A stretch of DNA of 63,350 nucleotides, filler included. It is 3 parts of 3 records of this genome, joined end to end, with 100 filler letters (N's around TTAATTAATTAA, not from the genome) between each part and the next. Parts side by side here need not be neighbours in the genome. Positions count along the whole stretch, not along the records: positions 29,585 to 51,568 come from DRR723986_1783; 2 more parts are not named here. One strand, given 5' to 3'. The stretch's first letter is position 1. Each line of letters starts with the position of its first letter. This document shows positions 1 through 63,350 of this stretch, one piece after another. Below the pieces are notes generated by a model that searched no databases, was not told where the DNA came from, and saw only the letters and a list, made by a program, of their open reading frames with translations. The translations under genes and the position numbers were made by a program.

Positions 1-94
1 GTCATCCCCGCGCAGGCGGGGATCCAGTAAACGCAGGCACCTTTGGAGCAAAATGCCTCTGCCTCGGGCCTTTCGTCAAAAAAACCCGGATGAC
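1..94. repeat. RIME/CIR-like intergenic palindromic element
   Basis: Terminal inverted repeats GTCATCC (1-7) and GGATGAC (88-94); internal hairpin ATCCCCGC-GCAG-GCGGGGAT (4-23); lies just downstream of ligA. Confidence 0.6.
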
Positions 95-116
95 AAAACA
101 CGAAGGGAATACCCGC

Positions 117-2393
<2,277 letters not shown>

Positions 2394-2418
2394 TCAATGT
2401 TGGAATGAGGAGACACGA

Positions 2419-2652
2419 ATGGCTTATCAGGACCGTGAAACGCATTATGTCGAGAAGACGAACGGCAACAGCGCCGGCTGGTTCATGGCCGGAGCGCTTG
2501 TCGTCGCGCTGATCGCAGGCGGCCTGCTCTATGCCAATGGCTTTTTCACGAACGACGAAGAGCTGAGCATCGAGCTGAATGTCCCCAATCTGGGAGAAGG
2601 TGAACTGAAGCTGCCTGACATGAAGGAAGCACCGCTCGTCAAGGAGCCGTAA
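2419..2652 (+). CDS. small single-pass membrane protein of unknown function (77 aa)
   Basis: GAGGAG RBS at about 2407; one hydrophobic helix (WFMAGALVVALIAGGLLY); followed by its own terminator. Confidence 0.8.
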   Translation: MAYQDRETHYVEKTNGNSAGWFMAGALVVALIAGGLLYANGFFTNDEELSIELNVPNLGEGELKLPDMKEAPLVKEP

Positions 2653-2681
2653 GACCATTTCTCATTTGAAAACTGCACCAC

Positions 2682-2715
2682 AGGGCGGGAGCTTCGGCTA
2701 ACCCGCCCTTTTTTT
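2682..2715 (+). terminator. Rho-independent terminator
   Basis: AGGGCGGG-AGC-TTCG-GCT-AA-CCCGCCCT hairpin followed by a T-run. Confidence 0.8.
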
Positions 2716-2739
2716 GTCCACCGCGCCGGATCCTATTTC

Positions 2740-4407
2740 CTATTCCGCCGCCGTCAGTAGCCGGCGCGCTGCGGCGCGGGCTTCTTCCGTGATAACGCTG
2801 CCGGCAAGCATCCGGGCGATTTCCTCGCTGCGGTGGTCTTCATCAATACGCTGAACGCGTGTTGCCACCCGGTCCTTCCTGGTCGCTTCCTTGGCGATCA
2901 GGAAATGCCCTGCAGCGCGAGCTGCCACCTGCGGGGCGTGGGTAACCGTCAGAACCTGAACGCTGCCGGCAAGTCGTGCCAGACGCAGGCCGATGGCCTC
3001 TGCCACTGCACCGCCCACCCCTGTGTCGATCTCGTCAAAAACCAGCGTCGGGGCCGAGCCCTTGTCGGCGAGAGACACCTTCAGTGCCAAGAGGAAACGG
3101 GAAAGCTCACCACCGGACGCGACCTTCATCATCGGTCCCGGCTTCGTGCCTGGGTTCGTCTGGACATGGAACTCCAGCTGATCGATGCCCGAACGGCTGC
3201 GGCTTTCCGGATTGCTTTCCACTTCGACGATGAATTTTGCCCGCTCCAGCTTGAGGTCGGGCAACTCCATTTCAACAGCCTTTTCCAGTGCCTTGGCTGT
3301 CTTTCGCCGCTTGTCCGAGAGGCTGGCTGCCTTCTTGTCGTATTCGGCACGGGCCTTTCCAGCAGCACTCACCAGCGCCGCCAACTTGTCTTCACCCGCA
3401 TCGAGATCGGCCAGATCGCCGCTCATGCGAGCACACAGGGCGGACAGTTCGTCAACCGGCACCGAGAACTTGCGGGAGGCAGCACGAAGCGCAAACAGCC
3501 GCTCTTCGACAGCTTCCAGTTCGCGCGGATCATATTCGGTCTCACGCAGCGCGCTTTCCAGTCCGCCGCGCGTTTCTTCCAGAAGATCCATCGCCTCGGC
3601 AAGCGTGCGGACGGGCTGGCCAAGAAGATTGGGCACCTGGTCGGCCTTGCGTTCCAGACGTCGCAGCAGGCTGGCCAGTTCCGGGATTGGCGATGCAGTG
3701 CCGTTCAAGGTTTCAAAGGCTTCGTTCAGATCACCGGCGATCTTCTCGACCGCCATCATATCCGTCCGCCGGGTAGCCAGTTGGTCCTCTTCGCCGGTTT
3801 CCGGCTTGAGGGCCGACAGTTCATCGACGGCAGCTCGCAGGAAATCAGCTTCGTTGCGCGCGGCTTCTATGCGTTTCTCGTGATCGGTCACCGCCTTGTC
3901 GGCAGCGCGATAGGTGGCAAAGGCCTGTGTCACGGCCTCGGCTTCGGCCGTCAGCCCTCCGAAAACATCAATGAGGGCCCGGTGGCTTTCCGGGTCAACC
4001 AGGGCACGGTCATCGTGCTGTCCGTGGATTTCCACCAGCAGTGCGCCCGCCTGGCGCAGCAGTCCTGCACTGACGGGCTGATCGTTGACGAAGGCCCGGG
4101 TGCGGCCGTCGGAGGTCTGGATACGGCGCAGGATGATGTCGCCATCGTCATCGACATCGTTTTCGCGCAGGAACATGCGAACGGGATGATCCGCCGCCAC
4201 ATCAAAGACAGCCGTCACCTGCCCTTGTGCCTCGCCATGACGCACGAGATCAGCATCACCACGCGCGCCGAGTGCCAGCGACAAGGAGTCGAGAAGGATG
4301 GATTTGCCCGCGCCGGTTTCGCCGGTGAGAACCGACATGCCGGCGGCAAATTCGAGGTCAAGACGGTCGATCAGAACGATGTCACGGATAGACAGCGCGA
4401 CCAGCAT
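2740..4407 (-). CDS. recN: DNA repair protein RecN
   Basis: LTGETGAGKS Walker A, EIHGQHD Q-loop, ASGGE signature, FDEID Walker B, coiled coils. Confidence 0.97.
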   Translation of the reverse strand: MLVALSIRDIVLIDRLDLEFAAGMSVLTGETGAGKSILLDSLSLALGARGDADLVRHGEAQGQVTAVFDVAADHPVRMFLRENDVDDDGDIILRRIQTSDGRTRAFVNDQPVSAGLLRQAGALLVEIHGQHDDRALVDPESHRALIDVFGGLTAEAEAVTQAFATYRAADKAVTDHEKRIEAARNEADFLRAAVDELSALKPETGEEDQLATRRTDMMAVEKIAGDLNEAFETLNGTASPIPELASLLRRLERKADQVPNLLGQPVRTLAEAMDLLEETRGGLESALRETEYDPRELEAVEERLFALRAASRKFSVPVDELSALCARMSGDLADLDAGEDKLAALVSAAGKARAEYDKKAASLSDKRRKTAKALEKAVEMELPDLKLERAKFIVEVESNPESRSRSGIDQLEFHVQTNPGTKPGPMMKVASGGELSRFLLALKVSLADKGSAPTLVFDEIDTGVGGAVAEAIGLRLARLAGSVQVLTVTHAPQVAARAAGHFLIAKEATRKDRVATRVQRIDEDHRSEEIARMLAGSVITEEARAAARRLLTAAE

Positions 4408-4529
4408 GAAGGGATGCTCCTTAAAGTTCGGCCCACCATATAGGAGGACCGAAGCGTCTTGAAAGAGCCTGTTTGGGCCTTTTCAACCTCATTTGCGAGG
4501 CTGAAGCCATTTCGGGATTAAACCAGGCG

Positions 4530-5387
4530 TCAGATGCTCTTGAAGGCGCGGCTGATCCAGCTGCCGCTGTCTTCGGAAGGCTCGTACCCACCCTTGTTGA
4601 GCAGCGAATAGGCGTCCTTGTACCACTGGCTGTCCGGGTAGTTGTGCCCGAGCACGGCTGCGGCCGTTTGCGCTTCGTTGACGACACCGAGCGCGTAGTA
4701 GGCTTCGGTCAGGCGGAACAGGGCTTCTTCCACGTGCCGCGTGGTCTGGTAATCGACGACAACCGTCTTGAAGCGGTTGATCCCCGCGATGTAGTTGCGC
4801 TTCTTCAGGTAGAAGCGACCGACCTGCATTTCCTTGCCGCCAAGCTGGTCATGCACGATGCGTAGCTTGCTTTCGGCATCCGGCACATATTCCGATTCCG
4901 GGAAGCGCTGGATCAGCTCGTTGAACGCACCGGCTGCCTTCCGGGTCACGGCCTGGTCGCGGGTAATGTCCGGCATCTGGCGGAAATAGGCCTGACCGGC
5001 GAGGTACAGCATGTAGGCTGAATCCTCGTCCCCCGGATAGAGCGTCACGAACCGCTTCGCCGCAGTTACGGTTTCCGTGTACTTGCCGCGCGAGTAGTTC
5101 AGGAACGCCAGGTTCACGAGCGACTTCTTGGAGTATTCAGAATAGGGATAGAGCTTGTCGAGCTCTTCGAATTTCTGGGTCGAATCGCGCAGTTTGCCTT
5201 GCGCGCGCAGGGACAGGCCTTCGTTGAACAGAACTTCCGGCGGCGTATCGTTCAGTGCCAGCTCATCGAGATCGTCCTTGCCACCGCATGCGGCAAGCGC
5301 AAGCGGTACAGCCAGAACGGCCAATCTCAGGAAGGTTTTCATGTGTTTGGCTCTGTTCACTTCAGAACCAGTATCCATTCCGTTCAC
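4530..5387 (-). CDS. bamD: outer membrane protein assembly lipoprotein BamD
   Basis: Lipobox LAAC, TPR-like helices, conserved position between lpxC and recN. Alternative start at 5342. Confidence 0.92.
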   Translation of the reverse strand: MNGMDTGSEVNRAKHMKTFLRLAVLAVPLALAACGGKDDLDELALNDTPPEVLFNEGLSLRAQGKLRDSTQKFEELDKLYPYSEYSKKSLVNLAFLNYSRGKYTETVTAAKRFVTLYPGDEDSAYMLYLAGQAYFRQMPDITRDQAVTRKAAGAFNELIQRFPESEYVPDAESKLRIVHDQLGGKEMQVGRFYLKKRNYIAGINRFKTVVVDYQTTRHVEEALFRLTEAYYALGVVNEAQTAAAVLGHNYPDSQWYKDAYSLLNKGGYEPSEDSGSWISRAFKSI

Positions 5388-5562
5388 GCCTATACTCCCG
5401 GACCTTTCCGGCCCCTAAGGCCCATGTCATGCGGCCTTGCAAATTTATCGACAGGAGTGTTTAGCGGAAATCACCGGTCCCCGTCACGTCCTCATCGGCC
5501 ATCTGACGGTTTTTTTGAGCAATTTTATGGCAACCGGTCCAAATAGGTTCCGAATTCCGCCG

Positions 5563-5594
5563 AAAAGAAAACGGCCGCTTCATCAAAGCGGCCG
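5563..5594 (-). terminator. terminator downstream of lpxC
   Basis: CGGCCGCTT/AAGCGGCCG stem followed by TTTTCTTTT on the minus strand. Confidence 0.7.
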
Positions 5595-5606
5595 ATCAAA
5601 ATTATA

Positions 5607-6551
5607 TCAGGAGACGTCAGGCCCGAAAGCAGCAGCTGCTGCGATACCGCCCTTGTCGACCTGGCCGACCTTGCGGAATGCGGGCGACTCGACGATTTCG
5701 AACGCGCTCGGATCTTCAAACAGCTTGACCAGGATCGCGTGGTTCATCTTGTGCCCGCCCTTGTAGGAGCGGTAGAGACCCAGGATCGGCAGACCGGCAA
5801 GAGCCAGGTCGCCAACCGCGTCCAGCGCCTTGTGACGTGCAAACTCGTCCGGCCAGCGGGTGCCTTCCGGATTGAGAACCTTGTCCTCGGCAATCGCCAC
5901 GGAATTTTCCAGCGACGATCCCAGGGCAAAGCCCATCTTCCAAAGCTGCTCGACATCCTTCACGTAGCCGAAGGTGCGCGCACGGGAAAGCTCGTCACGG
6001 AACACGTCCGGGGTGATGTCGGAAGAGAACTGCTGGCGACCGATCAGCGGCGTGTCGAAGTCGATGGTGATATCGAACTTGGTGCCGTTGTAGGGGTGCA
6101 GCTCGCACCATGCTGTGCCGTTGTCGACACGAACGGTCTTCTTCACCTTCAGGTACCGGCGTCCCCGGTCCAGGCGTTTCAGGCCGATCTGCTCGATTGC
6201 TTCGACAAACGCAACGCTGCTGCCGTCCATCACCGGCATTTCCGGACCGTCGATTTCCACGATCAGGTTGTCGACACCCATGCCGAAAAGAGCAGCCATG
6301 AGATGTTCAACGGTCGCGACGCCTTCACTGGAAGGATCGCCGAGAACGGTGCAAAGTGCTGTTGCGGATACCTTGTTCCAGAGTGCCGGAACTTCGGTGG
6401 AGTTTTCCTGGTCGGTGCGGGTGAACACAATCCCCACACCAGCTTCGGCCGGTACGAGAGTGATCGACGCGGGTTTGCCCGAATGAACGCCAATCCCGGT
6501 CAGGGTCACCTGATCGGCTAGCGTCGTCTGTCGGTCAACATATGCGGTCAT
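5607..6551 (-). CDS. lpxC: UDP-3-O-acyl-N-acetylglucosamine deacetylase
   Basis: GIGVHSG, TVEHL, ARTFG, HKALDAVGD and GGHKMN motifs. Confidence 0.97.
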   Translation of the reverse strand: MTAYVDRQTTLADQVTLTGIGVHSGKPASITLVPAEAGVGIVFTRTDQENSTEVPALWNKVSATALCTVLGDPSSEGVATVEHLMAALFGMGVDNLIVEIDGPEMPVMDGSSVAFVEAIEQIGLKRLDRGRRYLKVKKTVRVDNGTAWCELHPYNGTKFDITIDFDTPLIGRQQFSSDITPDVFRDELSRARTFGYVKDVEQLWKMGFALGSSLENSVAIAEDKVLNPEGTRWPDEFARHKALDAVGDLALAGLPILGLYRSYKGGHKMNHAILVKLFEDPSAFEIVESPAFRKVGQVDKGGIAAAAAFGPDVS

Positions 6552-6748
6552 AAAACCCTGCCCTTCCGGTTTGCGGCGGAAACAAGCCCTCTATTTGCCC
6601 TTAAAGGGTTACGGACTTTTAACGATCCCGCGTTGGCTGGGAACATAGTCCCGAACCCCAATTGGGCGAAATAAAGCTTTATTACGATTTGTAACGATTC
6701 ACAGGCTTTCAAATCACTGAATTAAAACGGGAATTTGTTCCGTTACGG

Positions 6749-6778
6749 AAACAGCCCGGAGCGTGAACTCCGGGCTGT
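6749..6778 (-). terminator. hairpin downstream of ftsZ
   Basis: Perfect 11-bp stem ACAGCCCGGAG/CTCCGGGCTGT; the U-tract is short. Confidence 0.55.
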
Positions 6779-6808
6779 AACGATCAGGGAAGATGATCGG
6801 GTCTCGAA

Positions 6809-8587
6809 TCAGTTGGCCTGGCGGCGAAGAAACGCCGGAATTTCCAACTGTTCGTCTTCTGTTGCAGTTACCGGCTTCGGCGTTGCCCGCCCGGTGTTGT
6901 CCAGCTGGCCTGCAGCGCCATGGGCTGCGGGACGTTGCTGGGGCGCACGCGGGGCGGCCTGCTGGGCCGGCTGCATCTGCGGAGCAGGACGGGCAACCGG
7001 TGCGGCAGCCATGTCATGTTCCTGATCTTCTTCGTGATGACGGCCAAGGCCGCTTGCAAGGCGACGCAGCAGCCCCATCGGGCGGCGGTCGTCTTCGACG
7101 TGCTCTTCATAGCTCTGTGCCGGAGCAGGCTGCTGAGGACGCTGCTGGGCAACGGCCTGCTGAGGCTGGGCTACATTTGCAGTCTGCTGCTTTGCCTGGA
7201 TTTCACGCTGAGCGATCGGCGGGAAATCCTCCACCCGCGGCATGCGCGGTGCAGGGTTATGCTCGGCGGCAACCGGCGGAATGTAAGGCTGGCTGACCGG
7301 CATGTCTTCTGCAACAGGTGCCCGGGCTTCGTCTTCGATGTCGAGCATCTGCGGCTTGGCTGCAAGCGAACCTGCTGCCGGCTGCACCTTCTTGATCTCG
7401 ACAGCCGGATCGCTTGCAACGGCGACCGGCTGCGGATCCGGAATGGCAAGTTCCCGTTCCAGATTGGCAACGGCCTTGGCAGCGGCATTTTCGGCGTGAG
7501 CCTTTTCAGCCAGAGCGGCCGGGCGCTGAGTGTTGATTTCCGGCGTCCGGCTTGCTGCCGGAGCTTCCGCCTTTACAGGCTGAGATGCTGTTCCGGGAAA
7601 CGTGTTGGCCGCAAGGCCTTCCTCCCTGTCAATGCCGGTTGCAACGACGGACACGCGGATGAGACCATCCAGCGTCTCGTCGAAGGTCGCGCCCAGAATG
7701 ATGTTGGCGTCGGCGTCAACTTCCTCGCGGATGCGGGTAGCCGCTTCATCCACTTCGAACAGCGTCAGGTCGTTGCCGCCCGTAATGGAGATGAGCAGGC
7801 CTCTTGCGCCCTTCATCGAGGATTCGTCGAGCAGCGGGTTGGCAATGGCAGCTTCCGCTGCCTGCTGTGCACGCTTTTCACCGCTGGCTTCGCCGGTGCC
7901 CATCATGGCCTTGCCCATGCCGCGCATCACGGAGCGAACGTCGGCGAAGTCGAGGTTGATGAGACCTTCCTTCACCATCAGGTCGGTGATGCAGGCAACG
8001 CCCGAGTAAAGCACCTGGTCGGCCATCGCGAATGCGTCGGCGAAGGTGGTCTGGGCATTTGCAATCCGGAACAGGTTCTGGTTCGGAATGACGATCAGTG
8101 TGTCGACACTCCGCTGCAGTTCCTCGATACCGGAATCGGCGATCCGCATACGGCGAGCGCCTTCGAACTGGAACGGTTTGGTCACCACACCTACCGTCAG
8201 TATACCCTGCTCGCGTGCCGCCCGTGCGATAACGGGTGCGGCACCGGTGCCGGTACCACCGCCCATGCCGGCGGTGATGAACACCATGTGCGATCCGGAC
8301 AGGTGATCGTTGATTTCGTCGATCACTTCCTCGGCAGCTGCGCAGCCGACTTCCGGCTGGGAGCCTGCGCCAAGACCTTCAGTCACGGCCACGCCCATCT
8401 GGACGAGCCTGTCTGAATGGTTCATGGCCAGTGCCTGGGCATCCGTGTTGGCAACGACGAAGTCGCAGCCCTGGAGACCTGCAGTGATCATGTTATTGAC
8501 GGCGTTTCCGCCCGCGCCGCCGACGCCGAAGACCGTAATGCGTGGCTTCAGCTCCTGAATGTCGGGCATCTTCAGGTTGATGGTCAT
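6809..8587 (-). CDS. ftsZ: cell division protein FtsZ with long C-terminal linker
   Basis: GGGTGTG tubulin motif, NLDFAD, C-terminal [12 protein letters not shown]. Start at MTINLK has a GAGGA RBS; the frame stays open upstream to 8698. Confidence 0.98.
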
Positions 8588-8702
8588 ATTATCCTCGCGA
8601 CCCACTGGCGCCCCCGGTACGGGAGTAGCCTCTTCTTCCCTAATCTCCTCTGCCATTTCTGGCAGCTCAACTTCCTGGATGTCGTCTTCTTGGCTCATGT
8701 CG

Positions 8703-10025
8703 TCAGAAGCTTTCCCTGATCCATTGGCCCACGCGGGCCAGGTAACCAGATTGCCCGCCCCACCCTGATCTCCGGTTCTTGTGTTCGAACTGTTCGATCT
8801 GAGCGACCTGCGGATAAATCAAGAGACCGACAGCGGCGGCAAAAGCCGGACCTTTGGCAGCCTCGGGAAGACCGGCGACGCCTAGAGGCCGGCCAAGACG
8901 GACGTTGCGCCCCAGGATGTGACGCGCAACTTCTCCAAGACCCGTGAGCTGACTTGCGCCCCCGGTCAGAACGATCTGCTTACCGACACGCCCGGCAAAG
9001 CCGGACGCCGTAAGCCGATCCCTCACGAGTTCAAGGATTTCTTCCACGCGCGGCCGGATAACCCGGGTCAACGCCGAGCGTGGGATCTGGTTCGGCAGGT
9101 CGCTGTCGCTTTCCAGCGGCGGTACCGTGAGCATGTCACTATCGTCCGAGCTGGACGCCAGCGGCGAGCCGTAAAGGGTTTTCAGGCGCTCCGCATCCTG
9201 CAGACGGGTTGCGAAAGCGCGGGCGATATCGGTAGTGACGTGATTGCCGCCAACGGCAATCGCATCCAGGTGCACCATGTGGCCATCGACGAAGACCGAC
9301 AAAGTCGTCGTGCCGCCGCCCATGTCGATGCAGGCGACGCCAAGCTCGGCTTCGTCATCGACGATGGTGGACAGGCCACTGGCAAACGGCGTCGCCACCA
9401 TGGTTTCCACATGAAGGTGACCGCGGTTGATGCACAGTTCCAGATTGCGCACAGGCGGAACTTCCGCCGTCACGACCTGCATGTCGACGCCCAGCTTGTG
9501 GCCCATCATGCCACGCGGATCGCGGATGCCGCGGCTGCCGTCCAGCGAATAGGAGATCGGCAAGGCGTGTGTGACGGCCCGGCCGTCGGTTACTGAATGG
9601 CTGGAGCCGGCGGAAAGCACCCGCTGGATATCGGCTTCAGACACGCTGTCGCCTGCCAGCGGAACGTTGGCGCTGTAGATCTCGCTCTGCAGGCGTCCGC
9701 AACTGATGTTTGCGATCAGCGACTCGACCGTCACGCCGGCCATGCGCTCGGCACTGTCGACGGCCAGACGGATGGCCTGTTCGGCAGCATCCATGTCGAC
9801 AACGACGCCGGACTTGATCCCGCGCGAGCGCTGATAACCGTACCCCAGCACTTCCACCTTGTGGGAGCGGCTGGAAAGAATTGCCTTTTCTTCCTGCGGC
9901 ACCAGTTTGGCGATCAGGCAGCAGACCTTCGTGGAGCCCACGTCCAGAACCGACATGATGACGGCACGACGGCTCGGCAGCGGCCGCATCTTCGGCAGGT
10001 AGAGGTTGTTGTCGGAGCGGCTCAT
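8703..10025 (-). CDS. ftsA: cell division protein FtsA
   Basis: [22 protein letters not shown] actin-like motifs; amphipathic C-terminus. Confidence 0.97.
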
Positions 10026-10936
10026 GTGTCACGCTCCTTTTTGCCTGAGCGGCCCTTGCCGCCCGTCATGACCTTGCGCTGTTCGGCAGCCTCGTCGGAG
10101 AGGCGCACGGTCACGCGGTCTGCCAGACGCATGTCGATGGCAACGATATCCCGGGACAGAAGCCCGCTTTCTTCATCCATTTTCACCAGATCTGCCAGGG
10201 CGGCGTCGATGTTGTCTTGGGGCAAGCGGATCGAAATCCCGTTCTCAAGCTGCAGGTCCCAGCGGCGATCGCTGATCAGGAACGCCGCGCGCACGCGCGG
10301 ACGCAGGCCCGGGACCTTCTCCAGCGCGGTGTTGATCTCGGATGCCCGGCGCTGAGCGCCGTGGTTCACGACAAGCAGCAGATTGGCATAACGCCCATCC
10401 ACCTCGTCGGTGATCACGTCACCTGATTCGTTTACGATCGAGACCATGTCGCCGCGCTGCCACAGCGCATAGGGCACCCGTTCCTCGATGTTGATCTGCA
10501 GCGTGCTCGGATAGAGCTTCATCACCGAAGCGCTCTTCACCCAGGCCATCTCGTTAAGACGCTCGCGAGCGCTATTGGCGTCGAACAGGGCGAGCGAGGA
10601 ACCTTCGTGAATTTCCAGCGCTTCCAGGATCTGGAACTCGTTGATTTCACGCTGACCGGACAGCTTGACGGCCTCGATGCCGAAACCAGCTGCGGACAGG
10701 AGACTGTCGGCAACAAGCCGGCCGTGCCCCCCTATGACTATTCCATAACCAATTGTTAAGGTTAAGAAAGTCAGCGCAGCAGCAGATCCTGACCAGCGTG
10801 GCAGATCTGCCAGGCGCCCGGCCGAACGCCACACCGGCTGGCGGTGCAAACGCGGCACACCGCGCCCACGCGGAGCCAGTTCAGCCTCCAGCGGGGTCAT
10901 AGCGTCCCGGTAATGTTTGCGCCTTATCGACAGCAA
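10022..10936 (-). CDS. ftsQ: cell division protein FtsQ
   Basis: TM helix, POTRA-like region, C-terminal IDMR; position between ddl and ftsA. Exact start uncertain. Confidence 0.92.
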   Translation of the reverse strand: MLSIRRKHYRDAMTPLEAELAPRGRGVPRLHRQPVWRSAGRLADLPRWSGSAAALTFLTLTIGYGIVIGGHGRLVADSLLSAAGFGIEAVKLSGQREINEFQILEALEIHEGSSLALFDANSARERLNEMAWVKSASVMKLYPSTLQINIEERVPYALWQRGDMVSIVNESGDVITDEVDGRYANLLLVVNHGAQRRASEINTALEKVPGLRPRVRAAFLISDRRWDLQLENGISIRLPQDNIDAALADLVKMDEESGLLSRDIVAIDMRLADRVTVRLSDEAAEQRKVMTGGKGRSGKKERDT

Positions 10937-11850
10937 CTCGCGTCCTCAACCATCCAGCTGACCAGGTCCTTGAAACTCATCCCCTTGTGGGCCGCCATTT
11001 CGGGCACAAGAGAAGTCGGCGTCATGCCTGGCTGCGTGTTCACTTCTAGGCAAATCAGCTCTCCGGATCCGTCTTCCTTTTCATCGAATCGGAAGTCGGC
11101 GCGGGAAACACCGCGGCAACCCAGAGCCTGATGCGCCTTAACTGCTAGTGTCTCTATGGTTTGGTAAACAATCGGTGAAATTTTTGCAGGAAGAATGTGT
11201 TTTGAACCGCCTTGTGCATATTTTGCGTCGTAATCGTAGAAGCCGTGACCCAACGGCACTATGTCGATGACGCCCAGAGCCGTATCATCCATGACGGCAC
11301 AGGTCAGCTCCCGCCCGCTGATGAACTTTTCGCACATCAGAACGTCAGGGTAAGGCCAGTCCTCCCGACCCAGTTCCTGTGGCGGAAACTCTTGATCTTC
11401 CTTGACAATCAGCACCCCGAAGCTCGATCCCTCGTTGATGGGTTTCAGCACATATGGCGGCTTCATCGGATGCTCGCGGGTGATCTCCCGGCGGTTGACA
11501 ACAAGGTGTTCCGTGACCGGAATTCCGGCTGCATTCATCACCGCTTTTGCCTTCACCTTGTTCATTGCAAGGCTCGAGGCGAGCACACCGGAATGTGTGT
11601 ACGGGATGTTAAGAACTTCTAATATTCCCTGAACGCAGCCATCCTCGCCGAAGGGACCGTGAAGAGCGTTAAAGACCACATCGGGCTTCAAATCTTTGAG
11701 AACAGCGGAAATATTGCGGTCAACGTCGACCCTGGTGACCCGGTAGCCGGCTTCTTCCAGCGCATCGGCGCAGCCCTTGCCGCTGGCGAGGCTTACAGGA
11801 CGCTCGTTAACCCAGCCCCCCATCAGAACAGCGACATGTTTGCTTGCCAT
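10924..11850 (-). CDS. ddl: D-alanine--D-alanine ligase
   Basis: ALHGPFGEDG, EGSS, YDYDAKY and LEVNTQPGMT motifs. Confidence 0.97.
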   Translation of the reverse strand: MASKHVAVLMGGWVNERPVSLASGKGCADALEEAGYRVTRVDVDRNISAVLKDLKPDVVFNALHGPFGEDGCVQGILEVLNIPYTHSGVLASSLAMNKVKAKAVMNAAGIPVTEHLVVNRREITREHPMKPPYVLKPINEGSSFGVLIVKEDQEFPPQELGREDWPYPDVLMCEKFISGRELTCAVMDDTALGVIDIVPLGHGFYDYDAKYAQGGSKHILPAKISPIVYQTIETLAVKAHQALGCRGVSRADFRFDEKEDGSGELICLEVNTQPGMTPTSLVPEMAAHKGMSFKDLVSWMVEDASCCR

Positions 11851-12821
11851 CAGGCAGCCTCCCCTTCCTTGCCCAGAAATGGCTCAATAGCCCCCTGTGA
11901 ACCGAATTCACCCAGGCGCTTGATCTCCCACTCCAGGCGGATGCCGCTGTGCGCCAGCACGCGCGCGCGCACGGTTTCCCCCAGCAGTTCGAGATCATGT
12001 CCGGTGGCCGTTCCGGTATTGATCATGAAGTTGCAATGCATTTCGGACATTTGCGCTCCACCGACGGTCAGGCCACGGCAGCCTGCCGCGTCGACCTCTT
12101 TCCATGCCGACGTTCCGGGCGGGTTCTTGAAGGTGGATCCGCCGGTCTTTTCACGGATCGGCTGCGCCCGTTCGCGGTGAGCGACAACGTCGGCCATTTC
12201 CTGTCGGATCGAGGCTTCGTCCTGCGGCACGCCTTCAAAGACGGCGGAGGTAAAGATCAGGTCTTTCGAAGCCTCCGAGTGGCGATAGGCATAGCCCATG
12301 TCCTCATTCGTCAGAACGTGGCGGTTGCCGTCCCGGTCGACAGCGGTCAGCTCCACCATGCGCTCGCGGGTTTCCGTACCGTGAGCGCCCGCATTCATGC
12401 GCAGCGCACCGCCCAGACCGCCAGGAATACCTGTGTAAAACGCAAAACCGCCGAGACCGGCCTTGGCCGCAGCTTCCGCCAGACGCTTGTCCGGCACGGC
12501 CGCCCCTGCCCTCAACCTGTTACCGCCGACTTCCTCGATGGAACCGAAGCCCTTTGCACTCAGGCGAATGACAACGCCCTTCAGGCCGCCGTCACGGATC
12601 AGCAGGTTGGAACCCAGCCCTACCGGCAGCACCGGAACATCTTTCGGAAGCTTTTTCAGGAAGGCAGCAAGGTCGTCTTCATCCGCCGGCTGGAACATCA
12701 ACTGCGCGGGACCACCAGTGCGGAACCACGTGACCGCAGACAGTGGCTGGTTGGCCGTCAGCTTGCCGCCGATACCTTCGGCAAGCTCCGGATACTGCGC
12801 CAGCAGATCGGGAAACGCCAT
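11850..12821 (-). CDS. murB: UDP-N-acetylenolpyruvoylglucosamine reductase
   Basis: [30 protein letters not shown] and HCNF motifs. Confidence 0.96.
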
Positions 12822-12833
12822 GTGACGTCCTCC

Positions 12834-14234
12834 TTAAAGCTCTTCCAGCTGTTTCGGCAGCGCGTATGCCCACTGGGTGATGTTGCCGGCCCCGAGGCAA
12901 ACCACGAAGTCGCCCGGCTCGGCCAGTTCCTTGACAAGCGCCGGCAGCTCTTCCGGGCCCTCGATCGCCCGAACGTTCCTGTGACCGCGGGTCTTCATGC
13001 CCGAGACGAGATCGGTATGTGCCGCTCCCTCGATCGGCTGCTCCCCCGCGGCGTAGACAGGAGCGATGATCACCGCGTCCGCATCGTTGAAGCAGTTCGA
13101 GAAATCATCGAACAGGCTGTGCAGGCGCGAATAGCGATGCGGCTGCATCACCGCGATTACCTTGCCTTTTGTCGACTCGCGCGCCGCATGGAGCACGGCC
13201 TTGATTTCAACAGGGTGGTGGCCGTAATCGTCGAATATCTGAACGCCGCCCACCGTGCCGGTGTGCGTGAAGCGCCGCTTGACGCCGCCGAAGGCCGCAA
13301 TGCCTTTTCTGAGATCGTCCGCCTCGACACCAAGCTGCGAGGCAACCGCGATTGCCGCGGTGGCATTCGAAACGTTGTGAAGGCCCGGCATCGGCAGCGT
13401 CAGGTCGTTCAGTTCGATTACCTGCCCGCTGCGACGGTCACGAAGGGTCACGGAGAAGATCGACTTGCCACCATCCATCGACACATCGGTGTAGCGAACG
13501 TCGGCCTGCGGATTGGCGCCATAGGTGACGACACGCCGGTCTTCGATGGTCCCGATCATCGTCTGGACTTCGGGATGGTCGAGACACATGACGGCAAAGC
13601 CGTAGAAGGGTACATTTTCAACGAATTGCCGGAAGGCAGCGCGTACGCCGGCGAAGTCGCCGTAGTGATCCAGATGCTCCGGATCGATGTTTGTGACGAT
13701 GGCGACATCAGCCGGCAGCTTGACGAAGGTGCCGTCGCTCTCGTCTGCCTCGACAACCATCCAGTCACCCTCGCCCATGCGGGCATTGGTGCCATAGGCA
13801 TTGATGATACCGCCGTTGATCACCGTCGGATCCAGACCGCCGGCATCGAGAAGTGCGGCAACCATCGACGTGGTCGTGGTCTTGCCGTGTGTGCCGCCAA
13901 CGGCGATCGCCTGCTTGAAGCGCATCAGCTCGGCCAGCATTTCCGCCCGTCGCACCACAGGGATCAGCTTTTCGCGGGCCGCGACCAGTTCCGGGTTGTC
14001 CTTCTTGATGGCGGAAGACACGACCAGCACCTCGGCATCGCCCAGGTTTTCTGCGGCATGGCCAATGGAAACCTTGATGCCGTTGTCACGAAGTCGCTGA
14101 ACATTGGCGTTTTCCGCCATGTCCGAGCCTTGTACCGTGTAGCCGAGGGTCTTCAGCACTTCGGCAATCCCGCTCATGCCGATACCGCCGATGCCGACAA
14201 AATGAACCGGTCCGATGTCCTGCGGCATCTTCAT
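12834..14234 (-). CDS. murC: UDP-N-acetylmuramate--L-alanine ligase
   Basis: [24 protein letters not shown] and DDYGHHP motifs. Confidence 0.98.
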
Positions 14235-15337
14235 GGCCGTTCTCCTTGTTTTGCTGCGACCTTCTCGACGAGGTCGGCAAGTCTTTTCACCGCGTCAGGC
14301 CTGGCGACGCTGCGCGCCTTTTGCGCTGCTTCGCCCAGCATTTCGGGTGCATTCATGAATCGGGTGATTTCCTGGGCCAACCGCTCCGGATAAAGGTCGA
14401 CCTGACGGATCGGCCAGGCCCCACCTGCTTTTTCAAGCACCTTGGCATTGGCAGCCTGGTCCTGATCAATGGCCCCGGGCAAAGGTACCAGAATGGAGGG
14501 ACGGCCAAGCACACTGAGCTCGCTGACCGACGACGCACCGGACCGGCAGATCACCAGATGCGCCTGGGCAATCCGCTGTGGCATGTCCTGGAAGAATGGC
14601 GCGCATTCGGCCTGAACGCCCAGACTGTCGTAAACTGCCTGTACCCGCTCCATGTCCTCCGGACGGCACTGCTGCACGATCCGCAAACGGGCGCGGATGT
14701 CGGCAGGCAGTTTTTCAAGCGCCGGCGGCAACAGGTCGGAAAAGAAGCGCGCGCCCTGGGATCCGCCGAAGACCAGCAGGTTGAACGTTCCACCAGTGAG
14801 CGGTGCCGAGTAGGGCAACTCCGCAGCCGCGAGGACGGCGTCCCGAACAGGGTTGCCCGTTTCAGTCAGCTTGGCCTTGAAATCCGCCGGCAGATCTTCG
14901 ATCGGCACGCTTGTGGCAATGGCGGTCACGCCCTTCGCCAACAGGCGGTTGGCCCGCCCCATGATGCCGTTTGCTTCGTGCAGGATGGAGGGCGTGCCCG
15001 TGAGCCGGGCAGCATACATTGGCGGAAATGTCGGATAACCACCAAACCCGGCCACGACATCCGGCTTCAAGGCCTTGATCACCTTGCGTGCCTGCAGCGT
15101 TCCAAGAAACAGTTTCACTGCAGTCTTCGCCAGCAGGAAGGGATTGCGCCCACGGATGGTCTCCGAGGCGATGATGTGAACCTTGCGAGCGGGAAAGGCG
15201 CTACCGTATTTGTCGGCCCGTTCGTCGGTTGCAAGTTCCACGGTCCAGCCGCGCCGGATCAACTCGCTGGCCAGCGCCTGTGCGGGGAAGAGGTGGCCGC
15301 CCGTTCCGCCGGCCGTCAGTAAAACAGTTTTGCTCAT
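14231..15337 (-). CDS. murG: lipid II GlcNAc transferase MurG
   Basis: GGTGGH, TGNPVR, GGSQGA and DQAANA motifs. Confidence 0.97.
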
Positions 15338-15354
15338 GAGTGCGGCTTGGGGCC

Positions 15355-16512
15355 TTACATCAGGGAAGAGGGTGAAAGCCGGCTCACCGTGACGACATCA
15401 CCGCGCGACGGCTGCGGCCGCCTGCGCGTGAGCGCCAGAATGGCACCAGCGGTCATGGCGGACGACAAGAGCGACGACCCGCCGTAGGAAACGAAAGGCA
15501 GGGTCATGCCCTTGGACGGAATGAGGTGAAGGTTCACCGCGAGATTGATCGTGGCCTGCAGGCCGAACAGCACGGTCAGTCCTGCTGTGGCAAGACGACT
15601 GAAGGCATCCTGATCACGGCTGGCGTGACGCAGGCCTCTCAAGACGATAAATGCAAAGACGGAGACAAGCAGCAGACAGGCGATTACGCCGAACTCTTCG
15701 CCGACAACGGCGAAGATGAAGTCTGTGTGGCTGTCCGGCAAGATCCGCTTGACGGTGCCCTCACCCGGACCACGGCCCAGCCACCCGCCTGCAAGAAAGG
15801 AATCCTTGGCCGTATCGATCTGGAAGGTGTCGCCGGAGCTCGGGTCGAGGAACCGGTCCACGCGGTTGGTCACGTGCGGCAGGAAGGCATAGGCGGCAAA
15901 CAGGCCGACGATCCCGATGACGCCAAGCGCCATGATGATGAGCCACGAAATCCCGTTCAGAAAGAACAGCCCTGCCCAGACCAGACCGAGCAGCATGGTC
16001 TGACCGAAGTCCGGCTGGGCGATCAGGAGAGCCGCGCAAACCGCAAAGAGTACAAAGGCGAAGAGCACTCCAGGCACCTCGCGCCGGCGGCCGCTTTCCG
16101 ACAGAAGGAAGGCGATCAGGATCACGAAGGCAGGCTTCAGGAATTCGGACGGCTGTATCGACAACCCGGCGATATAGATCCAGCGCCGCGCACCCTTGGC
16201 CTCAAACCCCAGGAACAGGGTGGCGACCATCATCAGTAGTGACACGATGAACAGGATGAGTGCCGCCCGCCGGACCATGCGCGGCGTCATAAGCGAGCCG
16301 GCAAGCATGATCGTCAGGGCCGGTATCAGGAACATGGCCTGTCGCTTGACGAAATAGAAGGTTTCAACGCCGATGCGTTCGGCAACCGGCGGACTGGCTG
16401 CAAACGAAAGCACCACACCACCAACCATCAGCAGGCTGAAGGCGGCAAGCAGATAGTGGTCCACTGTCCAGAGCCATTCCGCAAAGCGGCTGCGATCGGC
16501 GCGCGAAACCAT
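15355..16512 (-). CDS. ftsW: SEDS peptidoglycan polymerase FtsW
   Basis: GARRWI, QPSEF, HTDFIF, LPFVSYGGSS; multiple TM helices; start at MVSRADRS. Confidence 0.96.
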   Translation of the reverse strand: MVSRADRSRFAEWLWTVDHYLLAAFSLLMVGGVVLSFAASPPVAERIGVETFYFVKRQAMFLIPALTIMLAGSLMTPRMVRRAALILFIVSLLMMVATLFLGFEAKGARRWIYIAGLSIQPSEFLKPAFVILIAFLLSESGRRREVPGVLFAFVLFAVCAALLIAQPDFGQTMLLGLVWAGLFFLNGISWLIIMALGVIGIVGLFAAYAFLPHVTNRVDRFLDPSSGDTFQIDTAKDSFLAGGWLGRGPGEGTVKRILPDSHTDFIFAVVGEEFGVIACLLLVSVFAFIVLRGLRHASRDQDAFSRLATAGLTVLFGLQATINLAVNLHLIPSKGMTLPFVSYGGSSLLSSAMTAGAILALTRRRPQPSRGDVVTVSRLSPSSLM

Positions 16513-16513
16513 A

Positions 16514-17914
16514 TCAGGCGACCTCCTGGGTATTGCCGGAATTGGGCAAGGCACGCACCGCATCTACAAAAGCAGCGCCCCGCAGTTCAAAATTCGGGAA
16601 TTGGTCGAAGCTCGCACAGGCGGGCGACAAAAGTATGGCGATTTCCGCCGCACCGTCCTCCGCCGCCTCGGCAGCGGCGTCCTGCACGGCCTGGGTCAGC
16701 GTTCCGCTGATCTTGAAGGGCACGCGGCCATCCAGCGTCTTGGCGAAATCCTGAGCCGCCTCTCCGATCAGGAAGGTCTTGGCGATCTTCGGGAAATATT
16801 CGTCCAGCGAGGAGATACCGCCCGCCTTGGCCCGGCCGCCCGCGATCCAGTAGATCCGGTCGAAACTTGCCAATGCTCTGGCCGCAGCGTCAGCGTTGGT
16901 AGCCTTGGAATCGTTGATATAGAGAACCCGGCCCTTCTTCTCCACCACTTCCATGCGGTGATGAAGTCCCGGGAAGGTCTTGAGGGCTTCTGCGATCTGC
17001 GCTGCCGGAATTTCCAGCGCACGCAGAGCCGCGAAGGCAGCCGCCGCATTCTGGCCGTTGTGGTCACCGCGGAGGCTGTCGATCCCGCCAAGCAGGGCTA
17101 CTTCGATCTGGCTACCGTCATGCGCCTCAATCAGTCGTCCGTGGCGAGCGTAGATACCGTTGGTGAGTTCCTTCTCACCAGCGATCCGGCACACGGGCTT
17201 GCGTGCAAGTTCAAGCCTGTCGGCAATTGCTGAGGACAACCGGTCGTCAACTCCCACCACCGCGACCTTGGCACCGGCAACAAGCCGCTCCTTGATAGCG
17301 GCGTAGTTTTCCATGGACCCGTGACGATCGAGATGATCCGGTGACAGGTTCATGTGAATGCCGACCGTTGCATCCAAGTTCGGCGCCAAATCGATCTGGT
17401 AGGAAGAGCACTCCACTACATAATGCCGACCGGGTTGCGGAGGATCCAGCTCCAGAACCGGCGTCCCGATGTTACCGCCGAGTTGCACGTCCCGGCCCAG
17501 GGCCTTCAGGAGATGCGCGATCAGGGCGGTGGTCGTCGACTTGCCATTGGTACCGGTAATAGCAATCAGCGGCGCGGACGGGCATTGTTTGCGCCGCTCG
17601 CGACAGAAAAGCTCGACATCGCCGACAATCTCGACGCCCGCATCACGCGCCAGCTCCACCGACCAGTGCGGCACCGGATGGGTCAGCGGCACACCAGGTG
17701 CAAGAACCAGTGCGGCAACGTCCGACCAGTCAAGGTCCCGAAGGTCTTGCGTTGCAAGCCCCTCGCCGGCAGCTTGTACGACCCGGGCTTCGTTGTCGTC
17801 GAAACAGACCACATCCGCACCGCCCGCCTTCAGCGCGCGCGCTGTTGCAAGCCCGGACCCGCCGAGCCCGAACAGGGCAACCTTTCTGCCGTCGAATGTG
17901 GTGACCGGGATCAT
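16514..17914 (-). CDS. murD: UDP-MurNAc-L-Ala--D-glutamate ligase
   Basis: [24 protein letters not shown] and [11 protein letters not shown] motifs. Confidence 0.97.
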
Positions 17915-17918
17915 GCGT

Positions 17919-19004
17919 CTACCTCAGCTTCAAGGTTGCGAGGCCGAGCAGGGCAAGCACGACGGAAATGATCCAGAAGCGGATCACCACCTGGCTTTCG
18001 GTCCAGCCCATGATCTCGAAATGATGGTGGATCGGCGCCATGCGGAAGACCCGCTTGCCGGTCAGCTTGAAGGAGAACACCTGCACGATGACCGACACGG
18101 CTTCGAGCACGAAGAGGCCTCCAATGATGGCCAGAACAATCTCGTGCTTGGTGGCAACCGCGATTGCGCCGATCATGCCGCCGAGAGCTAGTGATCCGGT
18201 GTCACCCATGAAGATAGCGGCCGGCGGGGCGTTGAACCACAGGAAGCCGAGACCCGCGCCGATCACGGCACCACAGATGACGGCAAGTTCACCGGTGCCG
18301 GCAACGTGGTGGATCTGGAGATAGCTGGCAAAAACCGCGTTACCGGAAAGATAGGCAATCAGGCCGAAGGAAGCGCAGGCGATCATCACCGGTACGATTG
18401 CCAGACCATCGAGACCGTCGGTCAGGTTGACCGCGTTCCCCGCGCCAACCATCACGAAGGCTGCGAAGGGAATGAAGAAAAGACCGAGATTGAGCGTCAG
18501 ATCCTTGATGAAGGGAAAAGTGATCGCTTCCGAGTATTCGGACACATCCAGAAGGGTAACCGCGAAGGCCGCACCGCCAGCGATCAGGAACTCCAGGCCC
18601 AACCGGGCCTTGCCGCCAAATCCCTTGTGCGAGGACTTGGTGACCTTCAGGTAGTCATCATAAAAGCCAATGCCGCCGAACCCGAGGGTGACGCCGATGA
18701 CCACCCAGACGTAAGGATTGGAAAGATCCGACCAAAGCAATGCCGCGACCAGGGCCCCTGACAGGATCATCAACCCACCCATGGTGGGCGTGCCTTTCTT
18801 GGTCAGGAGATGACTTTCAGGTCCGTCAGCGCGGATCGGCTGCCCATGCCCTTGCCGGATCCGAAGACTGGCGATGATTTTCGGTCCGAACAGGAAAACG
18901 AAAAACAGCGCGGTCATGATCGCGCCACCGGTTCGGAAAGTGATGTAACGGAACACGTTCAGCGCTGAAATCTGATCCGCGAATTGCCCCAAGAAATAAA
19001 ACAT
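17919..19004 (-). CDS. mraY: phospho-MurNAc-pentapeptide transferase
   Basis: [27 protein letters not shown] and APIHHHFE motifs. Confidence 0.98.
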
Positions 19005-19014
19005 CCAATGCCCC

Positions 19015-20445
19015 TTACGCCGCTGCGGTGTCGTCCGCAGGCGGATATTCTTTTTTCAAGGCCTCGACAAGCGGGCCCATCCGGGTTCCGAGCGATCCCT
19101 TGATCATAACAACATCACCGGAACGGACGTCGCCCAAAAGCACGTCTTCCAGATCTTTTGCTTCTTCGCAGTAGTGTCCGCGCAGGTCATGCGGCAGCAG
19201 CTTCCAGAGCGCATGCATGTGCGGGCCCGCGCAATAGACCGCGTCAATATCGGCGTCGGTAATCGGCTGGAGCAACTCCGCGTGCAAACGGTCGGCATCG
19301 GTCCCCAGTTCGCGCATGTCTCCAATGACGGCAATACGGCGACCCGGCCTTGTGACAGGCGCCTCGCCCAGCACGGCAAGTGCTGCCTTCATAGAGGCGG
19401 GATTGGCGTTGTAGCTCTCGTCGATAAGGTTGAACTCGCCCTTCTGCATGGGCAGACGGGTCACCTCACCGCGACCTTTGGGTGCGCGCATGGAATCGAG
19501 TGCCAGTCCTGCTTTTGCAAGATCCGCCCCCAGATCCACGACCGCGGTCAGAACCGCCAGGCTATTCTTGACGTGGTGTTTGCCCGACGCCCCGATCTTG
19601 TAGGTGATTTCCTGGCCCAGAATGCTGGCGTCGACACTCGATCCGGCCGGATAGGAAACGGCCTTCTGGAGATGGCTGTCTGCCGAAGGGTCTTCGCCAA
19701 ATGTTTGGATCTTGGAAACACCGGCAGCAGCCGCCAGAAACTTCAGCAGGTCGAATTGCAGATTGTCCTTGTTCAGGATCGCAATTCCACCAGGCTCCAG
19801 TCCGTCGAAAATTTCGGCCTTTGCCTTGGCTATCTGCTCGACGCTGTCGAAGAATTCCAGGTGTACCGGCTGAACGGTGGTGATGATCACCACGTGCGGG
19901 CGCACCATCTTTACCAGCGGCGAGATTTCGCCCGCATGGTTCATGCCGATCTCGAAGACACCGAAATCCGTGTCGGCGGGCATGCGTGCCAATGTCAGCG
20001 GTACGCCCCAATGGTTGTTGAAAGAGGCAACCGAGGCATGAACCTTGCCGGATTCTGTCAGTGTCAGGCGCAGCGCTTCCTTCGTGCCGGTCTTGCCGAC
20101 AGAACCGGTAACCGCGACAATGCGGGCATTGCTGCGGGCCCGCGCTGCGACACCGAGCTTGCGCATGGCTTCAAGCGGGTCGTCCACCACCACGTAGCGG
20201 CCATCTTCGGGCAGATTGGACAAACGATCCTCGCCAACCAGCGCCACTGATGCGCCGGCTTCCAGTGCGGCGGCAACATAATCATGCCCGTCCAGACGGT
20301 CGCCGGTGATCGCGACGAATGCGTCACCCGGCTCCAGCGTCCGGCTGTCTATGGATATACCGGTAATTTCAGCGCCAGCATCACCCTGAAGGCGGCCACC
20401 GGCGGCTTCAACAAAGGCATCAAGGGTCCAAAGCGGGTCGCTCAT
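19015..20445 (-). CDS. murF: UDP-MurNAc-tripeptide--D-Ala-D-Ala ligase
   Basis: [24 protein letters not shown] and GDMRELG motifs. Confidence 0.97.
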
Positions 20446-21911
20446 GTGTTTCCTTCAAGACTGATGGCGCGCTTTACGGCTTCGTGATCGGAAAAGGGAA
20501 TCACTGTGTCGCCAACAATCTGGCCCGTTTCGTGACCTTTTCCGGCCACACACAGGATATCGCCATCCTTTAGGCGGCGAACTCCCTCTGCGATCGCTTC
20601 ATACCGGTCGCCAATCTCCATTGCATCGGGTGCGCCACCCAACACCGCCTTGCGAATGGTCGCCGGATCTTCCGAGCGCGGGTTGTCGTCCGTGACGATA
20701 ACCAGATCGGCCCTGCGAGCCGCGACTTCCCCCATCAGCTCGCGTTTTCCGGGGTCCCTGTCGCCACCGGCGCCGATGATCACGGACAGCTTGCCACGGG
20801 CAAACGGCTTCAAAGCCGCAAGGGCATTATCAAGCGCGTCCGGCTTGTGGGCGTAATCGACAAAAACCAGCCCACCTGCTGGCGTCTTGCCGGCAAGTTC
20901 AAGACGGCCTGGAGCCCCCTTCAGGTTTTCAAGGGCCCGCAAGGCAGTTCCGGTGTCGATGCCAGCGGCAATCGCGAGACCGGCAGCAATGAGTGCGTTG
21001 GAAACCTGGAAGCGACCGATCAGAGGCAGCGTCACCTTGTATTCGCCGCGCGCACTCTGGATCGTCAGTTCCTGCCCTGCCCCCATCGGTTTCAGGCCAG
21101 TCAGGGTGAGGTTCCGGCCGGTTTCTCCGACCGTGAAGAGCGGCAATCCTCGCTCCTGCGCGACCGCCATGACCCTGTCAGCATATTTCTCACCCGGATC
21201 GCAGACCACTGTGCCGCCTGACGGAAGCAACTCTTTGAACAGGCGAAGTTTTGCATTCAGGTAATGCTCGATCGTTGGATGATAATCCATGTGATCGCGG
21301 CCAAGATTGGTGAAGGCGGCCGCCGTCAGCCGAACACCGTCCAGCCGGTACTGATCGAGACCGTGCGACGAGGCTTCAAGCGCCGCGTGATTGACACCTT
21401 CTTCTTCCAGCTCTGCCAACTGCTTGTGCAAGGCAACCGGGTCCGGCGTTGTCAGTCCGCCGTAGCTTTCTCCATCCGGCTTGATAACGCCCAGTGTACC
21501 AAGACTTGCGGCAGGATGGCCTGCAGACTGGAAAATCTGGCGGGCGAAATGAGCAACGGATGTCTTGCCCGCAGTTCCGGTTACGGCAACGATTGTGTCG
21601 GGTTGAGCTCCGTAGAAACGGGCCGCCATTCTTGCAAAGACCTGACGAGGCTCTGCGGCACTGACAACGGCAACCGTGTTCGGCACCTGTGCACGCACTG
21701 CATCTGCGGCCTCTTCAGCACACAGAATGGCAATTGCCCCGGCCGCTGCTGCGTCCGGGGCGAATTTTGTCCCGTCGACGGAAGCCCCCTTGAAGGCGGC
21801 AAACAAGAAGCCCGGCTGAACTTTGCGGCTATCAGCCGTCAGCCCCGTAATTTTCCGAGCCTCTGCCGCTTCGGACAAGGTCAGCCCGGCAGCTAAATAC
21901 TCAAGATCCAT
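20442..21911 (-). CDS. murE: UDP-MurNAc-dipeptide--meso-DAP ligase
   Basis: TGTAGKTS, EASSHG, VDYAHKPD and the DAP-type DNPR motif. Confidence 0.97.
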   Translation of the reverse strand: MDLEYLAAGLTLSEAAEARKITGLTADSRKVQPGFLFAAFKGASVDGTKFAPDAAAAGAIAILCAEEAADAVRAQVPNTVAVVSAAEPRQVFARMAARFYGAQPDTIVAVTGTAGKTSVAHFARQIFQSAGHPAASLGTLGVIKPDGESYGGLTTPDPVALHKQLAELEEEGVNHAALEASSHGLDQYRLDGVRLTAAAFTNLGRDHMDYHPTIEHYLNAKLRLFKELLPSGGTVVCDPGEKYADRVMAVAQERGLPLFTVGETGRNLTLTGLKPMGAGQELTIQSARGEYKVTLPLIGRFQVSNALIAAGLAIAAGIDTGTALRALENLKGAPGRLELAGKTPAGGLVFVDYAHKPDALDNALAALKPFARGKLSVIIGAGGDRDPGKRELMGEVAARRADLVIVTDDNPRSEDPATIRKAVLGGAPDAMEIGDRYEAIAEGVRRLKDGDILCVAGKGHETGQIVGDTVIPFSDHEAVKRAISLEGNT

Positions 21912-22012
21912 CTCACCCGATCATCCGGTTTGTGCGTCGTCATTAATGAGCTTTTTCGGAAAACCGGATTTCGGCTGCGACCCCGCCGGTTTTCAAAGCT
22001 CAACTCGTCTCC

Positions 22013-23725
22013 TTAATAGGAAATCTCGATTGGTTCATCCCCTTTGCTGAACCGCGGCATCACACCAAGCATGGGAGCCGAGCGGCGAACGATTGCGCCA
22101 ACCATCGGCGCGGCGTTCAGACCAGCCGTCGCACCAATGCCGTCGCGTTCCGGTTTCGGCTCGTCGATAACGACCAGGACCACGTAGCGCGGGTCGTCCA
22201 TCGGGAAGGCCGACAGGAAAGAGTTGCGGCGCTTGTTGTTGACATATCGACCGTTCTCGATCTTCTCCGCAGTGCCCGTCTTGCCACCGACCGTGTAGCC
22301 CGGGACATCGGCCCGGCGGCCCGAACCGGAGAGCACGTTCAGCCTGAAGAGATAACGCATCATGCGGCTCGTTTCCGGAGAAACGACTTGTTTGCCAAGC
22401 TTTTGCACGTCTTCGGGGCTTCTCGGCAGGAAGGTTGGCGGAAGCAGGACGCCACCATTCACCAGCGCTGCGGCGGCAACGGCGGTCTGCATCGGCGTTA
22501 CCGAGATACCGTGCCCGAACGAGATGGTCATCGCCGCCAGCTCGTTCCATTTCGGCGGCAGCAGCGGCGCTGCATTTTCCGGCAACTCGGTCTGCAGACG
22601 ATCAGTCAGGTGCAGGCGCTTCAGGAAGTCCTGCTGGCGCGCAATACCGGTCGCCAGCATCATTTTTGCGGTGCCGATGTTGGATGAATAGATGAAGATT
22701 TCAGGCACCGACAGGATGCGGTGTTTCCCGTGGAAATCCGAAATCGTGCGGCCGCCTGCCCTGATCGGACGGGTCGCATCGAAGCTGTCATTGATCGAAA
22801 CAGCCCCCGAATCCAGTGCCATCGCGGTGGTGAAGGTCTTGAAGACCGATCCCATTTCAAAGACACCACCGGTCGCCCGGTTCAGGCGGTCCTTTTCCAG
22901 GGCCTGGGCCCGGTCGTTCGGGTCGTAGTCCGGCAGGGAGGACATGGCGACCACTTCGCCGGTCTTTGCATCCAGAACGATACCGGCCGCGGCGATCGCC
23001 TTGTAGCGTTCCATCGCCTTCACGAGCTCATCGCGCACGACATGCTGAACACGCAGGTCGACCGACAGCTTCACCGGCTCCATCGTACGGTCCGACGTAA
23101 AACCAAGTGACTGAAGGTCCCTCAACCAGGAGTCATCGATGTATTTTTCGATCCCGGCGAGGCCCTGATTGTCGACGTTGACGGAACCAACGATATGGCC
23201 CGCGGTCGGCCCACCCGGATAGAAACGCTGGTTTTCCGAAAGGAAGCCGATACCCGGCAGGCCGAGATTGTGAACTCTTTCTGCCTGCTGCGGTGTCATT
23301 TCACGCTTCAGCCAGACGAAGCCGGCGCCGCTTTCCAGACGACGACGCACGAGACCCTCGTTCAGATCCGGCACGATACGGATCAACCCCTCGACCGCCT
23401 CATCCACATCCATGATGCGGCGCGGTTCAGCGTAAAGCGAAGCCGTCTTGATGTCGGTAGCAAGGATCTCGCCGTTCCTGTCGATCAGGTCTGGACGGGA
23501 GGCGGCAACGGAATCCTGCGCCGAAATCCAGGCATGGGACGGCGCCTCTTCCATTTGCGCCAGCATTACCAGCCGGCCCGCGATCGCAACATAGACGCAG
23601 GCAAAGGCAAGCATGGCCACATAGACACGGGATTTGACCGCGCTGGCGGAGACGGAGTCCCTTGTCGCCCGCGGATGAGCCCGTCTTACCTGAAGGAAGC
23701 TGGCCGGTTCGCTAACCATCGTCAT
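22013..23725 (-). CDS. ftsI: class B PBP FtsI/PBP3
   Basis: SxxK (SVFK), SxN (SSN) and KTG motifs; N-terminal TM helix; dcw position. Confidence 0.95.
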   Translation of the reverse strand: MTMVSEPASFLQVRRAHPRATRDSVSASAVKSRVYVAMLAFACVYVAIAGRLVMLAQMEEAPSHAWISAQDSVAASRPDLIDRNGEILATDIKTASLYAEPRRIMDVDEAVEGLIRIVPDLNEGLVRRRLESGAGFVWLKREMTPQQAERVHNLGLPGIGFLSENQRFYPGGPTAGHIVGSVNVDNQGLAGIEKYIDDSWLRDLQSLGFTSDRTMEPVKLSVDLRVQHVVRDELVKAMERYKAIAAAGIVLDAKTGEVVAMSSLPDYDPNDRAQALEKDRLNRATGGVFEMGSVFKTFTTAMALDSGAVSINDSFDATRPIRAGGRTISDFHGKHRILSVPEIFIYSSNIGTAKMMLATGIARQQDFLKRLHLTDRLQTELPENAAPLLPPKWNELAAMTISFGHGISVTPMQTAVAAAALVNGGVLLPPTFLPRSPEDVQKLGKQVVSPETSRMMRYLFRLNVLSGSGRRADVPGYTVGGKTGTAEKIENGRYVNNKRRNSFLSAFPMDDPRYVVLVVIDEPKPERDGIGATAGLNAAPMVGAIVRRSAPMLGVMPRFSKGDEPIEISY

Positions 23726-23735
23726 GACCGCGCCC

Positions 23736-24089
23736 TCACTGGATCACAGCAGACGAGCCGGCATAGCCGCCCATCTGACTGCCACCGATTGGCTCCAGCA
23801 TCACAGGACGCGCCGGAAGATCTTCCGTTGTCACGATCTGCTTCACATCAAGCGGTTCAAGAAGAAGATAATCGTTATAGCGTTCGACAAGGGACTGCAG
23901 CCGGTCCGGCTTGTTGAGAAGGCTCCACTCCGCCTTCAGATGACGAATGGAGTCGCGCTCCTCATCGATCTGCCGCTTCAGATCGGCAACCTTTTCCGCA
24001 GACTTCGTCGCTGCGAGCTTCATGTCATAGACCGTCGCCGCGCCGATCACGACCGCCAGTATGAACACGATGTTCAGCGTTCGAACCAT
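23736..24089 (-). CDS. ftsL: cell division protein FtsL (alphaproteobacterial type)
   Basis: N-terminal TM plus coiled coil ending LKAEWSLLNKPDRL; between rsmH and ftsI. Confidence 0.85.
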   Translation of the reverse strand: MVRTLNIVFILAVVIGAATVYDMKLAATKSAEKVADLKRQIDEERDSIRHLKAEWSLLNKPDRLQSLVERYNDYLLLEPLDVKQIVTTEDLPARPVMLEPIGGSQMGGYAGSSAVIQ

Positions 24090-24090
24090 A

Positions 24091-25131
24091 TTAGCCCCCT
24101 AGCCCATGAAAGGCTGCGAGACGTGGGACACCTGCCTGATGGATGTCCAGCTCTCGCGCCTCAGCTTCGGTCCGCCGCCCGGCCCGAAGCTTCGCGGATC
24201 TTGCCCGCGGATTGATGTCCGTTTCAGCGTCGGCAGCTTCCACCGCCTTGCGCGTCAACAATTCGAATGTCGCCGGAGGCACGTCTTCCTCCGGCATATG
24301 TCGTGATCCGCCACCGCGGGTCCGGGTCCGATCCTGGAAGAACCGCTTGACGATACGGTCTTCGAGGGAATGGAAACTCACCAGCACAAGGCGTCCGCCC
24401 GGCTTCAGAATCCGCTCGGCCGCGCCCAGCGCTTCAGCCGCCTGATGCAACTCGCCGTTCACATAGATCCGCAGCGCCTGGAAGGTTCGCGTTGCCGGAT
24501 GGATCTGTGCCTTCTTGGGCGACCGGCCAAGCACCTTTTCGATCAGGTTCGCCAGCTCCAGGGTCCGGGTGAATGGCTTTTCCTTGCGGGCCCTGTCGAT
24601 GGCGTGCGCAACTGTCGTCGCCCGCTTTTCCTCGCCCAACAGACCGATGACGCGGATCAGATCCTTCACTGGCAGCTCATTCACGACATCCGCAGCCGAT
24701 GGCCCGGCCTGCTCCATACGCATGTCCAAAGGTCCATCGCGCAGGAATGAAAAGCCGCGATCAGCCTCATCAAGCTGCATGGAAGAAACGCCGAGATCGA
24801 GAACCACACCGTCGACACCATCGAAACCGCAACCGCGGGCATGCGTTTCAAGACCCGCAAATTGACCCGGCACGAGCATCAGCCGGCCTTCGGATGCTTT
24901 CACAAGCTCCTGCCCGCCGGCAATCGCGTCCGGATCCCGGTCGATACCGATCACATGGGCACCACGTTCCAGAATTGCGCGGGAATAACCTCCGGCACCG
25001 AAAGTACCGTCGACAATCACCTCGCCGGGCTGCGGCGCAAGCCACTCCAAAACCTCTTTCAGGAGAACCGGCACATGGCGCTCGGGTCCGCCAGCGTCAG
25101 GAGCAACGTCTCTGTCGCCGAGCGCCATCAT
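24091..25131 (-). CDS. rsmH: 16S rRNA m4C1402 methyltransferase
   Basis: [29 protein letters not shown] and [10 protein letters not shown] motifs. Confidence 0.97.
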
Positions 25132-25595
25132 ACCGGCTCTCCCTGAGAGGATGCGGAGCTTTGCCCCGACAGCATCGCGAGCGCACGCCGTTGGGCCTCT
25201 GCGCGGTACTCGCGAAACTTTTCAGGTTCCCAGATCTGGAACTTGTAATTCATGCCGACGAAGGTGACCTGGTCGGTAATTCCGGTGTGTTCGCGGATCA
25301 TGTCGGAAATGGTCATGCGGCCATCCCCATCGATCCTCGGGTTTTCACTGGCACCGAACAGGGCGATCGCCAGTGCATCATGATCGGGAGAGAGCTTTGC
25401 AAAGGCTTCCGAGCGCTTGTTGATTTCAGCAAGCAGATCGTTTCCGCCCGCGTCGACAGCCGCGCAGTGTGAAGAAGCAATGCAATAAAGGCCTTCAAAT
25501 CCATCTCTCGCCAATACCGTACGGAAGGGCGCCGGGATCGACACGCGACCCTTGGCATCCAGCCGGTTGGTAAAGTGAGAAACAAAGCCGGCCAT
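25128..25595 (-). CDS. mraZ: transcriptional regulator MraZ
   Basis: [10 protein letters not shown] and IDGDGR repeats; first gene of the dcw cluster. Confidence 0.94.
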
Positions 25596-25759
25596 TCATC
25601 CCCTCGAAACGGGTCCCCACCCGTTCAAATCCCAAGTTCACCCGCAAATGAGAGGAAGGCCGGCAACTTGCCCGGACACGCAATTTGCAAAAACGGCACT
25701 TTCAGAACCGTTAAATCGATGTCCATGACCCTACTGAGATGGGCCCGCGCTCCCCATTC

Positions 25760-25814
25760 TGGGTATTTATGGGATACCATGGGAAATCATGGGCGGTCAA
25801 TGGAATCTCATGGA
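25760..25814. promoter_or_regulatory. MraZ-box direct repeats
   Basis: TGGG at 25760, 25770, 25780 and 25790 (10-bp period), plus TGGA at 25801 and 25811, upstream of mraZ. Confidence 0.7.
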
Positions 25815-25870
25815 TTCCGGCTCGATTTGATCGCACACGACCCCGTCGAGAGACCTTAAGGCAAACATGC

Positions 25871-25886
25871 TTAATGAAGCCTTGAC
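25871..25886. promoter_or_regulatory. candidate CtrA box upstream of the dcw cluster
   Basis: TTAA-TGAAGCC-TTGAC, one mismatch to TTAA-N7-TTAAC. Confidence 0.45.
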
Positions 25887-26009
25887 ACAATTGGAGAATC
25901 GGATTCGCAGGAATACGGAGGTTTTCCGCATCGAAGCCCGGAAAACCGGCAAATTCTGCCTATCTGGAAAGACTTGTGGAGAAAGAAAACCGCCTTTGTG
26001 GCGAGTGTC

Positions 26010-27062
26010 TCAACCGAACCTGAGCGCCCGCCCCGTGGCCCCTGGTGTCTCGCCGAACCGCTCCCGGTAGGCAACCGAGAACCGGCCCAGGTGCCGGTGG
26101 CCGGACCGGAAGGCCACCTCTGCCACGGGCAGACTGTGCCCCTCCGACAACAACAGGTGCCGTGCGTAACTCAACCGGACGTCCTGAAGGTACTGATGCG
26201 GAGTACAGCCGTATTCCTGCCGGAACTGCAATTGAAGGTTCCGGGGCGAGGTTCCTGCGTGGGTACTGATATCCAGAAGACTGATGTCGTCGGCAAAACG
26301 CTCGCCGATCAGGCTGACCGCACGCTTCAGGATGGCCGGTGACCTGCCGGTCTCCCGCCGTTCCAGCAGCGGCGATGCGGTGTTCGGCTGAAATTCCAGC
26401 AGCGCTCCGACAAGGGCTTCTTCCAGGTGGCGTTGTTCCGGGCTCCCTCCCCCCTGAAAAACCCGCCCTTCCTCGACTGCGCCCAGAACACCGCGCAAGC
26501 GACGGCGCCAGGCAGCACCAGCGCGAGACAGAAGATTGAATTCGGGTTCGAAGCGAACCTGACCAACACTCACACCGGCCATTCTGCTTGCAACTTCCTG
26601 CAGGAAACCGGTCTCGATCTGAAGAAGGATCTGCTGGCAGCCGGCATGCCAGCGCATGGCTGTGTGCCGGTCCGGATTGAGAATGGAGGCAACCCTCGGC
26701 GTGGACACCATGGAACGACAACCATTGCGGACCTCAGCCGTGCCGACAATTGGAAGCTGGATCAGGTAGAACTCGGCAAGTTCTCCTGGCTCGATCGCCA
26801 CATCAGCGCCATACCGCAGGTAGTTGAGAGACAGATGCTGTCCACGCGCCCGGTTCTGGCAGGCATCAAACCTGTCGGATGCCGAAAAACGTCCCAGGCG
26901 ATGATTGCAGAAGTGACGGGCAACGATTTCCCTGGCTTCGTCCACATCCGTGGTTTCGAAGCATTTGAAGCGATCGAGCGGCGTTTTGCTTTCTGCCTGA
27001 GACAACATTGTGGAAGCATGCCGCTGCTGCGAGACCCTTTCAAGCGCCACCTTGTGTGTCAT
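26010..27062 (-). CDS. AraC-family transcriptional regulator
   Basis: C-terminal HTH (SPRNLQLQFR...VAFRSGHRHLGRFSVAYRERFGETP) and an N-terminal ligand-binding region; divergent from the cupin gene. Start uncertain. Confidence 0.9.
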   Translation of the reverse strand: MTHKVALERVSQQRHASTMLSQAESKTPLDRFKCFETTDVDEAREIVARHFCNHRLGRFSASDRFDACQNRARGQHLSLNYLRYGADVAIEPGELAEFYLIQLPIVGTAEVRNGCRSMVSTPRVASILNPDRHTAMRWHAGCQQILLQIETGFLQEVASRMAGVSVGQVRFEPEFNLLSRAGAAWRRRLRGVLGAVEEGRVFQGGGSPEQRHLEEALVGALLEFQPNTASPLLERRETGRSPAILKRAVSLIGERFADDISLLDISTHAGTSPRNLQLQFRQEYGCTPHQYLQDVRLSYARHLLLSEGHSLPVAEVAFRSGHRHLGRFSVAYRERFGETPGATGRALRFG

Positions 27063-27187
27063 GCGTCATATTACTGCATCCGGCCAAGTAATTTCGCTTT
27101 CTGGATAAAGAAATCCATCGAGCCGCGCTTAGCCTTTCTCCTGTCGAAAGACCAAAGCGCACCAAATGAGCGATGAGGGGAACAATC

Positions 27188-27634
27188 ATGCAAGATGGCG
27201 CAGGCATTACCGCAGCGAACGCGGGACTGGACAATATCAGCTGGAATGTGGTCGGGCACACCTATACGCCGAAACTCCTGAGCGGCAACGCCTTCATCTG
27301 GCATGCGCTTATCCCGGCGGAGACCTTTGTCCCGCCTCACATACATCCGACCCAGGACGAATGGATCGTGATGCTGGAAGGGGAGCTGGAAGTCGAAATG
27401 GGTGGTCAGACCCACAAGGCAAAGGCGGGCGACACGATCCGCATGCCGATGGGTGAAGCCCACGGCATCTTCAACAGGTCCGGCAAGACGGCCACCTGTG
27501 TCTTCGGTGTTGCGCCGTCCCGTAAACTCTTCGAACTCTTCGGCGCGCTCGACGGCGTGACAGATGCGGCTGAACTGGTCCGGCTTTCCGCCTTGCACGA
27601 GGTCGACTTTCTGCCGCCTCCCGATCAGGCCTGA
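27188..27634 (+). CDS. cupin-domain protein
   Basis: PPHIHPTQDE (HxH...E) and GDTIRMPMGEAH cupin motifs; GAGGGG RBS before the ATG at 27188. Confidence 0.88.
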   Translation: MQDGAGITAANAGLDNISWNVVGHTYTPKLLSGNAFIWHALIPAETFVPPHIHPTQDEWIVMLEGELEVEMGGQTHKAKAGDTIRMPMGEAHGIFNRSGKTATCVFGVAPSRKLFELFGALDGVTDAAELVRLSALHEVDFLPPPDQA

Positions 27635-27728
27635 GCCAACACGGCCAGATCCAGCTTTTGAAGTGACGGGGTGGATTGCCGGCAGATACCACGCCGCCGG
27701 CGCGCCCTGAGGCGAGAGGACATCGAGA

Positions 27729-29216
27729 ATGACGAAACGCAAGACTGTCGCCGTAATCGGCGGCGGCGTGAGCGGGCTTGCGGCTGCAAAAGCCTTTGAC
27801 GAACGCGGGCACAGGGTGATGGGCTTCGAGCGAAGCCACGATTTCGGTGGTGTCTGGGAACTGTCGCGGTCCTATCCGGACGTGCAGACCCAGTCGCCCA
27901 AGGACCTTTACCGCTTCACCGACCTGCCCATGCCGGACGACTATCCAGAATGGCCGAAAGGGCCTCAGGTACATGCCTATTTGCATGCCTATGCGACAAA
28001 ACACAAACTCGGCCGCCTGTTCCGGCTGAACACCAATGTCCATTCCATGGATCGCCGCAAGGATGGCAATCCGGGCTGGACACTGACACTTGAGGCGGCC
28101 GGCAGAACCTGGTGCGAAGACTTCGACTTCGTCGCCATCTGCACCGGCCAGTTTTCGGACAAGAACGTCATTTCCCACCCGGGGCAAGAAGCCTTCGAGG
28201 CCGCCGGCGGCCAGGTGCTGCACAGCTCGGACTATACCGACAGCAGCATGGCGCGGGGCAAACATGTGATCGTTCTCGGCGGCTCCAAATCCGCGACCGA
28301 CCTGGTGGTCAACGCCGCCAGAAACGGTGCGAAATCGGTTACGCTGGTCTACCGGGAACCGGTCTGGCGCGTGCCCTATTTTGTCGGCGGCATCAATTTC
28401 AAACGCCTGCTCTACATGCGCGCCCAGGAACAGCAGTTCAACGGCTGGGGCCGGACCGGCCTTGCAAAAGCGGTCTCTGCTGCCTTCAAGCCATTGATCT
28501 GGGCAAATTTCAGAGGGCTGGAAACCCTGCTCAAGTTTCAGCTCAAGTTGAAGAAATGGGACATGGTTCCGGATATCCCGATCGAAAAGGACGCCTCCTG
28601 TTCGTTGCCGATCGTGACACCGGGACTTTTCGAAGGTTTTGAAGCGGGCAGCATCCGCCCGGTTCGGGGAACCTTCGCGCGCTATGAGAATGGCCAGGTC
28701 ATCCTGTCCACGGGAGAAGCACTGCCCTGTGATCTGGCTGTGCTGGCCGTGGGCTGGAAACTCGGCATTCCCTATCTGGCGAAGGAATACCGGAACAAAC
28801 TGATAGAGCCCGACGGGCAATACAGGGTCTACCGTTTGTCGGTGAACCCGGACCTGCCCGACATGGGGTTTGTCGGCTTCAACTCCAGTTTTTGCACCGT
28901 GTTGTCGGCGGAAATGATTGCCAACTGGCTGGTTCGCTATGCCGACGGGCAACTGGCTCATCAGCCGACGGATAGGGAAATGCGAACCAACATCGACCAA
29001 ATGCTCCACTGGCGGCGGCGGGAACGGCCGGCTGCCCAGGTCTATGGAGGTCTTTGCTCTGCCCCCTTCCACTTCCGGCACTTCGATGAACTGCTGGCGG
29101 ATATGGGGGCTGCCAAGCGAAAACGCGCAAACCCGTTGGCGGAGCAGTTTTCCTACCCGAACGCAGAAGCTTACGGGACATTTCTTGGCAGCACGCCGCA
29201 ATATGCAGCGGGCTGA
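27729..29216 (+). CDS. flavin-containing monooxygenase (class B, FMO-like)
   Basis: GGGVSG FAD motif, GGVW, FMO-like fingerprint F..AGGQVLHSSDY, second dinucleotide motif GGSKSA. Confidence 0.9.
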   Translation: MTKRKTVAVIGGGVSGLAAAKAFDERGHRVMGFERSHDFGGVWELSRSYPDVQTQSPKDLYRFTDLPMPDDYPEWPKGPQVHAYLHAYATKHKLGRLFRLNTNVHSMDRRKDGNPGWTLTLEAAGRTWCEDFDFVAICTGQFSDKNVISHPGQEAFEAAGGQVLHSSDYTDSSMARGKHVIVLGGSKSATDLVVNAARNGAKSVTLVYREPVWRVPYFVGGINFKRLLYMRAQEQQFNGWGRTGLAKAVSAAFKPLIWANFRGLETLLKFQLKLKKWDMVPDIPIEKDASCSLPIVTPGLFEGFEAGSIRPVRGTFARYENGQVILSTGEALPCDLAVLAVGWKLGIPYLAKEYRNKLIEPDGQYRVYRLSVNPDLPDMGFVGFNSSFCTVLSAEMIANWLVRYADGQLAHQPTDREMRTNIDQMLHWRRRERPAAQVYGGLCSAPFHFRHFDELLADMGAAKRKRANPLAEQFSYPNAEAYGTFLGSTPQYAAG

Positions 29217-29231
29217 ACAGGGAAGGTTAAG

Positions 29232-29484
29232 AGCCAGCCGGCCTGTAAGCCGGGTTCTGTATGGCCCGGCCAGATACGAGACCTGACGCGGACGTGACAG
29301 CCATTCATCTGTGACGTCTGTTGCCAGACGCCTATCGCAACCAACCCGGACAACTGGCCTGGAAACCGGCCTGAACCGGATCGCTCCGGTTCGCGCTGTC
29401 CCTATTCGGTTTTGCTCCCGGTGGGGTTTACCATGCCGCCGCTGTTGCCAGTTGCGCGGTGGGCTCTTACCCCACCCTTTCACC
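29232..29484 (-). ncRNA. rnpB: RNase P RNA (type A), 3' part, truncated by contig end
   Basis: Minus strand reads GGTGAAAGGGTGGGGTAAGAGCCCACC...GGTAAACCCCACCGGGAGCAA...AGATGAATGGCTGTC...ACAGAACCCGGCTTAC, the conserved rnpB blocks. Confidence 0.95.
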
Positions 29485-29583
29485 NNNNNNNNNNNNNNNN
29501 NNNNNNNNNNNNNNNNNNNNNNNNNNNNTTAATTAATTAANNNNNNNNNNNNNNNNNNNNNNNNNNNNNNNNNNNNNNNNNNN
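29485..29583. other. artificial contig linker
   Basis: N-run, TTAATTAATTAA (29529-29540), N-run; the spacer gives stops in all six frames. Confidence 0.97.
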
Positions 29584-29585
29584 NG

Positions 29586-32500
29586 ATGGGCAGCTATTTC
29601 TATTTCAACATCTGTTCCAACCCGGATCTGGTGGATGACGTGGGCATGTTCCTGCTGCGCCATACCGGCAATGACAAGGATTTCCTGTCGACCCGTGTCA
29701 GCCATGTGTTTGACCTGAAGGGGCCGTCGATCAACATGCAGACCGCCTGTTCGACCTCCCTTGTGGCGATCCATTATGCCTGTCAGGCACTGCGGGCGGG
29801 CGAAATTGACATGGCGCTGGCGGGCGGTGTGACCATCGAACTGCCGCATGGGCGCGGCTATGAGTTCAAGGAAAATGAAATCCTGTCACCGGACGGGCAT
29901 TGCCATGCTTTTGATCACCGGGCGCAGGGCACCGTGTTTGGTTCTGGTGCAGGGGCCGTGGCCTTGCGCCGCCTCTCGGACGCGATTGCCGATGGCGATC
30001 ACATTTGGGGTGTGATCAAGGGATCTGCGGTCAACAACGATGGCGCGGCCAAGGCTGGGTACTTGGCCCCATCTGTGGATGGACAAACCGACGCCATCGT
30101 CAAGGCGCTCGATGATGCAGGCGTTGCGGCGCAAAGCATTGGCATGGTCGAATGTCACGGCACCGGCACCTATCTGGGCGATCCGATAGAGGTTGCCGCG
30201 CTGACCGAGGCTTACCGCAAGACCACCACCGATACGGATTTTTGCCGCATTGGATCGGTCAAGACCAACATTGGCCATCTGGATACGGCGGCGGGGGTTG
30301 CGGGTTTTGTGAAATCTACACTTGCCCTGCACCACAAACAGATGCCGCCATCGCTCGGCTATGAGGCGCCCAATCCCGCCATCCCGTTTGAGGGCAGCCC
30401 GTTTTCAGTGAACGACACATTGCGCGACTGGCCCCAAGGCATCGCGCCGCGCCGTGCGGCGATAAATGCGCTGGGCGTGGGCGGCACCAATGCCCATGCG
30501 ATCATCGAAGAAGCCCCCGCACGCCCCGCGTCCGAAGAAAGCGATTGGCCGTTCCACGTGCTGTGTGTTTCCGGGCGCAGCAAATCCGCGCTGGATGCGA
30601 ACACCGCCGCGCTGGCCGCACATATGCGGGCGCATCCCGAACAACCCTTGGCCGATGTGGCCTTTACCCTCAAAAACGGGCGGCGTGGCTTTGAAAAGCG
30701 GCGCGTTGTGGTGGCCGAAACCCATGAGGAGGCCGCGGCCTTGCTTGAGGGCGGCGACACCCGCCGTGTGTTCACTCATGATCTGCTGGGTGATGCGCCC
30801 GAGGTTGTGTTCATGTTCCCCGGCGGCGGGGCGCAGTACCCCGGCATGGCGCGGGATCTTTACGAGACAGAGCCGGTCTTTGCCGATTGGATGGACCGCG
30901 GCCTTGCCCATCTTCAGCCGCAGCTTGATTACGACATCCGGGCGCTTTGGTTGCCCGAAGCGGATCAGATGGACGCAGCCGCAGAACGGCTCAAGCAACC
31001 CTCCGTACAACTGCCGCTGATTGCAATCACCGAATATGCGCTGGCACAGCTTTGGATCAGCTGGGGCGTGGCACCTGCGGCAATGGTGGGTCATTCGATG
31101 GGCGAAAACGTCGCCGCCTGTCTTGCCGGTGTGATGAGCTTTGAAAACCTGATTGATCTGGTGCTTTTGCGGGGGCGGCTGTTTGATGAGGTGCCAGCAG
31201 GCGGGATGATCAGCATCTCCGCACCGCTCAGCGCGATTGAACCGCTCTTGGGGGACGATCTGGACATCGCTTCGGTCAATGCGCCGGAGCTGATCGCCGT
31301 GTCAGGCCCGCAATCGGCGCTGGACGCGATGCAGGTCCGTCTGGCCGACGCTGGGCTGGAATACCAGCGGATCGCCATCGACATCGCAGCGCACAGCCGC
31401 ATGTTGGAGCCTATTCTGGATCGCTATCGCTCATTCCTTGCCGGGCTTGATCTGCAAGCGCCGCAGATGCCGTTTATGTCCAACCGCACAGGTCAGGAGA
31501 TCACGGCGGATGAGGCGACCAACCCCGATTATTGGGTTGGGCAGCTGCGCGACACGGTGAACTTTGCCGATTGCATTGCCACGCTGAGCGCCCCGCGCGA
31601 TCGCGTCTACCTTGAAGTCGGACCGGGCAAAGCCCTGTCTGCGCTGGCGCAGATGAGCGAGGGGGTCAAACCTGCGCAGGCGTTCTCCACCCTGCGCCAT
31701 CCCGATCAGGATATCGCGGATGATATGTACTTTATGTCCGTTATCGGGCGGCTTTGGGCTTGCGGCGTTGAGGCCGATTGGGCGCAGATCTGGGGCGAGG
31801 CGCGGCGCAACCGTGTGGTCTTGCCGACCTATGCTTTCCAGCGCAGCCGATATTTTATCGAGCCGGGCTCTGCGGCCGTTGCCGCGCCCGCCAGCGCCTT
31901 GGTGCGGCAGGATGATATGGCCACCTGGGGCGCTGTGCCCACATGGCGGCCCCGCTTTGCCAATGCCGATATTGACGCGATCACCGATCTGGCCGCGACA
32001 CCGCAGTCGTGGCTGATCTTTGGCGATGGTGATGGGCTGGCCGCGCCGGTGATGACGCGCCTGCGCGATGCCGGTCATCGGGTCATTGCCGTGCGGGCAG
32101 GGGATGCCTTTGCCCGTCAGGATGAGAACACCTATACGCTCGCGGCAGAGCAGGGCCGCAGGGACTATGACCTGTTGATTGCCGATCTTGCGGAACGCGG
32201 GCTGATGCCGGACCGGATCGCGCATTTCTGGCTGACCGATGATCACGTCGCGCCGCGCCCCGGCAGCAGCACCTTTGACCGCAACCTTGAACAAGGCTTC
32301 TGGAGCCTGACTTGGCTTGCCCAATCCCTGACCGAAGCGGGCCACGATGCGCCGCTGCATCTGAGTGTCTTTACCACAGGTGCGGCGCAGCTGAAGGATG
32401 AGGCGCTGGCCCATCCTGAAAAGGCGCTGATTGCCGGTCCTGTCGGTGTGTTCCCGCGTGAAATGCCGGGTGTGACCTGTGCCCAGATCGATATCGAAGA

Positions 32501-35500
32501 ACAAGCGGCGCCCGCGCCGGCAAAGCGGGGTTGGTTTGCGCCAGCCGCCCCATCCGAACCCGATATTGCGGATGATCTGACGGATCGCCTGCTGGAAGAC
32601 CTGATGGCCGTGCCTGCCAATCTGGTGGCCGCTTATCGCGGTACAAAACGGTTTGAACAAGGTTTCAAACCCGCGCCATTGAACGCCACCGATGATGTCC
32701 TCTTTGAGGAGGGTGGTGTCTATCTGATCACCGGCGGGTTTGGCGGTATTGGCCAGACACTGGCCGCAGATATCTTGTCGCGGCAGTCTGCGACGGTGGT
32801 TTTGCTGGGCCGCGACCCCTTGCCGGATCGTCAGGCGTGGAATGGCTATCTTGCCCGTCACGGCACGGCAGACCGCACCGCACGGCGGATGCGCAGTGTG
32901 ATCGAACTTGAGACAGCCGCAGCCGCCAAAGGTGGCCGGGTCGAGGTTGCCGGGGCCGACGTGGCCAATCTGGCGCAGATGCGCCGGGTGATTGAAGATC
33001 TGCAAAAACGCCATGGCCGGATCAATGGCGTTATCCATGCCGCCGGTGCGCTCGACGATGGGCCAATGCTGGGCAAAACGGACGCGCAGATGGATGCGGT
33101 TCTGTCGCCCAAGGTGCAGGGCTTGCGGGTCATTGATCAGTTGTTGCCTGATGGCGATCTCGATTGCCTGATCCTGTTTTCCTCCACCAGCACGGCGACC
33201 CGGTCTGCGGGGCAGGTGGATTATGTCGCAGCGAACGCCTGGCTCAATGCCTATGCCGCCGCCCGCAGTGGCGATATGACCCGCGTGATGGCGATCAACT
33301 GGGGCATCTGGGCCGATGTCGGCATGGCCACCAAAAGCCTGAGCGGCGGCGCCAGTGATGTGCTGCCCGCCCGCCCGATCAATGCGGCGCTGTTGCAGAC
33401 CATGGGTTCCGACGTGGCGGGTGATCCGGTTTTGTCCGCGCAGATCAGCAGCGCACATTGGCTGCTGGATCAACACCGCACCAAGGATGGTCAGGCGATC
33501 ATGCCCGGCACCGGCTACATTGAGCTGTTGGCCGAAGCCGCCACAGCCAAGGGGCTGACCCAAGGCTTTGAAATTCGGGATCTCTATTTCCTGCGGGCGA
33601 TGCCGGTCGAGGATGAAACGCCGCGCGACTTGCAGATCAACCTAAGCGGAGAAGGGGCGGGCTTTGCCGCTGAACTGCGCAGTGATTGCACATTGAACGG
33701 CAAATCCGGCTGGCAGCTTCACGCGCAGGCGCAGATCGCGCCGATCAGCGACCCGCAGCCAGAAACCTTCGATCTTGAGGCGGCATTTGGCCGCTGTGCG
33801 CAGATCAATACGGCGCCTGAGGGCGGGCGTTTGATTTCACCGCAAGAGGCGCATCTGGACTTTGGGCCGCGTTGGCATGTGCTGCGCGAAACCGCGGTTG
33901 GCGCGGATGAGGGTATCGCCAAACTGGCCTTGCCAGATGCCTGCCGTGATGATCTGCCTGAGGGTCACCTGTTGCACGCCGGTTTGTTGGACCTTGCCAC
34001 CGGCTGGGCGATTGATCTGGTGCCAAGCTATGATGCCAGCCACCTTTGGGTGCCGGTGTCCTATGGTGCGATCACCGTGTACGGGCCGCTTCCCGCAGAG
34101 ATTTATTCTCATGTTGCCCTGTCGAAAACGGCGGCGGGTGATGGCTTTGCCAGCTTTGATGTAACGATTTGTGATGCGGATGGCCGGATTTTGGTCAAGG
34201 TCGGGAATTTCGCGATGAAGCGGCTTGAGGGCGGCTTTGCCGCTGCGCCGCTGGACCCGCGCGAGGTGCGTTTTGATGATGTTGAGGCGGGTCAAGAGAG
34301 CCTGACACCGGCAGAGGAACGCCTTGCCTATATGGTTTCGCAGGGCATTCGCGCCGCTGAGGGACCAGAGGCATTGCGCCGTGCGATTGCGCTGGGCCGG
34401 TCGCAGGTGATTGTATCCTCACTGCCGCTAAATGGGCTGATCGCGCAGGCCGATCAGCCGCCGCAAGGGGCCAGCACCAGCGGGCAAAGCTTTGAACGCC
34501 CCGATCTCGACGGTTCTTTTGTTGCGCCGCGCAATGGCATCGAAGAACGGCTTGCTGCGATCTGGGAAAACTTGCTGGGCGTCAGCCCGGTTGGGGTTGA
34601 GGACAGCTTTTTTGATTTGGGCGGGCATTCGTTGATTGCTGTGCGCCTGTTTGCCAGTGTCAAACGCGAGTTTGCGGTCGAGTTTCCGATTTCGGTTCTG
34701 TTCGAGGCCCCGACCATTGCCAAATGTGCAGCACTGATTGCGGCACAGACCGGTGATGCGGGCGATGTTTCCGGCGCGGCGGATACCGGCGCTGCACCGG
34801 TGGCCGAAACCTTTGACTATCTCGTGCCACTGAACCAATGCGACCATAAAGACGCCGCGCCGCTGTTTGTGGTGGCGGGGATGTTTGGCAATGTGTTGAA
34901 CCTGCGCCATCTGGCCTTGCCGTTCAGCAAGGAACGCCGGGTGATGGGCATTCAGGCCCGTGGATTGATTGGCGACACGCCGCCCCATACCGACGTGGGC
35001 GAGGCGGCCCGAGACTATCTGGCTGAGGTGCGCCGCGTGCAGCCGCATGGGCCGTATCTGTTGGCGGGATATTCCGGTGGCGGGATCACCGCTTATGAAA
35101 TGGCGCAACAATTGCGCAGCGCGGGCGAGGAAGTTGCCGTTTTGGCGATGCTTGATACGCCATTGCCGGTGCGGCCATCGCTGTCGCGGCCCGATAAGGC
35201 GCTGATCAAATTGGCAGAGCTGCGCCGCAAAGGTCCGCGATACCTTGTGGAATGGGCGAAAAACCGACTGGCATGGGAAAAGACCCGCCGCGCGGGTGCG
35301 CAGGCAGATGCGGGCGATGGCAACGGGTCCGAGTTCAACAACCTCAAGATCCAGCAGGCCTTCCTGACCGCTGTCGGGGCCTATGACACACCCAAATGGG
35401 ATGGCCCGATGACCCTGTTCCGGCCACCGCTCGACTTGCATTGGCGGGTGACCAAGGGCCGGTTCGTCAGCGCGGAACGCGAATATGTGTTCGAGGACAA

Positions 35501-35678
35501 CGATTGGCGCGGCTATGTGCCAAACCTTGAGGTGATCGAAGTGCCCGGCGATCACGAATCCATGGTGCTTGCGCCCTTTGTGACCGTGTTGGCGCAAGAG
35601 CTGCGGGAAGTGATCAGCGGCGCCCTTGAGCCCGATCCAGAAGACAGCAACTGGCCCCGTGCCACGGCGGCGGAGTGA
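29586..35678 (+). CDS. type I polyketide synthase, 5' truncated (KS-AT-KR with inserted DH-ACP-TE)
   Basis: KS: TACSTS, HGTGT, NIGHL. AT: GHSMG. KR: TGGFGGIG, LDD, YVAAN. DH: HRTKDGQAIMP, HAGLLD. Carrier: GGHSL. TE: GYSGG. Confidence 0.95.
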   Translation: MGSYFYFNICSNPDLVDDVGMFLLRHTGNDKDFLSTRVSHVFDLKGPSINMQTACSTSLVAIHYACQALRAGEIDMALAGGVTIELPHGRGYEFKENEILSPDGHCHAFDHRAQGTVFGSGAGAVALRRLSDAIADGDHIWGVIKGSAVNNDGAAKAGYLAPSVDGQTDAIVKALDDAGVAAQSIGMVECHGTGTYLGDPIEVAALTEAYRKTTTDTDFCRIGSVKTNIGHLDTAAGVAGFVKSTLALHHKQMPPSLGYEAPNPAIPFEGSPFSVNDTLRDWPQGIAPRRAAINALGVGGTNAHAIIEEAPARPASEESDWPFHVLCVSGRSKSALDANTAALAAHMRAHPEQPLADVAFTLKNGRRGFEKRRVVVAETHEEAAALLEGGDTRRVFTHDLLGDAPEVVFMFPGGGAQYPGMARDLYETEPVFADWMDRGLAHLQPQLDYDIRALWLPEADQMDAAAERLKQPSVQLPLIAITEYALAQLWISWGVAPAAMVGHSMGENVAACLAGVMSFENLIDLVLLRGRLFDEVPAGGMISISAPLSAIEPLLGDDLDIASVNAPELIAVSGPQSALDAMQVRLADAGLEYQRIAIDIAAHSRMLEPILDRYRSFLAGLDLQAPQMPFMSNRTGQEITADEATNPDYWVGQLRDTVNFADCIATLSAPRDRVYLEVGPGKALSALAQMSEGVKPAQAFSTLRHPDQDIADDMYFMSVIGRLWACGVEADWAQIWGEARRNRVVLPTYAFQRSRYFIEPGSAAVAAPASALVRQDDMATWGAVPTWRPRFANADIDAITDLAATPQSWLIFGDGDGLAAPVMTRLRDAGHRVIAVRAGDAFARQDENTYTLAAEQGRRDYDLLIADLAERGLMPDRIAHFWLTDDHVAPRPGSSTFDRNLEQGFWSLTWLAQSLTEAGHDAPLHLSVFTTGAAQLKDEALAHPEKALIAGPVGVFPREMPGVTCAQIDIEEQAAPAPAKRGWFAPAAPSEPDIADDLTDRLLEDLMAVPANLVAAYRGTKRFEQGFKPAPLNATDDVLFEEGGVYLITGGFGGIGQTLAADILSRQSATVVLLGRDPLPDRQAWNGYLARHGTADRTARRMRSVIELETAAAAKGGRVEVAGADVANLAQMRRVIEDLQKRHGRINGVIHAAGALDDGPMLGKTDAQMDAVLSPKVQGLRVIDQLLPDGDLDCLILFSSTSTATRSAGQVDYVAANAWLNAYAAARSGDMTRVMAINWGIWADVGMATKSLSGGASDVLPARPINAALLQTMGSDVAGDPVLSAQISSAHWLLDQHRTKDGQAIMPGTGYIELLAEAATAKGLTQGFEIRDLYFLRAMPVEDETPRDLQINLSGEGAGFAAELRSDCTLNGKSGWQLHAQAQIAPISDPQPETFDLEAAFGRCAQINTAPEGGRLISPQEAHLDFGPRWHVLRETAVGADEGIAKLALPDACRDDLPEGHLLHAGLLDLATGWAIDLVPSYDASHLWVPVSYGAITVYGPLPAEIYSHVALSKTAAGDGFASFDVTICDADGRILVKVGNFAMKRLEGGFAAAPLDPREVRFDDVEAGQESLTPAEERLAYMVSQGIRAAEGPEALRRAIALGRSQVIVSSLPLNGLIAQADQPPQGASTSGQSFERPDLDGSFVAPRNGIEERLAAIWENLLGVSPVGVEDSFFDLGGHSLIAVRLFASVKREFAVEFPISVLFEAPTIAKCAALIAAQTGDAGDVSGAADTGAAPVAETFDYLVPLNQCDHKDAAPLFVVAGMFGNVLNLRHLALPFSKERRVMGIQARGLIGDTPPHTDVGEAARDYLAEVRRVQPHGPYLLAGYSGGGITAYEMAQQLRSAGEEVAVLAMLDTPLPVRPSLSRPDKALIKLAELRRKGPRYLVEWAKNRLAWEKTRRAGAQADAGDGNGSEFNNLKIQQAFLTAVGAYDTPKWDGPMTLFRPPLDLHWRVTKGRFVSAEREYVFEDNDWRGYVPNLEVIEVPGDHESMVLAPFVTVLAQELREVISGALEPDPEDSNWPRATAAE

Positions 35679-35683
35679 GAGAT

Positions 35684-36682
35684 ATGGCAGCAGCAAAAGT
35701 TCTGGTTCTGATCCTCAATTATCGCACGGCCGAGATGACCCTGCGGGCGGCAGAGGCGGCCTTGGCCGATATGCCGGCCCGGGCCGAGATGATCCTGATC
35801 GACAATGCCTCTGGCGACGGATCGGCGGGGGTGTTGCAACGTGCCATCACCGAACGGGGCTGGGATGAGAACGGTCTTGTGCGGTTGATCTTGTCGGATG
35901 TGAACGGCGGTTTTGGCGCGGGCAACAACCTTGGCCTCAAATCGCGCATGTCCGATGGCAGTGCGCCGGATTACTTCTATGTGCTGAACTCCGATGCCTT
36001 TCCCGATGCGGGGTGCCTGCCGCGTCTGATCACCCATCTGGAAAGCCACCCAAAGGCCGGTTTTGCAGGCAGCCATGTGCGCGGCGAGGATGACGTGACC
36101 CATTGTACCGCCTTCCGGTTCCCCTCCATTGCGGGTGAATTCGAAGGGGCGGCCCGCACGGGTGTTTTCTCGCGGATGCTCAAGAACGCCATCGTGGCCC
36201 CGCCAGTGCCGGATCACTCCGCCCGTGTCGATTGGGTGGCGGGGGCCAGCGTGCTGATCCGGGCCAAGATGCTTGAGGAAATCGGAGTGTTTGACGAAAC
36301 CTTCTTTCTCTATTTTGAGGAAACCGATCTGTGCAAACGCGCCGCCCGCGCCGGGTGGAGCTGTTGGTATCTGCCACAAAGCCGGGTTGTGCATATCGGG
36401 TCGGTGTCAACCGGCATGAAGGAATGGCAACGCATGCCGTCTTACTGGTTCGACAGCCGCCGCCATTACTTTGTCAAAAACCACGGTTCTGCCTATGCCG
36501 CCGCCGCCCTTGTGGCGCGGTTGGCAGGTGGGGCCATTCATCACCTGCGCTGTGCCATTTCGGGGAAAAACAGCCAGGATCCTGCCCATTTTCTGCGTGA
36601 TCTGGCGCGGCATGGCTTTGGCCTGTCGCTTGACCGGCAACCCGCAACATCCCGACGCCCCGCAACGGAGGACAGACCATGA
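35684..36682 (+). CDS. GT2-family glycosyltransferase
   Basis: ILNY, IDNASGD, NGGFGAGNN, LNSD and FFLYFEETD motifs. Alternative GTG start at 35675. Confidence 0.92.
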   Translation: MAAAKVLVLILNYRTAEMTLRAAEAALADMPARAEMILIDNASGDGSAGVLQRAITERGWDENGLVRLILSDVNGGFGAGNNLGLKSRMSDGSAPDYFYVLNSDAFPDAGCLPRLITHLESHPKAGFAGSHVRGEDDVTHCTAFRFPSIAGEFEGAARTGVFSRMLKNAIVAPPVPDHSARVDWVAGASVLIRAKMLEEIGVFDETFFLYFEETDLCKRAARAGWSCWYLPQSRVVHIGSVSTGMKEWQRMPSYWFDSRRHYFVKNHGSAYAAAALVARLAGGAIHHLRCAISGKNSQDPAHFLRDLARHGFGLSLDRQPATSRRPATEDRP

Positions 36683-39600
36683 CCGCAGCTTTTATTCCCG
36701 CCGGTTTTGACGCCATTTTGATGGGGGATGAATCCCTCACAATCGCTTGCGGTGACATGTTGTTGACGGGCGGGCATCGCCTGCCTGCCGTTGTGACGCG
36801 CGATCCGGCTGTCCGCACCTGGGCTGAGGGCAAGGGTCTCAAGATTGTAAAGCAGCCCCGCGATTTGATCGCGGCTGGCATCACTGCCGATTGGTTGCTG
36901 AGCATTGCAAACCTGCGGATGATCCCGGCGGATGTGCTGGCATTGCCCGCCAAGGGCGCGATCAACTTTCACGACGGACCGCTGCCGCGATATGCCGGTT
37001 TGAATACCCCCGCCTGGGCCATCATCAACGGCGAAGACAGCCACGGCATCACCTGGCATGTCATCGAAGGCGGCGTGGACGAGGGCGATATTCTGGCCCA
37101 ACGGATGGTGCAGATTGCCGAGGATGAAACCGCCTTTAGCCTCAATTCCAAGTGTTATGCCGCTGGTATGGAAAGTTTTGCCGACGTCGTTGCACAACTG
37201 GAAAGCGGGTTGCTGCAACGCACGGCCCAAGACCTGACACAGCGCAGCTATTTTGCCCGTGACGACCGCCCCGCCAATATGGGGGTTCTGGATTTCACCC
37301 AAGATGCCGCCAGCCTGTCGCGCCTGATGCGCGGGCTTGATTTTGGCGGCTATTGGAACCCGCTGACCACGCCCAAATTGATGGCGGGGGATCAGGCGCT
37401 GGTGATTGGCGGCCTGTCCGGGACGGATCAAACCGCCGATTGCGGTGCGGTTCTGACCGTGTCTGCGGACCGGATCACCATTGGCACCGCATCTGCGGCG
37501 GTTGAACTTTCGGGTATCACCACAATTGACGGTGCTGCTGTTGACCTCTCTCGTTTGTTCTCGGCAGGGGACAGCATCGTCCCTCCTGCGCTTGCGCCCC
37601 TGCCGGTCAAGGATGAAGCCTTTTGGCGCGCGGCCCTTGCGGGTGCTGATTGGATGTCCTGCCCTCTGGCGGGCGCGGCGTCTGCTGAGGATGGCGCAGA
37701 TCTGCAATCGCGGTCACTGGCCGCACCAAAAGGACAGGATCGCACCCAACAGGCGGCAGCTTTGGCTCTGACGGCGCTGAATTCCTCGGGGCAGGGCACC
37801 GGCACGCTTGCCCTGCGCCAAGACACGGCGCATCCCTTGCTGGTGGACCATGTGCCGCTGACACTCATTGCAACGGCGGCGACAACGGTTGCAGATGTCG
37901 TGGCGCGGTTCGGGAAAGATCTTGAACGGGCGTCTGACAGTGCGGGTTTTGCCACCGATTTGGCGCTGCGCGATCCGGCGATCGATCATAGTGAGCGTAC
38001 CGAGGTTGGCCTGAGTTTCACCGCTGATGCCGTGCCGGGTGCTGCGCTGACCCTTGCTGTGACGGATGAAGGGTGCAGCGTGATCTATGACCCTGCCCGT
38101 ATCGGAGAGGCCGCTTTGGCCCTTTTGGTGGCCCGTTTCGAAGCGGCGCTTGCGCAGATCGGGACAGCGCAAACCTGCGCTGATCTGTGGGCCTTGCCCG
38201 CGTCTGAGCGTGATCAGTTGCTTTTGGGATGGAACGCAACAGGCCGCAGCTATGACCGCACCACCATTCACGCGGCATTTGAGGCGCAAGTGGCCCTTGC
38301 GCCGGATGCCGAGGCATTGGTGTTTGAGGGGGAGGCGTTGAGCTACGGCGATCTGAACAACCGGGCCAACAAGCTGGCGCATGTTCTGCGCGACATAGGC
38401 GCGGCCCCCGGAACGCCCATCGGCCTTTATACCGCGCGGGGCGTTGATTTGATCGTGGGCGCTTTGGCGATCCTGAAATCGGGGGGCGCTTATGTGCCAC
38501 TTGATCCGGCCTATCCTGCCGACCGGATCGCCCATTACATCACGGACAGCGCCGCACCAATTATCGTGACCCAATCGGCGCTGGCCGGGCAGCTGCCCGC
38601 CCATAACGCACAGGTGGTGCAGTTGGACAGCGATGCGCGTATCGCAGCAGCCTCTGCCGCCGATCCGACAAGCGCGGCAACGGCGCAAGATCTGGCCTAT
38701 CTGATCTATACCTCCGGCTCTACCGGCACACCCAAAGGTGTGATGGTCAACCACGGCAATGTTGCCAATTTCTTTGCCGGTATGGATGACCGGATCGACC
38801 ATGAGGCGGGCGCGGTCTGGCTGGCCGTGACCAGCCTGTCGTTCGATATTTCGGTGCTTGAGCTGTTCTGGACCCTGTCGCGGGGGTTCAAGCTGGTGCT
38901 GGCTGGCGATGAAAGCCGCACACAGGTGTCGGACGGGCCAATTGGTCTGTCAGATCGCAAGATCGACTTTAACCTGTTTTATTGGGGCAATGACGGCGGC
39001 GTCGGACCCAAGAAATACGAATTGCTGCTGGAGGGGGCAAAGTTTGCCGATGCCCATGGCTTCAACGCGATCTGGACGCCAGAGCGGCATTTCCACGCCT
39101 TTGGCGGCCCTTACCCGAACCCGTCTGTCACCGGCGCAGCGGCGGCGGCTGTCACCCAGAACCTCGAAATCCGCGCGGGGTCTTGCGTGGCCCCCTTGCA
39201 CCATCCGGCCCGCATTGCCGAGGAATGGGCGGTGATCGACAACCTGACCAATGGCCGCGTGGGCATTGGTGTGGCCAGCGGCTGGCAGCCCGATGATTTT
39301 GTGCTGCGCCCGGAAAACACACCGCCAAACAACAAACCAGCGATGTTCGAAACCATTGACCAGCTGCGCCGCCTGTGGCGCGGTGAACCGGTGGAGTTTG
39401 CCAAACAGGATGGCACGCCTCATGCCGTTGTCACGCAGCCGCGCCCGGTTTCCAAGGAACTGCCCGTTTGGGTGACCACGGCGGGCAACCCCGCCACATG
39501 GCGCGAGGCGGGCGAGATCGGCGCAAATGTTCTGACCCACCTGTTGGGCCAGTCGGTGGATGAGGTCGCGGATAAGATCAAGATCTACCACGACGCCTTG

Positions 39601-41262
39601 CGCGGAGCAGGGCATGATCCGGCTGACTTTACGGTCACGGTGATGTTGCACACCTATTTGGCATCCACCCGCGCCGAGGCCGAAGAGGTCGCGCGTGAAC
39701 CGATGAAAGACTACCTGCGCTCTGCGGCGGGTCTGATCAAGCAATATGCCTGGGCATTCCCGGCGTTCAAGAAGCCCAAAGGCGTGACCAACCCTTTTGA
39801 GGTCAATCTTGAGGATCTGTCGCCCGACGAAATGGAAGGCATTCTGGAATTTGCATTCCAGCGCTATTTCAACGACAGCGGCATGTTTGGCACCGTGGCC
39901 GATGGTCTGGCACGTACAGAACAGCTCAAGCGGATTGGCGTGGATGAGATTGCCTGCCTGATCGACTATGGCATTTCGACACCCAAGGTTATGGAAGGCC
40001 TCAAACCGCTGGCCGATGTTTTGGCGCAATCCAACAAGGAAACCGTGCTGCGCGAGGATGATTACTCGCTTGCCACACAGATCGTGCGCCACGGCGTGAC
40101 GCATCTTCAATGCACGCCGTCAATGGCGCAGATGCTGGTGACCAACCACGAGGCACAGGCGGCGCTGTCGCGGGTCAAACATCTGATGGTTGGCGGCGAA
40201 GCTTTGCCGGGATCATTGGTCGCGGCGCTGAAATCCTGCACCGGGGCCAGGGTGCAAAACATGTATGGCCCGACCGAGACCACCATTTGGTCAACCACAA
40301 CGATGGTCGCAAATGGGGCTGAGGCCACTGCGCCCATCGGCACACCGATTGCCAACACGCAAGTCTATGTTCTGGATGCAGATCTGGCGCCGCAACCTGC
40401 GGGTGCTGCGGGCGAGCTTTGGATTGGCGGCGATGGGGTGACGGATGGCTATTGGAACCAGCCGGAACTGACCGCAGAGCGGTTTGTCGAAAATCCCTTT
40501 GGCACAGGACGAATGTACCGCACTGGCGATCTGGCGGCTTGGGATGCAGAGGGCGCGCTGCACTTTATGGGCCGCGCCGATGCACAGGTCAAAATTCGTG
40601 GGCACCGGATTGAGTTGGGCGAGATCGAAGCCTGCCTTGCGGCAATGGATGGCGTCACCCAATCGGTTGTTGTGCCGCGCGATGACGTGCCGGGCGGGCC
40701 GCAACTGGTGGGCTATTTCACCGCCAGCCGGACAATTGCCGATGCTGAGCTGACGGCGCATCTGTCGCGCGATCTGCCGGCGATCATGGTGCCGGGGTAT
40801 TTTGCGCAACTGGGCGCGATGCCCCTGACCCCGAATAAAAAGATCGACCGCAAGGCGCTGCCACGCCCGGACCGCCGGAAAACGGCGCGTTCGGACAATG
40901 CCGCCAGCAAAGCCGCGCCTGCCAGCGCGACGCAGGCCGCTATCGCCGGGGTTTGGTCAAAGGTGTTGGGCGTTGGAAATATCCGTGCCGAAGACAATTT
41001 CTTTGGTCTGGGCGGGCATTCCTTGCTGGCCGTGCAAGCGCACCGCGACATCAAGGCGGCGCTGGGCGCGGATCAATTGTCAATCACGGACATCTTCCGG
41101 TTTCCTACGTTGGAGGGTCTTGCCGCGCATCTGGACAAGGCTCCCGGCACAGCGGCAGAGCCCGCCGCGGAACCTGCTGTTGCGGCGCCTGATCCGGCCA
41201 AGTCGGAAACCATGTCGAAACGCCGGATGATGCGGGCAGGCCGGAGCAAGGCTGGCGCATGA
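36679..41262 (+). CDS. NRPS-like protein: formyltransferase, partial C domain, A domain interrupted by a luciferase-like monooxygenase, PCP
   Basis: INFHDGPLPRYAG and GVDEGD (formyltransferase); YTSGSTG, FDIS, YGPTE, YRTGD, KIRGHRIELGEIE (A domain); WTPERHFH and HHPARIAEEW (LLM); GGHSL (PCP). Confidence 0.93.
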   Translation: MTAAFIPAGFDAILMGDESLTIACGDMLLTGGHRLPAVVTRDPAVRTWAEGKGLKIVKQPRDLIAAGITADWLLSIANLRMIPADVLALPAKGAINFHDGPLPRYAGLNTPAWAIINGEDSHGITWHVIEGGVDEGDILAQRMVQIAEDETAFSLNSKCYAAGMESFADVVAQLESGLLQRTAQDLTQRSYFARDDRPANMGVLDFTQDAASLSRLMRGLDFGGYWNPLTTPKLMAGDQALVIGGLSGTDQTADCGAVLTVSADRITIGTASAAVELSGITTIDGAAVDLSRLFSAGDSIVPPALAPLPVKDEAFWRAALAGADWMSCPLAGAASAEDGADLQSRSLAAPKGQDRTQQAAALALTALNSSGQGTGTLALRQDTAHPLLVDHVPLTLIATAATTVADVVARFGKDLERASDSAGFATDLALRDPAIDHSERTEVGLSFTADAVPGAALTLAVTDEGCSVIYDPARIGEAALALLVARFEAALAQIGTAQTCADLWALPASERDQLLLGWNATGRSYDRTTIHAAFEAQVALAPDAEALVFEGEALSYGDLNNRANKLAHVLRDIGAAPGTPIGLYTARGVDLIVGALAILKSGGAYVPLDPAYPADRIAHYITDSAAPIIVTQSALAGQLPAHNAQVVQLDSDARIAAASAADPTSAATAQDLAYLIYTSGSTGTPKGVMVNHGNVANFFAGMDDRIDHEAGAVWLAVTSLSFDISVLELFWTLSRGFKLVLAGDESRTQVSDGPIGLSDRKIDFNLFYWGNDGGVGPKKYELLLEGAKFADAHGFNAIWTPERHFHAFGGPYPNPSVTGAAAAAVTQNLEIRAGSCVAPLHHPARIAEEWAVIDNLTNGRVGIGVASGWQPDDFVLRPENTPPNNKPAMFETIDQLRRLWRGEPVEFAKQDGTPHAVVTQPRPVSKELPVWVTTAGNPATWREAGEIGANVLTHLLGQSVDEVADKIKIYHDALRGAGHDPADFTVTVMLHTYLASTRAEAEEVAREPMKDYLRSAAGLIKQYAWAFPAFKKPKGVTNPFEVNLEDLSPDEMEGILEFAFQRYFNDSGMFGTVADGLARTEQLKRIGVDEIACLIDYGISTPKVMEGLKPLADVLAQSNKETVLREDDYSLATQIVRHGVTHLQCTPSMAQMLVTNHEAQAALSRVKHLMVGGEALPGSLVAALKSCTGARVQNMYGPTETTIWSTTTMVANGAEATAPIGTPIANTQVYVLDADLAPQPAGAAGELWIGGDGVTDGYWNQPELTAERFVENPFGTGRMYRTGDLAAWDAEGALHFMGRADAQVKIRGHRIELGEIEACLAAMDGVTQSVVVPRDDVPGGPQLVGYFTASRTIADAELTAHLSRDLPAIMVPGYFAQLGAMPLTPNKKIDRKALPRPDRRKTARSDNAASKAAPASATQAAIAGVWSKVLGVGNIRAEDNFFGLGGHSLLAVQAHRDIKAALGADQLSITDIFRFPTLEGLAAHLDKAPGTAAEPAAEPAVAAPDPAKSETMSKRRMMRAGRSKAGA

Positions 41263-41945
41263 TCGAGGCCTGCGCCGATGACGATGCTGTATTGATCCAA
41301 GCGGCAGCTGCGGCCCTGTTTGACGGGGCCGTTGCTGTGGCAATTGCAGATCCGCATCAGGCGCAGCCCCCGATCTGGCCGGAAGAGGCGCAATTTGTGG
41401 CGCAGGCGGTTTCCAAAAGACGGGCCGAGTTTGCCGCCGGTCGCAGCGCGGCGCGGGCGGCCATGCGCATGTTGGGCGGGCCGGACATCGCCATTCCGGC
41501 AAGCGCGGACCGCGCACCAAGCTGGCCCGCAGGCTGGCATGGCAGCATCACCCACAACGATCGGTGGTGTCTGGCGGCGGTCACGCGCGGGGCGGCGCAT
41601 TTGGGTGTGGATATTGAGGTGGCAACGCCGTTGAACCCCGATTTACTGTCCACAATTTGCAGTCCTGCCGAAGTGGCGCGGATTGCAGGCGCCGATCAGG
41701 GCATGCTGGCCAAGGTGGTCTTTTCCGCCAAGGAAGCCGCCTACAAGGCGCAGTATCCTTTGACAGAGACCCTGTTTGGATTTGATCATCTTGACGTTGT
41801 TTTGGCACCTTATGACGGCCAGTTTCAAGCACGGTTTGTGCAACCTGCCGGTCGATTTGCGGCTGGCGATGTGCTGCGGGGCCGCTTTGCCATGGTGCGG
41901 GGGCAGATTGTTACGGCGGTCACCATTGACCCGATGAAAGAGTAA
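41259..41945 (+). CDS. 4'-phosphopantetheinyl transferase (EntD/Sfp type)
   Basis: KRRAEFAAGR, WPAGWHGSITH, GVDIE and FSAKEAAYKA motifs. Confidence 0.92.
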   Translation: MIEACADDDAVLIQAAAAALFDGAVAVAIADPHQAQPPIWPEEAQFVAQAVSKRRAEFAAGRSAARAAMRMLGGPDIAIPASADRAPSWPAGWHGSITHNDRWCLAAVTRGAAHLGVDIEVATPLNPDLLSTICSPAEVARIAGADQGMLAKVVFSAKEAAYKAQYPLTETLFGFDHLDVVLAPYDGQFQARFVQPAGRFAAGDVLRGRFAMVRGQIVTAVTIDPMKE

Positions 41946-41956
41946 AGAGGCGTTTC

Positions 41957-42904
41957 GTGATGGCCAGTATGAGCCGACGTTTGACCCTGACCGGGCTTGC
42001 ACTTGTTGCGGCAGGCGGGGCGTTCTGGATGATGCGGCGGCAGTCGGGCAAAGCCGAGGCCGAGGCGCTTTATGCCGCGCCCTTGCCCGCCCCGAAGGGG
42101 GCGCTGCGGGTCTATCATCTGGGTCATTCGCTGGTGGGGCGCGACATGCCCGCGATGCTGGCGCAACTGGCGGGTGCGGGGCATCACTATGACAGCCAGC
42201 TGGGCTGGGGCACATCGCTTAAGGAACATTGGGAGCCGGATCTGCCGATCAATGGCTTTGATCAGGAAAATGACCATGCGCGTTTCCGCCCCGCGGCCGA
42301 AGCGGTCACGTCAGGCACCTATGATGCGGTGGTGTTGACCGAGATGGTCGAGCTGCGCGATGCGATCAAATACCACGACAGCGCCCGTTACTTGGGGCGT
42401 TGGGCCAAACAAGTGCATGAGGCCAATCCGGCGGCGCGGATCTATCTTTATGAGACATGGCATCACATCAACGACCCCGCAGGCTGGGAAAACCGCATTC
42501 GGGACGATCTCGATGCGCTTTGGCGCGAAAAGGTGCTGTATCCGGCGCTGGCCCAAAGCGGCGCGCCGATCCATCTGATCCCGGCGGGGCAGGTCATGGC
42601 GGCCTTTGTGCGTGCAGTAGAAAAGCGCGGCGGTGTGGAAGGCATCAACGGGGTGGATGATCTGTTTGCGATTTCCGATGACGGCAGCCGCGACACGATC
42701 CATATCAATGATCTGGGTGCCTATCTGGTGGCGCTGACCCATTATGCGGTGCTGTATCATCGCGATCCGACAGGGCTGCCGCATCAGTTGCAGCGGGCTG
42801 ATGGCAGCACTGCCGAGGCGCCAAGCGGCGAGGCGGCGGCGCTGATGCAGCAGGTTGTCTGGGATGTGGTGCGATCCATGCCCGATAGCGGAGTGGCGGG
42901 ATGA
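41957..42904 (+). CDS. exported or membrane-anchored SGNH-like protein
   Basis: N-terminal SRR plus hydrophobic stretch; GHSL nucleophile-like motif; DTIH (DxxH) near the C-terminus. Family call is inference. Confidence 0.7.
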   Translation: MMASMSRRLTLTGLALVAAGGAFWMMRRQSGKAEAEALYAAPLPAPKGALRVYHLGHSLVGRDMPAMLAQLAGAGHHYDSQLGWGTSLKEHWEPDLPINGFDQENDHARFRPAAEAVTSGTYDAVVLTEMVELRDAIKYHDSARYLGRWAKQVHEANPAARIYLYETWHHINDPAGWENRIRDDLDALWREKVLYPALAQSGAPIHLIPAGQVMAAFVRAVEKRGGVEGINGVDDLFAISDDGSRDTIHINDLGAYLVALTHYAVLYHRDPTGLPHQLQRADGSTAEAPSGEAAALMQQVVWDVVRSMPDSGVAG

Positions 42905-45414
42905 GCCTGATTGACACAGTTTTTTCTATTCTGATGGTCGGGCACAGCCTTTTTGGCCAGGACGGGCCGGATATGCTGGAGAAGACGCTCAACGCAGGAG
43001 CCGGCGGCGCGCAGGTACAGGCGCAGATCATCAACGGCGCGCCTTTGCGCTACAACTGGGCGCATGGCGCGGAGGCTGAGGGCGTCAATGCCCATCAGGT
43101 TCTGGCGGAGGGAGAGATCACGCATCTGATCCTCACCGAAGCGCTGCCGCTGGCCAATCATGTGACATGGTCTGACAGCAGCTACTTTGCGCAGTCTTAC
43201 GCAGAACTGGCGATTGCGGCCAATCCGGCGGCGCAGGTCTTTGTCATGGAGACATGGCACAGCCTGAAAAGCGGAACGGGCGAAACGGTTGACCACGACG
43301 AGGGTGCCGACGTGCCCTGGCGCAGCCGGATTGATGCGGACCTGCGGGTCTGGGAGGGGATCGTAGGCGAGATCAACGCAGGCCTGCCACGAGATGTGCC
43401 TGCTGCGCGTCTCATTCCCGCTGGTCAGGCGATGGCGCAACTGTACGATGCGATCAACGCGGGCGAGGTTGCGGGTGTGACGTCGATCACGGCGCTGTTT
43501 TCCGATGACATTCACCTCAATGATCTGGGGCATTTCTTTGTCTCACAGGTTCAATTTGCCGCGCTGACCGGGCAATCCCCCGAAGGGCTGCCGGGGCCGG
43601 GTAGGGGGCGCTGGGGCGGCGATGTTCAAACGGCGGATCCTGCGCTGGCGACTGCGCTGCAAAAGATCGCATGGGATACGGTTGCGGGCTATCTGGGCGA
43701 GGCTGCTCTGCGCGTACCGGCGGCCAAGCCATCTGCGGACAAAGCGCCGAATAGGCCCACAGGTCCGCCACTGCCCGAACCTGCCCAACTGGTTGCAGCG
43801 GATCTGCCGCTGCGCGGTGCAGGGGCGGTCGGGCTTGCGCCTGTTACCGATTGGTCAAGCCAGCAGCCGTTCCTTGATGTGATGAAAACCGCCCGTCCAT
43901 GGTTTGGCCACCTGCCCAAACGATGGGGCGGCGTGGATCATGAGGTGCTGCGCGATGGCGGCTATCTGGATGCGCAGGGCTGGCCGATCCGAATGCCGGA
44001 TGATCTGAGCAGTATCGGCACCGTGGTTCTGACCGACATGCCGGAGGCCGCCACATCGCTGGCGGGGCGGTATGTGCTGCGCTTTGACGGGGATGTGGTG
44101 ATTGAAGTCGCAGGGCGGGCCAGCAACATCCGTTATGACACGGGCGAGGTGCGTTTTGACTACACGCCCGGTCCGGGCAGCGTGGATATCCGGTTGCAAC
44201 GCATCGGGACCGCTGCGCCATTGGGTGAGATTACATTGGTACGAGAGGACCGCGCGGCGCTGTTGGATCAGGGGGCGCTCTTCAACCCCGACTGGACGGC
44301 GCGGCTGACCCCGTTCGAGGTGCTGCGGTTCATGGATTGGATGGAGACCAACAATTCAGACCTTGCCGCCTGGGAACACCGCCCCTTGCCGGGCAATGCC
44401 ACCTATATGGGCGGCATTCCGATTGAGGTGATGATCCGTCTGGGCAATGAACTGGGCAAAGACATTTGGGTCAACGTTCCGCATCAGGCCACGGATGACT
44501 TTGTGCAACGCTTTGCCACCATGGCCCGTGATCAGCTTGATCCGGGGCGAAAGGTCTATGTCGAGTATTCAAACGAGGTTTGGAACTGGCAGTTTGATCA
44601 GGCCCGCTGGGCGGATGATCAGGCGCGGGACCGTTGGGGCGAGGACAATACCTGGATGCAGTATTACGGGGTGCGGGCGGCAGAGGTGGCGCAGATCTGG
44701 TCGGCTGCCTTTGGCGCAGGGGCCAAGGATCAACTGGTCAATGTGATCAGCAGCCAGACCGGCTGGCTTGGGCTGGAAGATGCGGCCTTGAACGCGCCTT
44801 TGGCACAGGCCGAAGGTGTTGCCGCGCCCAAAACCGCCTTTGATGCCTATGCCGTAACGGGATATTTTGGCGGCGTTCTGGGGCTGGAGGACCGCGAGGA
44901 TATGGTCAAAGGCTGGCTTGCTGACAGCCTTGCCAAAGCGCGGGCGGATGCATCTGCGCAGGGTTTGAACGGGCAGGAGGCCATCGCATATATCGCGGCG
45001 CATCGCTATGATCTGGCCAGCGCTTTTGCGGGGCGCGAGTTGCATGATGGGGCCGTCAGCGGCAACCCTGAGGATACATTGGCGGATCTCATCGGGCGGG
45101 TTTGGCCCTATCACGCACAGGTCGCTGCGGATCATGGGCTGGACCTGATCATGTACGAGGGGGGCAGCCATATCGTGGGCCTTGGTCCGCAGATCGAAGA
45201 CGCCGAGTTGACCGCGTTTTTCCACCATTTCAACTACACTCAAGAAATGGGTGACCTTTACCGCACCCTGCTGGCGGGTTGGCAATCGGTGGGCGGCAAA
45301 CTGTTCAACGCCTACTCAGACGTGTATAGCCCAACCAAATGGGGATCATGGGGGGGCTTGCGCCATCTGGATGATCAAAACCCACGTTGGACCGCATTGA
45401 CAGGCAATTTATGA
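42901..45414 (+). CDS. SGNH-like domain fused to a putative glycoside-hydrolase-like barrel
   Basis: N-terminal GHSL...DDIH region paralogous to the upstream gene; Pro/Ala-rich linker; C-terminal LRFMDW, VEYSNEVWN and MYEGG motifs. Confidence 0.7.
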   Translation: MSLIDTVFSILMVGHSLFGQDGPDMLEKTLNAGAGGAQVQAQIINGAPLRYNWAHGAEAEGVNAHQVLAEGEITHLILTEALPLANHVTWSDSSYFAQSYAELAIAANPAAQVFVMETWHSLKSGTGETVDHDEGADVPWRSRIDADLRVWEGIVGEINAGLPRDVPAARLIPAGQAMAQLYDAINAGEVAGVTSITALFSDDIHLNDLGHFFVSQVQFAALTGQSPEGLPGPGRGRWGGDVQTADPALATALQKIAWDTVAGYLGEAALRVPAAKPSADKAPNRPTGPPLPEPAQLVAADLPLRGAGAVGLAPVTDWSSQQPFLDVMKTARPWFGHLPKRWGGVDHEVLRDGGYLDAQGWPIRMPDDLSSIGTVVLTDMPEAATSLAGRYVLRFDGDVVIEVAGRASNIRYDTGEVRFDYTPGPGSVDIRLQRIGTAAPLGEITLVREDRAALLDQGALFNPDWTARLTPFEVLRFMDWMETNNSDLAAWEHRPLPGNATYMGGIPIEVMIRLGNELGKDIWVNVPHQATDDFVQRFATMARDQLDPGRKVYVEYSNEVWNWQFDQARWADDQARDRWGEDNTWMQYYGVRAAEVAQIWSAAFGAGAKDQLVNVISSQTGWLGLEDAALNAPLAQAEGVAAPKTAFDAYAVTGYFGGVLGLEDREDMVKGWLADSLAKARADASAQGLNGQEAIAYIAAHRYDLASAFAGRELHDGAVSGNPEDTLADLIGRVWPYHAQVAADHGLDLIMYEGGSHIVGLGPQIEDAELTAFFHHFNYTQEMGDLYRTLLAGWQSVGGKLFNAYSDVYSPTKWGSWGGLRHLDDQNPRWTALTGNL

Positions 45415-46244
45415 CCGGCACCTCAATCTTGATCCCTGCCCATAACGAGGCGGGCTATTTGCCAGCCTGTTTGCAGGCGGTGCTGGCTTCTAATCCGGTC
45501 GAAGGCCCGGTCGAGGTGATCGTGATCGCCAATGGCTGCACGGACAACACCGCCGCAATTGCGCGGGGGTTCGAGGAACAGACCCTGCTCAAGGGTTGGC
45601 GGCTCAAGGTGTTGGACCTGACCGAGGGCGGCAAGCTGAATGCGTGGAACGCCGGAGAGGCCGCCGCGGAAGGGGATGTGCTGATCTATCTGGACGCGGA
45701 TGTGAATATCTCACCGCCGCTGGTGGGGCAGATTGCCAAGGCGCTTGCTGCTGAGGCGCCCCGCTATGCCAGCGGGCGGCCCAATGTGACGGTGCAGGAT
45801 GATACGCTGACGCGGCATTACACGCGGTTCTGGCTGACCACGCCGTTTATGACCCACGGCGTGCCCGGCTTTGGGGTGTTTGCGATGAACCGTGCCGGGC
45901 GCAGTCGTTGGGGCCATTGGCCCGATATCATTTCAGACGACACCTTTGCCCGCCTCAATTTCCGCCCCGAAGAAAGGCTTTCGGTGCGCGCAGAATATGA
46001 TTGGCCAATGATCGAAGGGTTCGCGCGTCTGGTTCAGGTGCGTCGGCGTCAGGACATTGGCGTGGCCGAGATCGAGGAACGCTATCCCGAGCTGTCGGTC
46101 AATGACGACCCCAAAGACAATGCCCTACCGGTCTGGAAACGGGCCCTGCGCGATCCGGTGGCCTTTGCCGCATTTGCCGCGGTGCGGATTGCCATCAAAC
46201 TGCCGATCCTGCGATCGTCAAACCGCTGGGTGCGGGGCCGCTAA
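45411..46244 (+). CDS. GT2-family glycosyltransferase
   Basis: ILIPAHNE, NGCTDNT, YLDAD; ATGA overlap with the upstream stop. Confidence 0.88.
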   Translation: MTGTSILIPAHNEAGYLPACLQAVLASNPVEGPVEVIVIANGCTDNTAAIARGFEEQTLLKGWRLKVLDLTEGGKLNAWNAGEAAAEGDVLIYLDADVNISPPLVGQIAKALAAEAPRYASGRPNVTVQDDTLTRHYTRFWLTTPFMTHGVPGFGVFAMNRAGRSRWGHWPDIISDDTFARLNFRPEERLSVRAEYDWPMIEGFARLVQVRRRQDIGVAEIEERYPELSVNDDPKDNALPVWKRALRDPVAFAAFAAVRIAIKLPILRSSNRWVRGR

Positions 46245-46247
46245 AGC

Positions 46248-47462
46248 CTAAATGATGTGTGAGGCCAGTTTCGCCGCTTCAATCGCCACGTCATGCCGTG
46301 CCAAGGCGCGCACGCGGCCCGCTTCGCCCATTTTGGTCAGTTTTTGCGGGGTTGCCTTGGCCAGATCATCCAGCGCTCCGGCCAATGCATCTGCATCTCC
46401 CGCTGGCACCATCCAGCCGGTTTTGCCATCCTGCACCAGCTCCGGCGTGCCAGCGATATAGGTCGCGATCACCGGGCGGGCGGCGGCCATCGCCTCCATA
46501 ATCACCATCGGCAGTCCTTCGGCAAAGCTGGGCATGACAAAGCCATGGGCGGCGGCCAGTTCGGAGCGTACTCGCGCCTCATCCACCCAGCCGGGCAAGG
46601 ACACGCGCGATTGCAGACCATGCTGTGCGATCCGTGCCTCAATCATACCGCGCATTTCGCCATCGCCCAGAAGGGTAAGGTGCAAATCAGGGTCTTCCGT
46701 TTTGGCCAGCGCGTCGATCAACAATAACTGGCCTTTTTGTTCGACAAACCGCCCGATGGAGACCACCCGCCGTGGCCCTTTGGGCAGGGGGGCGGGATCA
46801 CCAAAACGGGCCGGCTCAATCCCGCAATGCACCACTTTGATGCGGTCCCAATCTTCGGCGGCGGCCCAGCGGCACAGCTGGCTGCGGCCAAAGTTGCTGA
46901 TCGCGACGGTAAAGGCGGCGTGACGCATCTTGGTGCCGAGGGACAATGCGCGGGGGGCGTCAAATTCTTCGGGGCCATGCACGGTGAAGGAATACTCCGG
47001 CCCGCCAAGCAGATGCGCCAGCATCGCCACAGCGGCGGCATTGGTGCCAAAATGGGCGTGCATATGGGTGATGCCTTCGGCCTTGCACCGCTCCAGCACA
47101 TAACAGGCTTCGGCCAAATAGATCAGATGGCGGCTGCGGCTGCTTTCTGAAGCGGCCCCCAGATCCAGTGCCACTTTGGCGGCGGAAAAAAACGCGGCGG
47201 CATCCGACCTCAAAACCCGAAACAGCGCACGGCCCAATTGCCCGGCCCCCTGGGCCAGCACATGTTCGGTCTTGGCGTTTTCGGCCTGATCAAGCGGATC
47301 AACCAACGCAGCAGCGGACGGGCGCATGGCAATGCGGAAGATGTCGTGGCCCTGCGCCTCAAGCGCGTGGATCTCGCGGCGGATAAAGCTGTGCGAGGGC
47401 TGCGGATAGGTGTTGAGGATATAGGCGATCTTCAAGTGGGCTGTCCTTTGGGTTTGTGCCAT
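46248..47462 (-). CDS. GT4-family glycosyltransferase
   Basis: HAHFGTN, GRFVEQKG and PSFAEGLPMVIMEAMA (EX7E) motifs; start placed at MAQTQR. Confidence 0.92.
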   Translation of the reverse strand: MAQTQRTAHLKIAYILNTYPQPSHSFIRREIHALEAQGHDIFRIAMRPSAAALVDPLDQAENAKTEHVLAQGAGQLGRALFRVLRSDAAAFFSAAKVALDLGAASESSRSRHLIYLAEACYVLERCKAEGITHMHAHFGTNAAAVAMLAHLLGGPEYSFTVHGPEEFDAPRALSLGTKMRHAAFTVAISNFGRSQLCRWAAAEDWDRIKVVHCGIEPARFGDPAPLPKGPRRVVSIGRFVEQKGQLLLIDALAKTEDPDLHLTLLGDGEMRGMIEARIAQHGLQSRVSLPGWVDEARVRSELAAAHGFVMPSFAEGLPMVIMEAMAAARPVIATYIAGTPELVQDGKTGWMVPAGDADALAGALDDLAKATPQKLTKMGEAGRVRALARHDVAIEAAKLASHII

Positions 47463-47544
47463 CCTAACGTCAAATCTTGGCGCTGGTACACGGGTCTTGC
47501 AGGGCTTAGTCTGCGCAAACGGCAGAAGTGAGGCAATTTTTCGG

Positions 47545-48900
47545 GTGTTTGCGCGTATTTGGGAAAAACTGGGGGACAACCGGCTGATGGCGCGGGTGTT
47601 CCGCTCTGCATCGTTGATCATTCTTGGCTATGGCGCGTCGCAGGGATTGCGGCTGCTGTCGAACCTGATCCTGACGCGGCTGTTGTTTCCCGAGGCGTTT
47701 GGCCTGATGGCGCTGATTTCGGTGGTGACGGTGGGGCTAACCCTGTTTTCCGATGTCGGCATCGCGCCTTCCATTGCGCAAAGTAAACGTGGCGACGATC
47801 CGGCTTTTCTGAACACCGCATGGAGCATTCAGGTGGTGCGGGGCGGGTTGCTGTGGGTCGCGGCCTGTCTTTTGGCGTATCCGCTGTCGGTGTTTTACGA
47901 CCAGCCAGCTTTGGCCAGCTATCTGCCGCTGGCGGCGCTTTCGCTGCTGGTGAGCGGGTTCAACCCGACACGGATCGAAACGGCGCACCGGCATTTGCTG
48001 ATGGGGCGGCTGACGGGTCTGGATCTTCTGTCGCAGGTGATCGGGTTGATCAGCATGATTGCGCTGGCGTTGATCCTGCAATCGGTGCTGGCACTGGTGA
48101 TTGGCGGGGTGATCGGGGCGGCGGCAAAACTGGCGCTGACCCATTTCTATCTGCCCGGAGATCGCAACCGGTTTCAGTGGGAAGGGGCGGCGGCCAAGGA
48201 ATTGATCACCTTTGGCAAATGGATTTTCCTGTCCACGGTGTTTTGGTTCTTTGCCAGTCAGGGGGACAAGGCGGTGCTGGGCAAGTTCCTGACCCTTGAG
48301 ACCCTGGGCATTTACAACATTGGTTATTTCCTTGCCAGTTTCCCGCTGTTGCTGGGCCATAACGTGACCGCAAGGGTGATGATCCCGGTCTACCGCGAGC
48401 AGACGGAACCGGCACGAATTGCCCGGCTGCGTTATGGCCTGTCGGTGGGGGTGATCGGGCTTTTGGTGGTGATGGCGCTGTCCGGGCCATGGCTGGTGGA
48501 TCTGCTGTATGATGCCCGATACGCGCTGTCGGGGGCGATCATTGTTTTGCTGACGGTGGCACTGATCCCGCAGGTGATTGGCATGACCTATGATCAAGCG
48601 GCCCTGGCGGCGGGGGATTCGCGGCGGTTCTTTGTCTATTCTGCCATCCGGTCGAGCTTGCAGGTGGGCATGCTGTTTATCGGTGCTCTTTATGCCGGAT
48701 TGATCGGTGCAATTATCGGTATGGGGCTGGCGATGGTGCTGTCACATGGGGTGCTGATCTGGTTGGCGCGGGCGCATGGGGTTTGGGACGCGCGGCATGA
48801 TGCACTTTTTGCTGTGGTTGGTCTGGCCACGGCTGTGGCGGCCTGCTGGATGCATTGGGGGGCAATTGCCGCGCTTTGGGTCGCGTCTGGTCAGCCCTGA
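47545..48900 (+). CDS. Wzx-like oligosaccharide flippase
   Basis: ILTRLLFPEAFGL motif, many TM helices, LGIYNIGY. Start may be 47545 or 47587. Confidence 0.88.
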   Translation: MFARIWEKLGDNRLMARVFRSASLIILGYGASQGLRLLSNLILTRLLFPEAFGLMALISVVTVGLTLFSDVGIAPSIAQSKRGDDPAFLNTAWSIQVVRGGLLWVAACLLAYPLSVFYDQPALASYLPLAALSLLVSGFNPTRIETAHRHLLMGRLTGLDLLSQVIGLISMIALALILQSVLALVIGGVIGAAAKLALTHFYLPGDRNRFQWEGAAAKELITFGKWIFLSTVFWFFASQGDKAVLGKFLTLETLGIYNIGYFLASFPLLLGHNVTARVMIPVYREQTEPARIARLRYGLSVGVIGLLVVMALSGPWLVDLLYDARYALSGAIIVLLTVALIPQVIGMTYDQAALAAGDSRRFFVYSAIRSSLQVGMLFIGALYAGLIGAIIGMGLAMVLSHGVLIWLARAHGVWDARHDALFAVVGLATAVAACWMHWGAIAALWVASGQP

Positions 48901-50192
48901 CGCAATTTGCGGGCTTGCCGCGCGGCGCGGCCGCGCTGTCCGGCTTCGCGGCGGCTTTGCCATCTGCCTTTCAAACCACCACGCCCATTCGTATCGACCA
49001 TCGGGATAGAGACCACGGGCCGCAAACCGGTTTCCCGCTCCATCTGGCGGGCCGAGCGCACCACAGGGTTCAACAGTTCCAGCAGGAAGGCGATGCCAAC
49101 CGCAACCATGACAGAGGCCACGGCACCGACCATCGCAAGGGTCTTGCGACTGCGGGTGATGGCGGCCTCGGGCACCTGTGCCTCTTCGAGTGTGATCATG
49201 CGTTCGCTGCGCGCGCCGGCCTCTAGCGAAAAGCCGACCTCGGCCTCGCTGCGGCGGGTGCTGACGACATCCAACTGGCCTTGGATCTGGGAAATCCGGC
49301 GGGTGTATTGCGCCAGTTCAAGCTCCACCTCGGGGGAGGTTTCCAGGCTTTTGCTCAGCGCTGTACGCCGTTGATCCAACAGCCGCCGCTGTGTGGTCAG
49401 GCTGCTGAGTTGCGCCTCGATCTCGCGTTCCTGACGGGCGACGGTTTCGGCGCGGGCGGTGCGATCAATGCGGGTGCGGGCCAGCTGGGTCGAGATGATC
49501 TCTCGGTCCAGTTCCAACAGGGATGCATTGAGACTGCCAATTTCATCGCGGCGGAACTCAAGACTGCCTTCGATGGACAGATCGTTTTTCTTGCGAAAAG
49601 CAGTCAGCTCGGCCTCAAGGGCGGCCAGCTCAACAATCAATTTGTCTTCTTGTTGCTCAAAGAAATCCAGCGTTTCACGGGTGCTTTCTTCGCGCTGTTC
49701 CGCGGCCAAAAGACGGGTGCGATCGGCGATTTCATGGGCGACAGCCTGTGCATTTTCGGGGCTGTCCATATTGGCGGTGATGGTGATGACCGAAATGGCG
49801 CCGTCATCGGCGAACCCTTCGCGCACCGCGGCCATTCCGGTGATCGAAATGGCGTCGCGCAGGCGGCTCACCTTTTCGATCTGCATTAGACCGGGCATAT
49901 TTTCATAGAGGCCAAATTTGTCGATAATCTCAAGCAGGCTGTTGCGGGCCATGACCTGTTGTTCGATCAACTGCAAGCGCCGCGCGGATGAGCCATCAAC
50001 CGTCGAAGGCGCCAGATCGTCTTTTACGATGGGTTGTTCGATCTGGATGACTTCGGAGGAGCTGTAGACATGCTGCTGCGAGAGGGCAAAGAACACCGAT
50101 GCCACGCAGCCAAGCAGAAACACAAACAGGATCAGCCCCGCGCGACGGCGGAGCATGTCCAAAAAATCAGCCAGAGTATAGATCGGACCCAT
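48891..50192 (-). CDS. polysaccharide co-polymerase / chain-length determinant (Wzz/GumC-like)
   Basis: Two terminal TM segments flanking a long coiled-coil region. Confidence 0.8.
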   Translation of the reverse strand: MGPIYTLADFLDMLRRRAGLILFVFLLGCVASVFFALSQQHVYSSSEVIQIEQPIVKDDLAPSTVDGSSARRLQLIEQQVMARNSLLEIIDKFGLYENMPGLMQIEKVSRLRDAISITGMAAVREGFADDGAISVITITANMDSPENAQAVAHEIADRTRLLAAEQREESTRETLDFFEQQEDKLIVELAALEAELTAFRKKNDLSIEGSLEFRRDEIGSLNASLLELDREIISTQLARTRIDRTARAETVARQEREIEAQLSSLTTQRRLLDQRRTALSKSLETSPEVELELAQYTRRISQIQGQLDVVSTRRSEAEVGFSLEAGARSERMITLEEAQVPEAAITRSRKTLAMVGAVASVMVAVGIAFLLELLNPVVRSARQMERETGLRPVVSIPMVDTNGRGGLKGRWQSRREAGQRGRAARQARKLRQG

Positions 50193-50323
50193 ATGTGCTC
50201 TATTCTATTTCATTAACCTCACCCCATATCGCCGTTCCGATGCGGGGCCAGTCGTTCTAACCAGAGAATTCAGGCTAGAATAGGGCAATTTAATGTAGAA
50301 GGTTAGCGTTCTGTGACCGTGGA

Positions 50324-51292
50324 TCAGCGGAACCGGCGAATGCTTGATTTGCGGGCGCGGTTCAGCACGACACCCAACAATGGCACTTGGCCGTCCAGCA
50401 TCCGTTCGCATTCCAGCAAATCGCGGCTGATTGTCTGGGTGCCATCAGACACCACCAGAACAGCGTCAAGCTGCGGCAGGAAGGCCGACACATCGTCATA
50501 GGCCAACATGGGCGGCAGGTCGTAGATCACCAGATCAGGGTTCAGATCCTGCTGCATCCGCGCCAGTGTGGCGTGGGTCTTGGGATCTTGCATCACCTCA
50601 GCGGCCTTGCGTGAAGGCGATTGGTTGAGGCCAAGCGCCAAAGTGTCGGACACCCGCAGCAGATGATCCTGATCGGCAACCGTGCCGGACAGGTAGTCTT
50701 CCATCATGCCGCCGGACGGCAGATCAAAGGCCTGCGCCACGCCGGGATCACGCAGGTTGAAATCCATCAGAACACAGCGCGAGCCTGCAACGCGTGACAG
50801 GCTTTGTGCAAGGTTGGTTGCGGTGAAAGTGCTGCCACATCCGGCGGTGGGGCCGGTGATGCCAATGTTGACCCAACCGTTTTCCAGCGTGGTCTGACGC
50901 AGCCGGGTGCGCAGCAGATCAAAGGCGCGGGCAGATGCATCGTCACGCTCGGCGGGCAGGGTGCTTGGCGCGGGGGCCATGGCATTGCCCAGCCCTTCGG
51001 TGATCATTGGAATGTCATTCCACCCCAAGGCAGGCGGCTCAACAGCTTCTTCGAGGATCATTGGCGCTGGCGCTTCGGCCTGCGCTTCGGGCAGGTCAAA
51101 CTCAAGATTTGGCGCGGCAAGGGATTGATCCAGCAAACGGCGCTTGGCCTGTTCGGCCAGACCGCGGCGCGGACGCAGGCTGTGCCCCATATCAACCGGG
51201 GCATCGATCAAAGCATCGTCCATGTCAAAATCGGACATGTCTTCTGAAAAATAGCTATCTTTCATTGTCTTGCCTTTGGGTTTCTTGGCCAT
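50324..51292 (-). CDS. CpsD/CapB-like tyrosine kinase homolog with degenerate Walker A
   Basis: AFDLLRTRL, ITGPTAGCGSTF, YDLPP and LLGVVLN motifs. Confidence 0.82.
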   Translation of the reverse strand: MAKKPKGKTMKDSYFSEDMSDFDMDDALIDAPVDMGHSLRPRRGLAEQAKRRLLDQSLAAPNLEFDLPEAQAEAPAPMILEEAVEPPALGWNDIPMITEGLGNAMAPAPSTLPAERDDASARAFDLLRTRLRQTTLENGWVNIGITGPTAGCGSTFTATNLAQSLSRVAGSRCVLMDFNLRDPGVAQAFDLPSGGMMEDYLSGTVADQDHLLRVSDTLALGLNQSPSRKAAEVMQDPKTHATLARMQQDLNPDLVIYDLPPMLAYDDVSAFLPQLDAVLVVSDGTQTISRDLLECERMLDGQVPLLGVVLNRARKSSIRRFR

Positions 51293-51333
51293 GTGCCACT
51301 TCGTTTTATAAGGTTGCCGGGATCGGGTTGTTT

Positions 51334-51568
51334 CTAACAGCCCGTCCGGCGCAATACTACGCCAACCGTTTTGAATAGGATTTTCAGGTCCAGCATCAGC
51401 GTCAGGTCACGCTCGTAATTTGCATCAATGGTCTTGCGATGGCTAAAGCCGTTGTCGTTGCGCGACGAGATTTGCCACAGACCGGTGATTCCCGGACGCA
51501 GCGCCTCATAGGCGGAGGCATCACCGTACATAATCAACTGTTCCGGCAGCATTGGGCGCGGGCCAACA
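51334..51568 (-). CDS. priming sugar-phosphate transferase, C-terminal fragment
   Basis: VGPRP...RPGITGLWQIS...LDLKILFKT; truncated at the contig end. Confidence 0.88.
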
Positions 51569-51668
51569 NNNNNNNNNNNNNNNNNNNNNNNNNNNNNNNN
51601 NNNNNNNNNNNNTTAATTAATTAANNNNNNNNNNNNNNNNNNNNNNNNNNNNNNNNNNNNNNNNNNNN
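51569..51668. other. artificial contig linker
   Basis: N-run, TTAATTAATTAA (51613-51624), N-run. Confidence 0.97.
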
Positions 51669-52172
51669 GGTGCCGTGCTGATCGTCGTGAAAAACCGGAA
51701 TATTGCATTGCTCAATCAGAATCCGCTCAATCTCAAAGCACTCAGGCGCTTTAATATCTTCCAGATTGATGCCGCCAAAGGTATCGGCAATACGGCGCAC
51801 AGTATCAATGAAGGCTTGAGAGTCTTCCGCGTCCACCTCGATATCAATGGAATCGATATCGGCAAAACGCTTAAACAGCAGCGCCTTGCCTTCCATTACC
51901 GGCTTGCTGGCGGCAGGGCCCAAATCACCCAAACCGAGAATTGCACTGCCATTGGAGATAACCGCGACCAGGTTGCCCTTGCTGGTGTACTTGTATGCGT
52001 TGAGCGGGTCCTTGGCGATCTCGCGCACCGGCTCAGCCACGCCCGGGCTGTAGGCCAGCGAAAGATCGTATTGTGTTTCGGCGGGCTTGGTCAGGCTGAT
52101 ACCAATTTTGCCTGGCGAGGGGATCGAGTGGTAATCCAGAGCCGCCTGCTTAACATCTTTGGACATTGTCAT
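51669..52172 (-). CDS. maeB: malic enzyme, N-terminal fragment
   Basis: [23 protein letters not shown] and FHDDQHGT motifs; 3' part lost at the contig edge. Confidence 0.88.
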
Positions 52173-52349
52173 GCTCTCGGTTTGTGCATTCCAGAAGGGC
52201 GAACGCGTAAAGGTGGTCAGGTGCGTTCATAAAGGCGTGAAAGCATATAGAAAACTGCCCCCACTCACAAGCCACGCCGTGGCCCAGTGCCCCGCTATCA
52301 GCGGGTTTCAAAGCAAGCCTGCAGGCGTAGTACCGCCTTGCGACTCACT

Positions 52350-52386
52350 AAAAAAAATGCCCAAGCGCTGGCGCCCGGGCATTTTT
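52350..52386 (-). terminator. terminator downstream of rpmE (possibly bidirectional)
   Basis: AAAAATGCCC...GGGCATTTTT inverted repeat with A/T tails on both sides. Confidence 0.75.
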
Positions 52387-52428
52387 GCGATCATCAACGC
52401 CAGAGGTTGTGGCGCAAATGTAAGCAAC

Positions 52429-52647
52429 TTAGCTTTTAACACCACCGCGGCTGCCGAAACGCTTGCGGAAGCGATCAACACGACCACCGGTATCCAGCAT
52501 TTTCTGCTTACCAGTGTAGAAAGGGTGGCAGGCAGAACATACGTCTACGTGCAGGTCTTCCGCCAGGGTTGAGCGGGTTTGAAACTGGTTACCGCAACTG
52601 CAGGTAACGTTAACATCTTCGTACTTTGGATGGATATCCGCTTTCAT
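52429..52647 (-). CDS. rpmE: 50S ribosomal protein L31 (zinc-binding type)
   Basis: MKADIHPKY...CSC...[13 protein letters not shown]...GRVDRF; AGAGGA RBS. Confidence 0.96.
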
Positions 52648-52663
52648 CATTAGATCCTCTTTG

Positions 52664-52698
52664 GACGCCGCCACCCGATCTCTTGCCGGGCACCGCGC
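52664..52698 (-). promoter_or_regulatory. candidate L31 leader hairpin in the rpmE 5' UTR
   Basis: Minus strand GCGGTGCCCGG-CAAGAGA-TCGGGTGGCGGCG imperfect stem just upstream of the RBS. Confidence 0.45.
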
Positions 52699-52894
52699 TG
52701 GGCTGATGCGCTCAGTGGAAGCTGGGAAGAGCAGGGATTTGCGCCGACCAACTGAACAAAAAACCACCGAAAAACAGGCCGCGCATATTAGCAGAACTGG
52801 GCATATAAGCAAGCACTGCCCAGCACCGATTAGAATTATGCTCTCAACCCACTGCAGATTCTTATACACTGGCGGTTTTGCACAAGCCTATGCC

Positions 52895-55069
52895 ATGGCC
52901 GACACTCTCGCATCCATCGCCATTCCCTGCCCCCTTAGACGCCGCTTCGACTACCTGTGGCCGGCGTCGTTGCAGCGCGACATACAGCCCGGCACTCGGG
53001 TGAAGGTGCCCTTTGGGCGGCGCGACGTGATTGCCGTTGTCCTCGGCCCCACCGACAACACCGACGTCGATGCCAGCAAACTAAAAGCCGTCATTGAAGT
53101 GCTGGACGAGCAAGCCAGCTTATCCACGGCGCTGCTGGACTTGGGGAAATGGGCCGCACACTACTACCACCACCCCATTGGCGACTGCCTGCACCAAATG
53201 CTGCCCCTGGCGCTGCGGCGCAGCGCACCGCCGACGGCAGAAAACACCGCAGCATGGCAGCTCCGCCCAAATGCCGATATTGCCAAACTCTCTCCGCGCG
53301 CTCACCAGCAGCGCGCGCTGTTCAACGCCCTGTTGGAAAACGGCCCGTTAACGCGCGCAGACATCGCTGCCCTGGGCTTTAGCGCCAGCATTGTGCGTGC
53401 CTTGCAGCAGCATGCCCTGATTGAAGAAGCCGAACCCTCCAGCACGCCCGCCCCCGCCGAGCAGGGCCCCACACTCAACAGCGAGCAAGCCGACGCCCTG
53501 CAACAAATTATTGATAGCGACGGCCAATTCGCCCGCTTTTTACTCGACGGCATCACCGGCAGCGGCAAAACCGAGGTGTATCTACGAGCCATCGCCCACG
53601 CGCTGGCCAACGGCAATCAGGCCTTGGTATTGGTGCCCGAAATTGGCCTCACCCCGCAAACCCTGCGCCGCTTCGAACAGCGCTTCCCCGGTCGCGTACG
53701 CAGCCTGCACTCCGGTTTAAGCGAGCGGCAACGCTGGCACAACTGGCAAGCCGCCCGCGAGGGCCGCGCCGACATTATTCTGGGTACGCGCTCAGCGGTA
53801 TTTGCCGACCTGCCGCGCCTGGGCTTGGTCATCGTCGACGAAGAACACGACAGCTCCTACAAACAGCAAGACGGCTGGCGCTACTCTGCCCGCGACATTG
53901 CCGTAAAGCGCGCAGCCGATAGCCAGTGTCCGGTTATCCTCGGTAGCGCCACCCCCAGCTTCGACAGCCTGCACAACGCCGACCTGGGTCGCTATCGGGT
54001 GTTGCGCTTACGCCAGCGCGCCGGCAACGCCTGCGAGGCACCAATACGGCTGCTCGATATTCGCCAGCAAGCCTTACAGCACGGTTTGAGCGATGCCTTG
54101 CTCAGCGCCGTCGCCAACAATTTGCGCGCCGGCAACCAAAGCCTGCTGTTTCTCAACCGCCGCGGTTTCGCCCCCACCCTGCAATGCCATTGCTGCGGCT
54201 GGATTGCCGACTGCCACGCCTGCGACGCGCGCATGACCGTTCACTACAAACGCCGCCAATTGCGCTGCCACCACTGCGAAGCCGTTCGCGCCATGCCAGC
54301 CAGTTGCCCGGACTGTGGCAACAGCCAGTGGATCTACGACGGCCCCGGCACCGAGCGCCTGGAAATGTTTCTAAACCAACACTTTGACGCCCCGGTGTTG
54401 AGGATCGACCGCGACACCACCGCCGGGCGCGACAGCATGGCCGAACTCGTTAATGAGGTGAATAAGGGTGATCCCTGCATTTTGGTTGGTACCCAAATGC
54501 TCGCCAAGGGCCACCACTTCCCCGCCGTGACACTGGTCGGCATAGTTGATATGGACGCCGGTCTGTTCAGCGCCGACTACCGCGCCACCGAAAACAGCGC
54601 CCAACTTCTGCTGCAGGTCGCCGGACGTGCCGGACGTGCAGACCGGCCCGGCGAAGTATTGCTGCAAACTCACTGCCCCGCTCATCCCGCCTTACAGAGC
54701 CTGAGCCAACACGGCTATCGCGACTTTGCCGCCGCACAGCTGGCAGAGCGGCGCCTGCTCGACCTGCCACCTTACACCTTCAGTGCGGTGATTCGCTGCG
54801 ATGCACCGCAGCTGCAGGATGCCGAGCAGTTTTTGCAGCAGCTGCGCAACTCCCTGCAGCCGCCCGCACCCGGCTGGCAACTTCTCGGACCCCTGCCCGC
54901 GCCCATGGCCCGCCGCGCGGGCCGCTTCCGCGCCTCACTTATTCTGCAAGCCAGCGAGCGCCGCACCTTGCATCAGCAGTTGGCAGTGGCCTGTAATGTG
55001 GCAGAATCCCTCAGTAAGCGCGGCCAATTGCGCTGGTCGGTCGACGTCGACCCCATCGAGATGTTCTGA
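52895..55069 (+). CDS. priA: primosomal protein N' (replication restart helicase)
   Basis: GITGSGKTEVY, DEEH, two Cys-rich zinc motifs, QVAGRAGR; start placed at MADTL. Confidence 0.96.
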   Translation: MADTLASIAIPCPLRRRFDYLWPASLQRDIQPGTRVKVPFGRRDVIAVVLGPTDNTDVDASKLKAVIEVLDEQASLSTALLDLGKWAAHYYHHPIGDCLHQMLPLALRRSAPPTAENTAAWQLRPNADIAKLSPRAHQQRALFNALLENGPLTRADIAALGFSASIVRALQQHALIEEAEPSSTPAPAEQGPTLNSEQADALQQIIDSDGQFARFLLDGITGSGKTEVYLRAIAHALANGNQALVLVPEIGLTPQTLRRFEQRFPGRVRSLHSGLSERQRWHNWQAAREGRADIILGTRSAVFADLPRLGLVIVDEEHDSSYKQQDGWRYSARDIAVKRAADSQCPVILGSATPSFDSLHNADLGRYRVLRLRQRAGNACEAPIRLLDIRQQALQHGLSDALLSAVANNLRAGNQSLLFLNRRGFAPTLQCHCCGWIADCHACDARMTVHYKRRQLRCHHCEAVRAMPASCPDCGNSQWIYDGPGTERLEMFLNQHFDAPVLRIDRDTTAGRDSMAELVNEVNKGDPCILVGTQMLAKGHHFPAVTLVGIVDMDAGLFSADYRATENSAQLLLQVAGRAGRADRPGEVLLQTHCPAHPALQSLSQHGYRDFAAAQLAERRLLDLPPYTFSAVIRCDAPQLQDAEQFLQQLRNSLQPPAPGWQLLGPLPAPMARRAGRFRASLILQASERRTLHQQLAVACNVAESLSKRGQLRWSVDVDPIEMF

Positions 55070-55146
55070 TGGTGGCGGCCGACGCCTGAAACAGCGATAA
55101 TACGCGGCCCCAAAATTCCCCATATTCAAGAGAGTTCGAATTCGAC

Positions 55147-56904
55147 ATGAAAGATATCGTCGCCACGTTGATTGATCAGGCGCTCACAACCCTGCGCAGC
55201 ACTGCCGAATGGCCCGAAGATCTTCAGCCGTCAATTCAACTCGAGCGCTGCAAAGACAAGGCCCATGGCGACCTCGCCTGCAACGTCGCAATGATGCTGG
55301 CCAAACCACTGCGCAGTAACCCCCGCGCCATTGCCCAGCAAATTGTCGACGCCCTGCCCGCCAGCGACGACGTGGTAAAAGTGGAAATCGCCGGCCCCGG
55401 CTTTATCAACTTCTTTATGAATGAAGCCGCCAACTTCCGCGTGATCAAAGACATCTTTGCCAAGGGCGAGCAATTCGGTCGCGGCGACGCGAAAAACCAG
55501 CGCATCCAGGTAGAATTTGTGTCCGCCAACCCCACCGGGCCACTGCACGTTGGCCACGGTCGCGGCGCCGCCTATGGCGCCAGTGTTGCCGACATGCTCG
55601 CTGCCGCAGGCTACGACGTGCAGCGCGAATACTACGTGAACGATGCCGGCCGCCAGATGGACATCCTCGGCACCAGCGTATGGCTGCGCTACCTGCAAGC
55701 CTGCGGTGAAACCCTCACCTTCCCCAGCAATGGCTACCAAGGTGATTACATTGCCGACTACGGCCGCGAGCTGCACGCCAGCCACGGCGACCAGTTAATG
55801 CGCAGCGCAGCGGACGTTTTCGACGGCGTTTGCGCCGATGAACCCGCAGGCGGTGACAAAGAAAAGCATATTGACGACCTGATCAATCGCGCCAAAACCC
55901 TGCTCGGCGACGACTACCGCGTTGTCTTCGACAAAGGCCTGGACGCCATATTGGGCGATATTCGCGAAGACCTCGGCGAGTTCGGCGTGCACTATCAGGA
56001 GTGGTTTTCCGAGCGCAGCCTGACTGCCGACCCCGACCAAGTCAGCCGCGCCATCGCCCGCCTGCAAGACAACGGCTACATTGAAGAGCGCGACGGCGCC
56101 CTGTGGTTTTTGTCCACCCGCTTTGGTGACGACAAAGACCGCGTGGTAAAACGCGACAACGGCCAGACCACCTACTTCGCCTCCGACATCGCCTACCACC
56201 TGAACAAGTTTGAGCGCGGCTTTGATCGCGTTATCAACATTTGGGGCGCCGACCACCACGGCTACATCGCTCGCGTGAAGGCGGCGCTGCAAGCACTGGA
56301 TATCGACCCAGAGCGACTGGTGGTACGACTGGTACAGTTTGTTTCGCTGTTTCGCGGCGACCAGCAGGTGCAAATGTCTACCCGCTCCGGTTCTTTCGTG
56401 ACCCTGCGTGAGTTGCGTGAAGATGTCGGCAATGACGCCGCGCGCTTCTTTTACATTATGCGCAAGGCCGATCAGGCCACCGACTTCGACCTGGAGCTGG
56501 CCAAGTCAGAAAGCAAAGACAACCCGGTTTACTACATTCAATACGCCCACGCTCGCGTGGCCAGCATCCTGCGCAAGCTGGAGCAAGAGGGCCAGCAGTG
56601 GACGCAGGAAGCGGGCCTTGCCCAGCTATCGCTGCTCGACAAAGACGTGGAAAAAGCCCTGTTGGTGAAGCTGGCACGCTACCCCGAGGTGCTGTCCAGC
56701 GCGGCGGAACAATTCGAGCCGCACAGCCTCGCCCATTACTTGCGCGAATTGGCCGGTGACTTCCACAGCTACTACAACGCCCACAAAATGCTCGGCGAAG
56801 ACACCGCCCTGCGCGATGCGCGGCTGGCGCTGTCAGTCGCTGTACAACAAGTACTGCGCAACGGCCTGAGCCTACTTGGGGTTTCTGCCCCCGAGGAAAT
56901 GTAA
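55147..56904 (+). CDS. argS: arginine--tRNA ligase
   Basis: [33 protein letters not shown] and terminal APEEM. Confidence 0.97.
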
Positions 56905-56906
56905 GC

Positions 56907-57515
56907 ATGGCTGCGAAGAAGCGCCCAACACGCGGGGCCACCCGCAGCAAGGCGGCGAACAAAGGCATGCCTGCCTCCATTCTGCTGGGCACCGGCTTTA
57001 TCGCCGGTATTCTCAGCACGGTGCTGGTTTTCAATGCCATTGGCGAGCGCGATACTGCCGGTGCAGCGGCCACCGCTCAGGCGGCCAAGCCAAAAGCGAG
57101 CAAACAAGCAGAGACCAGCAAGCCGGAAACCACCACCAAGTTCGACTTCTTCACGGTGCTGCCCGAGCGCGAGGTGATCGTTCCCGACGAAACCCCTGCA
57201 CCAAAGCGTGAGAGCAAAGTCACCACCGCGAACGAAAAACCGCCGCGCCCCAACGAGAAAACCTTTCAGACTGGCGAGCGCTACATTCTTCAGGCGGGCT
57301 CTTTTCGCAGCAATGACGACGCCGACCGTCGTCGCGCGCAAATTTTACTGCTGGGGCTCGACGCCAAGGTGGAGTCCGTGCAGGCCAATGGCGACCTCTG
57401 GCACCGGGTTTACGTCGGCCCGTTCCAAACCCACAACACCCTCGCCAGTGCCCGCGCCAAACTGATCGGCGAAGCCATCGACACCCTGGTCATTCGCCAG
57501 AAGACCACCCCGTAA
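56907..57515 (+). CDS. SPOR-domain cell division protein (FtsN-like)
   Basis: TM helix, FDFFTVLP, C-terminal SPOR (LQAGSF...WHRVYVGPF); between argS and hslV. Confidence 0.85.
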   Translation: MAAKKRPTRGATRSKAANKGMPASILLGTGFIAGILSTVLVFNAIGERDTAGAAATAQAAKPKASKQAETSKPETTTKFDFFTVLPEREVIVPDETPAPKRESKVTTANEKPPRPNEKTFQTGERYILQAGSFRSNDDADRRRAQILLLGLDAKVESVQANGDLWHRVYVGPFQTHNTLASARAKLIGEAIDTLVIRQKTTP

Positions 57516-57533
57516 AACGATCCCCCGCGCTGC

Positions 57534-57559
57534 CTTGAAAATTGCAGCGTCGCCCCCAT
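57534..57559 (+). promoter_or_regulatory. sigma-32 (RpoH) promoter of hslVU
   Basis: CTTGAAA-N13-CCCCAT. Confidence 0.8.
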
Positions 57560-57625
57560 AACTATTTTCTCGAGCCGCTCCACATGGGGCGGCGCGCCTG
57601 TTCACATATCTAAAAGGAGTCCCGC

Positions 57626-58165
57626 GTGGAACAGTTTCGCGGCACCACTATTCTTTCTGTTCGCCGAGGCAATCAAGTGGTTGTTGGCGGCGACGGCCAA
57701 GTTACCATGGGCAACACCGTAATGAAGGGCAATGCCCGCAAGGTGCGGCGCCTGTACAAAGACCAAGTGCTGGCGGGATTCGCCGGCGGCACCGCCGATG
57801 CCTTCACCCTGTTCGAATTATTTGAAGCCCAGCTCGAAAAGCACCAGGGCAAACTCGTCAAGGCGGCTGTGGAGCTGGCCAAAGCCTGGCGCAGCGAGCG
57901 CTCGTTGCGCCAACTCGAAGCCCTGCTGATTGTGGCCGACAAAGAAACCACGCTGGTGATTAGTGGTAACGGCGATGTGATTGAGCCGGAAGACAATATG
58001 ATCGCCATTGGCAGTGGCGGCTCCTTCGCCACCGCCGCCGCCCGCGCACTGATGGACAACACCGAACTCGGCGCCCAAGACATTGTAGAAAAAGGCCTGA
58101 ACATCGCCGGCGATATCTGCATCTACACCAACCACAACCGCCGCATCGAAGTCCTCGATTACTGA
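57626..58165 (+). CDS. hslV: ATP-dependent protease subunit HslV
   Basis: TTILSVR catalytic Thr, [24 protein letters not shown]. Confidence 0.97.
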
Positions 58166-58210
58166 TCCGAACACCTGACACGCTCGCCGATGCGGGCGAC
58201 TGGAGCCACC

Positions 58211-59530
58211 ATGTCACAAATGACACCCCGTGAAATCGTCCACGAGCTGGACAAGCACATTGTCGGCCAACAAGATGCCAAGCGCGCCGTTGCCATCGCG
58301 CTGCGCAACCGCTGGCGCCGCATGCAATTGGCGGAAGACCTCCGCGCTGAAATCACGCCAAAAAATATTCTAATGATCGGCCCAACCGGTGTCGGTAAAA
58401 CCGAAATTGCCCGCCGCCTGGCCAAACTGGCCAACGCGCCCTTCATTAAAGTGGAGGCCACCAAGTTTACCGAAGTGGGTTATGTCGGCCGCGACGTTGA
58501 GTCCATTATTCGCGACCTGGTCGACGTCTCTCTGAAGTTGCACCGCGAACAGGCCATGGAGCAAGTGGCCCACCGCGCTCAGGACGCTACTGAAGAGCGC
58601 ATCCTGGACGCCCTGCTGCCACCCGCTCGCGGCGAGCAAAGTGAGGAAGAGCGCAACAGCAGCACCCGGCAAATCTTCCGTAAAAAGCTGCGCGAAGGCG
58701 AACTCGACGACAAAGAAATAGATGTCGAAGTCAGCAGCGCGCCGGTCGGTGTGGAAATTATGGCGCCCCCTGGCATGGAAGAAATGACCAGCCAACTGCA
58801 GGGCATGTTTTCCAAAATGGGCGGCGACCGCAAAAAGACCCGCCGCCTCACCGTGAAGGCCGCCTATAAACAAATTCAAGACGAAGAAGCCGCCAAGCTC
58901 ATTAACGAAGAAGAACTGAAGACCCGTGCGATCGAAGCGGCGGAGCAAAATGGCATTGTCTTTATCGACGAAATCGACAAAGTTGCCAAACGTCAGGAGT
59001 CCGGCGGCGCCGACGTGAGCCGCGAAGGTGTGCAGCGCGACCTGTTGCCACTGATCGAGGGCTGCACCGTCAGCACCAAACACGGCATGATCCGCAGCGA
59101 CCACATTCTGTTCGTCGCCTCCGGCGCCTTCCACCTGAGCAAGCCCTCAGACCTTATTCCCGAACTCCAGGGCCGCCTGCCTATTCGCGTGGAACTCGAA
59201 GCCCTCACCCCAGACGACTTTGAGCGCATCCTCACCGAACCCCGCGCCTCTCTGACCGAGCAATACCAAGCCCTGCTCGCCACCGAGGGCCTGCATGTGA
59301 GTTTCAGCCAAGACGGCATCCGCCGCATCGCCGAAACCGCATGGGAAGTGAACGAGCGCACTGAGAACATCGGCGCGCGTCGTCTGCACACCGTGATGGA
59401 ACGCTTACTGGAAGACGTTTCGTTTAGCGCCGGCGACCGGGCGGAGCCGCTGAACATCGACGCCGACTACGTTAATCAACAACTTGGCGAACTGGCCAAA
59501 GACGAAGACCTAAGCCAGTTTATTCTGTAA
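58211..59530 (+). CDS. hslU: ATP-dependent protease ATPase HslU
   Basis: [13 protein letters not shown] pore loop, FIDEIDK and NIGARRL motifs. Confidence 0.97.
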
Positions 59531-59538
59531 GCCAAACC

Positions 59539-59625
59539 GAGCACGCCGCATGGCGTGCTCCTACAAAAACCACCGCGTTGTTCATGCAGGACTACGCAGG
59601 TGCGTAGGAGCGGGCCTGACCGCGA
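59539..59625. repeat. pair of GTAG-family REP elements
   Basis: GAGCACGCC-GCAT-GGCGTGCTC-CTAC (59539-59564) and GTAG-GAGCGG-GCCTGA-CCGCGA (59604-59625). Confidence 0.75.
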
Positions 59626-59666
59626 CAAACCTCGCGCGATGCCTCTCACACGCACGAAAAACCCCG

Positions 59667-60266
59667 CTACGCCGCCACCTCATACAAGCGATATTCAACC
59701 TGGCCCGCGGTTTTATGCTTTACCACCCGCCAGCTTGACGGCACCGTCACGGGCTCGCCTTTGGCGGTTTCCACATAGACCAGGGCACCCTCGTCCAGGC
59801 GGTCTTCCAGCGCATCGATTGCTGGCATCAGCAAGTCTTTATTAAAAGGAGGGTCGAGAAACACGATATGCCAACCGCGCTCAGCGCCGGTTAAAAACTG
59901 TTCAGCGCTGGTAGCGGCCACGTCGGCATCGCGGCAAGCCAGCGTCTGTAAATGTTGGCGAATTTGCTGCGCGGTGGCACGGTCTTTCTCGACAAAATGG
60001 CAGTGCGCAGCCCCCCGCGACAGGGCCTCCAAACCCAGTGCACCCGAGCCGGCAAACAAGTCCAGGCAACGCGCGCCGGCAACGTAGGGAGCCAGCCAGT
60101 TAAACACCGTTTCACGAATGCGGTCACTGCTCGGGCGCAGGCCCTCAGCGCTGGTAAAGTGCAGCTTCCGACTGCGCCACTGGCCGCCAATAATGCGCAC
60201 CACACCCGCAGCACCTTGGCGTGGCGTCACCTGTGCCGAGCGATCACGTTTGGAACGAGGGGCCAT
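59667..60266 (-). CDS. rsmD: 16S rRNA m2G966 methyltransferase
   Basis: VRIIGGQWR, LDLFAGSGALG and FLDPPF motifs; divergent from ftsY. Confidence 0.95.
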   Translation of the reverse strand: MAPRSKRDRSAQVTPRQGAAGVVRIIGGQWRSRKLHFTSAEGLRPSSDRIRETVFNWLAPYVAGARCLDLFAGSGALGLEALSRGAAHCHFVEKDRATAQQIRQHLQTLACRDADVAATSAEQFLTGAERGWHIVFLDPPFNKDLLMPAIDALEDRLDEGALVYVETAKGEPVTVPSSWRVVKHKTAGQVEYRLYEVAA

Positions 60267-60378
60267 AAGGGGATCCTGAAGTATAAAACCGCGCCACGAC
60301 ATTACTCAGTGACGGCCGAGAAGTGGTAGGATACGGCTTTTCTTTTCCCTGTAAACCAGACCCTGCAACCAGAGCCCC

Positions 60379-61493
60379 ATGACCGATACCGAGAAGTCAG
60401 CCGTTACTGAAGCGGAAAACGCCCAAGAGCCCAAGAAGAAAAGCTTTTTCACCCGCTTTAAAGAGTCCTTTGTCGGCTCTGAGGAAGACCTGGCGGCGGC
60501 AGAAGGTTTTATCGCCGACGAAGAAATCGCGCCCTGGCAACACATTGAACTGTCGCCCGAAGAGCAGGCATCGCTGCTGGTTAAATTCAAGGAAGGCCTG
60601 AGCAAAACCGGCGCCCAACTCGGCGAGGGCATGGCCAATCTCTTCCTTGGCCGCAAAGAGATCGACGACGAGCTTCTCGACGAAATTGAAACCCATCTAC
60701 TGATGGCCGACGTCGGCGTGGATGCCACCACCGAGATTATCGATAATCTCACTCGCCGTATGTCGCGCAAGGAACTGGATAACCCCGAGGCCTTGTATGT
60801 TGCCCTGCAAGAAGAGCTGCGGGTGCTACTGGAGCCTGCCGAACAAGAGCTGGTTATTCCCGACAAAACCGGCCCCTATGTCATTTTGATGGTAGGCGTA
60901 AACGGCGTGGGCAAGACCACCACCATTGGCAAATTAGCCAAGCAATTCCAGGCCGGTGGCCGCTCGGTCATGCTCGCCGCTGGCGATACCTTCCGCGCCG
61001 CCGCCGTTGAACAACTGCAAGTGTGGGGCGAGCGCAATAATGTGCCGGTAATCGCCCAGCACACCGGCGCCGACAGTGCCTCGGTACTCTTCGATGCCCT
61101 GCAAGCGGCTAAATCGCGCGATGTCGATGTGCTGATCGCCGACACCGCGGGTCGCCTGCACAACAAAGACAATCTTATGGAAGAGCTGAAAAAGGTGGTG
61201 CGGGTACTCAAAAAGCTCGACCCCGACGCGCCCCATGAAGTGATGCTGGTACTCGATGCCGGCACCGGCCAAAACGCCCTGTCGCAAGCCAAACACTTCC
61301 AAGAAGCGGTAGGTGTGACCGGCTTAACACTCACCAAGCTTGATGGCACCGCAAAAGGCGGTATTGTATTCGCCATATCCAAGCAGCTCGGCCTGCCCAT
61401 TCGCTTTATTGGTGTTGGCGAAGGCATTCTCGACCTGCGCCCATTCCGCGCCGATGAATTTGTCGGCGCCCTGTTTGGCTGGCAACGCAAGCA

Positions 61494-61497
<4 letters not shown>
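60379..61497 (+). CDS. ftsY: SRP receptor FtsY
   Basis: GVNGVGKTTT, DTFRAAA, DTAGR and TKLDGTAKGG motifs. Confidence 0.97.
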
Positions 61498-62157
<660 letters not shown>

Positions 62158-62165
<8 letters not shown>

Positions 62166-63210
62166 ATCCAAACAAAAGGGCAGCGGCGCCAGTAAACTGC
62201 CCAAGCGCCGCCTCGGCCAACTGCAAACCCCGGCCAAGCCTTCACGGCGCGAATTGAGCGGTGCCAAAACCCACCGCACCCGCTTCAGTGACCAGTGGCA
62301 AAGTTACCGCAGCCACCACCGCCAGGTGGCCGGCGAAAGCCTGCGGCGCCTGTTAAAGCGCCCCCTCGCCACATTAATGACCACACTGGTGATCGCCATC
62401 GCCATGGTGCTGCCCGCCGGTTTATATGTCGGCCTGAACAACGTTGAAGCCGTCAGCCAAGGCTGGGATGGCGCCGCGCGATTGTCGGTGTTTTTAAAAT
62501 TCAGCGTCAGCGATCAAGACGCGCAAAAACTGCGTCAGCAACTCGCCGACCGCAAAGACATTGCCAGCGCCGAATACATCTCACCAAGTGAGGCATTGGA
62601 GGAATTCCGTCGCCGCAGCGGCTTTGGCGACGTGCTCGACCAGCTGGACAGCAACCCCCTGCCTGGCGTTCTGGTACTGAGCCCCACCGCAGAAAACAGC
62701 AGCCCTGAAAAAATAGAAGCCCTGCGCGACCAGCTAAACGCACTGCCGCAGGCCGACCTGGTCAAGCTGGACATGGAGTGGCTGCAACGCCTGAACCGCA
62801 TTACCGATATCAGCCGCCGCCTCACCCTGGCCCTCGCCGCCATGCTCGCGGCAGGCGTGCTGCTTATCGTGGGCAACACCATCAAACTGGCCATCGAAAA
62901 CCGCCGCGACGAAATTCTGGTTGTGAAACTGGTCGGCGGCACCAATGCCTTCGTCCGCCGCCCCTTCCTGTACATGGGCTTCTGGTACGGCCTGTTCGGC
63001 GGGCTGCTCGCCTGGTTGCTACTCGCCTCCAGCCTGCTCTGGCTAAGCGGCCCGGTCAAAGAACTCGCCGGGCTCTACAACAGCAGCTTCAGCCTGCTCG
63101 GCCTCGGTGTACTCGATAGCCTGATAATGTGGGCCAGCGCTGCCGGCCTTGGTCTGCTCGGCGCACTCCTCGTCGTTGGCCGAGAACTCCGAGCCATCGA
63201 ACCCAAGTAA
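62158..63210 (+). CDS. ftsX: cell division permease FtsX
   Basis: NPLP, GNTIKL...RRDEI...KLVG and RPFLY motifs; four TM segments. Confidence 0.95.
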
Positions 63211-63276
63211 GCGATTACGGCTTTCAACAGAGCTCGTTGCTATCAGCACTACGTTATAGCTTTGCACTCCGAACCT

Positions 63277-63342
63277 TCGCGACTGAAGTCGCTCCTACAA
63301 AAACAAAACGTGCTTCGCTCGTAGGAGCGGTTTTAACCGCGA
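63277..63342. repeat. pair of GTAG-family REP elements
   Basis: TCGCGAC-TGAA-GTCGCTC-CTAC (63277-63298) and GTAG-GAGCGG-TTTTAA-CCGCGA (63321-63342). Confidence 0.78.
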
Positions 63343-63350
63343 TGAGGGCC

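Follow-up and report, generated by a model that had tools for sequence, protein, structure and literature searches.

The closest described relative of the locus reported here is a conserved hybrid NRPS/PKS cluster of the Roseobacter group, reported in 2007 by Martens et al. (as cited in PMC4337385 and PMC4062626). The passages of PMC4337385 drawn on here present it as four genes of secondary metabolism with an uncharacterised product, found in 28 of 57 genomes. Like our contig, which comes from the same bacterial family, this cluster comprises a PKS, a glycosyltransferase, an NRPS and a PPTase, and an earlier note on this DNA had correctly pointed to such Roseobacter blocks. In the present sample the NRPS gene was found in 100 of 301 family genomes. 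Unlike the four-gene cluster of those passages, the core described here lies in a locus of about 15 genes, which beyond the core encodes WaaL/Wzy-fold, WecG, GT2, GT4, Wzx, Wzz, P-loop, priming transferase and SGNH/GH proteins.

Mono-modular type I PKSs within surface-polysaccharide loci are also represented by WcbR of Burkholderia and RkpA of Sinorhizobium, the precedents offered in the earlier note. These belong to ABC-transporter (Kps-type) capsule systems with no known NRPS partner, and this mode of export makes them poor analogues. The present locus is instead of the Wzx/Wzy type and includes SGNH/GH genes, a PPTase of its own and a loading module of the NRPS kind, and no Kps-type genes were seen in the contig or in the homologous locus of the complete chromosome G233. 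Assembly-line products that end on cell-surface sugars, as proposed here, are found with Pks13, whose thioesterase (TE) moves an acyl chain onto trehalose, and with mycobacterial glycopeptidolipid loci. Those products are long-chain lipids of actinobacteria exported by MmpL, whereas a short glycine-derived unit in a Gram-negative Wzx/Wzy setting is predicted here, and the likeness of the two TEs is generic: the TE of our PKS is of a generic NRPS/PKS type by sequence, with Pks13 TE domains among its matches at 8e-9.

The window, a stretch of 63,350 nucleotides, joins contigs of at least three organisms. Positions 29586-51568 are one whole draft contig (21,984 bases) between artificial spacers at 29485-29584 and 51569-51668 (N44-TTAATTAATTAA-N44), and thus the finding spans exactly one contig. 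Its source is a Sulfitobacter close to S. mediterraneus. S. mediterraneus DSM 12244 is collinear with it and 94.6% identical in an alignment of 21,684 bases that spans 29585-51259. Contig 1 of the window shares 99% identity with G001, which belongs to another family, and contig 3 gave no match to G001 or to the S. mediterraneus genome G133; the flanks of 29586-51568 are other organisms' DNA and not genomic neighbours. Both contig ends cut genes (the PKS 5' end and the priming transferase). The chances seem to us about even that the contig represents most of one ~26 kb locus building a single surface glycoconjugate. Pfam and NCBIfam place all genes named in the earlier note where it had put them:

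29586..35678, + strand, type I PKS (Pfam: KS-AT-KR-DH-carrier-TE)
35675..36682, + strand, GT2a, soluble family-2 glycosyltransferase (Pfam PF00535, 2.3e-13)
36679..41262, + strand, NRPS-like loading module (formyltransferase N and C, split adenylation domain, PCP)
41259..41945, + strand, PPTase, Sfp/EntD-type 4'-phosphopantetheinyl transferase (Pfam 4PPT_N 1.9e-24, ACPS 4.5e-11)
41957..42904, + strand, SGNH-like (DUF4886-like) protein (weak Pfam DUF4886 match)
42901..45414, + strand, SGNH/GH-like three-part protein, 837 residues (SGNH-like domain, beta-sandwich, (beta/alpha)8 barrel)
45387..46244, + strand, GT2b, second family-2 glycosyltransferase (Pfam PF00535, 7.2e-24)
46248..47621, - strand, GT4 glycosyltransferase, EpsE-like (Pfam Glycos_transf_1 2.2e-35)
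47497..48900, + strand, Wzx-type MOP flippase (Pfam Polysacc_synt_3 2.9e-44; many hydrophobic segments)
48891..50192, - strand, Wzz/PCP-type chain-length protein (Pfam Wzz 1.4e-4, under cut-off)
50324..51292, - strand, BY-kinase-like P-loop protein (NCBIfam tyrosine-autokinase families 6e-17 to 5e-9, all under cut-offs)
51334..51568, - strand, WbaP-type priming transferase (polyprenyl-phosphate sugar-phosphate), C-terminal 77 codons, cut by the contig end

The first seven genes form a translationally coupled run on the + strand, its junctions comprising overlaps of 4, 4, 4, 4 and 28 bases and one 11-base gap, in keeping with the overlapping or near-zero gaps noticed earlier. GT2a overlaps the PKS stop with its start and the NRPS start with its stop. 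Downstream lie the genes for GT4, Wzx, the Wzz-like protein and the kinase-like P-loop protein, followed by the priming transferase end. The earlier note had seen no pump, receptor or resistance gene, and none was found in the contig with Pfam or in the complete G233 locus.

Because the contig begins 390 bases inside the gene, some 130 residues are missing from the PKS N-terminus, and its KS profile match begins at position 145 of 252; the full-length gene in locus L001 encodes 2160 residues. The KS Cys/His/His, AT Ser, KR Tyr/Asn and DH His/Pro/Asp residues are invariant in 62/62 homologues, as are the carrier Ser and the TE Ser/His. Judged by these residues the protein is one condensation-competent KS-AT-KR-DH-carrier-TE module, the single PKS module that had been proposed. 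Its AT motif, DIAAHS, lies outside the textbook malonyl and methylmalonyl motifs. GT2a has no hydrophobic segment, and no solved relative was found by sequence. The PPTase is predicted to be able to activate two carrier domains.

In the NRPS-like protein, a glycine-type adenylation domain is interrupted after core motif A4 by a MupA/Atu3671-type FMN monooxygenase (luciferase-like) that matches PuwE 6ket at 2e-99. The gene scores 466 bits with TIGR04020 (cut-off 244) and 443 with TIGR01733 (cut-off 317), contains a Formyl_trans_C subdomain, and has LgrA as its best solved relative. The protein has no intact C domain, and residues 463-525 align to a C-domain end as a relic. The adenylation code DILQ(M/L)GMIWK, read here as glycine-like, and the formyltransferase Asn/His/Asp residues are both kept in 69/69 homologues, and the protein is best described from these features as a loading module whose formyltransferase is intact and which contains an FMN monooxygenase as an insert. 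The code and the formyltransferase residues support the loading chemistry of the earlier note; a simple N-formylglycine origin is improbable given the monooxygenase inside the adenylation domain.

The arrangement of an N-terminal formyltransferase ahead of adenylation domain and PCP is shared with CongA of conglobatin, OzmO of oxazolomycin and LgrA. As in oxazole-polyketide modules, the code is of the glycine type and the PCP feeds a PKS ketosynthase (mechanism in PMC4504003, whose passages used here give formylglycine as the PKS starter unit in conglobatin). Unlike CongA, OzmO and LgrA, the present protein has a full Fmt-like C-terminal subdomain, some 230 further residues with the C-domain-end relic, and the inserted monooxygenase; its genes lie in a glycan context with only one PKS module and without a cyclodehydratase gene. 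MtaG and MelG (myxothiazol and melithiazol) share with it an adenylation domain interrupted by a monooxygenase of the MupA/Atu3671 LLM family. MtaG is a terminal module, in which hydroxylation cleaves glycine and leaves an amide, whereas the module here is a starter that also bears a formyltransferase. In myxothiazol the monooxygenase domain is reported to alpha-hydroxylate glycine (as cited in PMC9396620).

The SGNH-like protein at 41957..42904 has a hydrophobic N-terminal signal or anchor, keeps its GHSL and DxxH blocks in 31-34 of 34 homologues, and is paralogous (35% identity) to the N-terminal domain of the 42901..45414 protein. The latter has no Pfam match. Foldseek searches with its AlphaFold model (pLDDT 80.3) matched the N-terminal part to DUF4886 structure 4i8i at 3e-6, PatB and CE3 esterases, and the C-terminal part to GH10, GH39, GH51 and GH26; the modelled (beta/alpha)8 barrel thus resembles clan GH-A glycoside hydrolases. 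G14 H15 S16 L17, D202, H205, E559 and E753 are invariant in 41 sequences.

The polysaccharide genes of the contig are assigned with varying scores. GT4 matches NCBIfam EPS_EpsE at 3e-70, under that family's cut-off, and Wzx translation probably begins beyond the first TTG. The Wzz-like protein, with a coiled periplasmic part and two membrane segments at its hydrophobic ends, matches the XrtA chain-length determinant family of NCBIfam at 1.9e-27, under cut-off. The P-loop protein has the motif P-T-x-G-C-G-x-T, without the Walker A lysine in 39/39 homologues, and no tyrosine-rich tail was seen in these (0-2 Tyr among the last 30 residues). The priming transferase fragment matches NCBIfam WbaP_sugtrans at 4.3e-24 (profile positions 378-454), and its full homologue in G233 has 257 residues (Bac_transf 2.3e-58). 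Complete related loci continue past the contig's end, upstream of the PKS, with WaaL/Wzy-fold, WecG-family and GT2 genes. These upstream genes were absent from the earlier note, as were the inserted monooxygenase, the GH-like half of the 837-residue protein and the contig ends. The outer-membrane exporter Wza is located away from the locus in G133 and G233, and none of the sugar acyltransferase types MBOAT, AT3 and GNAT was found in the Sulfitobacter locus.

Conservation was compared in 79 fetched loci, the best-scoring of 398 relatives and leaning towards Sulfitobacter, of which 63 were evaluable. By the earlier note's own test, its reading would be refuted by homologous PKS/NRPS blocks that usually lack polysaccharide genes; in these best-scoring relatives the opposite was found, with at least one of Wzx, Wzy-like and Wzz beside the core in 63/63 loci. 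Individual genes were present as follows: GT2a 63, PPTase 60, Wzy-like 56, Wzz 53, WecG 52, kinase-like 51, GT4 49, GT2b 46, both SGNH-like genes 44 and Wzx 40 (missed in 23). A PPTase gene with two SGNH-like genes after it is seen again in 41/63, in isolates and MAGs, and the arrangement is therefore not accidental. That chance adjacency or mis-assembly in a mixed sample joined the PKS/NRPS to polysaccharide genes, as a window concatenated from several organisms might suggest, is extremely improbable, being contradicted by this recurrence and by the DSM 12244 collinearity. Downstream genes are absent from L049, L053, L067, L078 and L079, in which the PKS is still immediately preceded by Wzy_C-like, WecG and GT2 genes, and from L063, which keeps WecG and GT2 in that place and where no Wzy-like gene was found. 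On the complete G233 chromosome the PKS/NRPS genes occupy the middle of a 15-gene stretch that has the priming transferase at one end and a GT2 at the other, with housekeeping genes flanking.

Among the 301 evenly drawn family genomes, 110 have the Wzy-like gene and 93 have both it and the NRPS. The former was found in 93/100 NRPS-positive genomes, with no match in 7, against 17/201 NRPS-negative ones, at weaker scores; the SGNH/GH protein (104/301) was found in 94/100, with no match in 6, against 10/201. These counts overstate independence, since the genomes are related. In 73/100 genomes no more than 30 kb separates the Wzy-like gene from the NRPS; in 8 genomes the two still co-occur at 47-420 kb, and in 12 they are on different contigs. 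A second bacterial family repeats the partnership in a different gene order: in 3/3 loci examined the PKS is divergent from NRPS-PPTase-SGNH-like and lies beside WecG, Wzx, GT2 and GT4, with Wzy_C, Wza and Wzz-AAA genes in addition in G070; GT2a was not found in these three loci.

Alternatively, the PKS, GT2a, NRPS and PPTase could make a small, glycosylated, diffusible compound beside a separate polysaccharide pathway, the two being inherited together for their shared use in life on surfaces. Only the four-gene core is present in every locus, the surrounding polysaccharide genes vary in content and order, thioesterases usually hydrolyse or cyclise their substrates, and the literature drawn on here treats the core as a secondary-metabolite cluster (PMC4337385; PMC10584327). 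A correlation between traits of surface colonisation and NRPS/PKS genes has also been reported (Slightom and Buchan 2009, cited in PMC5030684). We nevertheless consider a free metabolite rather unlikely. Exporter, receptor, regulator and self-resistance genes are absent from the complete G233 locus, two carbohydrate-active SGNH-like genes and a GT2 are in translational coupling with the core, and the association is re-created in another gene order in the second family. The near-confinement of the Wzy-like and SGNH/GH genes to NRPS-positive genomes would also be unexpected for an independent polysaccharide pathway.

The steps predicted from the sequence are loading of glycine, N-formylation, a single ketide extension and release by the thioesterase, with alpha-hydroxylation as a probable further step. 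In the proposed glycan pathway, glycyl-S-PCP would be N-formylated and, in analogy to MtaG and enzymes of the MupA type, also hydroxylated at C-alpha. The KS would accept this unit for one extension with a malonyl-type unit, and reduction and perhaps dehydration would yield a C4 formamido-hydroxy or enoyl acid; N-formyl-alpha-hydroxyglycine may fragment, which makes the predicted unit uncertain. We infer that the product is attached to the glycan. Purely by analogy with Pks13 and trehalose, the thioesterase might attach the acid to one of the sugars in the lipid-linked repeat, or it might free the acid for use by the coupled GT2. The priming transferase would build the repeat together with the GT2, GT4 and WecG-family transferases; Wzx would flip it in decorated form, and the WaaL/Wzy-fold protein would polymerise or ligate it. 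The Wzz-like and lysine-less P-loop proteins would control assembly, and the SGNH-like and GH-like proteins would trim or remodel the polymer outside the cytoplasm.

The TE-released product, glycosylated by GT2a, could instead be the acceptor or end-group onto which a WaaL-fold enzyme ligates the flipped glycan, that is, a polymer anchor or cap and not a side-chain on every repeat. GT2a is soluble, is translationally coupled between PKS and NRPS, and is present in all 63 evaluable loci, and the gene tied tightest to the PKS/NRPS is the WaaL/Wzy-fold gene directly upstream (56/63 loci, 93/100 genomes), whose modelled product has the ligase WaaL as its best solved match (Z 16.0 over 333 residues; next match Z 8.6). 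Ligases and polymerases are, however, inseparable by fold or Pfam family, and the second family did not yield a GT2a. A Wzx/Wzz pathway also requires a polymerase, and no further Wzy_C gene turned up in the Sulfitobacter-type locus. With one module and no enoyl reductase the product would be a C4 unit, which is too small to anchor a polymer in a membrane unless the PKS works iteratively, and we regard this anchor or cap as improbable.

In conclusion, the interpretation of the earlier note is, as a whole, partly supported. While the four-gene core was already known, its linkage to a polysaccharide locus of about 15 genes, the co-occurrence across genomes and the recurrence in a second family are what the present analysis adds. 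As the core is almost always inherited with surface-polysaccharide assembly genes, its product probably belongs to a cell-surface glycan instead of being a free antibiotic. That a two-protein assembly line and a Wzx/Wzy-type pathway are permanently linked here and together make one surface glycoconjugate is, in our judgement, about as likely as not.

All of the genes that the earlier note named on the contig at 29586-51568 were found there by Pfam and NCBIfam searches. Seven genes run together on the plus strand in the order PKS, GT2 glycosyltransferase (GT2a), NRPS-like gene, PPTase, two SGNH-like proteins of 315 and 837 residues (the larger called SGNH/GH below) and a second GT2 (GT2b). Four of their junctions overlap by 4 bases and one by 28, and at the remaining one 11 bases separate the genes. 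The first four make up the Roseobacter block of PKS, glycosyltransferase, NRPS and PPTase. The seven-gene run is followed by a GT4 gene (-), a Wzx flippase (+; PF13440, 2.9e-44), a Wzz-like gene (-) whose product scores under the Pfam and NCBIfam family cut-offs, a BY-kinase-related P-loop gene (-) and the final 77 codons of a priming transferase of the WbaP type (-). Genes are cut at both ends. The contig opens 390 bases into the PKS gene, with the KS profile match beginning at position 145 of 252; in L001, the locus of Sulfitobacter mediterraneus DSM 12244, this gene encodes 2160 residues. The priming transferase gene runs off the other end, leaving a 77-residue C-terminal fragment in the window, and its full homologue in G233, a complete chromosome with a homologous locus, is a 257-residue Bac_transf protein. 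The earlier note had seen no efflux pump, siderophore receptor or resistance gene, and gene-by-gene domain searches likewise found no pump, receptor or resistance gene on the contig or in the complete G233 locus; a siderophore or antibiotic cluster was rejected on this ground.

The region corresponds to exactly one 21,984-base contig, with artificial spacers (44 N, TTAATTAATTAA, 44 N) at 29485-29584 and 51569-51668. It is collinear with L001 over 21,684 aligned bases at 94.6% DNA identity, and protein identity to L001 is 92-98%. Contig 1 (1-29484) matches G001, a 6.7 Mb genome from another family, at 99% identity. Neither of the other two contigs matches G001, and contig 3 also has no match to G133, an S. 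mediterraneus genome. By these sequence comparisons the three contigs derive from at least three organisms, and the source assembly is therefore mixed or metagenomic. Because the contigs differ in origin, nothing beyond 29586-51568 can serve as locus context, and both flanks were set aside, contig 1 as another family's genome and contig 3 as that of a third organism. A flavin monooxygenase-like gene directly before the spacer (27729-29216, +) was rejected as a PKS tailoring enzyme, since it sits on the unrelated contig 1. The 3' end of that contig holds part of a bacterial RNase P RNA (29230-29484, -; Rfam 118.9 bits), and that the Rfam match runs on past the spacer into the PKS gene is a joining artefact. 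Contig 3 (51669-56904) begins within a malic-enzyme gene (-) and carries priA and argS, ordinary housekeeping genes of the third organism.

The association between the PKS/NRPS genes and polysaccharide genes was examined in the loci of relatives. The NRPS-like protein has 398 relatives in species-representative genomes, and the best 79 of their loci, each extended by 10 kb flanks, were retrieved; the named records among these 79 all belong to Rhodobacteraceae or Paracoccaceae genera. Sixty-three loci were evaluable, reaching 4.5 kb or more beyond the PKS on its upstream side and 9 kb or more downstream of the NRPS.

Table. Genes found by tblastn (at least 50% coverage) in the 63 evaluable loci
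GT2a: 63/63
PPTase: 60/63
Wzy-like (WaaL/Wzy-fold gene upstream of the PKS): 56/63
Wzz-like: 53/63
WecG/TagA-family transferase: 52/63
P-loop protein: 51/63
GT4: 49/63
GT2b: 46/63
Each SGNH-like gene: 44/63
Upstream GT2: 44/63
Wzx (tblastn): 40/63
At least one of Wzx, Wzy-like and Wzz: 63/63

In related loci the PKS is directly preceded on its upstream side by the Wzy-like, WecG and upstream GT2 genes; the contig break accounts for their absence from the window. The arrangement varies among loci. In L049, L053, L067, L078 and L079 housekeeping genes follow the PPTase and the Wzy-like, WecG and GT2 genes are still found upstream; L063, with housekeeping genes in the same place, keeps WecG and GT2, and the Wzy-like gene was not found there. 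The rearranged loci L034-L038, L042 and L066 carry Wzx, SGNH/GH and GT2b upstream and Wzz, the P-loop gene and GT4 downstream. The Wzy-like gene encodes a membrane protein of 470-509 residues with a weak Wzy_C match (7e-8 in L067, 0.0059 in L001). Its structural model (pLDDT 84.6) aligns to the O-antigen ligase WaaL with a Z score of 16.0 over 333 residues in a wider structural search, the next chain reaching 8.6, and in Foldseek to WaaL at E 7.5e-3 only; the modeled fold and the Pfam match would fit a ligase and a polymerase equally, so that the two classes are not separable by them.

Two of the fetched loci differ in other ways. In Neptunicoccus sediminis (L029:14212-23628) the genes after the NRPS encode a 2OG-Fe(II) oxygenase, two sulfotransferases, a GMC oxidoreductase, a GT2 and Wzx, this sulfotransferase-bearing set replacing the SGNH/GH genes, and the gene content hints at a sulfated variant of the product. 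In a Marivita MAG (L042:3596-5734 and 17213-17608) the PKS seems to be divided, its KS-AT part lying apart as a 713-residue piece, and an IS200-like transposase follows the NRPS gene; together these suggest that this copy of the locus may be decaying.

A broader view came from 301 genomes, an even draw from the family to which G133 belongs. With a stricter first look, at least 100 of the 301 had the NRPS-like gene; the Wzy-like gene was found in 110 and SGNH/GH in 104. The Wzy-like gene occurred in 93 of 100 NRPS-positive genomes versus 17 of 201 NRPS-negative ones, and SGNH/GH in 94/100 versus 10/201, figures that are descriptive and do not represent independent trials because the sampled genomes are related. 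Matches to either gene in NRPS-negative genomes mostly had weaker scores. The Wzy-like gene lay less than 30 kb from the NRPS gene in 73 genomes; in eight it shared the contig at a distance of 47-420 kb, and in 12 it was on another contig. It was not found in seven of the 100 NRPS-positive genomes. Together with the 63 of 63 evaluable loci, this sample strongly supports the association of the PKS/NRPS genes with polysaccharide genes proposed in the earlier note.

The complete G233 chromosome shows the locus in full, in the order priming transferase, P-loop, Wzz, GT4, GT2b, SGNH/GH, SGNH, PPTase, NRPS, GT2a, PKS, Wzy-like, WecG, GT2, GT2, flanked by glpX and homoserine dehydrogenase on one side and by FAD oxidoreductase and GGDEF genes on the other. 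Besides having no pump or receptor, this locus contains no Wza; Wza genes are found elsewhere in the genome. Wza lies outside the locus in both G133 and G233 and inside it in G070, a genome of a second family. Two GGDEF diguanylate cyclase genes (L088:14870-15907 and L089:58-1458) are within about 10 kb of the G233 locus, a placement that makes a c-di-GMP link to its regulation possible.

That second family is the one to which G001 belongs, where a full-length NRPS-like homologue at about 50% identity was found in five of 132 genomes, other matches being generic adenylation domains. Homologues of the PKS, NRPS, PPTase and SGNH-like genes occur there at 42-50% identity (L080-L085, from G070, G051 and G067), set within a complete Wzx/Wzy/Wza/Wzc-type locus. 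In the three of the five that were fetched, the PKS (45% identity) is divergent from the NRPS-PPTase-SGNH-like genes, and in 3/3 loci it is flanked by WecG-like, Wzx, GT2 (51%) and GT4 genes. The G070 locus also contains Wzy_C, Wza, a fused Wzz-AAA protein, a methyltransferase and further GT4 genes. GT2a was not found in the second-family loci. This distribution suggests that the whole system was horizontally transferred or is ancient.

Genome-mining papers assume that the assembly line makes a free metabolite. A partnership with polysaccharide genes that is kept across rearrangement and, in some genomes, physical separation and recurs in a second family, with no export or resistance genes alongside, argues that the product belongs to a glycan pathway; we consider a free metabolite improbable, and membership of the glycan pathway, either as a repeat-unit substituent or as an aglycone or end-group, probable. 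A substituent on the repeat unit has about an even chance of being correct, and an aglycone or end-group attached by the protein with the WaaL fold is rather unlikely. The interpretation in the earlier note is supported in part, transfer to a glycan being its putative step. The polysaccharide pathway itself is atypical in that its P-loop protein has no Walker lysine and its exporter is outside the locus. Capsule systems of the WcbR/RkpA type, which the earlier note had cited as known cases of a PKS in a capsule locus, have a KpsMT-type ABC exporter and KpsCS genes in the locus. Kps-type genes are absent from the contig and from the complete G233 locus, so the analogy is a poor one and a Kps/ABC capsule system was rejected.

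In the assembly line, the PKS has the domain order KS-AT-KR-DH-carrier-TE, without an enoyl reductase. The KS Cys/His/His, AT serine, KR motifs and TE Ser/His are invariant in 62/62 homologues, as are the motifs TACSTS, HGTGT, NIGHL, GHSMG and LGGHSL, the complement of a cis-AT module. The DH motif, a His-x4-Gly-x4-Pro variant with its Asp, is also invariant in the 62, and the carrier motif LGGHSL is PCP-like. The AT motif is DIAAHS in 62/62 homologues, which is neither the textbook malonyl nor the methylmalonyl motif (the extender-unit motifs being HAFH and YASH). Compared with solved structures, the TE matches only generic NRPS/PKS thioesterases, which is uninformative on the acceptor.

The best solved relative of the NRPS-like protein is LgrA, the formylating initiation module of linear gramicidin synthetase, and its formyltransferase domain aligns to the LgrA F domain. 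This domain (Formyl_trans_N PF00551, 1.2e-19; Formyl_trans_C PF02911, 3.3e-4, at the Pfam threshold) is N-terminal to the A-PCP portion, and its Asn96, His98 and Asp134, together with the PCP serine, are invariant in 69/69 homologues. Residues 463-525 align solely to the end of a condensation domain. The adenylation domain is in two AMP-binding halves (534-747 and 1125-1331) around a luciferase-like monooxygenase at 764-1114, with the PCP after them; the A4 core FDIS precedes the insert and the A5 core NMYGPTE follows it, placing the insert between A4 and A5 as in the MtaG type. TIGR04020 assigns the inserted monooxygenase to the MupA/Atu3671 family (466 bits, cut-off 244). Read by hand, the ten specificity positions give the adenylation code DILQ(M/L)GMIWK in 69/69 sequences, which would be the glycine Stachelhaus code or one residue off it. 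The N-formyl glycine loading chemistry put forward in the earlier note is plausible from the formyltransferase residues and this code, as a prediction by sequence.

On this basis a glycine starter would be N-formylated and probably hydroxylated at C-alpha. The starter would then be extended by one ketide, reduced and perhaps dehydrated, and the thioesterase would free or transfer the extended unit. The predicted chemistry draws on published precedents, a formylglycine starter unit in conglobatin (PMC4504003) and a glycine alpha-hydroxylating monooxygenase domain in myxothiazol (as cited in PMC9396620). Beyond domain identification, all of these chemical steps are what we infer.

The two SGNH-like proteins share an N-terminal domain with G-H-S-L and D-x-x-H blocks. 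G-H-S-L and D202/H205 are invariant in 41 sequences of the 837-residue protein and conserved in the 315-residue paralogue. The AlphaFold model of the 837-residue protein, built from these 41 sequences, has a pLDDT of 80.3. Its N-terminal domain matches DUF4886/SGNH structures (4i8i), the peptidoglycan O-acetyltransferase PatB and CE3 esterases in Foldseek, and the C-terminal two-thirds of the model align with (beta/alpha)8 glycoside hydrolases of GH10, GH39, GH51 and GH26 (E 1e-5 to 2e-3), with E559 (SNEVWNW) and E753 (YEGG) invariant in the 41 sequences. The fold, block I serine and block V Asp-x-x-His place them in the SGNH hydrolase/acyltransferase superfamily, and the 315-residue protein has a hydrophobic segment at its N-terminus. 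From the shared blocks, the fold matches and this segment, both proteins look like extracytoplasmic carbohydrate esterases, acyltransferases or glycanases. RTX calcium-binding repeats in one SGNH/GH homologue (L034:1-2382) hint at type I secretion in a family without an obvious signal peptide. No recognizable sugar acyltransferase is present in the locus, and the GT2a sequence has no match among solved structures.

The P-loop protein (50324-51292, -) carries the motif P-T-x-G-C-G-x-T, with a cysteine and no Walker lysine, in 39/39 homologues, and has no C-terminal tyrosine cluster. Since the Walker lysine and the Tyr tail are both absent, a canonical tyrosine kinase was rejected, and the protein may be a pseudokinase or a nucleotide-binding adaptor.

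The four-gene block itself is already known and is reportedly first described in 2007, by Martens et al. According to later papers, the cluster is conserved in 28/57 roseobacter genomes with an uncharacterised product (PMC4337385), is confirmed in Phaeobacter inhibens genomes (PMC4062626) and was still an unknown NRPS-like/T1PKS hybrid in 2023 (PMC10584327). Among the mostly open-access papers searched, in their main text, none named the product or tied the cluster to genes for polysaccharides. What appears to be new is the extended, glycan-coupled locus, together with its co-inheritance with the block.

We hold it possible, though on balance doubtful, that this marine group and at least one other family make a Wzx/Wzy-type surface polysaccharide in which the NRPS-PKS unit is an obligatory covalent component. 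The unit would be an N-formyl, possibly alpha-hydroxylated glycine plus one ketide, handed to the sugar by the PKS thioesterase or via the coupled GT2. If so, Wzy-dependent polymers would carry a class of modification that has not been described for them, and the orphan Roseobacter cluster would have an identified product. The comparative data make the question of the product's role directly testable by experiment.

Roseobacters are among the most abundant marine surface colonisers and algal partners, and no other "secondary metabolite" cluster is as widespread in them as the PKS/NRPS block, which about a third of the genomes carry. If the block belongs to a polysaccharide pathway, genome-mining surveys that score it as antibiotic potential misread it, and its product should be sought in capsule, EPS and LPS fractions instead of culture extracts. 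The known decorations of Wzy-dependent glycans would then include assembly-line chemistry, with a bearing on attachment, phage recognition and algal interaction.

What the first reader, a model, noticed from the sequence alone, without database searches (positions are those of the whole stretch)
36679..41262. Formyltransferase-initiated Gly A domain with a luciferase-like monooxygenase inserted between motifs a4 and a5
Seen: the A domain stops after FDISVLELF (about 38910), an LLM domain runs about 38959-40035, and the A domain resumes (HLQCTPS, GGEAL, NMYGPTETTIW, YRTGD, NKKIDR) before a GGHSL PCP. The specificity residues read by eye are D-I-L-Q-M-G-M-I-W-K, close to the glycine code DILQLGLIWK. 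The formyltransferase keeps its N-x-H and Asp motifs. Known: F-A-T initiation modules (LgrA type) N-formylate the first residue, and a4-a5 monooxygenase insertions in the Gly modules of MtaG/MelG are thought to hydroxylate the glycine alpha-carbon. Inference: having both activities in a starter module suggests an oxidised N-formyl-glycyl starter, which is unusual chemistry.
Basis: partly seen in the sequence, partly recalled or inferred. Interest (0 to 1): 0.75.

Follow-up and report, generated by a model that had tools for sequence, protein, structure and literature searches.

The report
Roseobacter NRPS starter module, formyl-glycine oxidising

Summary
ORF 36679-41262 (+, 1527 aa) reads: formyltransferase (F), the C-terminal half of a condensation domain, an adenylation (A) domain split between motifs A4 and A5 by a full TIGR04020 luciferase-like monooxygenase (LLM), then a PCP. 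The N-x-H…D triad, the motif-anchored code DILQMGMIWK and the PCP serine are conserved in 121 family members.

It is not rare. At least 709 stretches in species-representative genomes encode a relative. The same ~1550-aa architecture is also named from Rhizobiales, Planctomycetota, Myxococcota and Gammaproteobacteria. The gene belongs to the PKS–glycosyltransferase–NRPS–PPTase cluster "conserved amongst roseobacters", whose product was still unidentified in 2015-2016 papers (PMC4337385, PMC5014874).

Most likely mechanism (inferred): it loads glycine, N-formylates it, hydroxylates the alpha-carbon, and hands it to the KS-AT-KR-DH-carrier-TE synthase.

- The half C domain between F and A.
- A contig junction at 29486-29585 that truncates the PKS.
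- 74 of 80 related loci carry Wzx/Wzy-type polysaccharide genes within 10 kb.

Verdict: a correct annotation of a known orphan family. Interest is moderate.

The parts
29486..29585 (.). Contig junction: two runs of N around ttaattaattaa. The window is two contigs joined.
   Evidence: Read directly.
29586..35678 (+). Type I PKS, KS-AT-(KR prefix)-KR-DH-carrier-TE. Its 5' end (about 140 codons of the KS) is lost at the contig junction.
   Evidence: Pfam and NCBIfam. The full-length homolog in L001 is 2170 aa with the KS starting at residue 29. The carrier reads GGHSL and matches EntF PCP-TE.
35675..36682 (+). GT2 glycosyltransferase (P0003). It overlaps the PKS stop and the NRPS start by 4 nt each.
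   Evidence: Pfam Glycos_transf_2, E 2.3e-13. A homolog lies directly upstream of the NRPS gene in 71 of 80 loci.
36679..37563 (+). NRPS residues 1-295: formyltransferase domain with both subdomains (catalytic N-terminal and FMT-like C-terminal). N96, H98 and D134 are present.
   Evidence: Pfam. PDB sequence hits: WbkC, ArnA, FMT and, weakly, the LgrA F domain. AF2 pLDDT 94.1. Foldseek: FMT/ArnA at E 1e-23 over ~310 columns. The triad is conserved in 120-121 of 121 sequences.
37564..38238 (+). NRPS residues 296-520: C-terminal lobe of a condensation domain plus the C-A linker. No HHxxxDG motif. This is the least conserved part of the protein.
   Evidence: AF2 pLDDT 92.9. Foldseek hits are all NRPS C or C-A structures: Txo1 6oyf E 1.2e-9 and TMq 0.66, also LgrA, EntF and RzmA. 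Atlas feature hits are to Condensation clusters at 0.95 and 0.94. Conservation is 0.32-0.36. Absence of HHxxxDG was read.
38239..38958 (+). NRPS residues 521-760: A domain, N-terminal part (motifs A1-A4, ending FDISVLELF at 722-730).
38968..40020 (+). NRPS residues 764-1114: luciferase-like FMN monooxygenase (TIGR04020) inserted in the A domain.
   Evidence: 466 bits, full-length profile match. PuwE domain 6ket_A at E 1e-100 over 352 residues. This is the most conserved stretch of the protein, 0.80-0.93.
40036..40878 (+). NRPS residues 1120-1400: A domain, C-terminal part (the TPS segment and motifs A5-A10).
40939..41133 (+). NRPS residues 1421-1485: PCP, with serine 1448 in GGHSL.
   Evidence: Pfam PP-binding. 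S1448 is conserved in 120 of 121 sequences.
41209..41262 (+). NRPS residues 1511-1527 and the stop codon: a nearly invariant basic tail. Candidate docking peptide for the KS (inference).
   Evidence: Invariant or nearly invariant columns S1513-R1522 in alignment A1.
41259..41945 (+). Sfp/EntD-type 4'-phosphopantetheinyl transferase (P0004). It overlaps the NRPS stop by 4 nt.
   Evidence: Pfam 4PPT_N and ACPS. Directly downstream of the NRPS gene in 65 of 80 loci.
41957..42904 (+). P0005: exported protein with only a weak DUF4886-like match. Function unknown.
   Evidence: Homologs covering at least 50% of the query occur in 32 of 80 loci.
42901..45414 (+). P0006: 837 aa, no known family. Function unknown.
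   Evidence: No Pfam or NCBIfam match. No PDB sequence hit. The Atlas gives only an unnamed cluster. Homologs occur in 23 of 80 loci.
45387..46244 (+). Second GT2 glycosyltransferase (P0007). The true start is probably the ATG at 45411.
   Evidence: Pfam, E 7.2e-24. Homologs occur in 37 of 80 loci. The start was read.
46248..50192 (.). Polysaccharide genes: GT4 (46248-47621, -), Wzx-like flippase (47497-48900, +), Wzz-like chain-length protein (48891-50192, -; weak match).
   Evidence: Pfam. Homologs within 10 kb of the NRPS gene in 42, 42 and 49 of 80 loci respectively.

Best explanation
This is the loading (starter) module of the hybrid NRPS-PKS cluster that is conserved in Roseobacter-group bacteria. 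Its architecture is F - half C domain - A(Gly, split by an LLM) - PCP.

Proposed steps (all inferred unless marked):
1. The neighbouring PPTase makes the PCP holo.
2. The A domain adenylates glycine and loads it on Ser1448.
3. The F domain transfers a formyl group from 10-formyl-tetrahydrofolate to the tethered amine.
4. The embedded FMN monooxygenase hydroxylates the alpha-carbon of the now N-acylated glycyl thioester. The formyl group plays the part that the upstream peptide plays in MtaG/SolF-type modules.
5. The N-formyl-(alpha-hydroxy)glycyl unit passes to the KS of the KS-AT-KR-DH-carrier-TE synthase. It is extended with malonate at least once, reduced and dehydrated, and then released by the TE.
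6. The co-transcribed GT2 enzymes, and the Wzx/Wzy-type genes around the core, suggest that the product ends up glycosylated or attached to a surface polysaccharide.

Shown here: domain identities, order and insertion point; conservation of catalytic and specificity residues; synteny.

Inferred: the substrate, both chemical steps, their order, and the fate of the product.
For: Domains and insertion point:
- HMM matches are far above the curated cut-offs.
- The LLM matches its profile end to end. It is the most conserved part of the protein (0.80-0.93 identity to the query in 50-residue windows over 121 sequences), as expected for an active domain.
- Its nearest solved relative is the PuwE monooxygenase domain (E 1e-100). 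That domain is assigned to making a 2-hydroxy acyl chain on a carrier (PMC4219810 section 12, passages).

F domain:
- N96, H98 and D134 align with the N-x-H…D of the WbkC formyltransferase.
- They are present in 120, 120 and 121 of 121 family members, and the triad is N-H-D in 110 of 112 FT domains of the representatives.
- The AF2 model (pLDDT 94.1) superposes on FMT/ArnA over ~310 columns.

Glycine:
- The code is DILQMGMIWK. Eight of the ten positions are invariant, one is M in 120 of 121, and one is M in 112 of 121.
- 123 of 128 LLM-interrupted A domains among the 150 representatives begin DILQ. DILQLGMIWK occurs 33 times and DILQMGMIWK 29 times.

Starter role:
- Only the C-terminal lobe of a C domain is present.
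- The PKS begins with a KS and ends with a TE.
- PKS, GT2, NRPS and PPTase are in this order in 54 of 80 loci by strict criteria. Taken individually: PKS 74, GT2 71, PPTase 65 of 80.
- In the window four gene junctions overlap by 4 nt.

F and LLM as one unit:
- 107 of the 150 best representatives carry both.
- On a tree of the A(LLM) region the FT label needs 6 changes, against 19.6 on average in shuffles, with 0 of 500 shuffles as low.

Polysaccharide link: 74 of 80 loci have at least one homolog of Wzx, Wzy-like, Wzz-like, GT4 or WecG within 10 kb.
Against: - No biochemical evidence exists here or in the papers seen. The product of the cluster was reported as unidentified (PMC4337385, PMC5014874).
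- The specificity positions were placed by motif anchoring and recalled GrsA numbering, not by alignment to 1AMU. MtaG, MelG and SolF were not available for direct comparison.
- The F domain is much closer in sequence to sugar N-formyltransferases (WbkC E 5e-20) than to the one biochemically proven NRPS F domain, LgrA (E ~1e-5).
- The count of 107 of 150 is biased, because the query itself contained both domains.
- The tree is a FastTree with many weakly supported forks. Two of the 'no FT' rows are 961-969-aa fragments.
- An N-formyl carbinolamide may not survive, which leads to the first rival.
- TIGR04020 domains are also credited with Baeyer-Villiger-type chemistry (PMC8739492 section 9, passages).
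- The KR-before-DH order of the PKS resembles iterative synthases, so chain length cannot be predicted.
- Gene neighbourhood does not prove that the product joins a polysaccharide.
Confidence: 0.5

Rival explanations
1. Traceless formyl group. The first steps are the same, but the N-formyl-alpha-hydroxyglycyl thioester is a carbinolamide that collapses to formamide and a glyoxylyl-S-PCP. The PKS would then be primed with a two-carbon oxo-aldehyde unit that carries no nitrogen. This is the MtaG/MelG logic run on a formyl 'peptide'.
For: In myxothiazol and melithiazol the hydroxylated glycyl residue is cleaved to release the preceding chain as an amide (PMC10204066 section 12, passages). The domain set and the glycine code are the same kind. 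One representative, P0171, is F-A(LLM)-PCP-PCP-TE with nothing downstream in the same protein. That arrangement would fit a module whose job ends at this step.
Against: In solanimycin B the alpha-hydroxyglycine is kept (PMC10204066 section 12). A free glycyl thioester, once hydroxylated, would lose ammonia anyway, so formylation would be superfluous for this purpose. Yet the F triad is strictly conserved. Nothing here measures stability.
Confidence: 0.15
2. Oxazole starter, as in conglobatin, oxazolomycin and phthoxazolin. N-formylglycine is extended by the PKS and cyclodehydrated to a 5-substituted oxazole.
For: The F-A(Gly)-PCP loader hands to a KS, as in CongA, the oxazolomycin loader and PtxE (PMC4504003 section 10 and PMC5764310 section 16, passages).
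Against: Those pathways need a CongE/OzmP/PtxD-type ATP pyrophosphatase with an SGGKDS motif. A six-frame scan for SGG[KVLIAM]DS found none in the window. In the 80 loci it found one, in a 237-residue reading frame near the edge of L053. This was a motif scan only, not a profile search. The oxazole route needs no oxygenase, whereas here the LLM is the best conserved domain.
Confidence: 0.05
3. The formyltransferase domain does not act on the PCP-bound glycine. It acts on an amino sugar of the neighbouring polysaccharide pathway, or it is only a structural scaffold.
For: The best sequence matches are sugar N-formyltransferases: WbkC E 5e-20, FdtF, ArnA. The cluster sits among polysaccharide genes.
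Against: The domain is fused in cis to A and PCP in every family member listed. A multimodular NRPS without an LLM, P0184 (F-A-PCP-C-A…), aligns collinearly with residues 9-743, linker included. The LgrA F domain is also detectably homologous. A purely structural role does not explain an invariant N-H-D triad.
Confidence: 0.07
4. The LLM performs a different oxidation, or acts at a different time: on the PKS-bound chain, as a Baeyer-Villiger-type oxygenase, or oxidising twice to an alpha-oxo (oxamoyl) unit.
For: TIGR04020-type domains in PKS lines are credited with alpha-hydroxylation and with chain-shortening Baeyer-Villiger-type steps (PMC8739492 section 9, passages). An FMN monooxygenase domain gives alpha-hydroxy and alpha-keto amides in myxoglucamide assembly (PMC13638107, abstract and passages).
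Against: The insert sits inside a glycine A domain, as in the modules where glycine alpha-hydroxylation is proposed (PMC10204066). 123 of 128 LLM-interrupted A domains examined carry a DILQ… code. That ties the oxygenase to glycine rather than to the downstream chain.
Confidence: 0.12

Closest known systems
[quoted passage not shown] 2007, Microb Ecol 54:31; not held, known to me only through PMC4337385 and PMC5014874)
   Same: It has the same four core genes: PKS, glycosyltransferase, NRPS and PPTase. The nearest named homologs are from Sulfitobacter and other Rhodobacterales.
   Different: The papers I could read describe four genes and no domain detail. Here the core is co-transcribed with three more genes and is embedded in a Wzx/Wzy-type polysaccharide locus.
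F-A-PCP loading modules that feed a PKS: CongA (conglobatin), the oxazolomycin loader, PtxE (phthoxazolin), rhizopodin. Also LgrA module 1 (linear gramicidin).
   Same: An N-terminal formyltransferase, a glycine-type A domain (valine in LgrA), a PCP, no working C domain, and hand-over to a KS (PMC4504003, PMC5764310).
   Different: None of those is described with an oxygenase inside the A domain, in the passages I read. No CongE/OzmP-type cyclodehydratase motif lies nearby. Relative to LgrA, this F domain keeps an FMT-like C-terminal subdomain and is followed by half a C domain. The matched F segment and the A domain are 359 residues apart here, against about 61 in LgrA.
Glycine modules with a monooxygenase in the A domain: MtaG (myxothiazol), MelG (melithiazol), SolF (solanimycin)
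   Same: A flavin monooxygenase sits inside a glycine-specific A domain, with proposed hydroxylation of the glycine alpha-carbon (PMC10204066 section 12).
   Different: Those are elongation or termination modules whose glycine nitrogen carries the upstream chain through a C domain. Here the module is a starter and the acyl group would be formyl.
PuwE monooxygenase domain (PDB 6KET) and the TIGR04020 MupA/Atu3671 family
   Same: It is the closest solved structure by sequence, E 1e-100 over 352 residues. The family model is matched at 466 bits against a cut-off of 244.
   Different: PuwE's domain lies between a PKS and an NRPS module and is assigned to 2-hydroxylation of a 3-amino fatty acyl chain (PMC4219810). 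It is not inside an A domain.
Tetronate block of the Vibrio cholerae O1 antigen locus (VC0248-VC0252). This is an analogy only.
   Same: A dedicated set of genes for a non-sugar acyl substituent sits inside a polysaccharide locus, and its product acylates an amino sugar (PMC3441752, introduction passages).
   Different: No homology was tested. It is not an NRPS-PKS. It is cited only to show that such an arrangement has a precedent.

Membership tests
NRPS formylation-domain initiation module (F-A-PCP) | A formyltransferase domain at the N terminus of a module with A and PCP and no functional C domain | tested here: met
   Pfam and NCBIfam give the domain order. Only the C-terminal lobe of a C domain is present, and no HHxxxDG motif.
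NRPS formylation-domain initiation module (F-A-PCP) | Formyltransferase fold with the catalytic Asn, His and Asp | tested here: met
   The AF2 model has pLDDT 94.1. Foldseek gives FMT/ArnA at E 1e-23. N96, H98 and D134 align with WbkC and are conserved in 120-121 of 121 sequences.
NRPS formylation-domain initiation module (F-A-PCP) | Sequence relationship to a proven NRPS F domain (LgrA) | tested here: inconclusive
   The relationship is detectable but weak: E ~1e-5, 28 bits, residues 70-167. Sugar formyltransferases and FMT score far better. A multimodular F-A-PCP-C… NRPS (P0184) aligns over residues 9-743.
NRPS formylation-domain initiation module (F-A-PCP) | Formyl transfer from formyl-tetrahydrofolate to the PCP-bound amino acid | not testable with these tools
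   This needs an enzyme assay.
A domain interrupted by a monooxygenase (MtaG/MelG/SolF type) | A flavin monooxygenase domain inserted between core motifs A4 and A5 | tested here: met
A4 FDISV is at 722, the LLM at 764-1114 and A5 NMYGPTE at 1194.
A domain interrupted by a monooxygenase (MtaG/MelG/SolF type) | Glycine specificity code | tested here: met
   The code is DILQMGMIWK by motif anchoring. 123 of 128 LLM-interrupted A domains begin DILQ. The reference glycine code DILQLGLIWK is recalled, not taken from a call.
A domain interrupted by a monooxygenase (MtaG/MelG/SolF type) | An elongation module whose C domain puts the upstream chain on the glycine nitrogen | tested here: not met
   There is no complete C domain. 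The module is N-terminal and starts the line. I therefore file it as 'works like', not as a member of that module type.
A domain interrupted by a monooxygenase (MtaG/MelG/SolF type) | Hydroxylation of the glycine alpha-carbon | not testable with these tools
   This needs an assay. It is only proposed for the known cases in the passages read (PMC10204066).
TIGR04020 MupA/Atu3671 family LLM | Score above the curated cut-off over the whole model | tested here: met
   466.4 bits against a cut-off of 244.45, profile positions 1-340 of 341.
Conserved roseobacter PKS/NRPS cluster | PKS, glycosyltransferase, NRPS and PPTase genes together in a Roseobacter-group genome | tested here: met
   In the window. 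In 80 related loci: PKS 74, GT2 71, PPTase 65, all four in order 54. The nearest named relatives are Sulfitobacter.
Oxazole-forming F-A-PCP/PKS pathways (conglobatin type) | A CongE/OzmP/PtxD-type ATP pyrophosphatase (SGGKDS motif) in the cluster | tested here: not met
   A motif scan found none in the window. In 80 loci it found one, in a reading frame not adjacent to the core genes. This was a motif scan only.

The most novel reading that the evidence does not exclude
F plus an LLM-split glycine A domain is a dedicated, widespread two-step device. It makes an N-formyl hemiaminal (or, after collapse, a glyoxylyl) starter. In Rhodobacterales the short polyketide built on that starter is not a free antibiotic or siderophore. 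It is a non-sugar primer or decoration of a Wzx/Wzy-made surface polysaccharide. If so, the long-standing orphan 'roseobacter PKS/NRPS cluster' is really part of a cell-surface glycoconjugate pathway.
Probability: 0.25. Interest if true: 0.7.

Novelty: new member of a known kind. Interest (0 to 1): 0.45.

Why it matters
The cluster is among the most widely shared secondary-metabolite loci of marine Roseobacter-group bacteria. One paper reports it in 28 of 57 genomes (PMC4337385). Here at least 709 stretches in species-representative genomes encode a relative. Its product was still unknown in the papers I could read.

Two points from this work make the problem more tractable:
- The starter chemistry can be stated precisely and tested on one 1527-aa protein.
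- The core genes are almost always surrounded by polysaccharide assembly genes. This redirects the search for the product from culture extracts towards cell-surface polymers.

The F-A(LLM)-PCP unit also occurs in several other phyla. One biochemical characterisation would therefore annotate a large family.

Tried and rejected
- Truncated KS as biology: rejected. The KS is cut by a contig junction, and the L001 homolog is complete.
- Adjacency of the two contigs: the FMO-like gene before the gap (27729-29216) is unrelated to the gene upstream of the PKS in L001. I treat the left contig (dcw cluster) as unrelated context.
- Whole-model Foldseek of residues 1-545 showed only the formyltransferase part. 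I therefore modelled 296-545 separately.
- P0006: no answer from Pfam, NCBIfam, PDB sequences or the Atlas.
- PMC13291983 (hybrid PUFA-type lipids) holds none of my five terms. PMC4359443, PMC11595833 and PMC8273931 add nothing on this cluster.
- Literature searches for F plus LLM plus adenylation found no description of this module (2 papers; 14; 25). The search for a polysaccharide link (1 paper) also found nothing relevant. These are full-text word searches of the held library only.
- Martens et al. 2007 is not held.
- No supplementary files were opened.
- Complex prediction was not used. No binding claim is made.

Full report
**What is there**

The ORF 36679-41262 (+) is open over 1527 codons.

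Pfam finds these domains:
- Formyl_trans_N at residues 70-170, E 2.3e-18.
- A weak Formyl_trans_C at 200-293, 19.2 bits, below the cut-off of 21.1.
- AMP-binding in two stretches, E 2e-87. The first is 534-747 against profile positions 1-242 of 384.
- Bac_luciferase at 778-1030, E 9.3e-49.
- AMP-binding_C at 1315-1388.
- PP-binding at 1421-1485.

NCBIfam places a complete TIGR04020 MupA/Atu3671-family monooxygenase at 764-1114 (466 bits, cut-off 244). It places the second half of the adenylation-domain model at 1125-1331.

A4 (FDISV, 722) comes before the insert and A5 (NMYGPTE, 1194) after it.

About 360 residues separate the matched formyltransferase segment from the A domain. In LgrA the same two matches are about 61 residues apart.

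An AlphaFold2 model of residues 1-545, built on 52 sequences from the window and related loci, is confident (pLDDT 94.1, pTM 0.88). Its first ~300 residues superpose on the two-subdomain formyltransferases FMT and ArnA (Foldseek E 1e-23 to 1e-20, ~310 columns).

A separate model of residues 296-545 (pLDDT 92.9) matches only NRPS condensation domains and C-A didomains. Examples are Txo1 6oyf (E 1.2e-9, TMq 0.66), LgrA, EntF and the RzmA starter C domain. An Atlas feature search pointed the same way, to Condensation clusters at 0.95 and 0.94.

The piece is about half the size of a C domain and has no HHxxxDG motif. It is the least conserved part of the protein (0.32-0.36 identity to the query, against 0.80-0.93 for the LLM). 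I read it as the C-terminal lobe of a C domain kept as a scaffold. That role is an inference.

**Conserved residues**

In a MAFFT alignment of the query with the 120 listed homologs:
- N96 and H98 are present in 120 of 121 sequences. The remaining one has a gap.
- D134 is present in 121 of 121.
- The PCP serine 1448 is present in 120 of 121.
- The ten specificity positions read DILQMGMIWK. Eight are invariant. M1195 is present in 120 of 121 and M1170 in 112 of 121.

I anchored those ten positions on the core motifs with GrsA numbering recalled from memory, not by alignment to 1AMU. N96, H98 and D134 align with the N-x-H…D of the Brucella WbkC formyltransferase.

**How common it is**

- The word-indexed protein search found 1816 proteins with E ≤ 0.001 among 8000 scored candidates. 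The 120 listed are 1417-1545 aa long and 59-92% identical. All carry the formyltransferase, AMP-binding and luciferase-like domains, and all but one (P0091) also PP-binding. They are named mostly from Sulfitobacter.
709 of them encode a relative. The best 80 are nearly all Rhodobacterales.
- A search of 1.84 billion 50%-identity representatives with residues 1-1200 gave 175,814 hits at E ≤ 0.001. These are essentially all NRPS A domains.
- My parse of the best 150 representatives gave 107 with both FT and LLM, 21 with LLM only, 5 with FT only and 17 with neither by my thresholds. This ranking favours proteins that have both domains, because the query had both.
- Pfam on 12 of those 150 showed variants of the same unit: with a following C domain, with PCP-TE, with a preceding C domain, with a C domain between F and A, and with an added methyltransferase. 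It also showed an F-A-PCP-C-A… NRPS without an LLM that aligns with residues 9-743, linker included.
- A homolog search with one distant representative (40% identical) listed the same ~1550-aa architecture under names from Aureimonas, Methylobacterium, Bosea, Allorhizobium, Planctomycetota, Myxococcota (Sandaracinus), Agarilytica, Ruegeria pomeroyi and Phaeobacter.
- Of 128 LLM-split A domains in the 150 representatives, 123 have a code beginning DILQ. DILQLGMIWK occurs 33 times and DILQMGMIWK 29 times.
- On a FastTree of the A(LLM) region (129 rows) the FT label needs 6 changes, against a mean of 19.6 in shuffles, with 0 of 500 shuffles as low. Support on that tree is weak at many forks, and two 'no FT' rows are fragments.

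**Context in the window**

At 29486-29585 two runs of N flank ttaattaattaa. The window is two contigs joined. The left contig ends in an RNase P RNA cut at its 5' end (29230-, minus strand, 142 bits). It carries the dcw cell-division cluster.

The right contig starts inside the KS of a PKS (29586-35678). The complete homolog in L001 is 2170 aa, KS-AT-KR-DH-carrier-TE, with the KS starting at residue 29. About 140 codons are therefore missing here for technical reasons.

The PKS carrier reads GGHSL and matches the PCP-TE of EntF. KR precedes DH, an order I recall from iterative synthases. I therefore do not predict chain length.

Seven genes follow one another on the + strand: PKS, GT2, NRPS, PPTase, P0005, P0006, GT2. 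They have 4-nt overlaps at 35675, 36679, 41259 and 42901. After them come a GT4, a Wzx-like flippase and a Wzz-like gene.

**Context elsewhere**

Across the 80 related loci:
- The PKS lies upstream on the same strand in 74.
- The GT2 lies directly upstream of the NRPS gene in 71.
- The PPTase lies directly downstream in 65.
- All four are in order in 54 by strict criteria. Several of the misses are short contigs or split alignments.

Homologs covering at least half of each query lie within 10 kb as follows: GT4 in 42, Wzx in 42, Wzz-like in 49, Wzy-like in 45 and WecG in 34 of 80 loci. 74 of 80 loci have at least one of the five. The six without include four contigs of 4-14 kb. In some genera (for example Shimia) these genes lie upstream of the PKS, and in others downstream.

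**What is known**

- PMC4337385 (passages) describes a conserved NRPS/PKS cluster of four genes (NRPS, PKS, glycosyltransferase, PPTase) in 28 of 57 roseobacter genomes, with the product not characterised.
- PMC5014874 (passages) says the same in 2016. Both cite Martens et al. 2007, which is not held.
- F-A(Gly)-PCP loaders that feed a PKS are described for conglobatin, oxazolomycin, rhizopodin and phthoxazolin. There a CongE/OzmP/PtxD ATP pyrophosphatase is proposed to form the oxazole (PMC4504003 section 10; PMC5764310 sections 16-17; passages).
- A flavin monooxygenase inside a glycine A domain is described for SolF, where alpha-hydroxyglycine is kept, and for myxothiazol and melithiazol, where the hydroxylated residue is cleaved (PMC10204066 section 12, passages).
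- TIGR04020-type domains in PKS lines are credited with alpha-hydroxylation or chain-shortening oxidation (PMC8739492 section 9, passages).
- The closest solved relative of the LLM is the PuwE domain (6KET, E 1e-100). It is assigned to a 2-hydroxy group on a carrier-bound chain (PMC4219810 section 12, passages).
- My word searches for a paper that describes F plus LLM in one module found none. The one search for a link between this cluster and polysaccharide genes found none either.

**Mechanism**

The best-supported reading is the following.
1. Glycine is loaded on the PCP.
2. The F domain formylates the tethered amine.
3. The LLM hydroxylates the alpha-carbon of the N-acylated thioester. In the known LLM-glycine modules the nitrogen is always acylated by the upstream chain. 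A starter module has no upstream chain, so the formyl group would supply that acyl group. This would explain why F and the LLM travel together.
4. The unit then passes to the KS and is extended, reduced, dehydrated and released.
5. The product is glycosylated or joined to a surface polymer.

Only domain identity, conserved residues and synteny are shown. Every chemical step is inferred.

Rivals:
- Collapse of the carbinolamide to formamide and a glyoxylyl starter.
- An oxazole route. This is disfavoured because no SGGxDS-type gene lies nearby and because an oxygenase would be unnecessary.
- A formyltransferase that serves the sugar pathway. This is disfavoured by the cis fusion, by collinear homology to F-A NRPS starts, and by the conserved triad.
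- A different or later oxidation by the LLM.

**Verdict**

Its chemistry is plausible but untested. Its sense of rarity is wrong, because this is a member of a very large, automatically annotated, functionally orphan family.

This analysis adds three things: the half C domain, the contig artefact, and the near-constant polysaccharide neighbourhood. The last gives a concrete new place to look for the product.

**Left unchecked**

- Direct comparison with MtaG, MelG, SolF, CongA and OzmO.
- Cluster-member names.
- The closed metagenome and viral collections.
- All supplementary files.

Noticed in passing
window 29486-29585: Two runs of N around ttaattaattaa: a scaffold linker. The window is two contigs joined. 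The PKS gene that starts at 29586 lacks about 140 codons for that reason only.
   Followed up: yes
window 29230-29485 (-): Bacterial RNase P RNA class A, 142 bits, model positions 117-367. It is cut at its 5' end by the same contig end.
   Followed up: yes
L001-L080, within 10 kb of the NRPS gene; window 46248-50192: Wzx, Wzy-like, Wzz-like, GT4 and WecG homologs accompany the PKS/NRPS core in 74 of 80 loci across many Rhodobacterales genera. Their position relative to the core (upstream or downstream) differs between genera.
   Followed up: partly
window 42901-45414 (+), P0006; window 41957-42904 (+), P0005: P0006 is 837 aa with no Pfam, NCBIfam or PDB sequence match, and only an unnamed Atlas cluster. 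In tblastn its N-terminal part cross-hits the regions matched by P0005, which has a weak DUF4886-like match. Both recur near the cluster in 23-32 of 80 loci. Function unknown.
   Followed up: partly
window 35675-35678, 36679-36682, 41259-41262, 42901-42904: Four successive gene junctions overlap by 4 nt, which suggests translational coupling along PKS-GT2-NRPS-PPTase and P0005-P0006.
   Followed up: no
window 41209-41259 (NRPS residues 1511-1527): A basic C-terminal tail is nearly invariant in 37 aligned homologs, while the preceding ~25 residues vary. It may be a docking peptide for the KS.
   Followed up: no
window 34500-35678 (C terminus of the PKS): The only carrier domain of the PKS has the NRPS-type GGHSL motif. 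Together with the TE it matches EntF PCP-TE. KR precedes DH in the domain order.
   Followed up: no
proteins P0171, P0180, P0188, P0231, P0240, P0261: The F-A(LLM)-PCP unit occurs with extra domains elsewhere: PCP-TE, a following C domain, a preceding C domain, a C domain between F and A, and a methyltransferase inside the A domain. Their source organisms could not be looked up.
   Followed up: partly
L063, L064, L074: In these three loci the GT2 gene is not between the PKS and the NRPS. It is elsewhere in two of them (38% identity) and not found in one.
   Followed up: no
window 50001-52200: GC falls to 0.534 in this stretch. It holds a 322-aa ORF without a Pfam match (50324-51292, -) that nevertheless recurs in 41 of 80 loci. 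It also holds a 183-aa ORF that matches only the N-terminal domain of malic enzyme (51621-52172, -).
   Followed up: no
window 26010-29216: At the end of the left contig lie a 350-aa ORF at 26010-27062 (-) that I read by eye from its translation as an AraC-type regulator, a small protein at 27173-27634 (+) that looks cupin-like by eye, and an FMO-like flavin monooxygenase at 27729-29216 (+). The FMO-like gene is unrelated to the gene upstream of the PKS in L001.
   Followed up: partly
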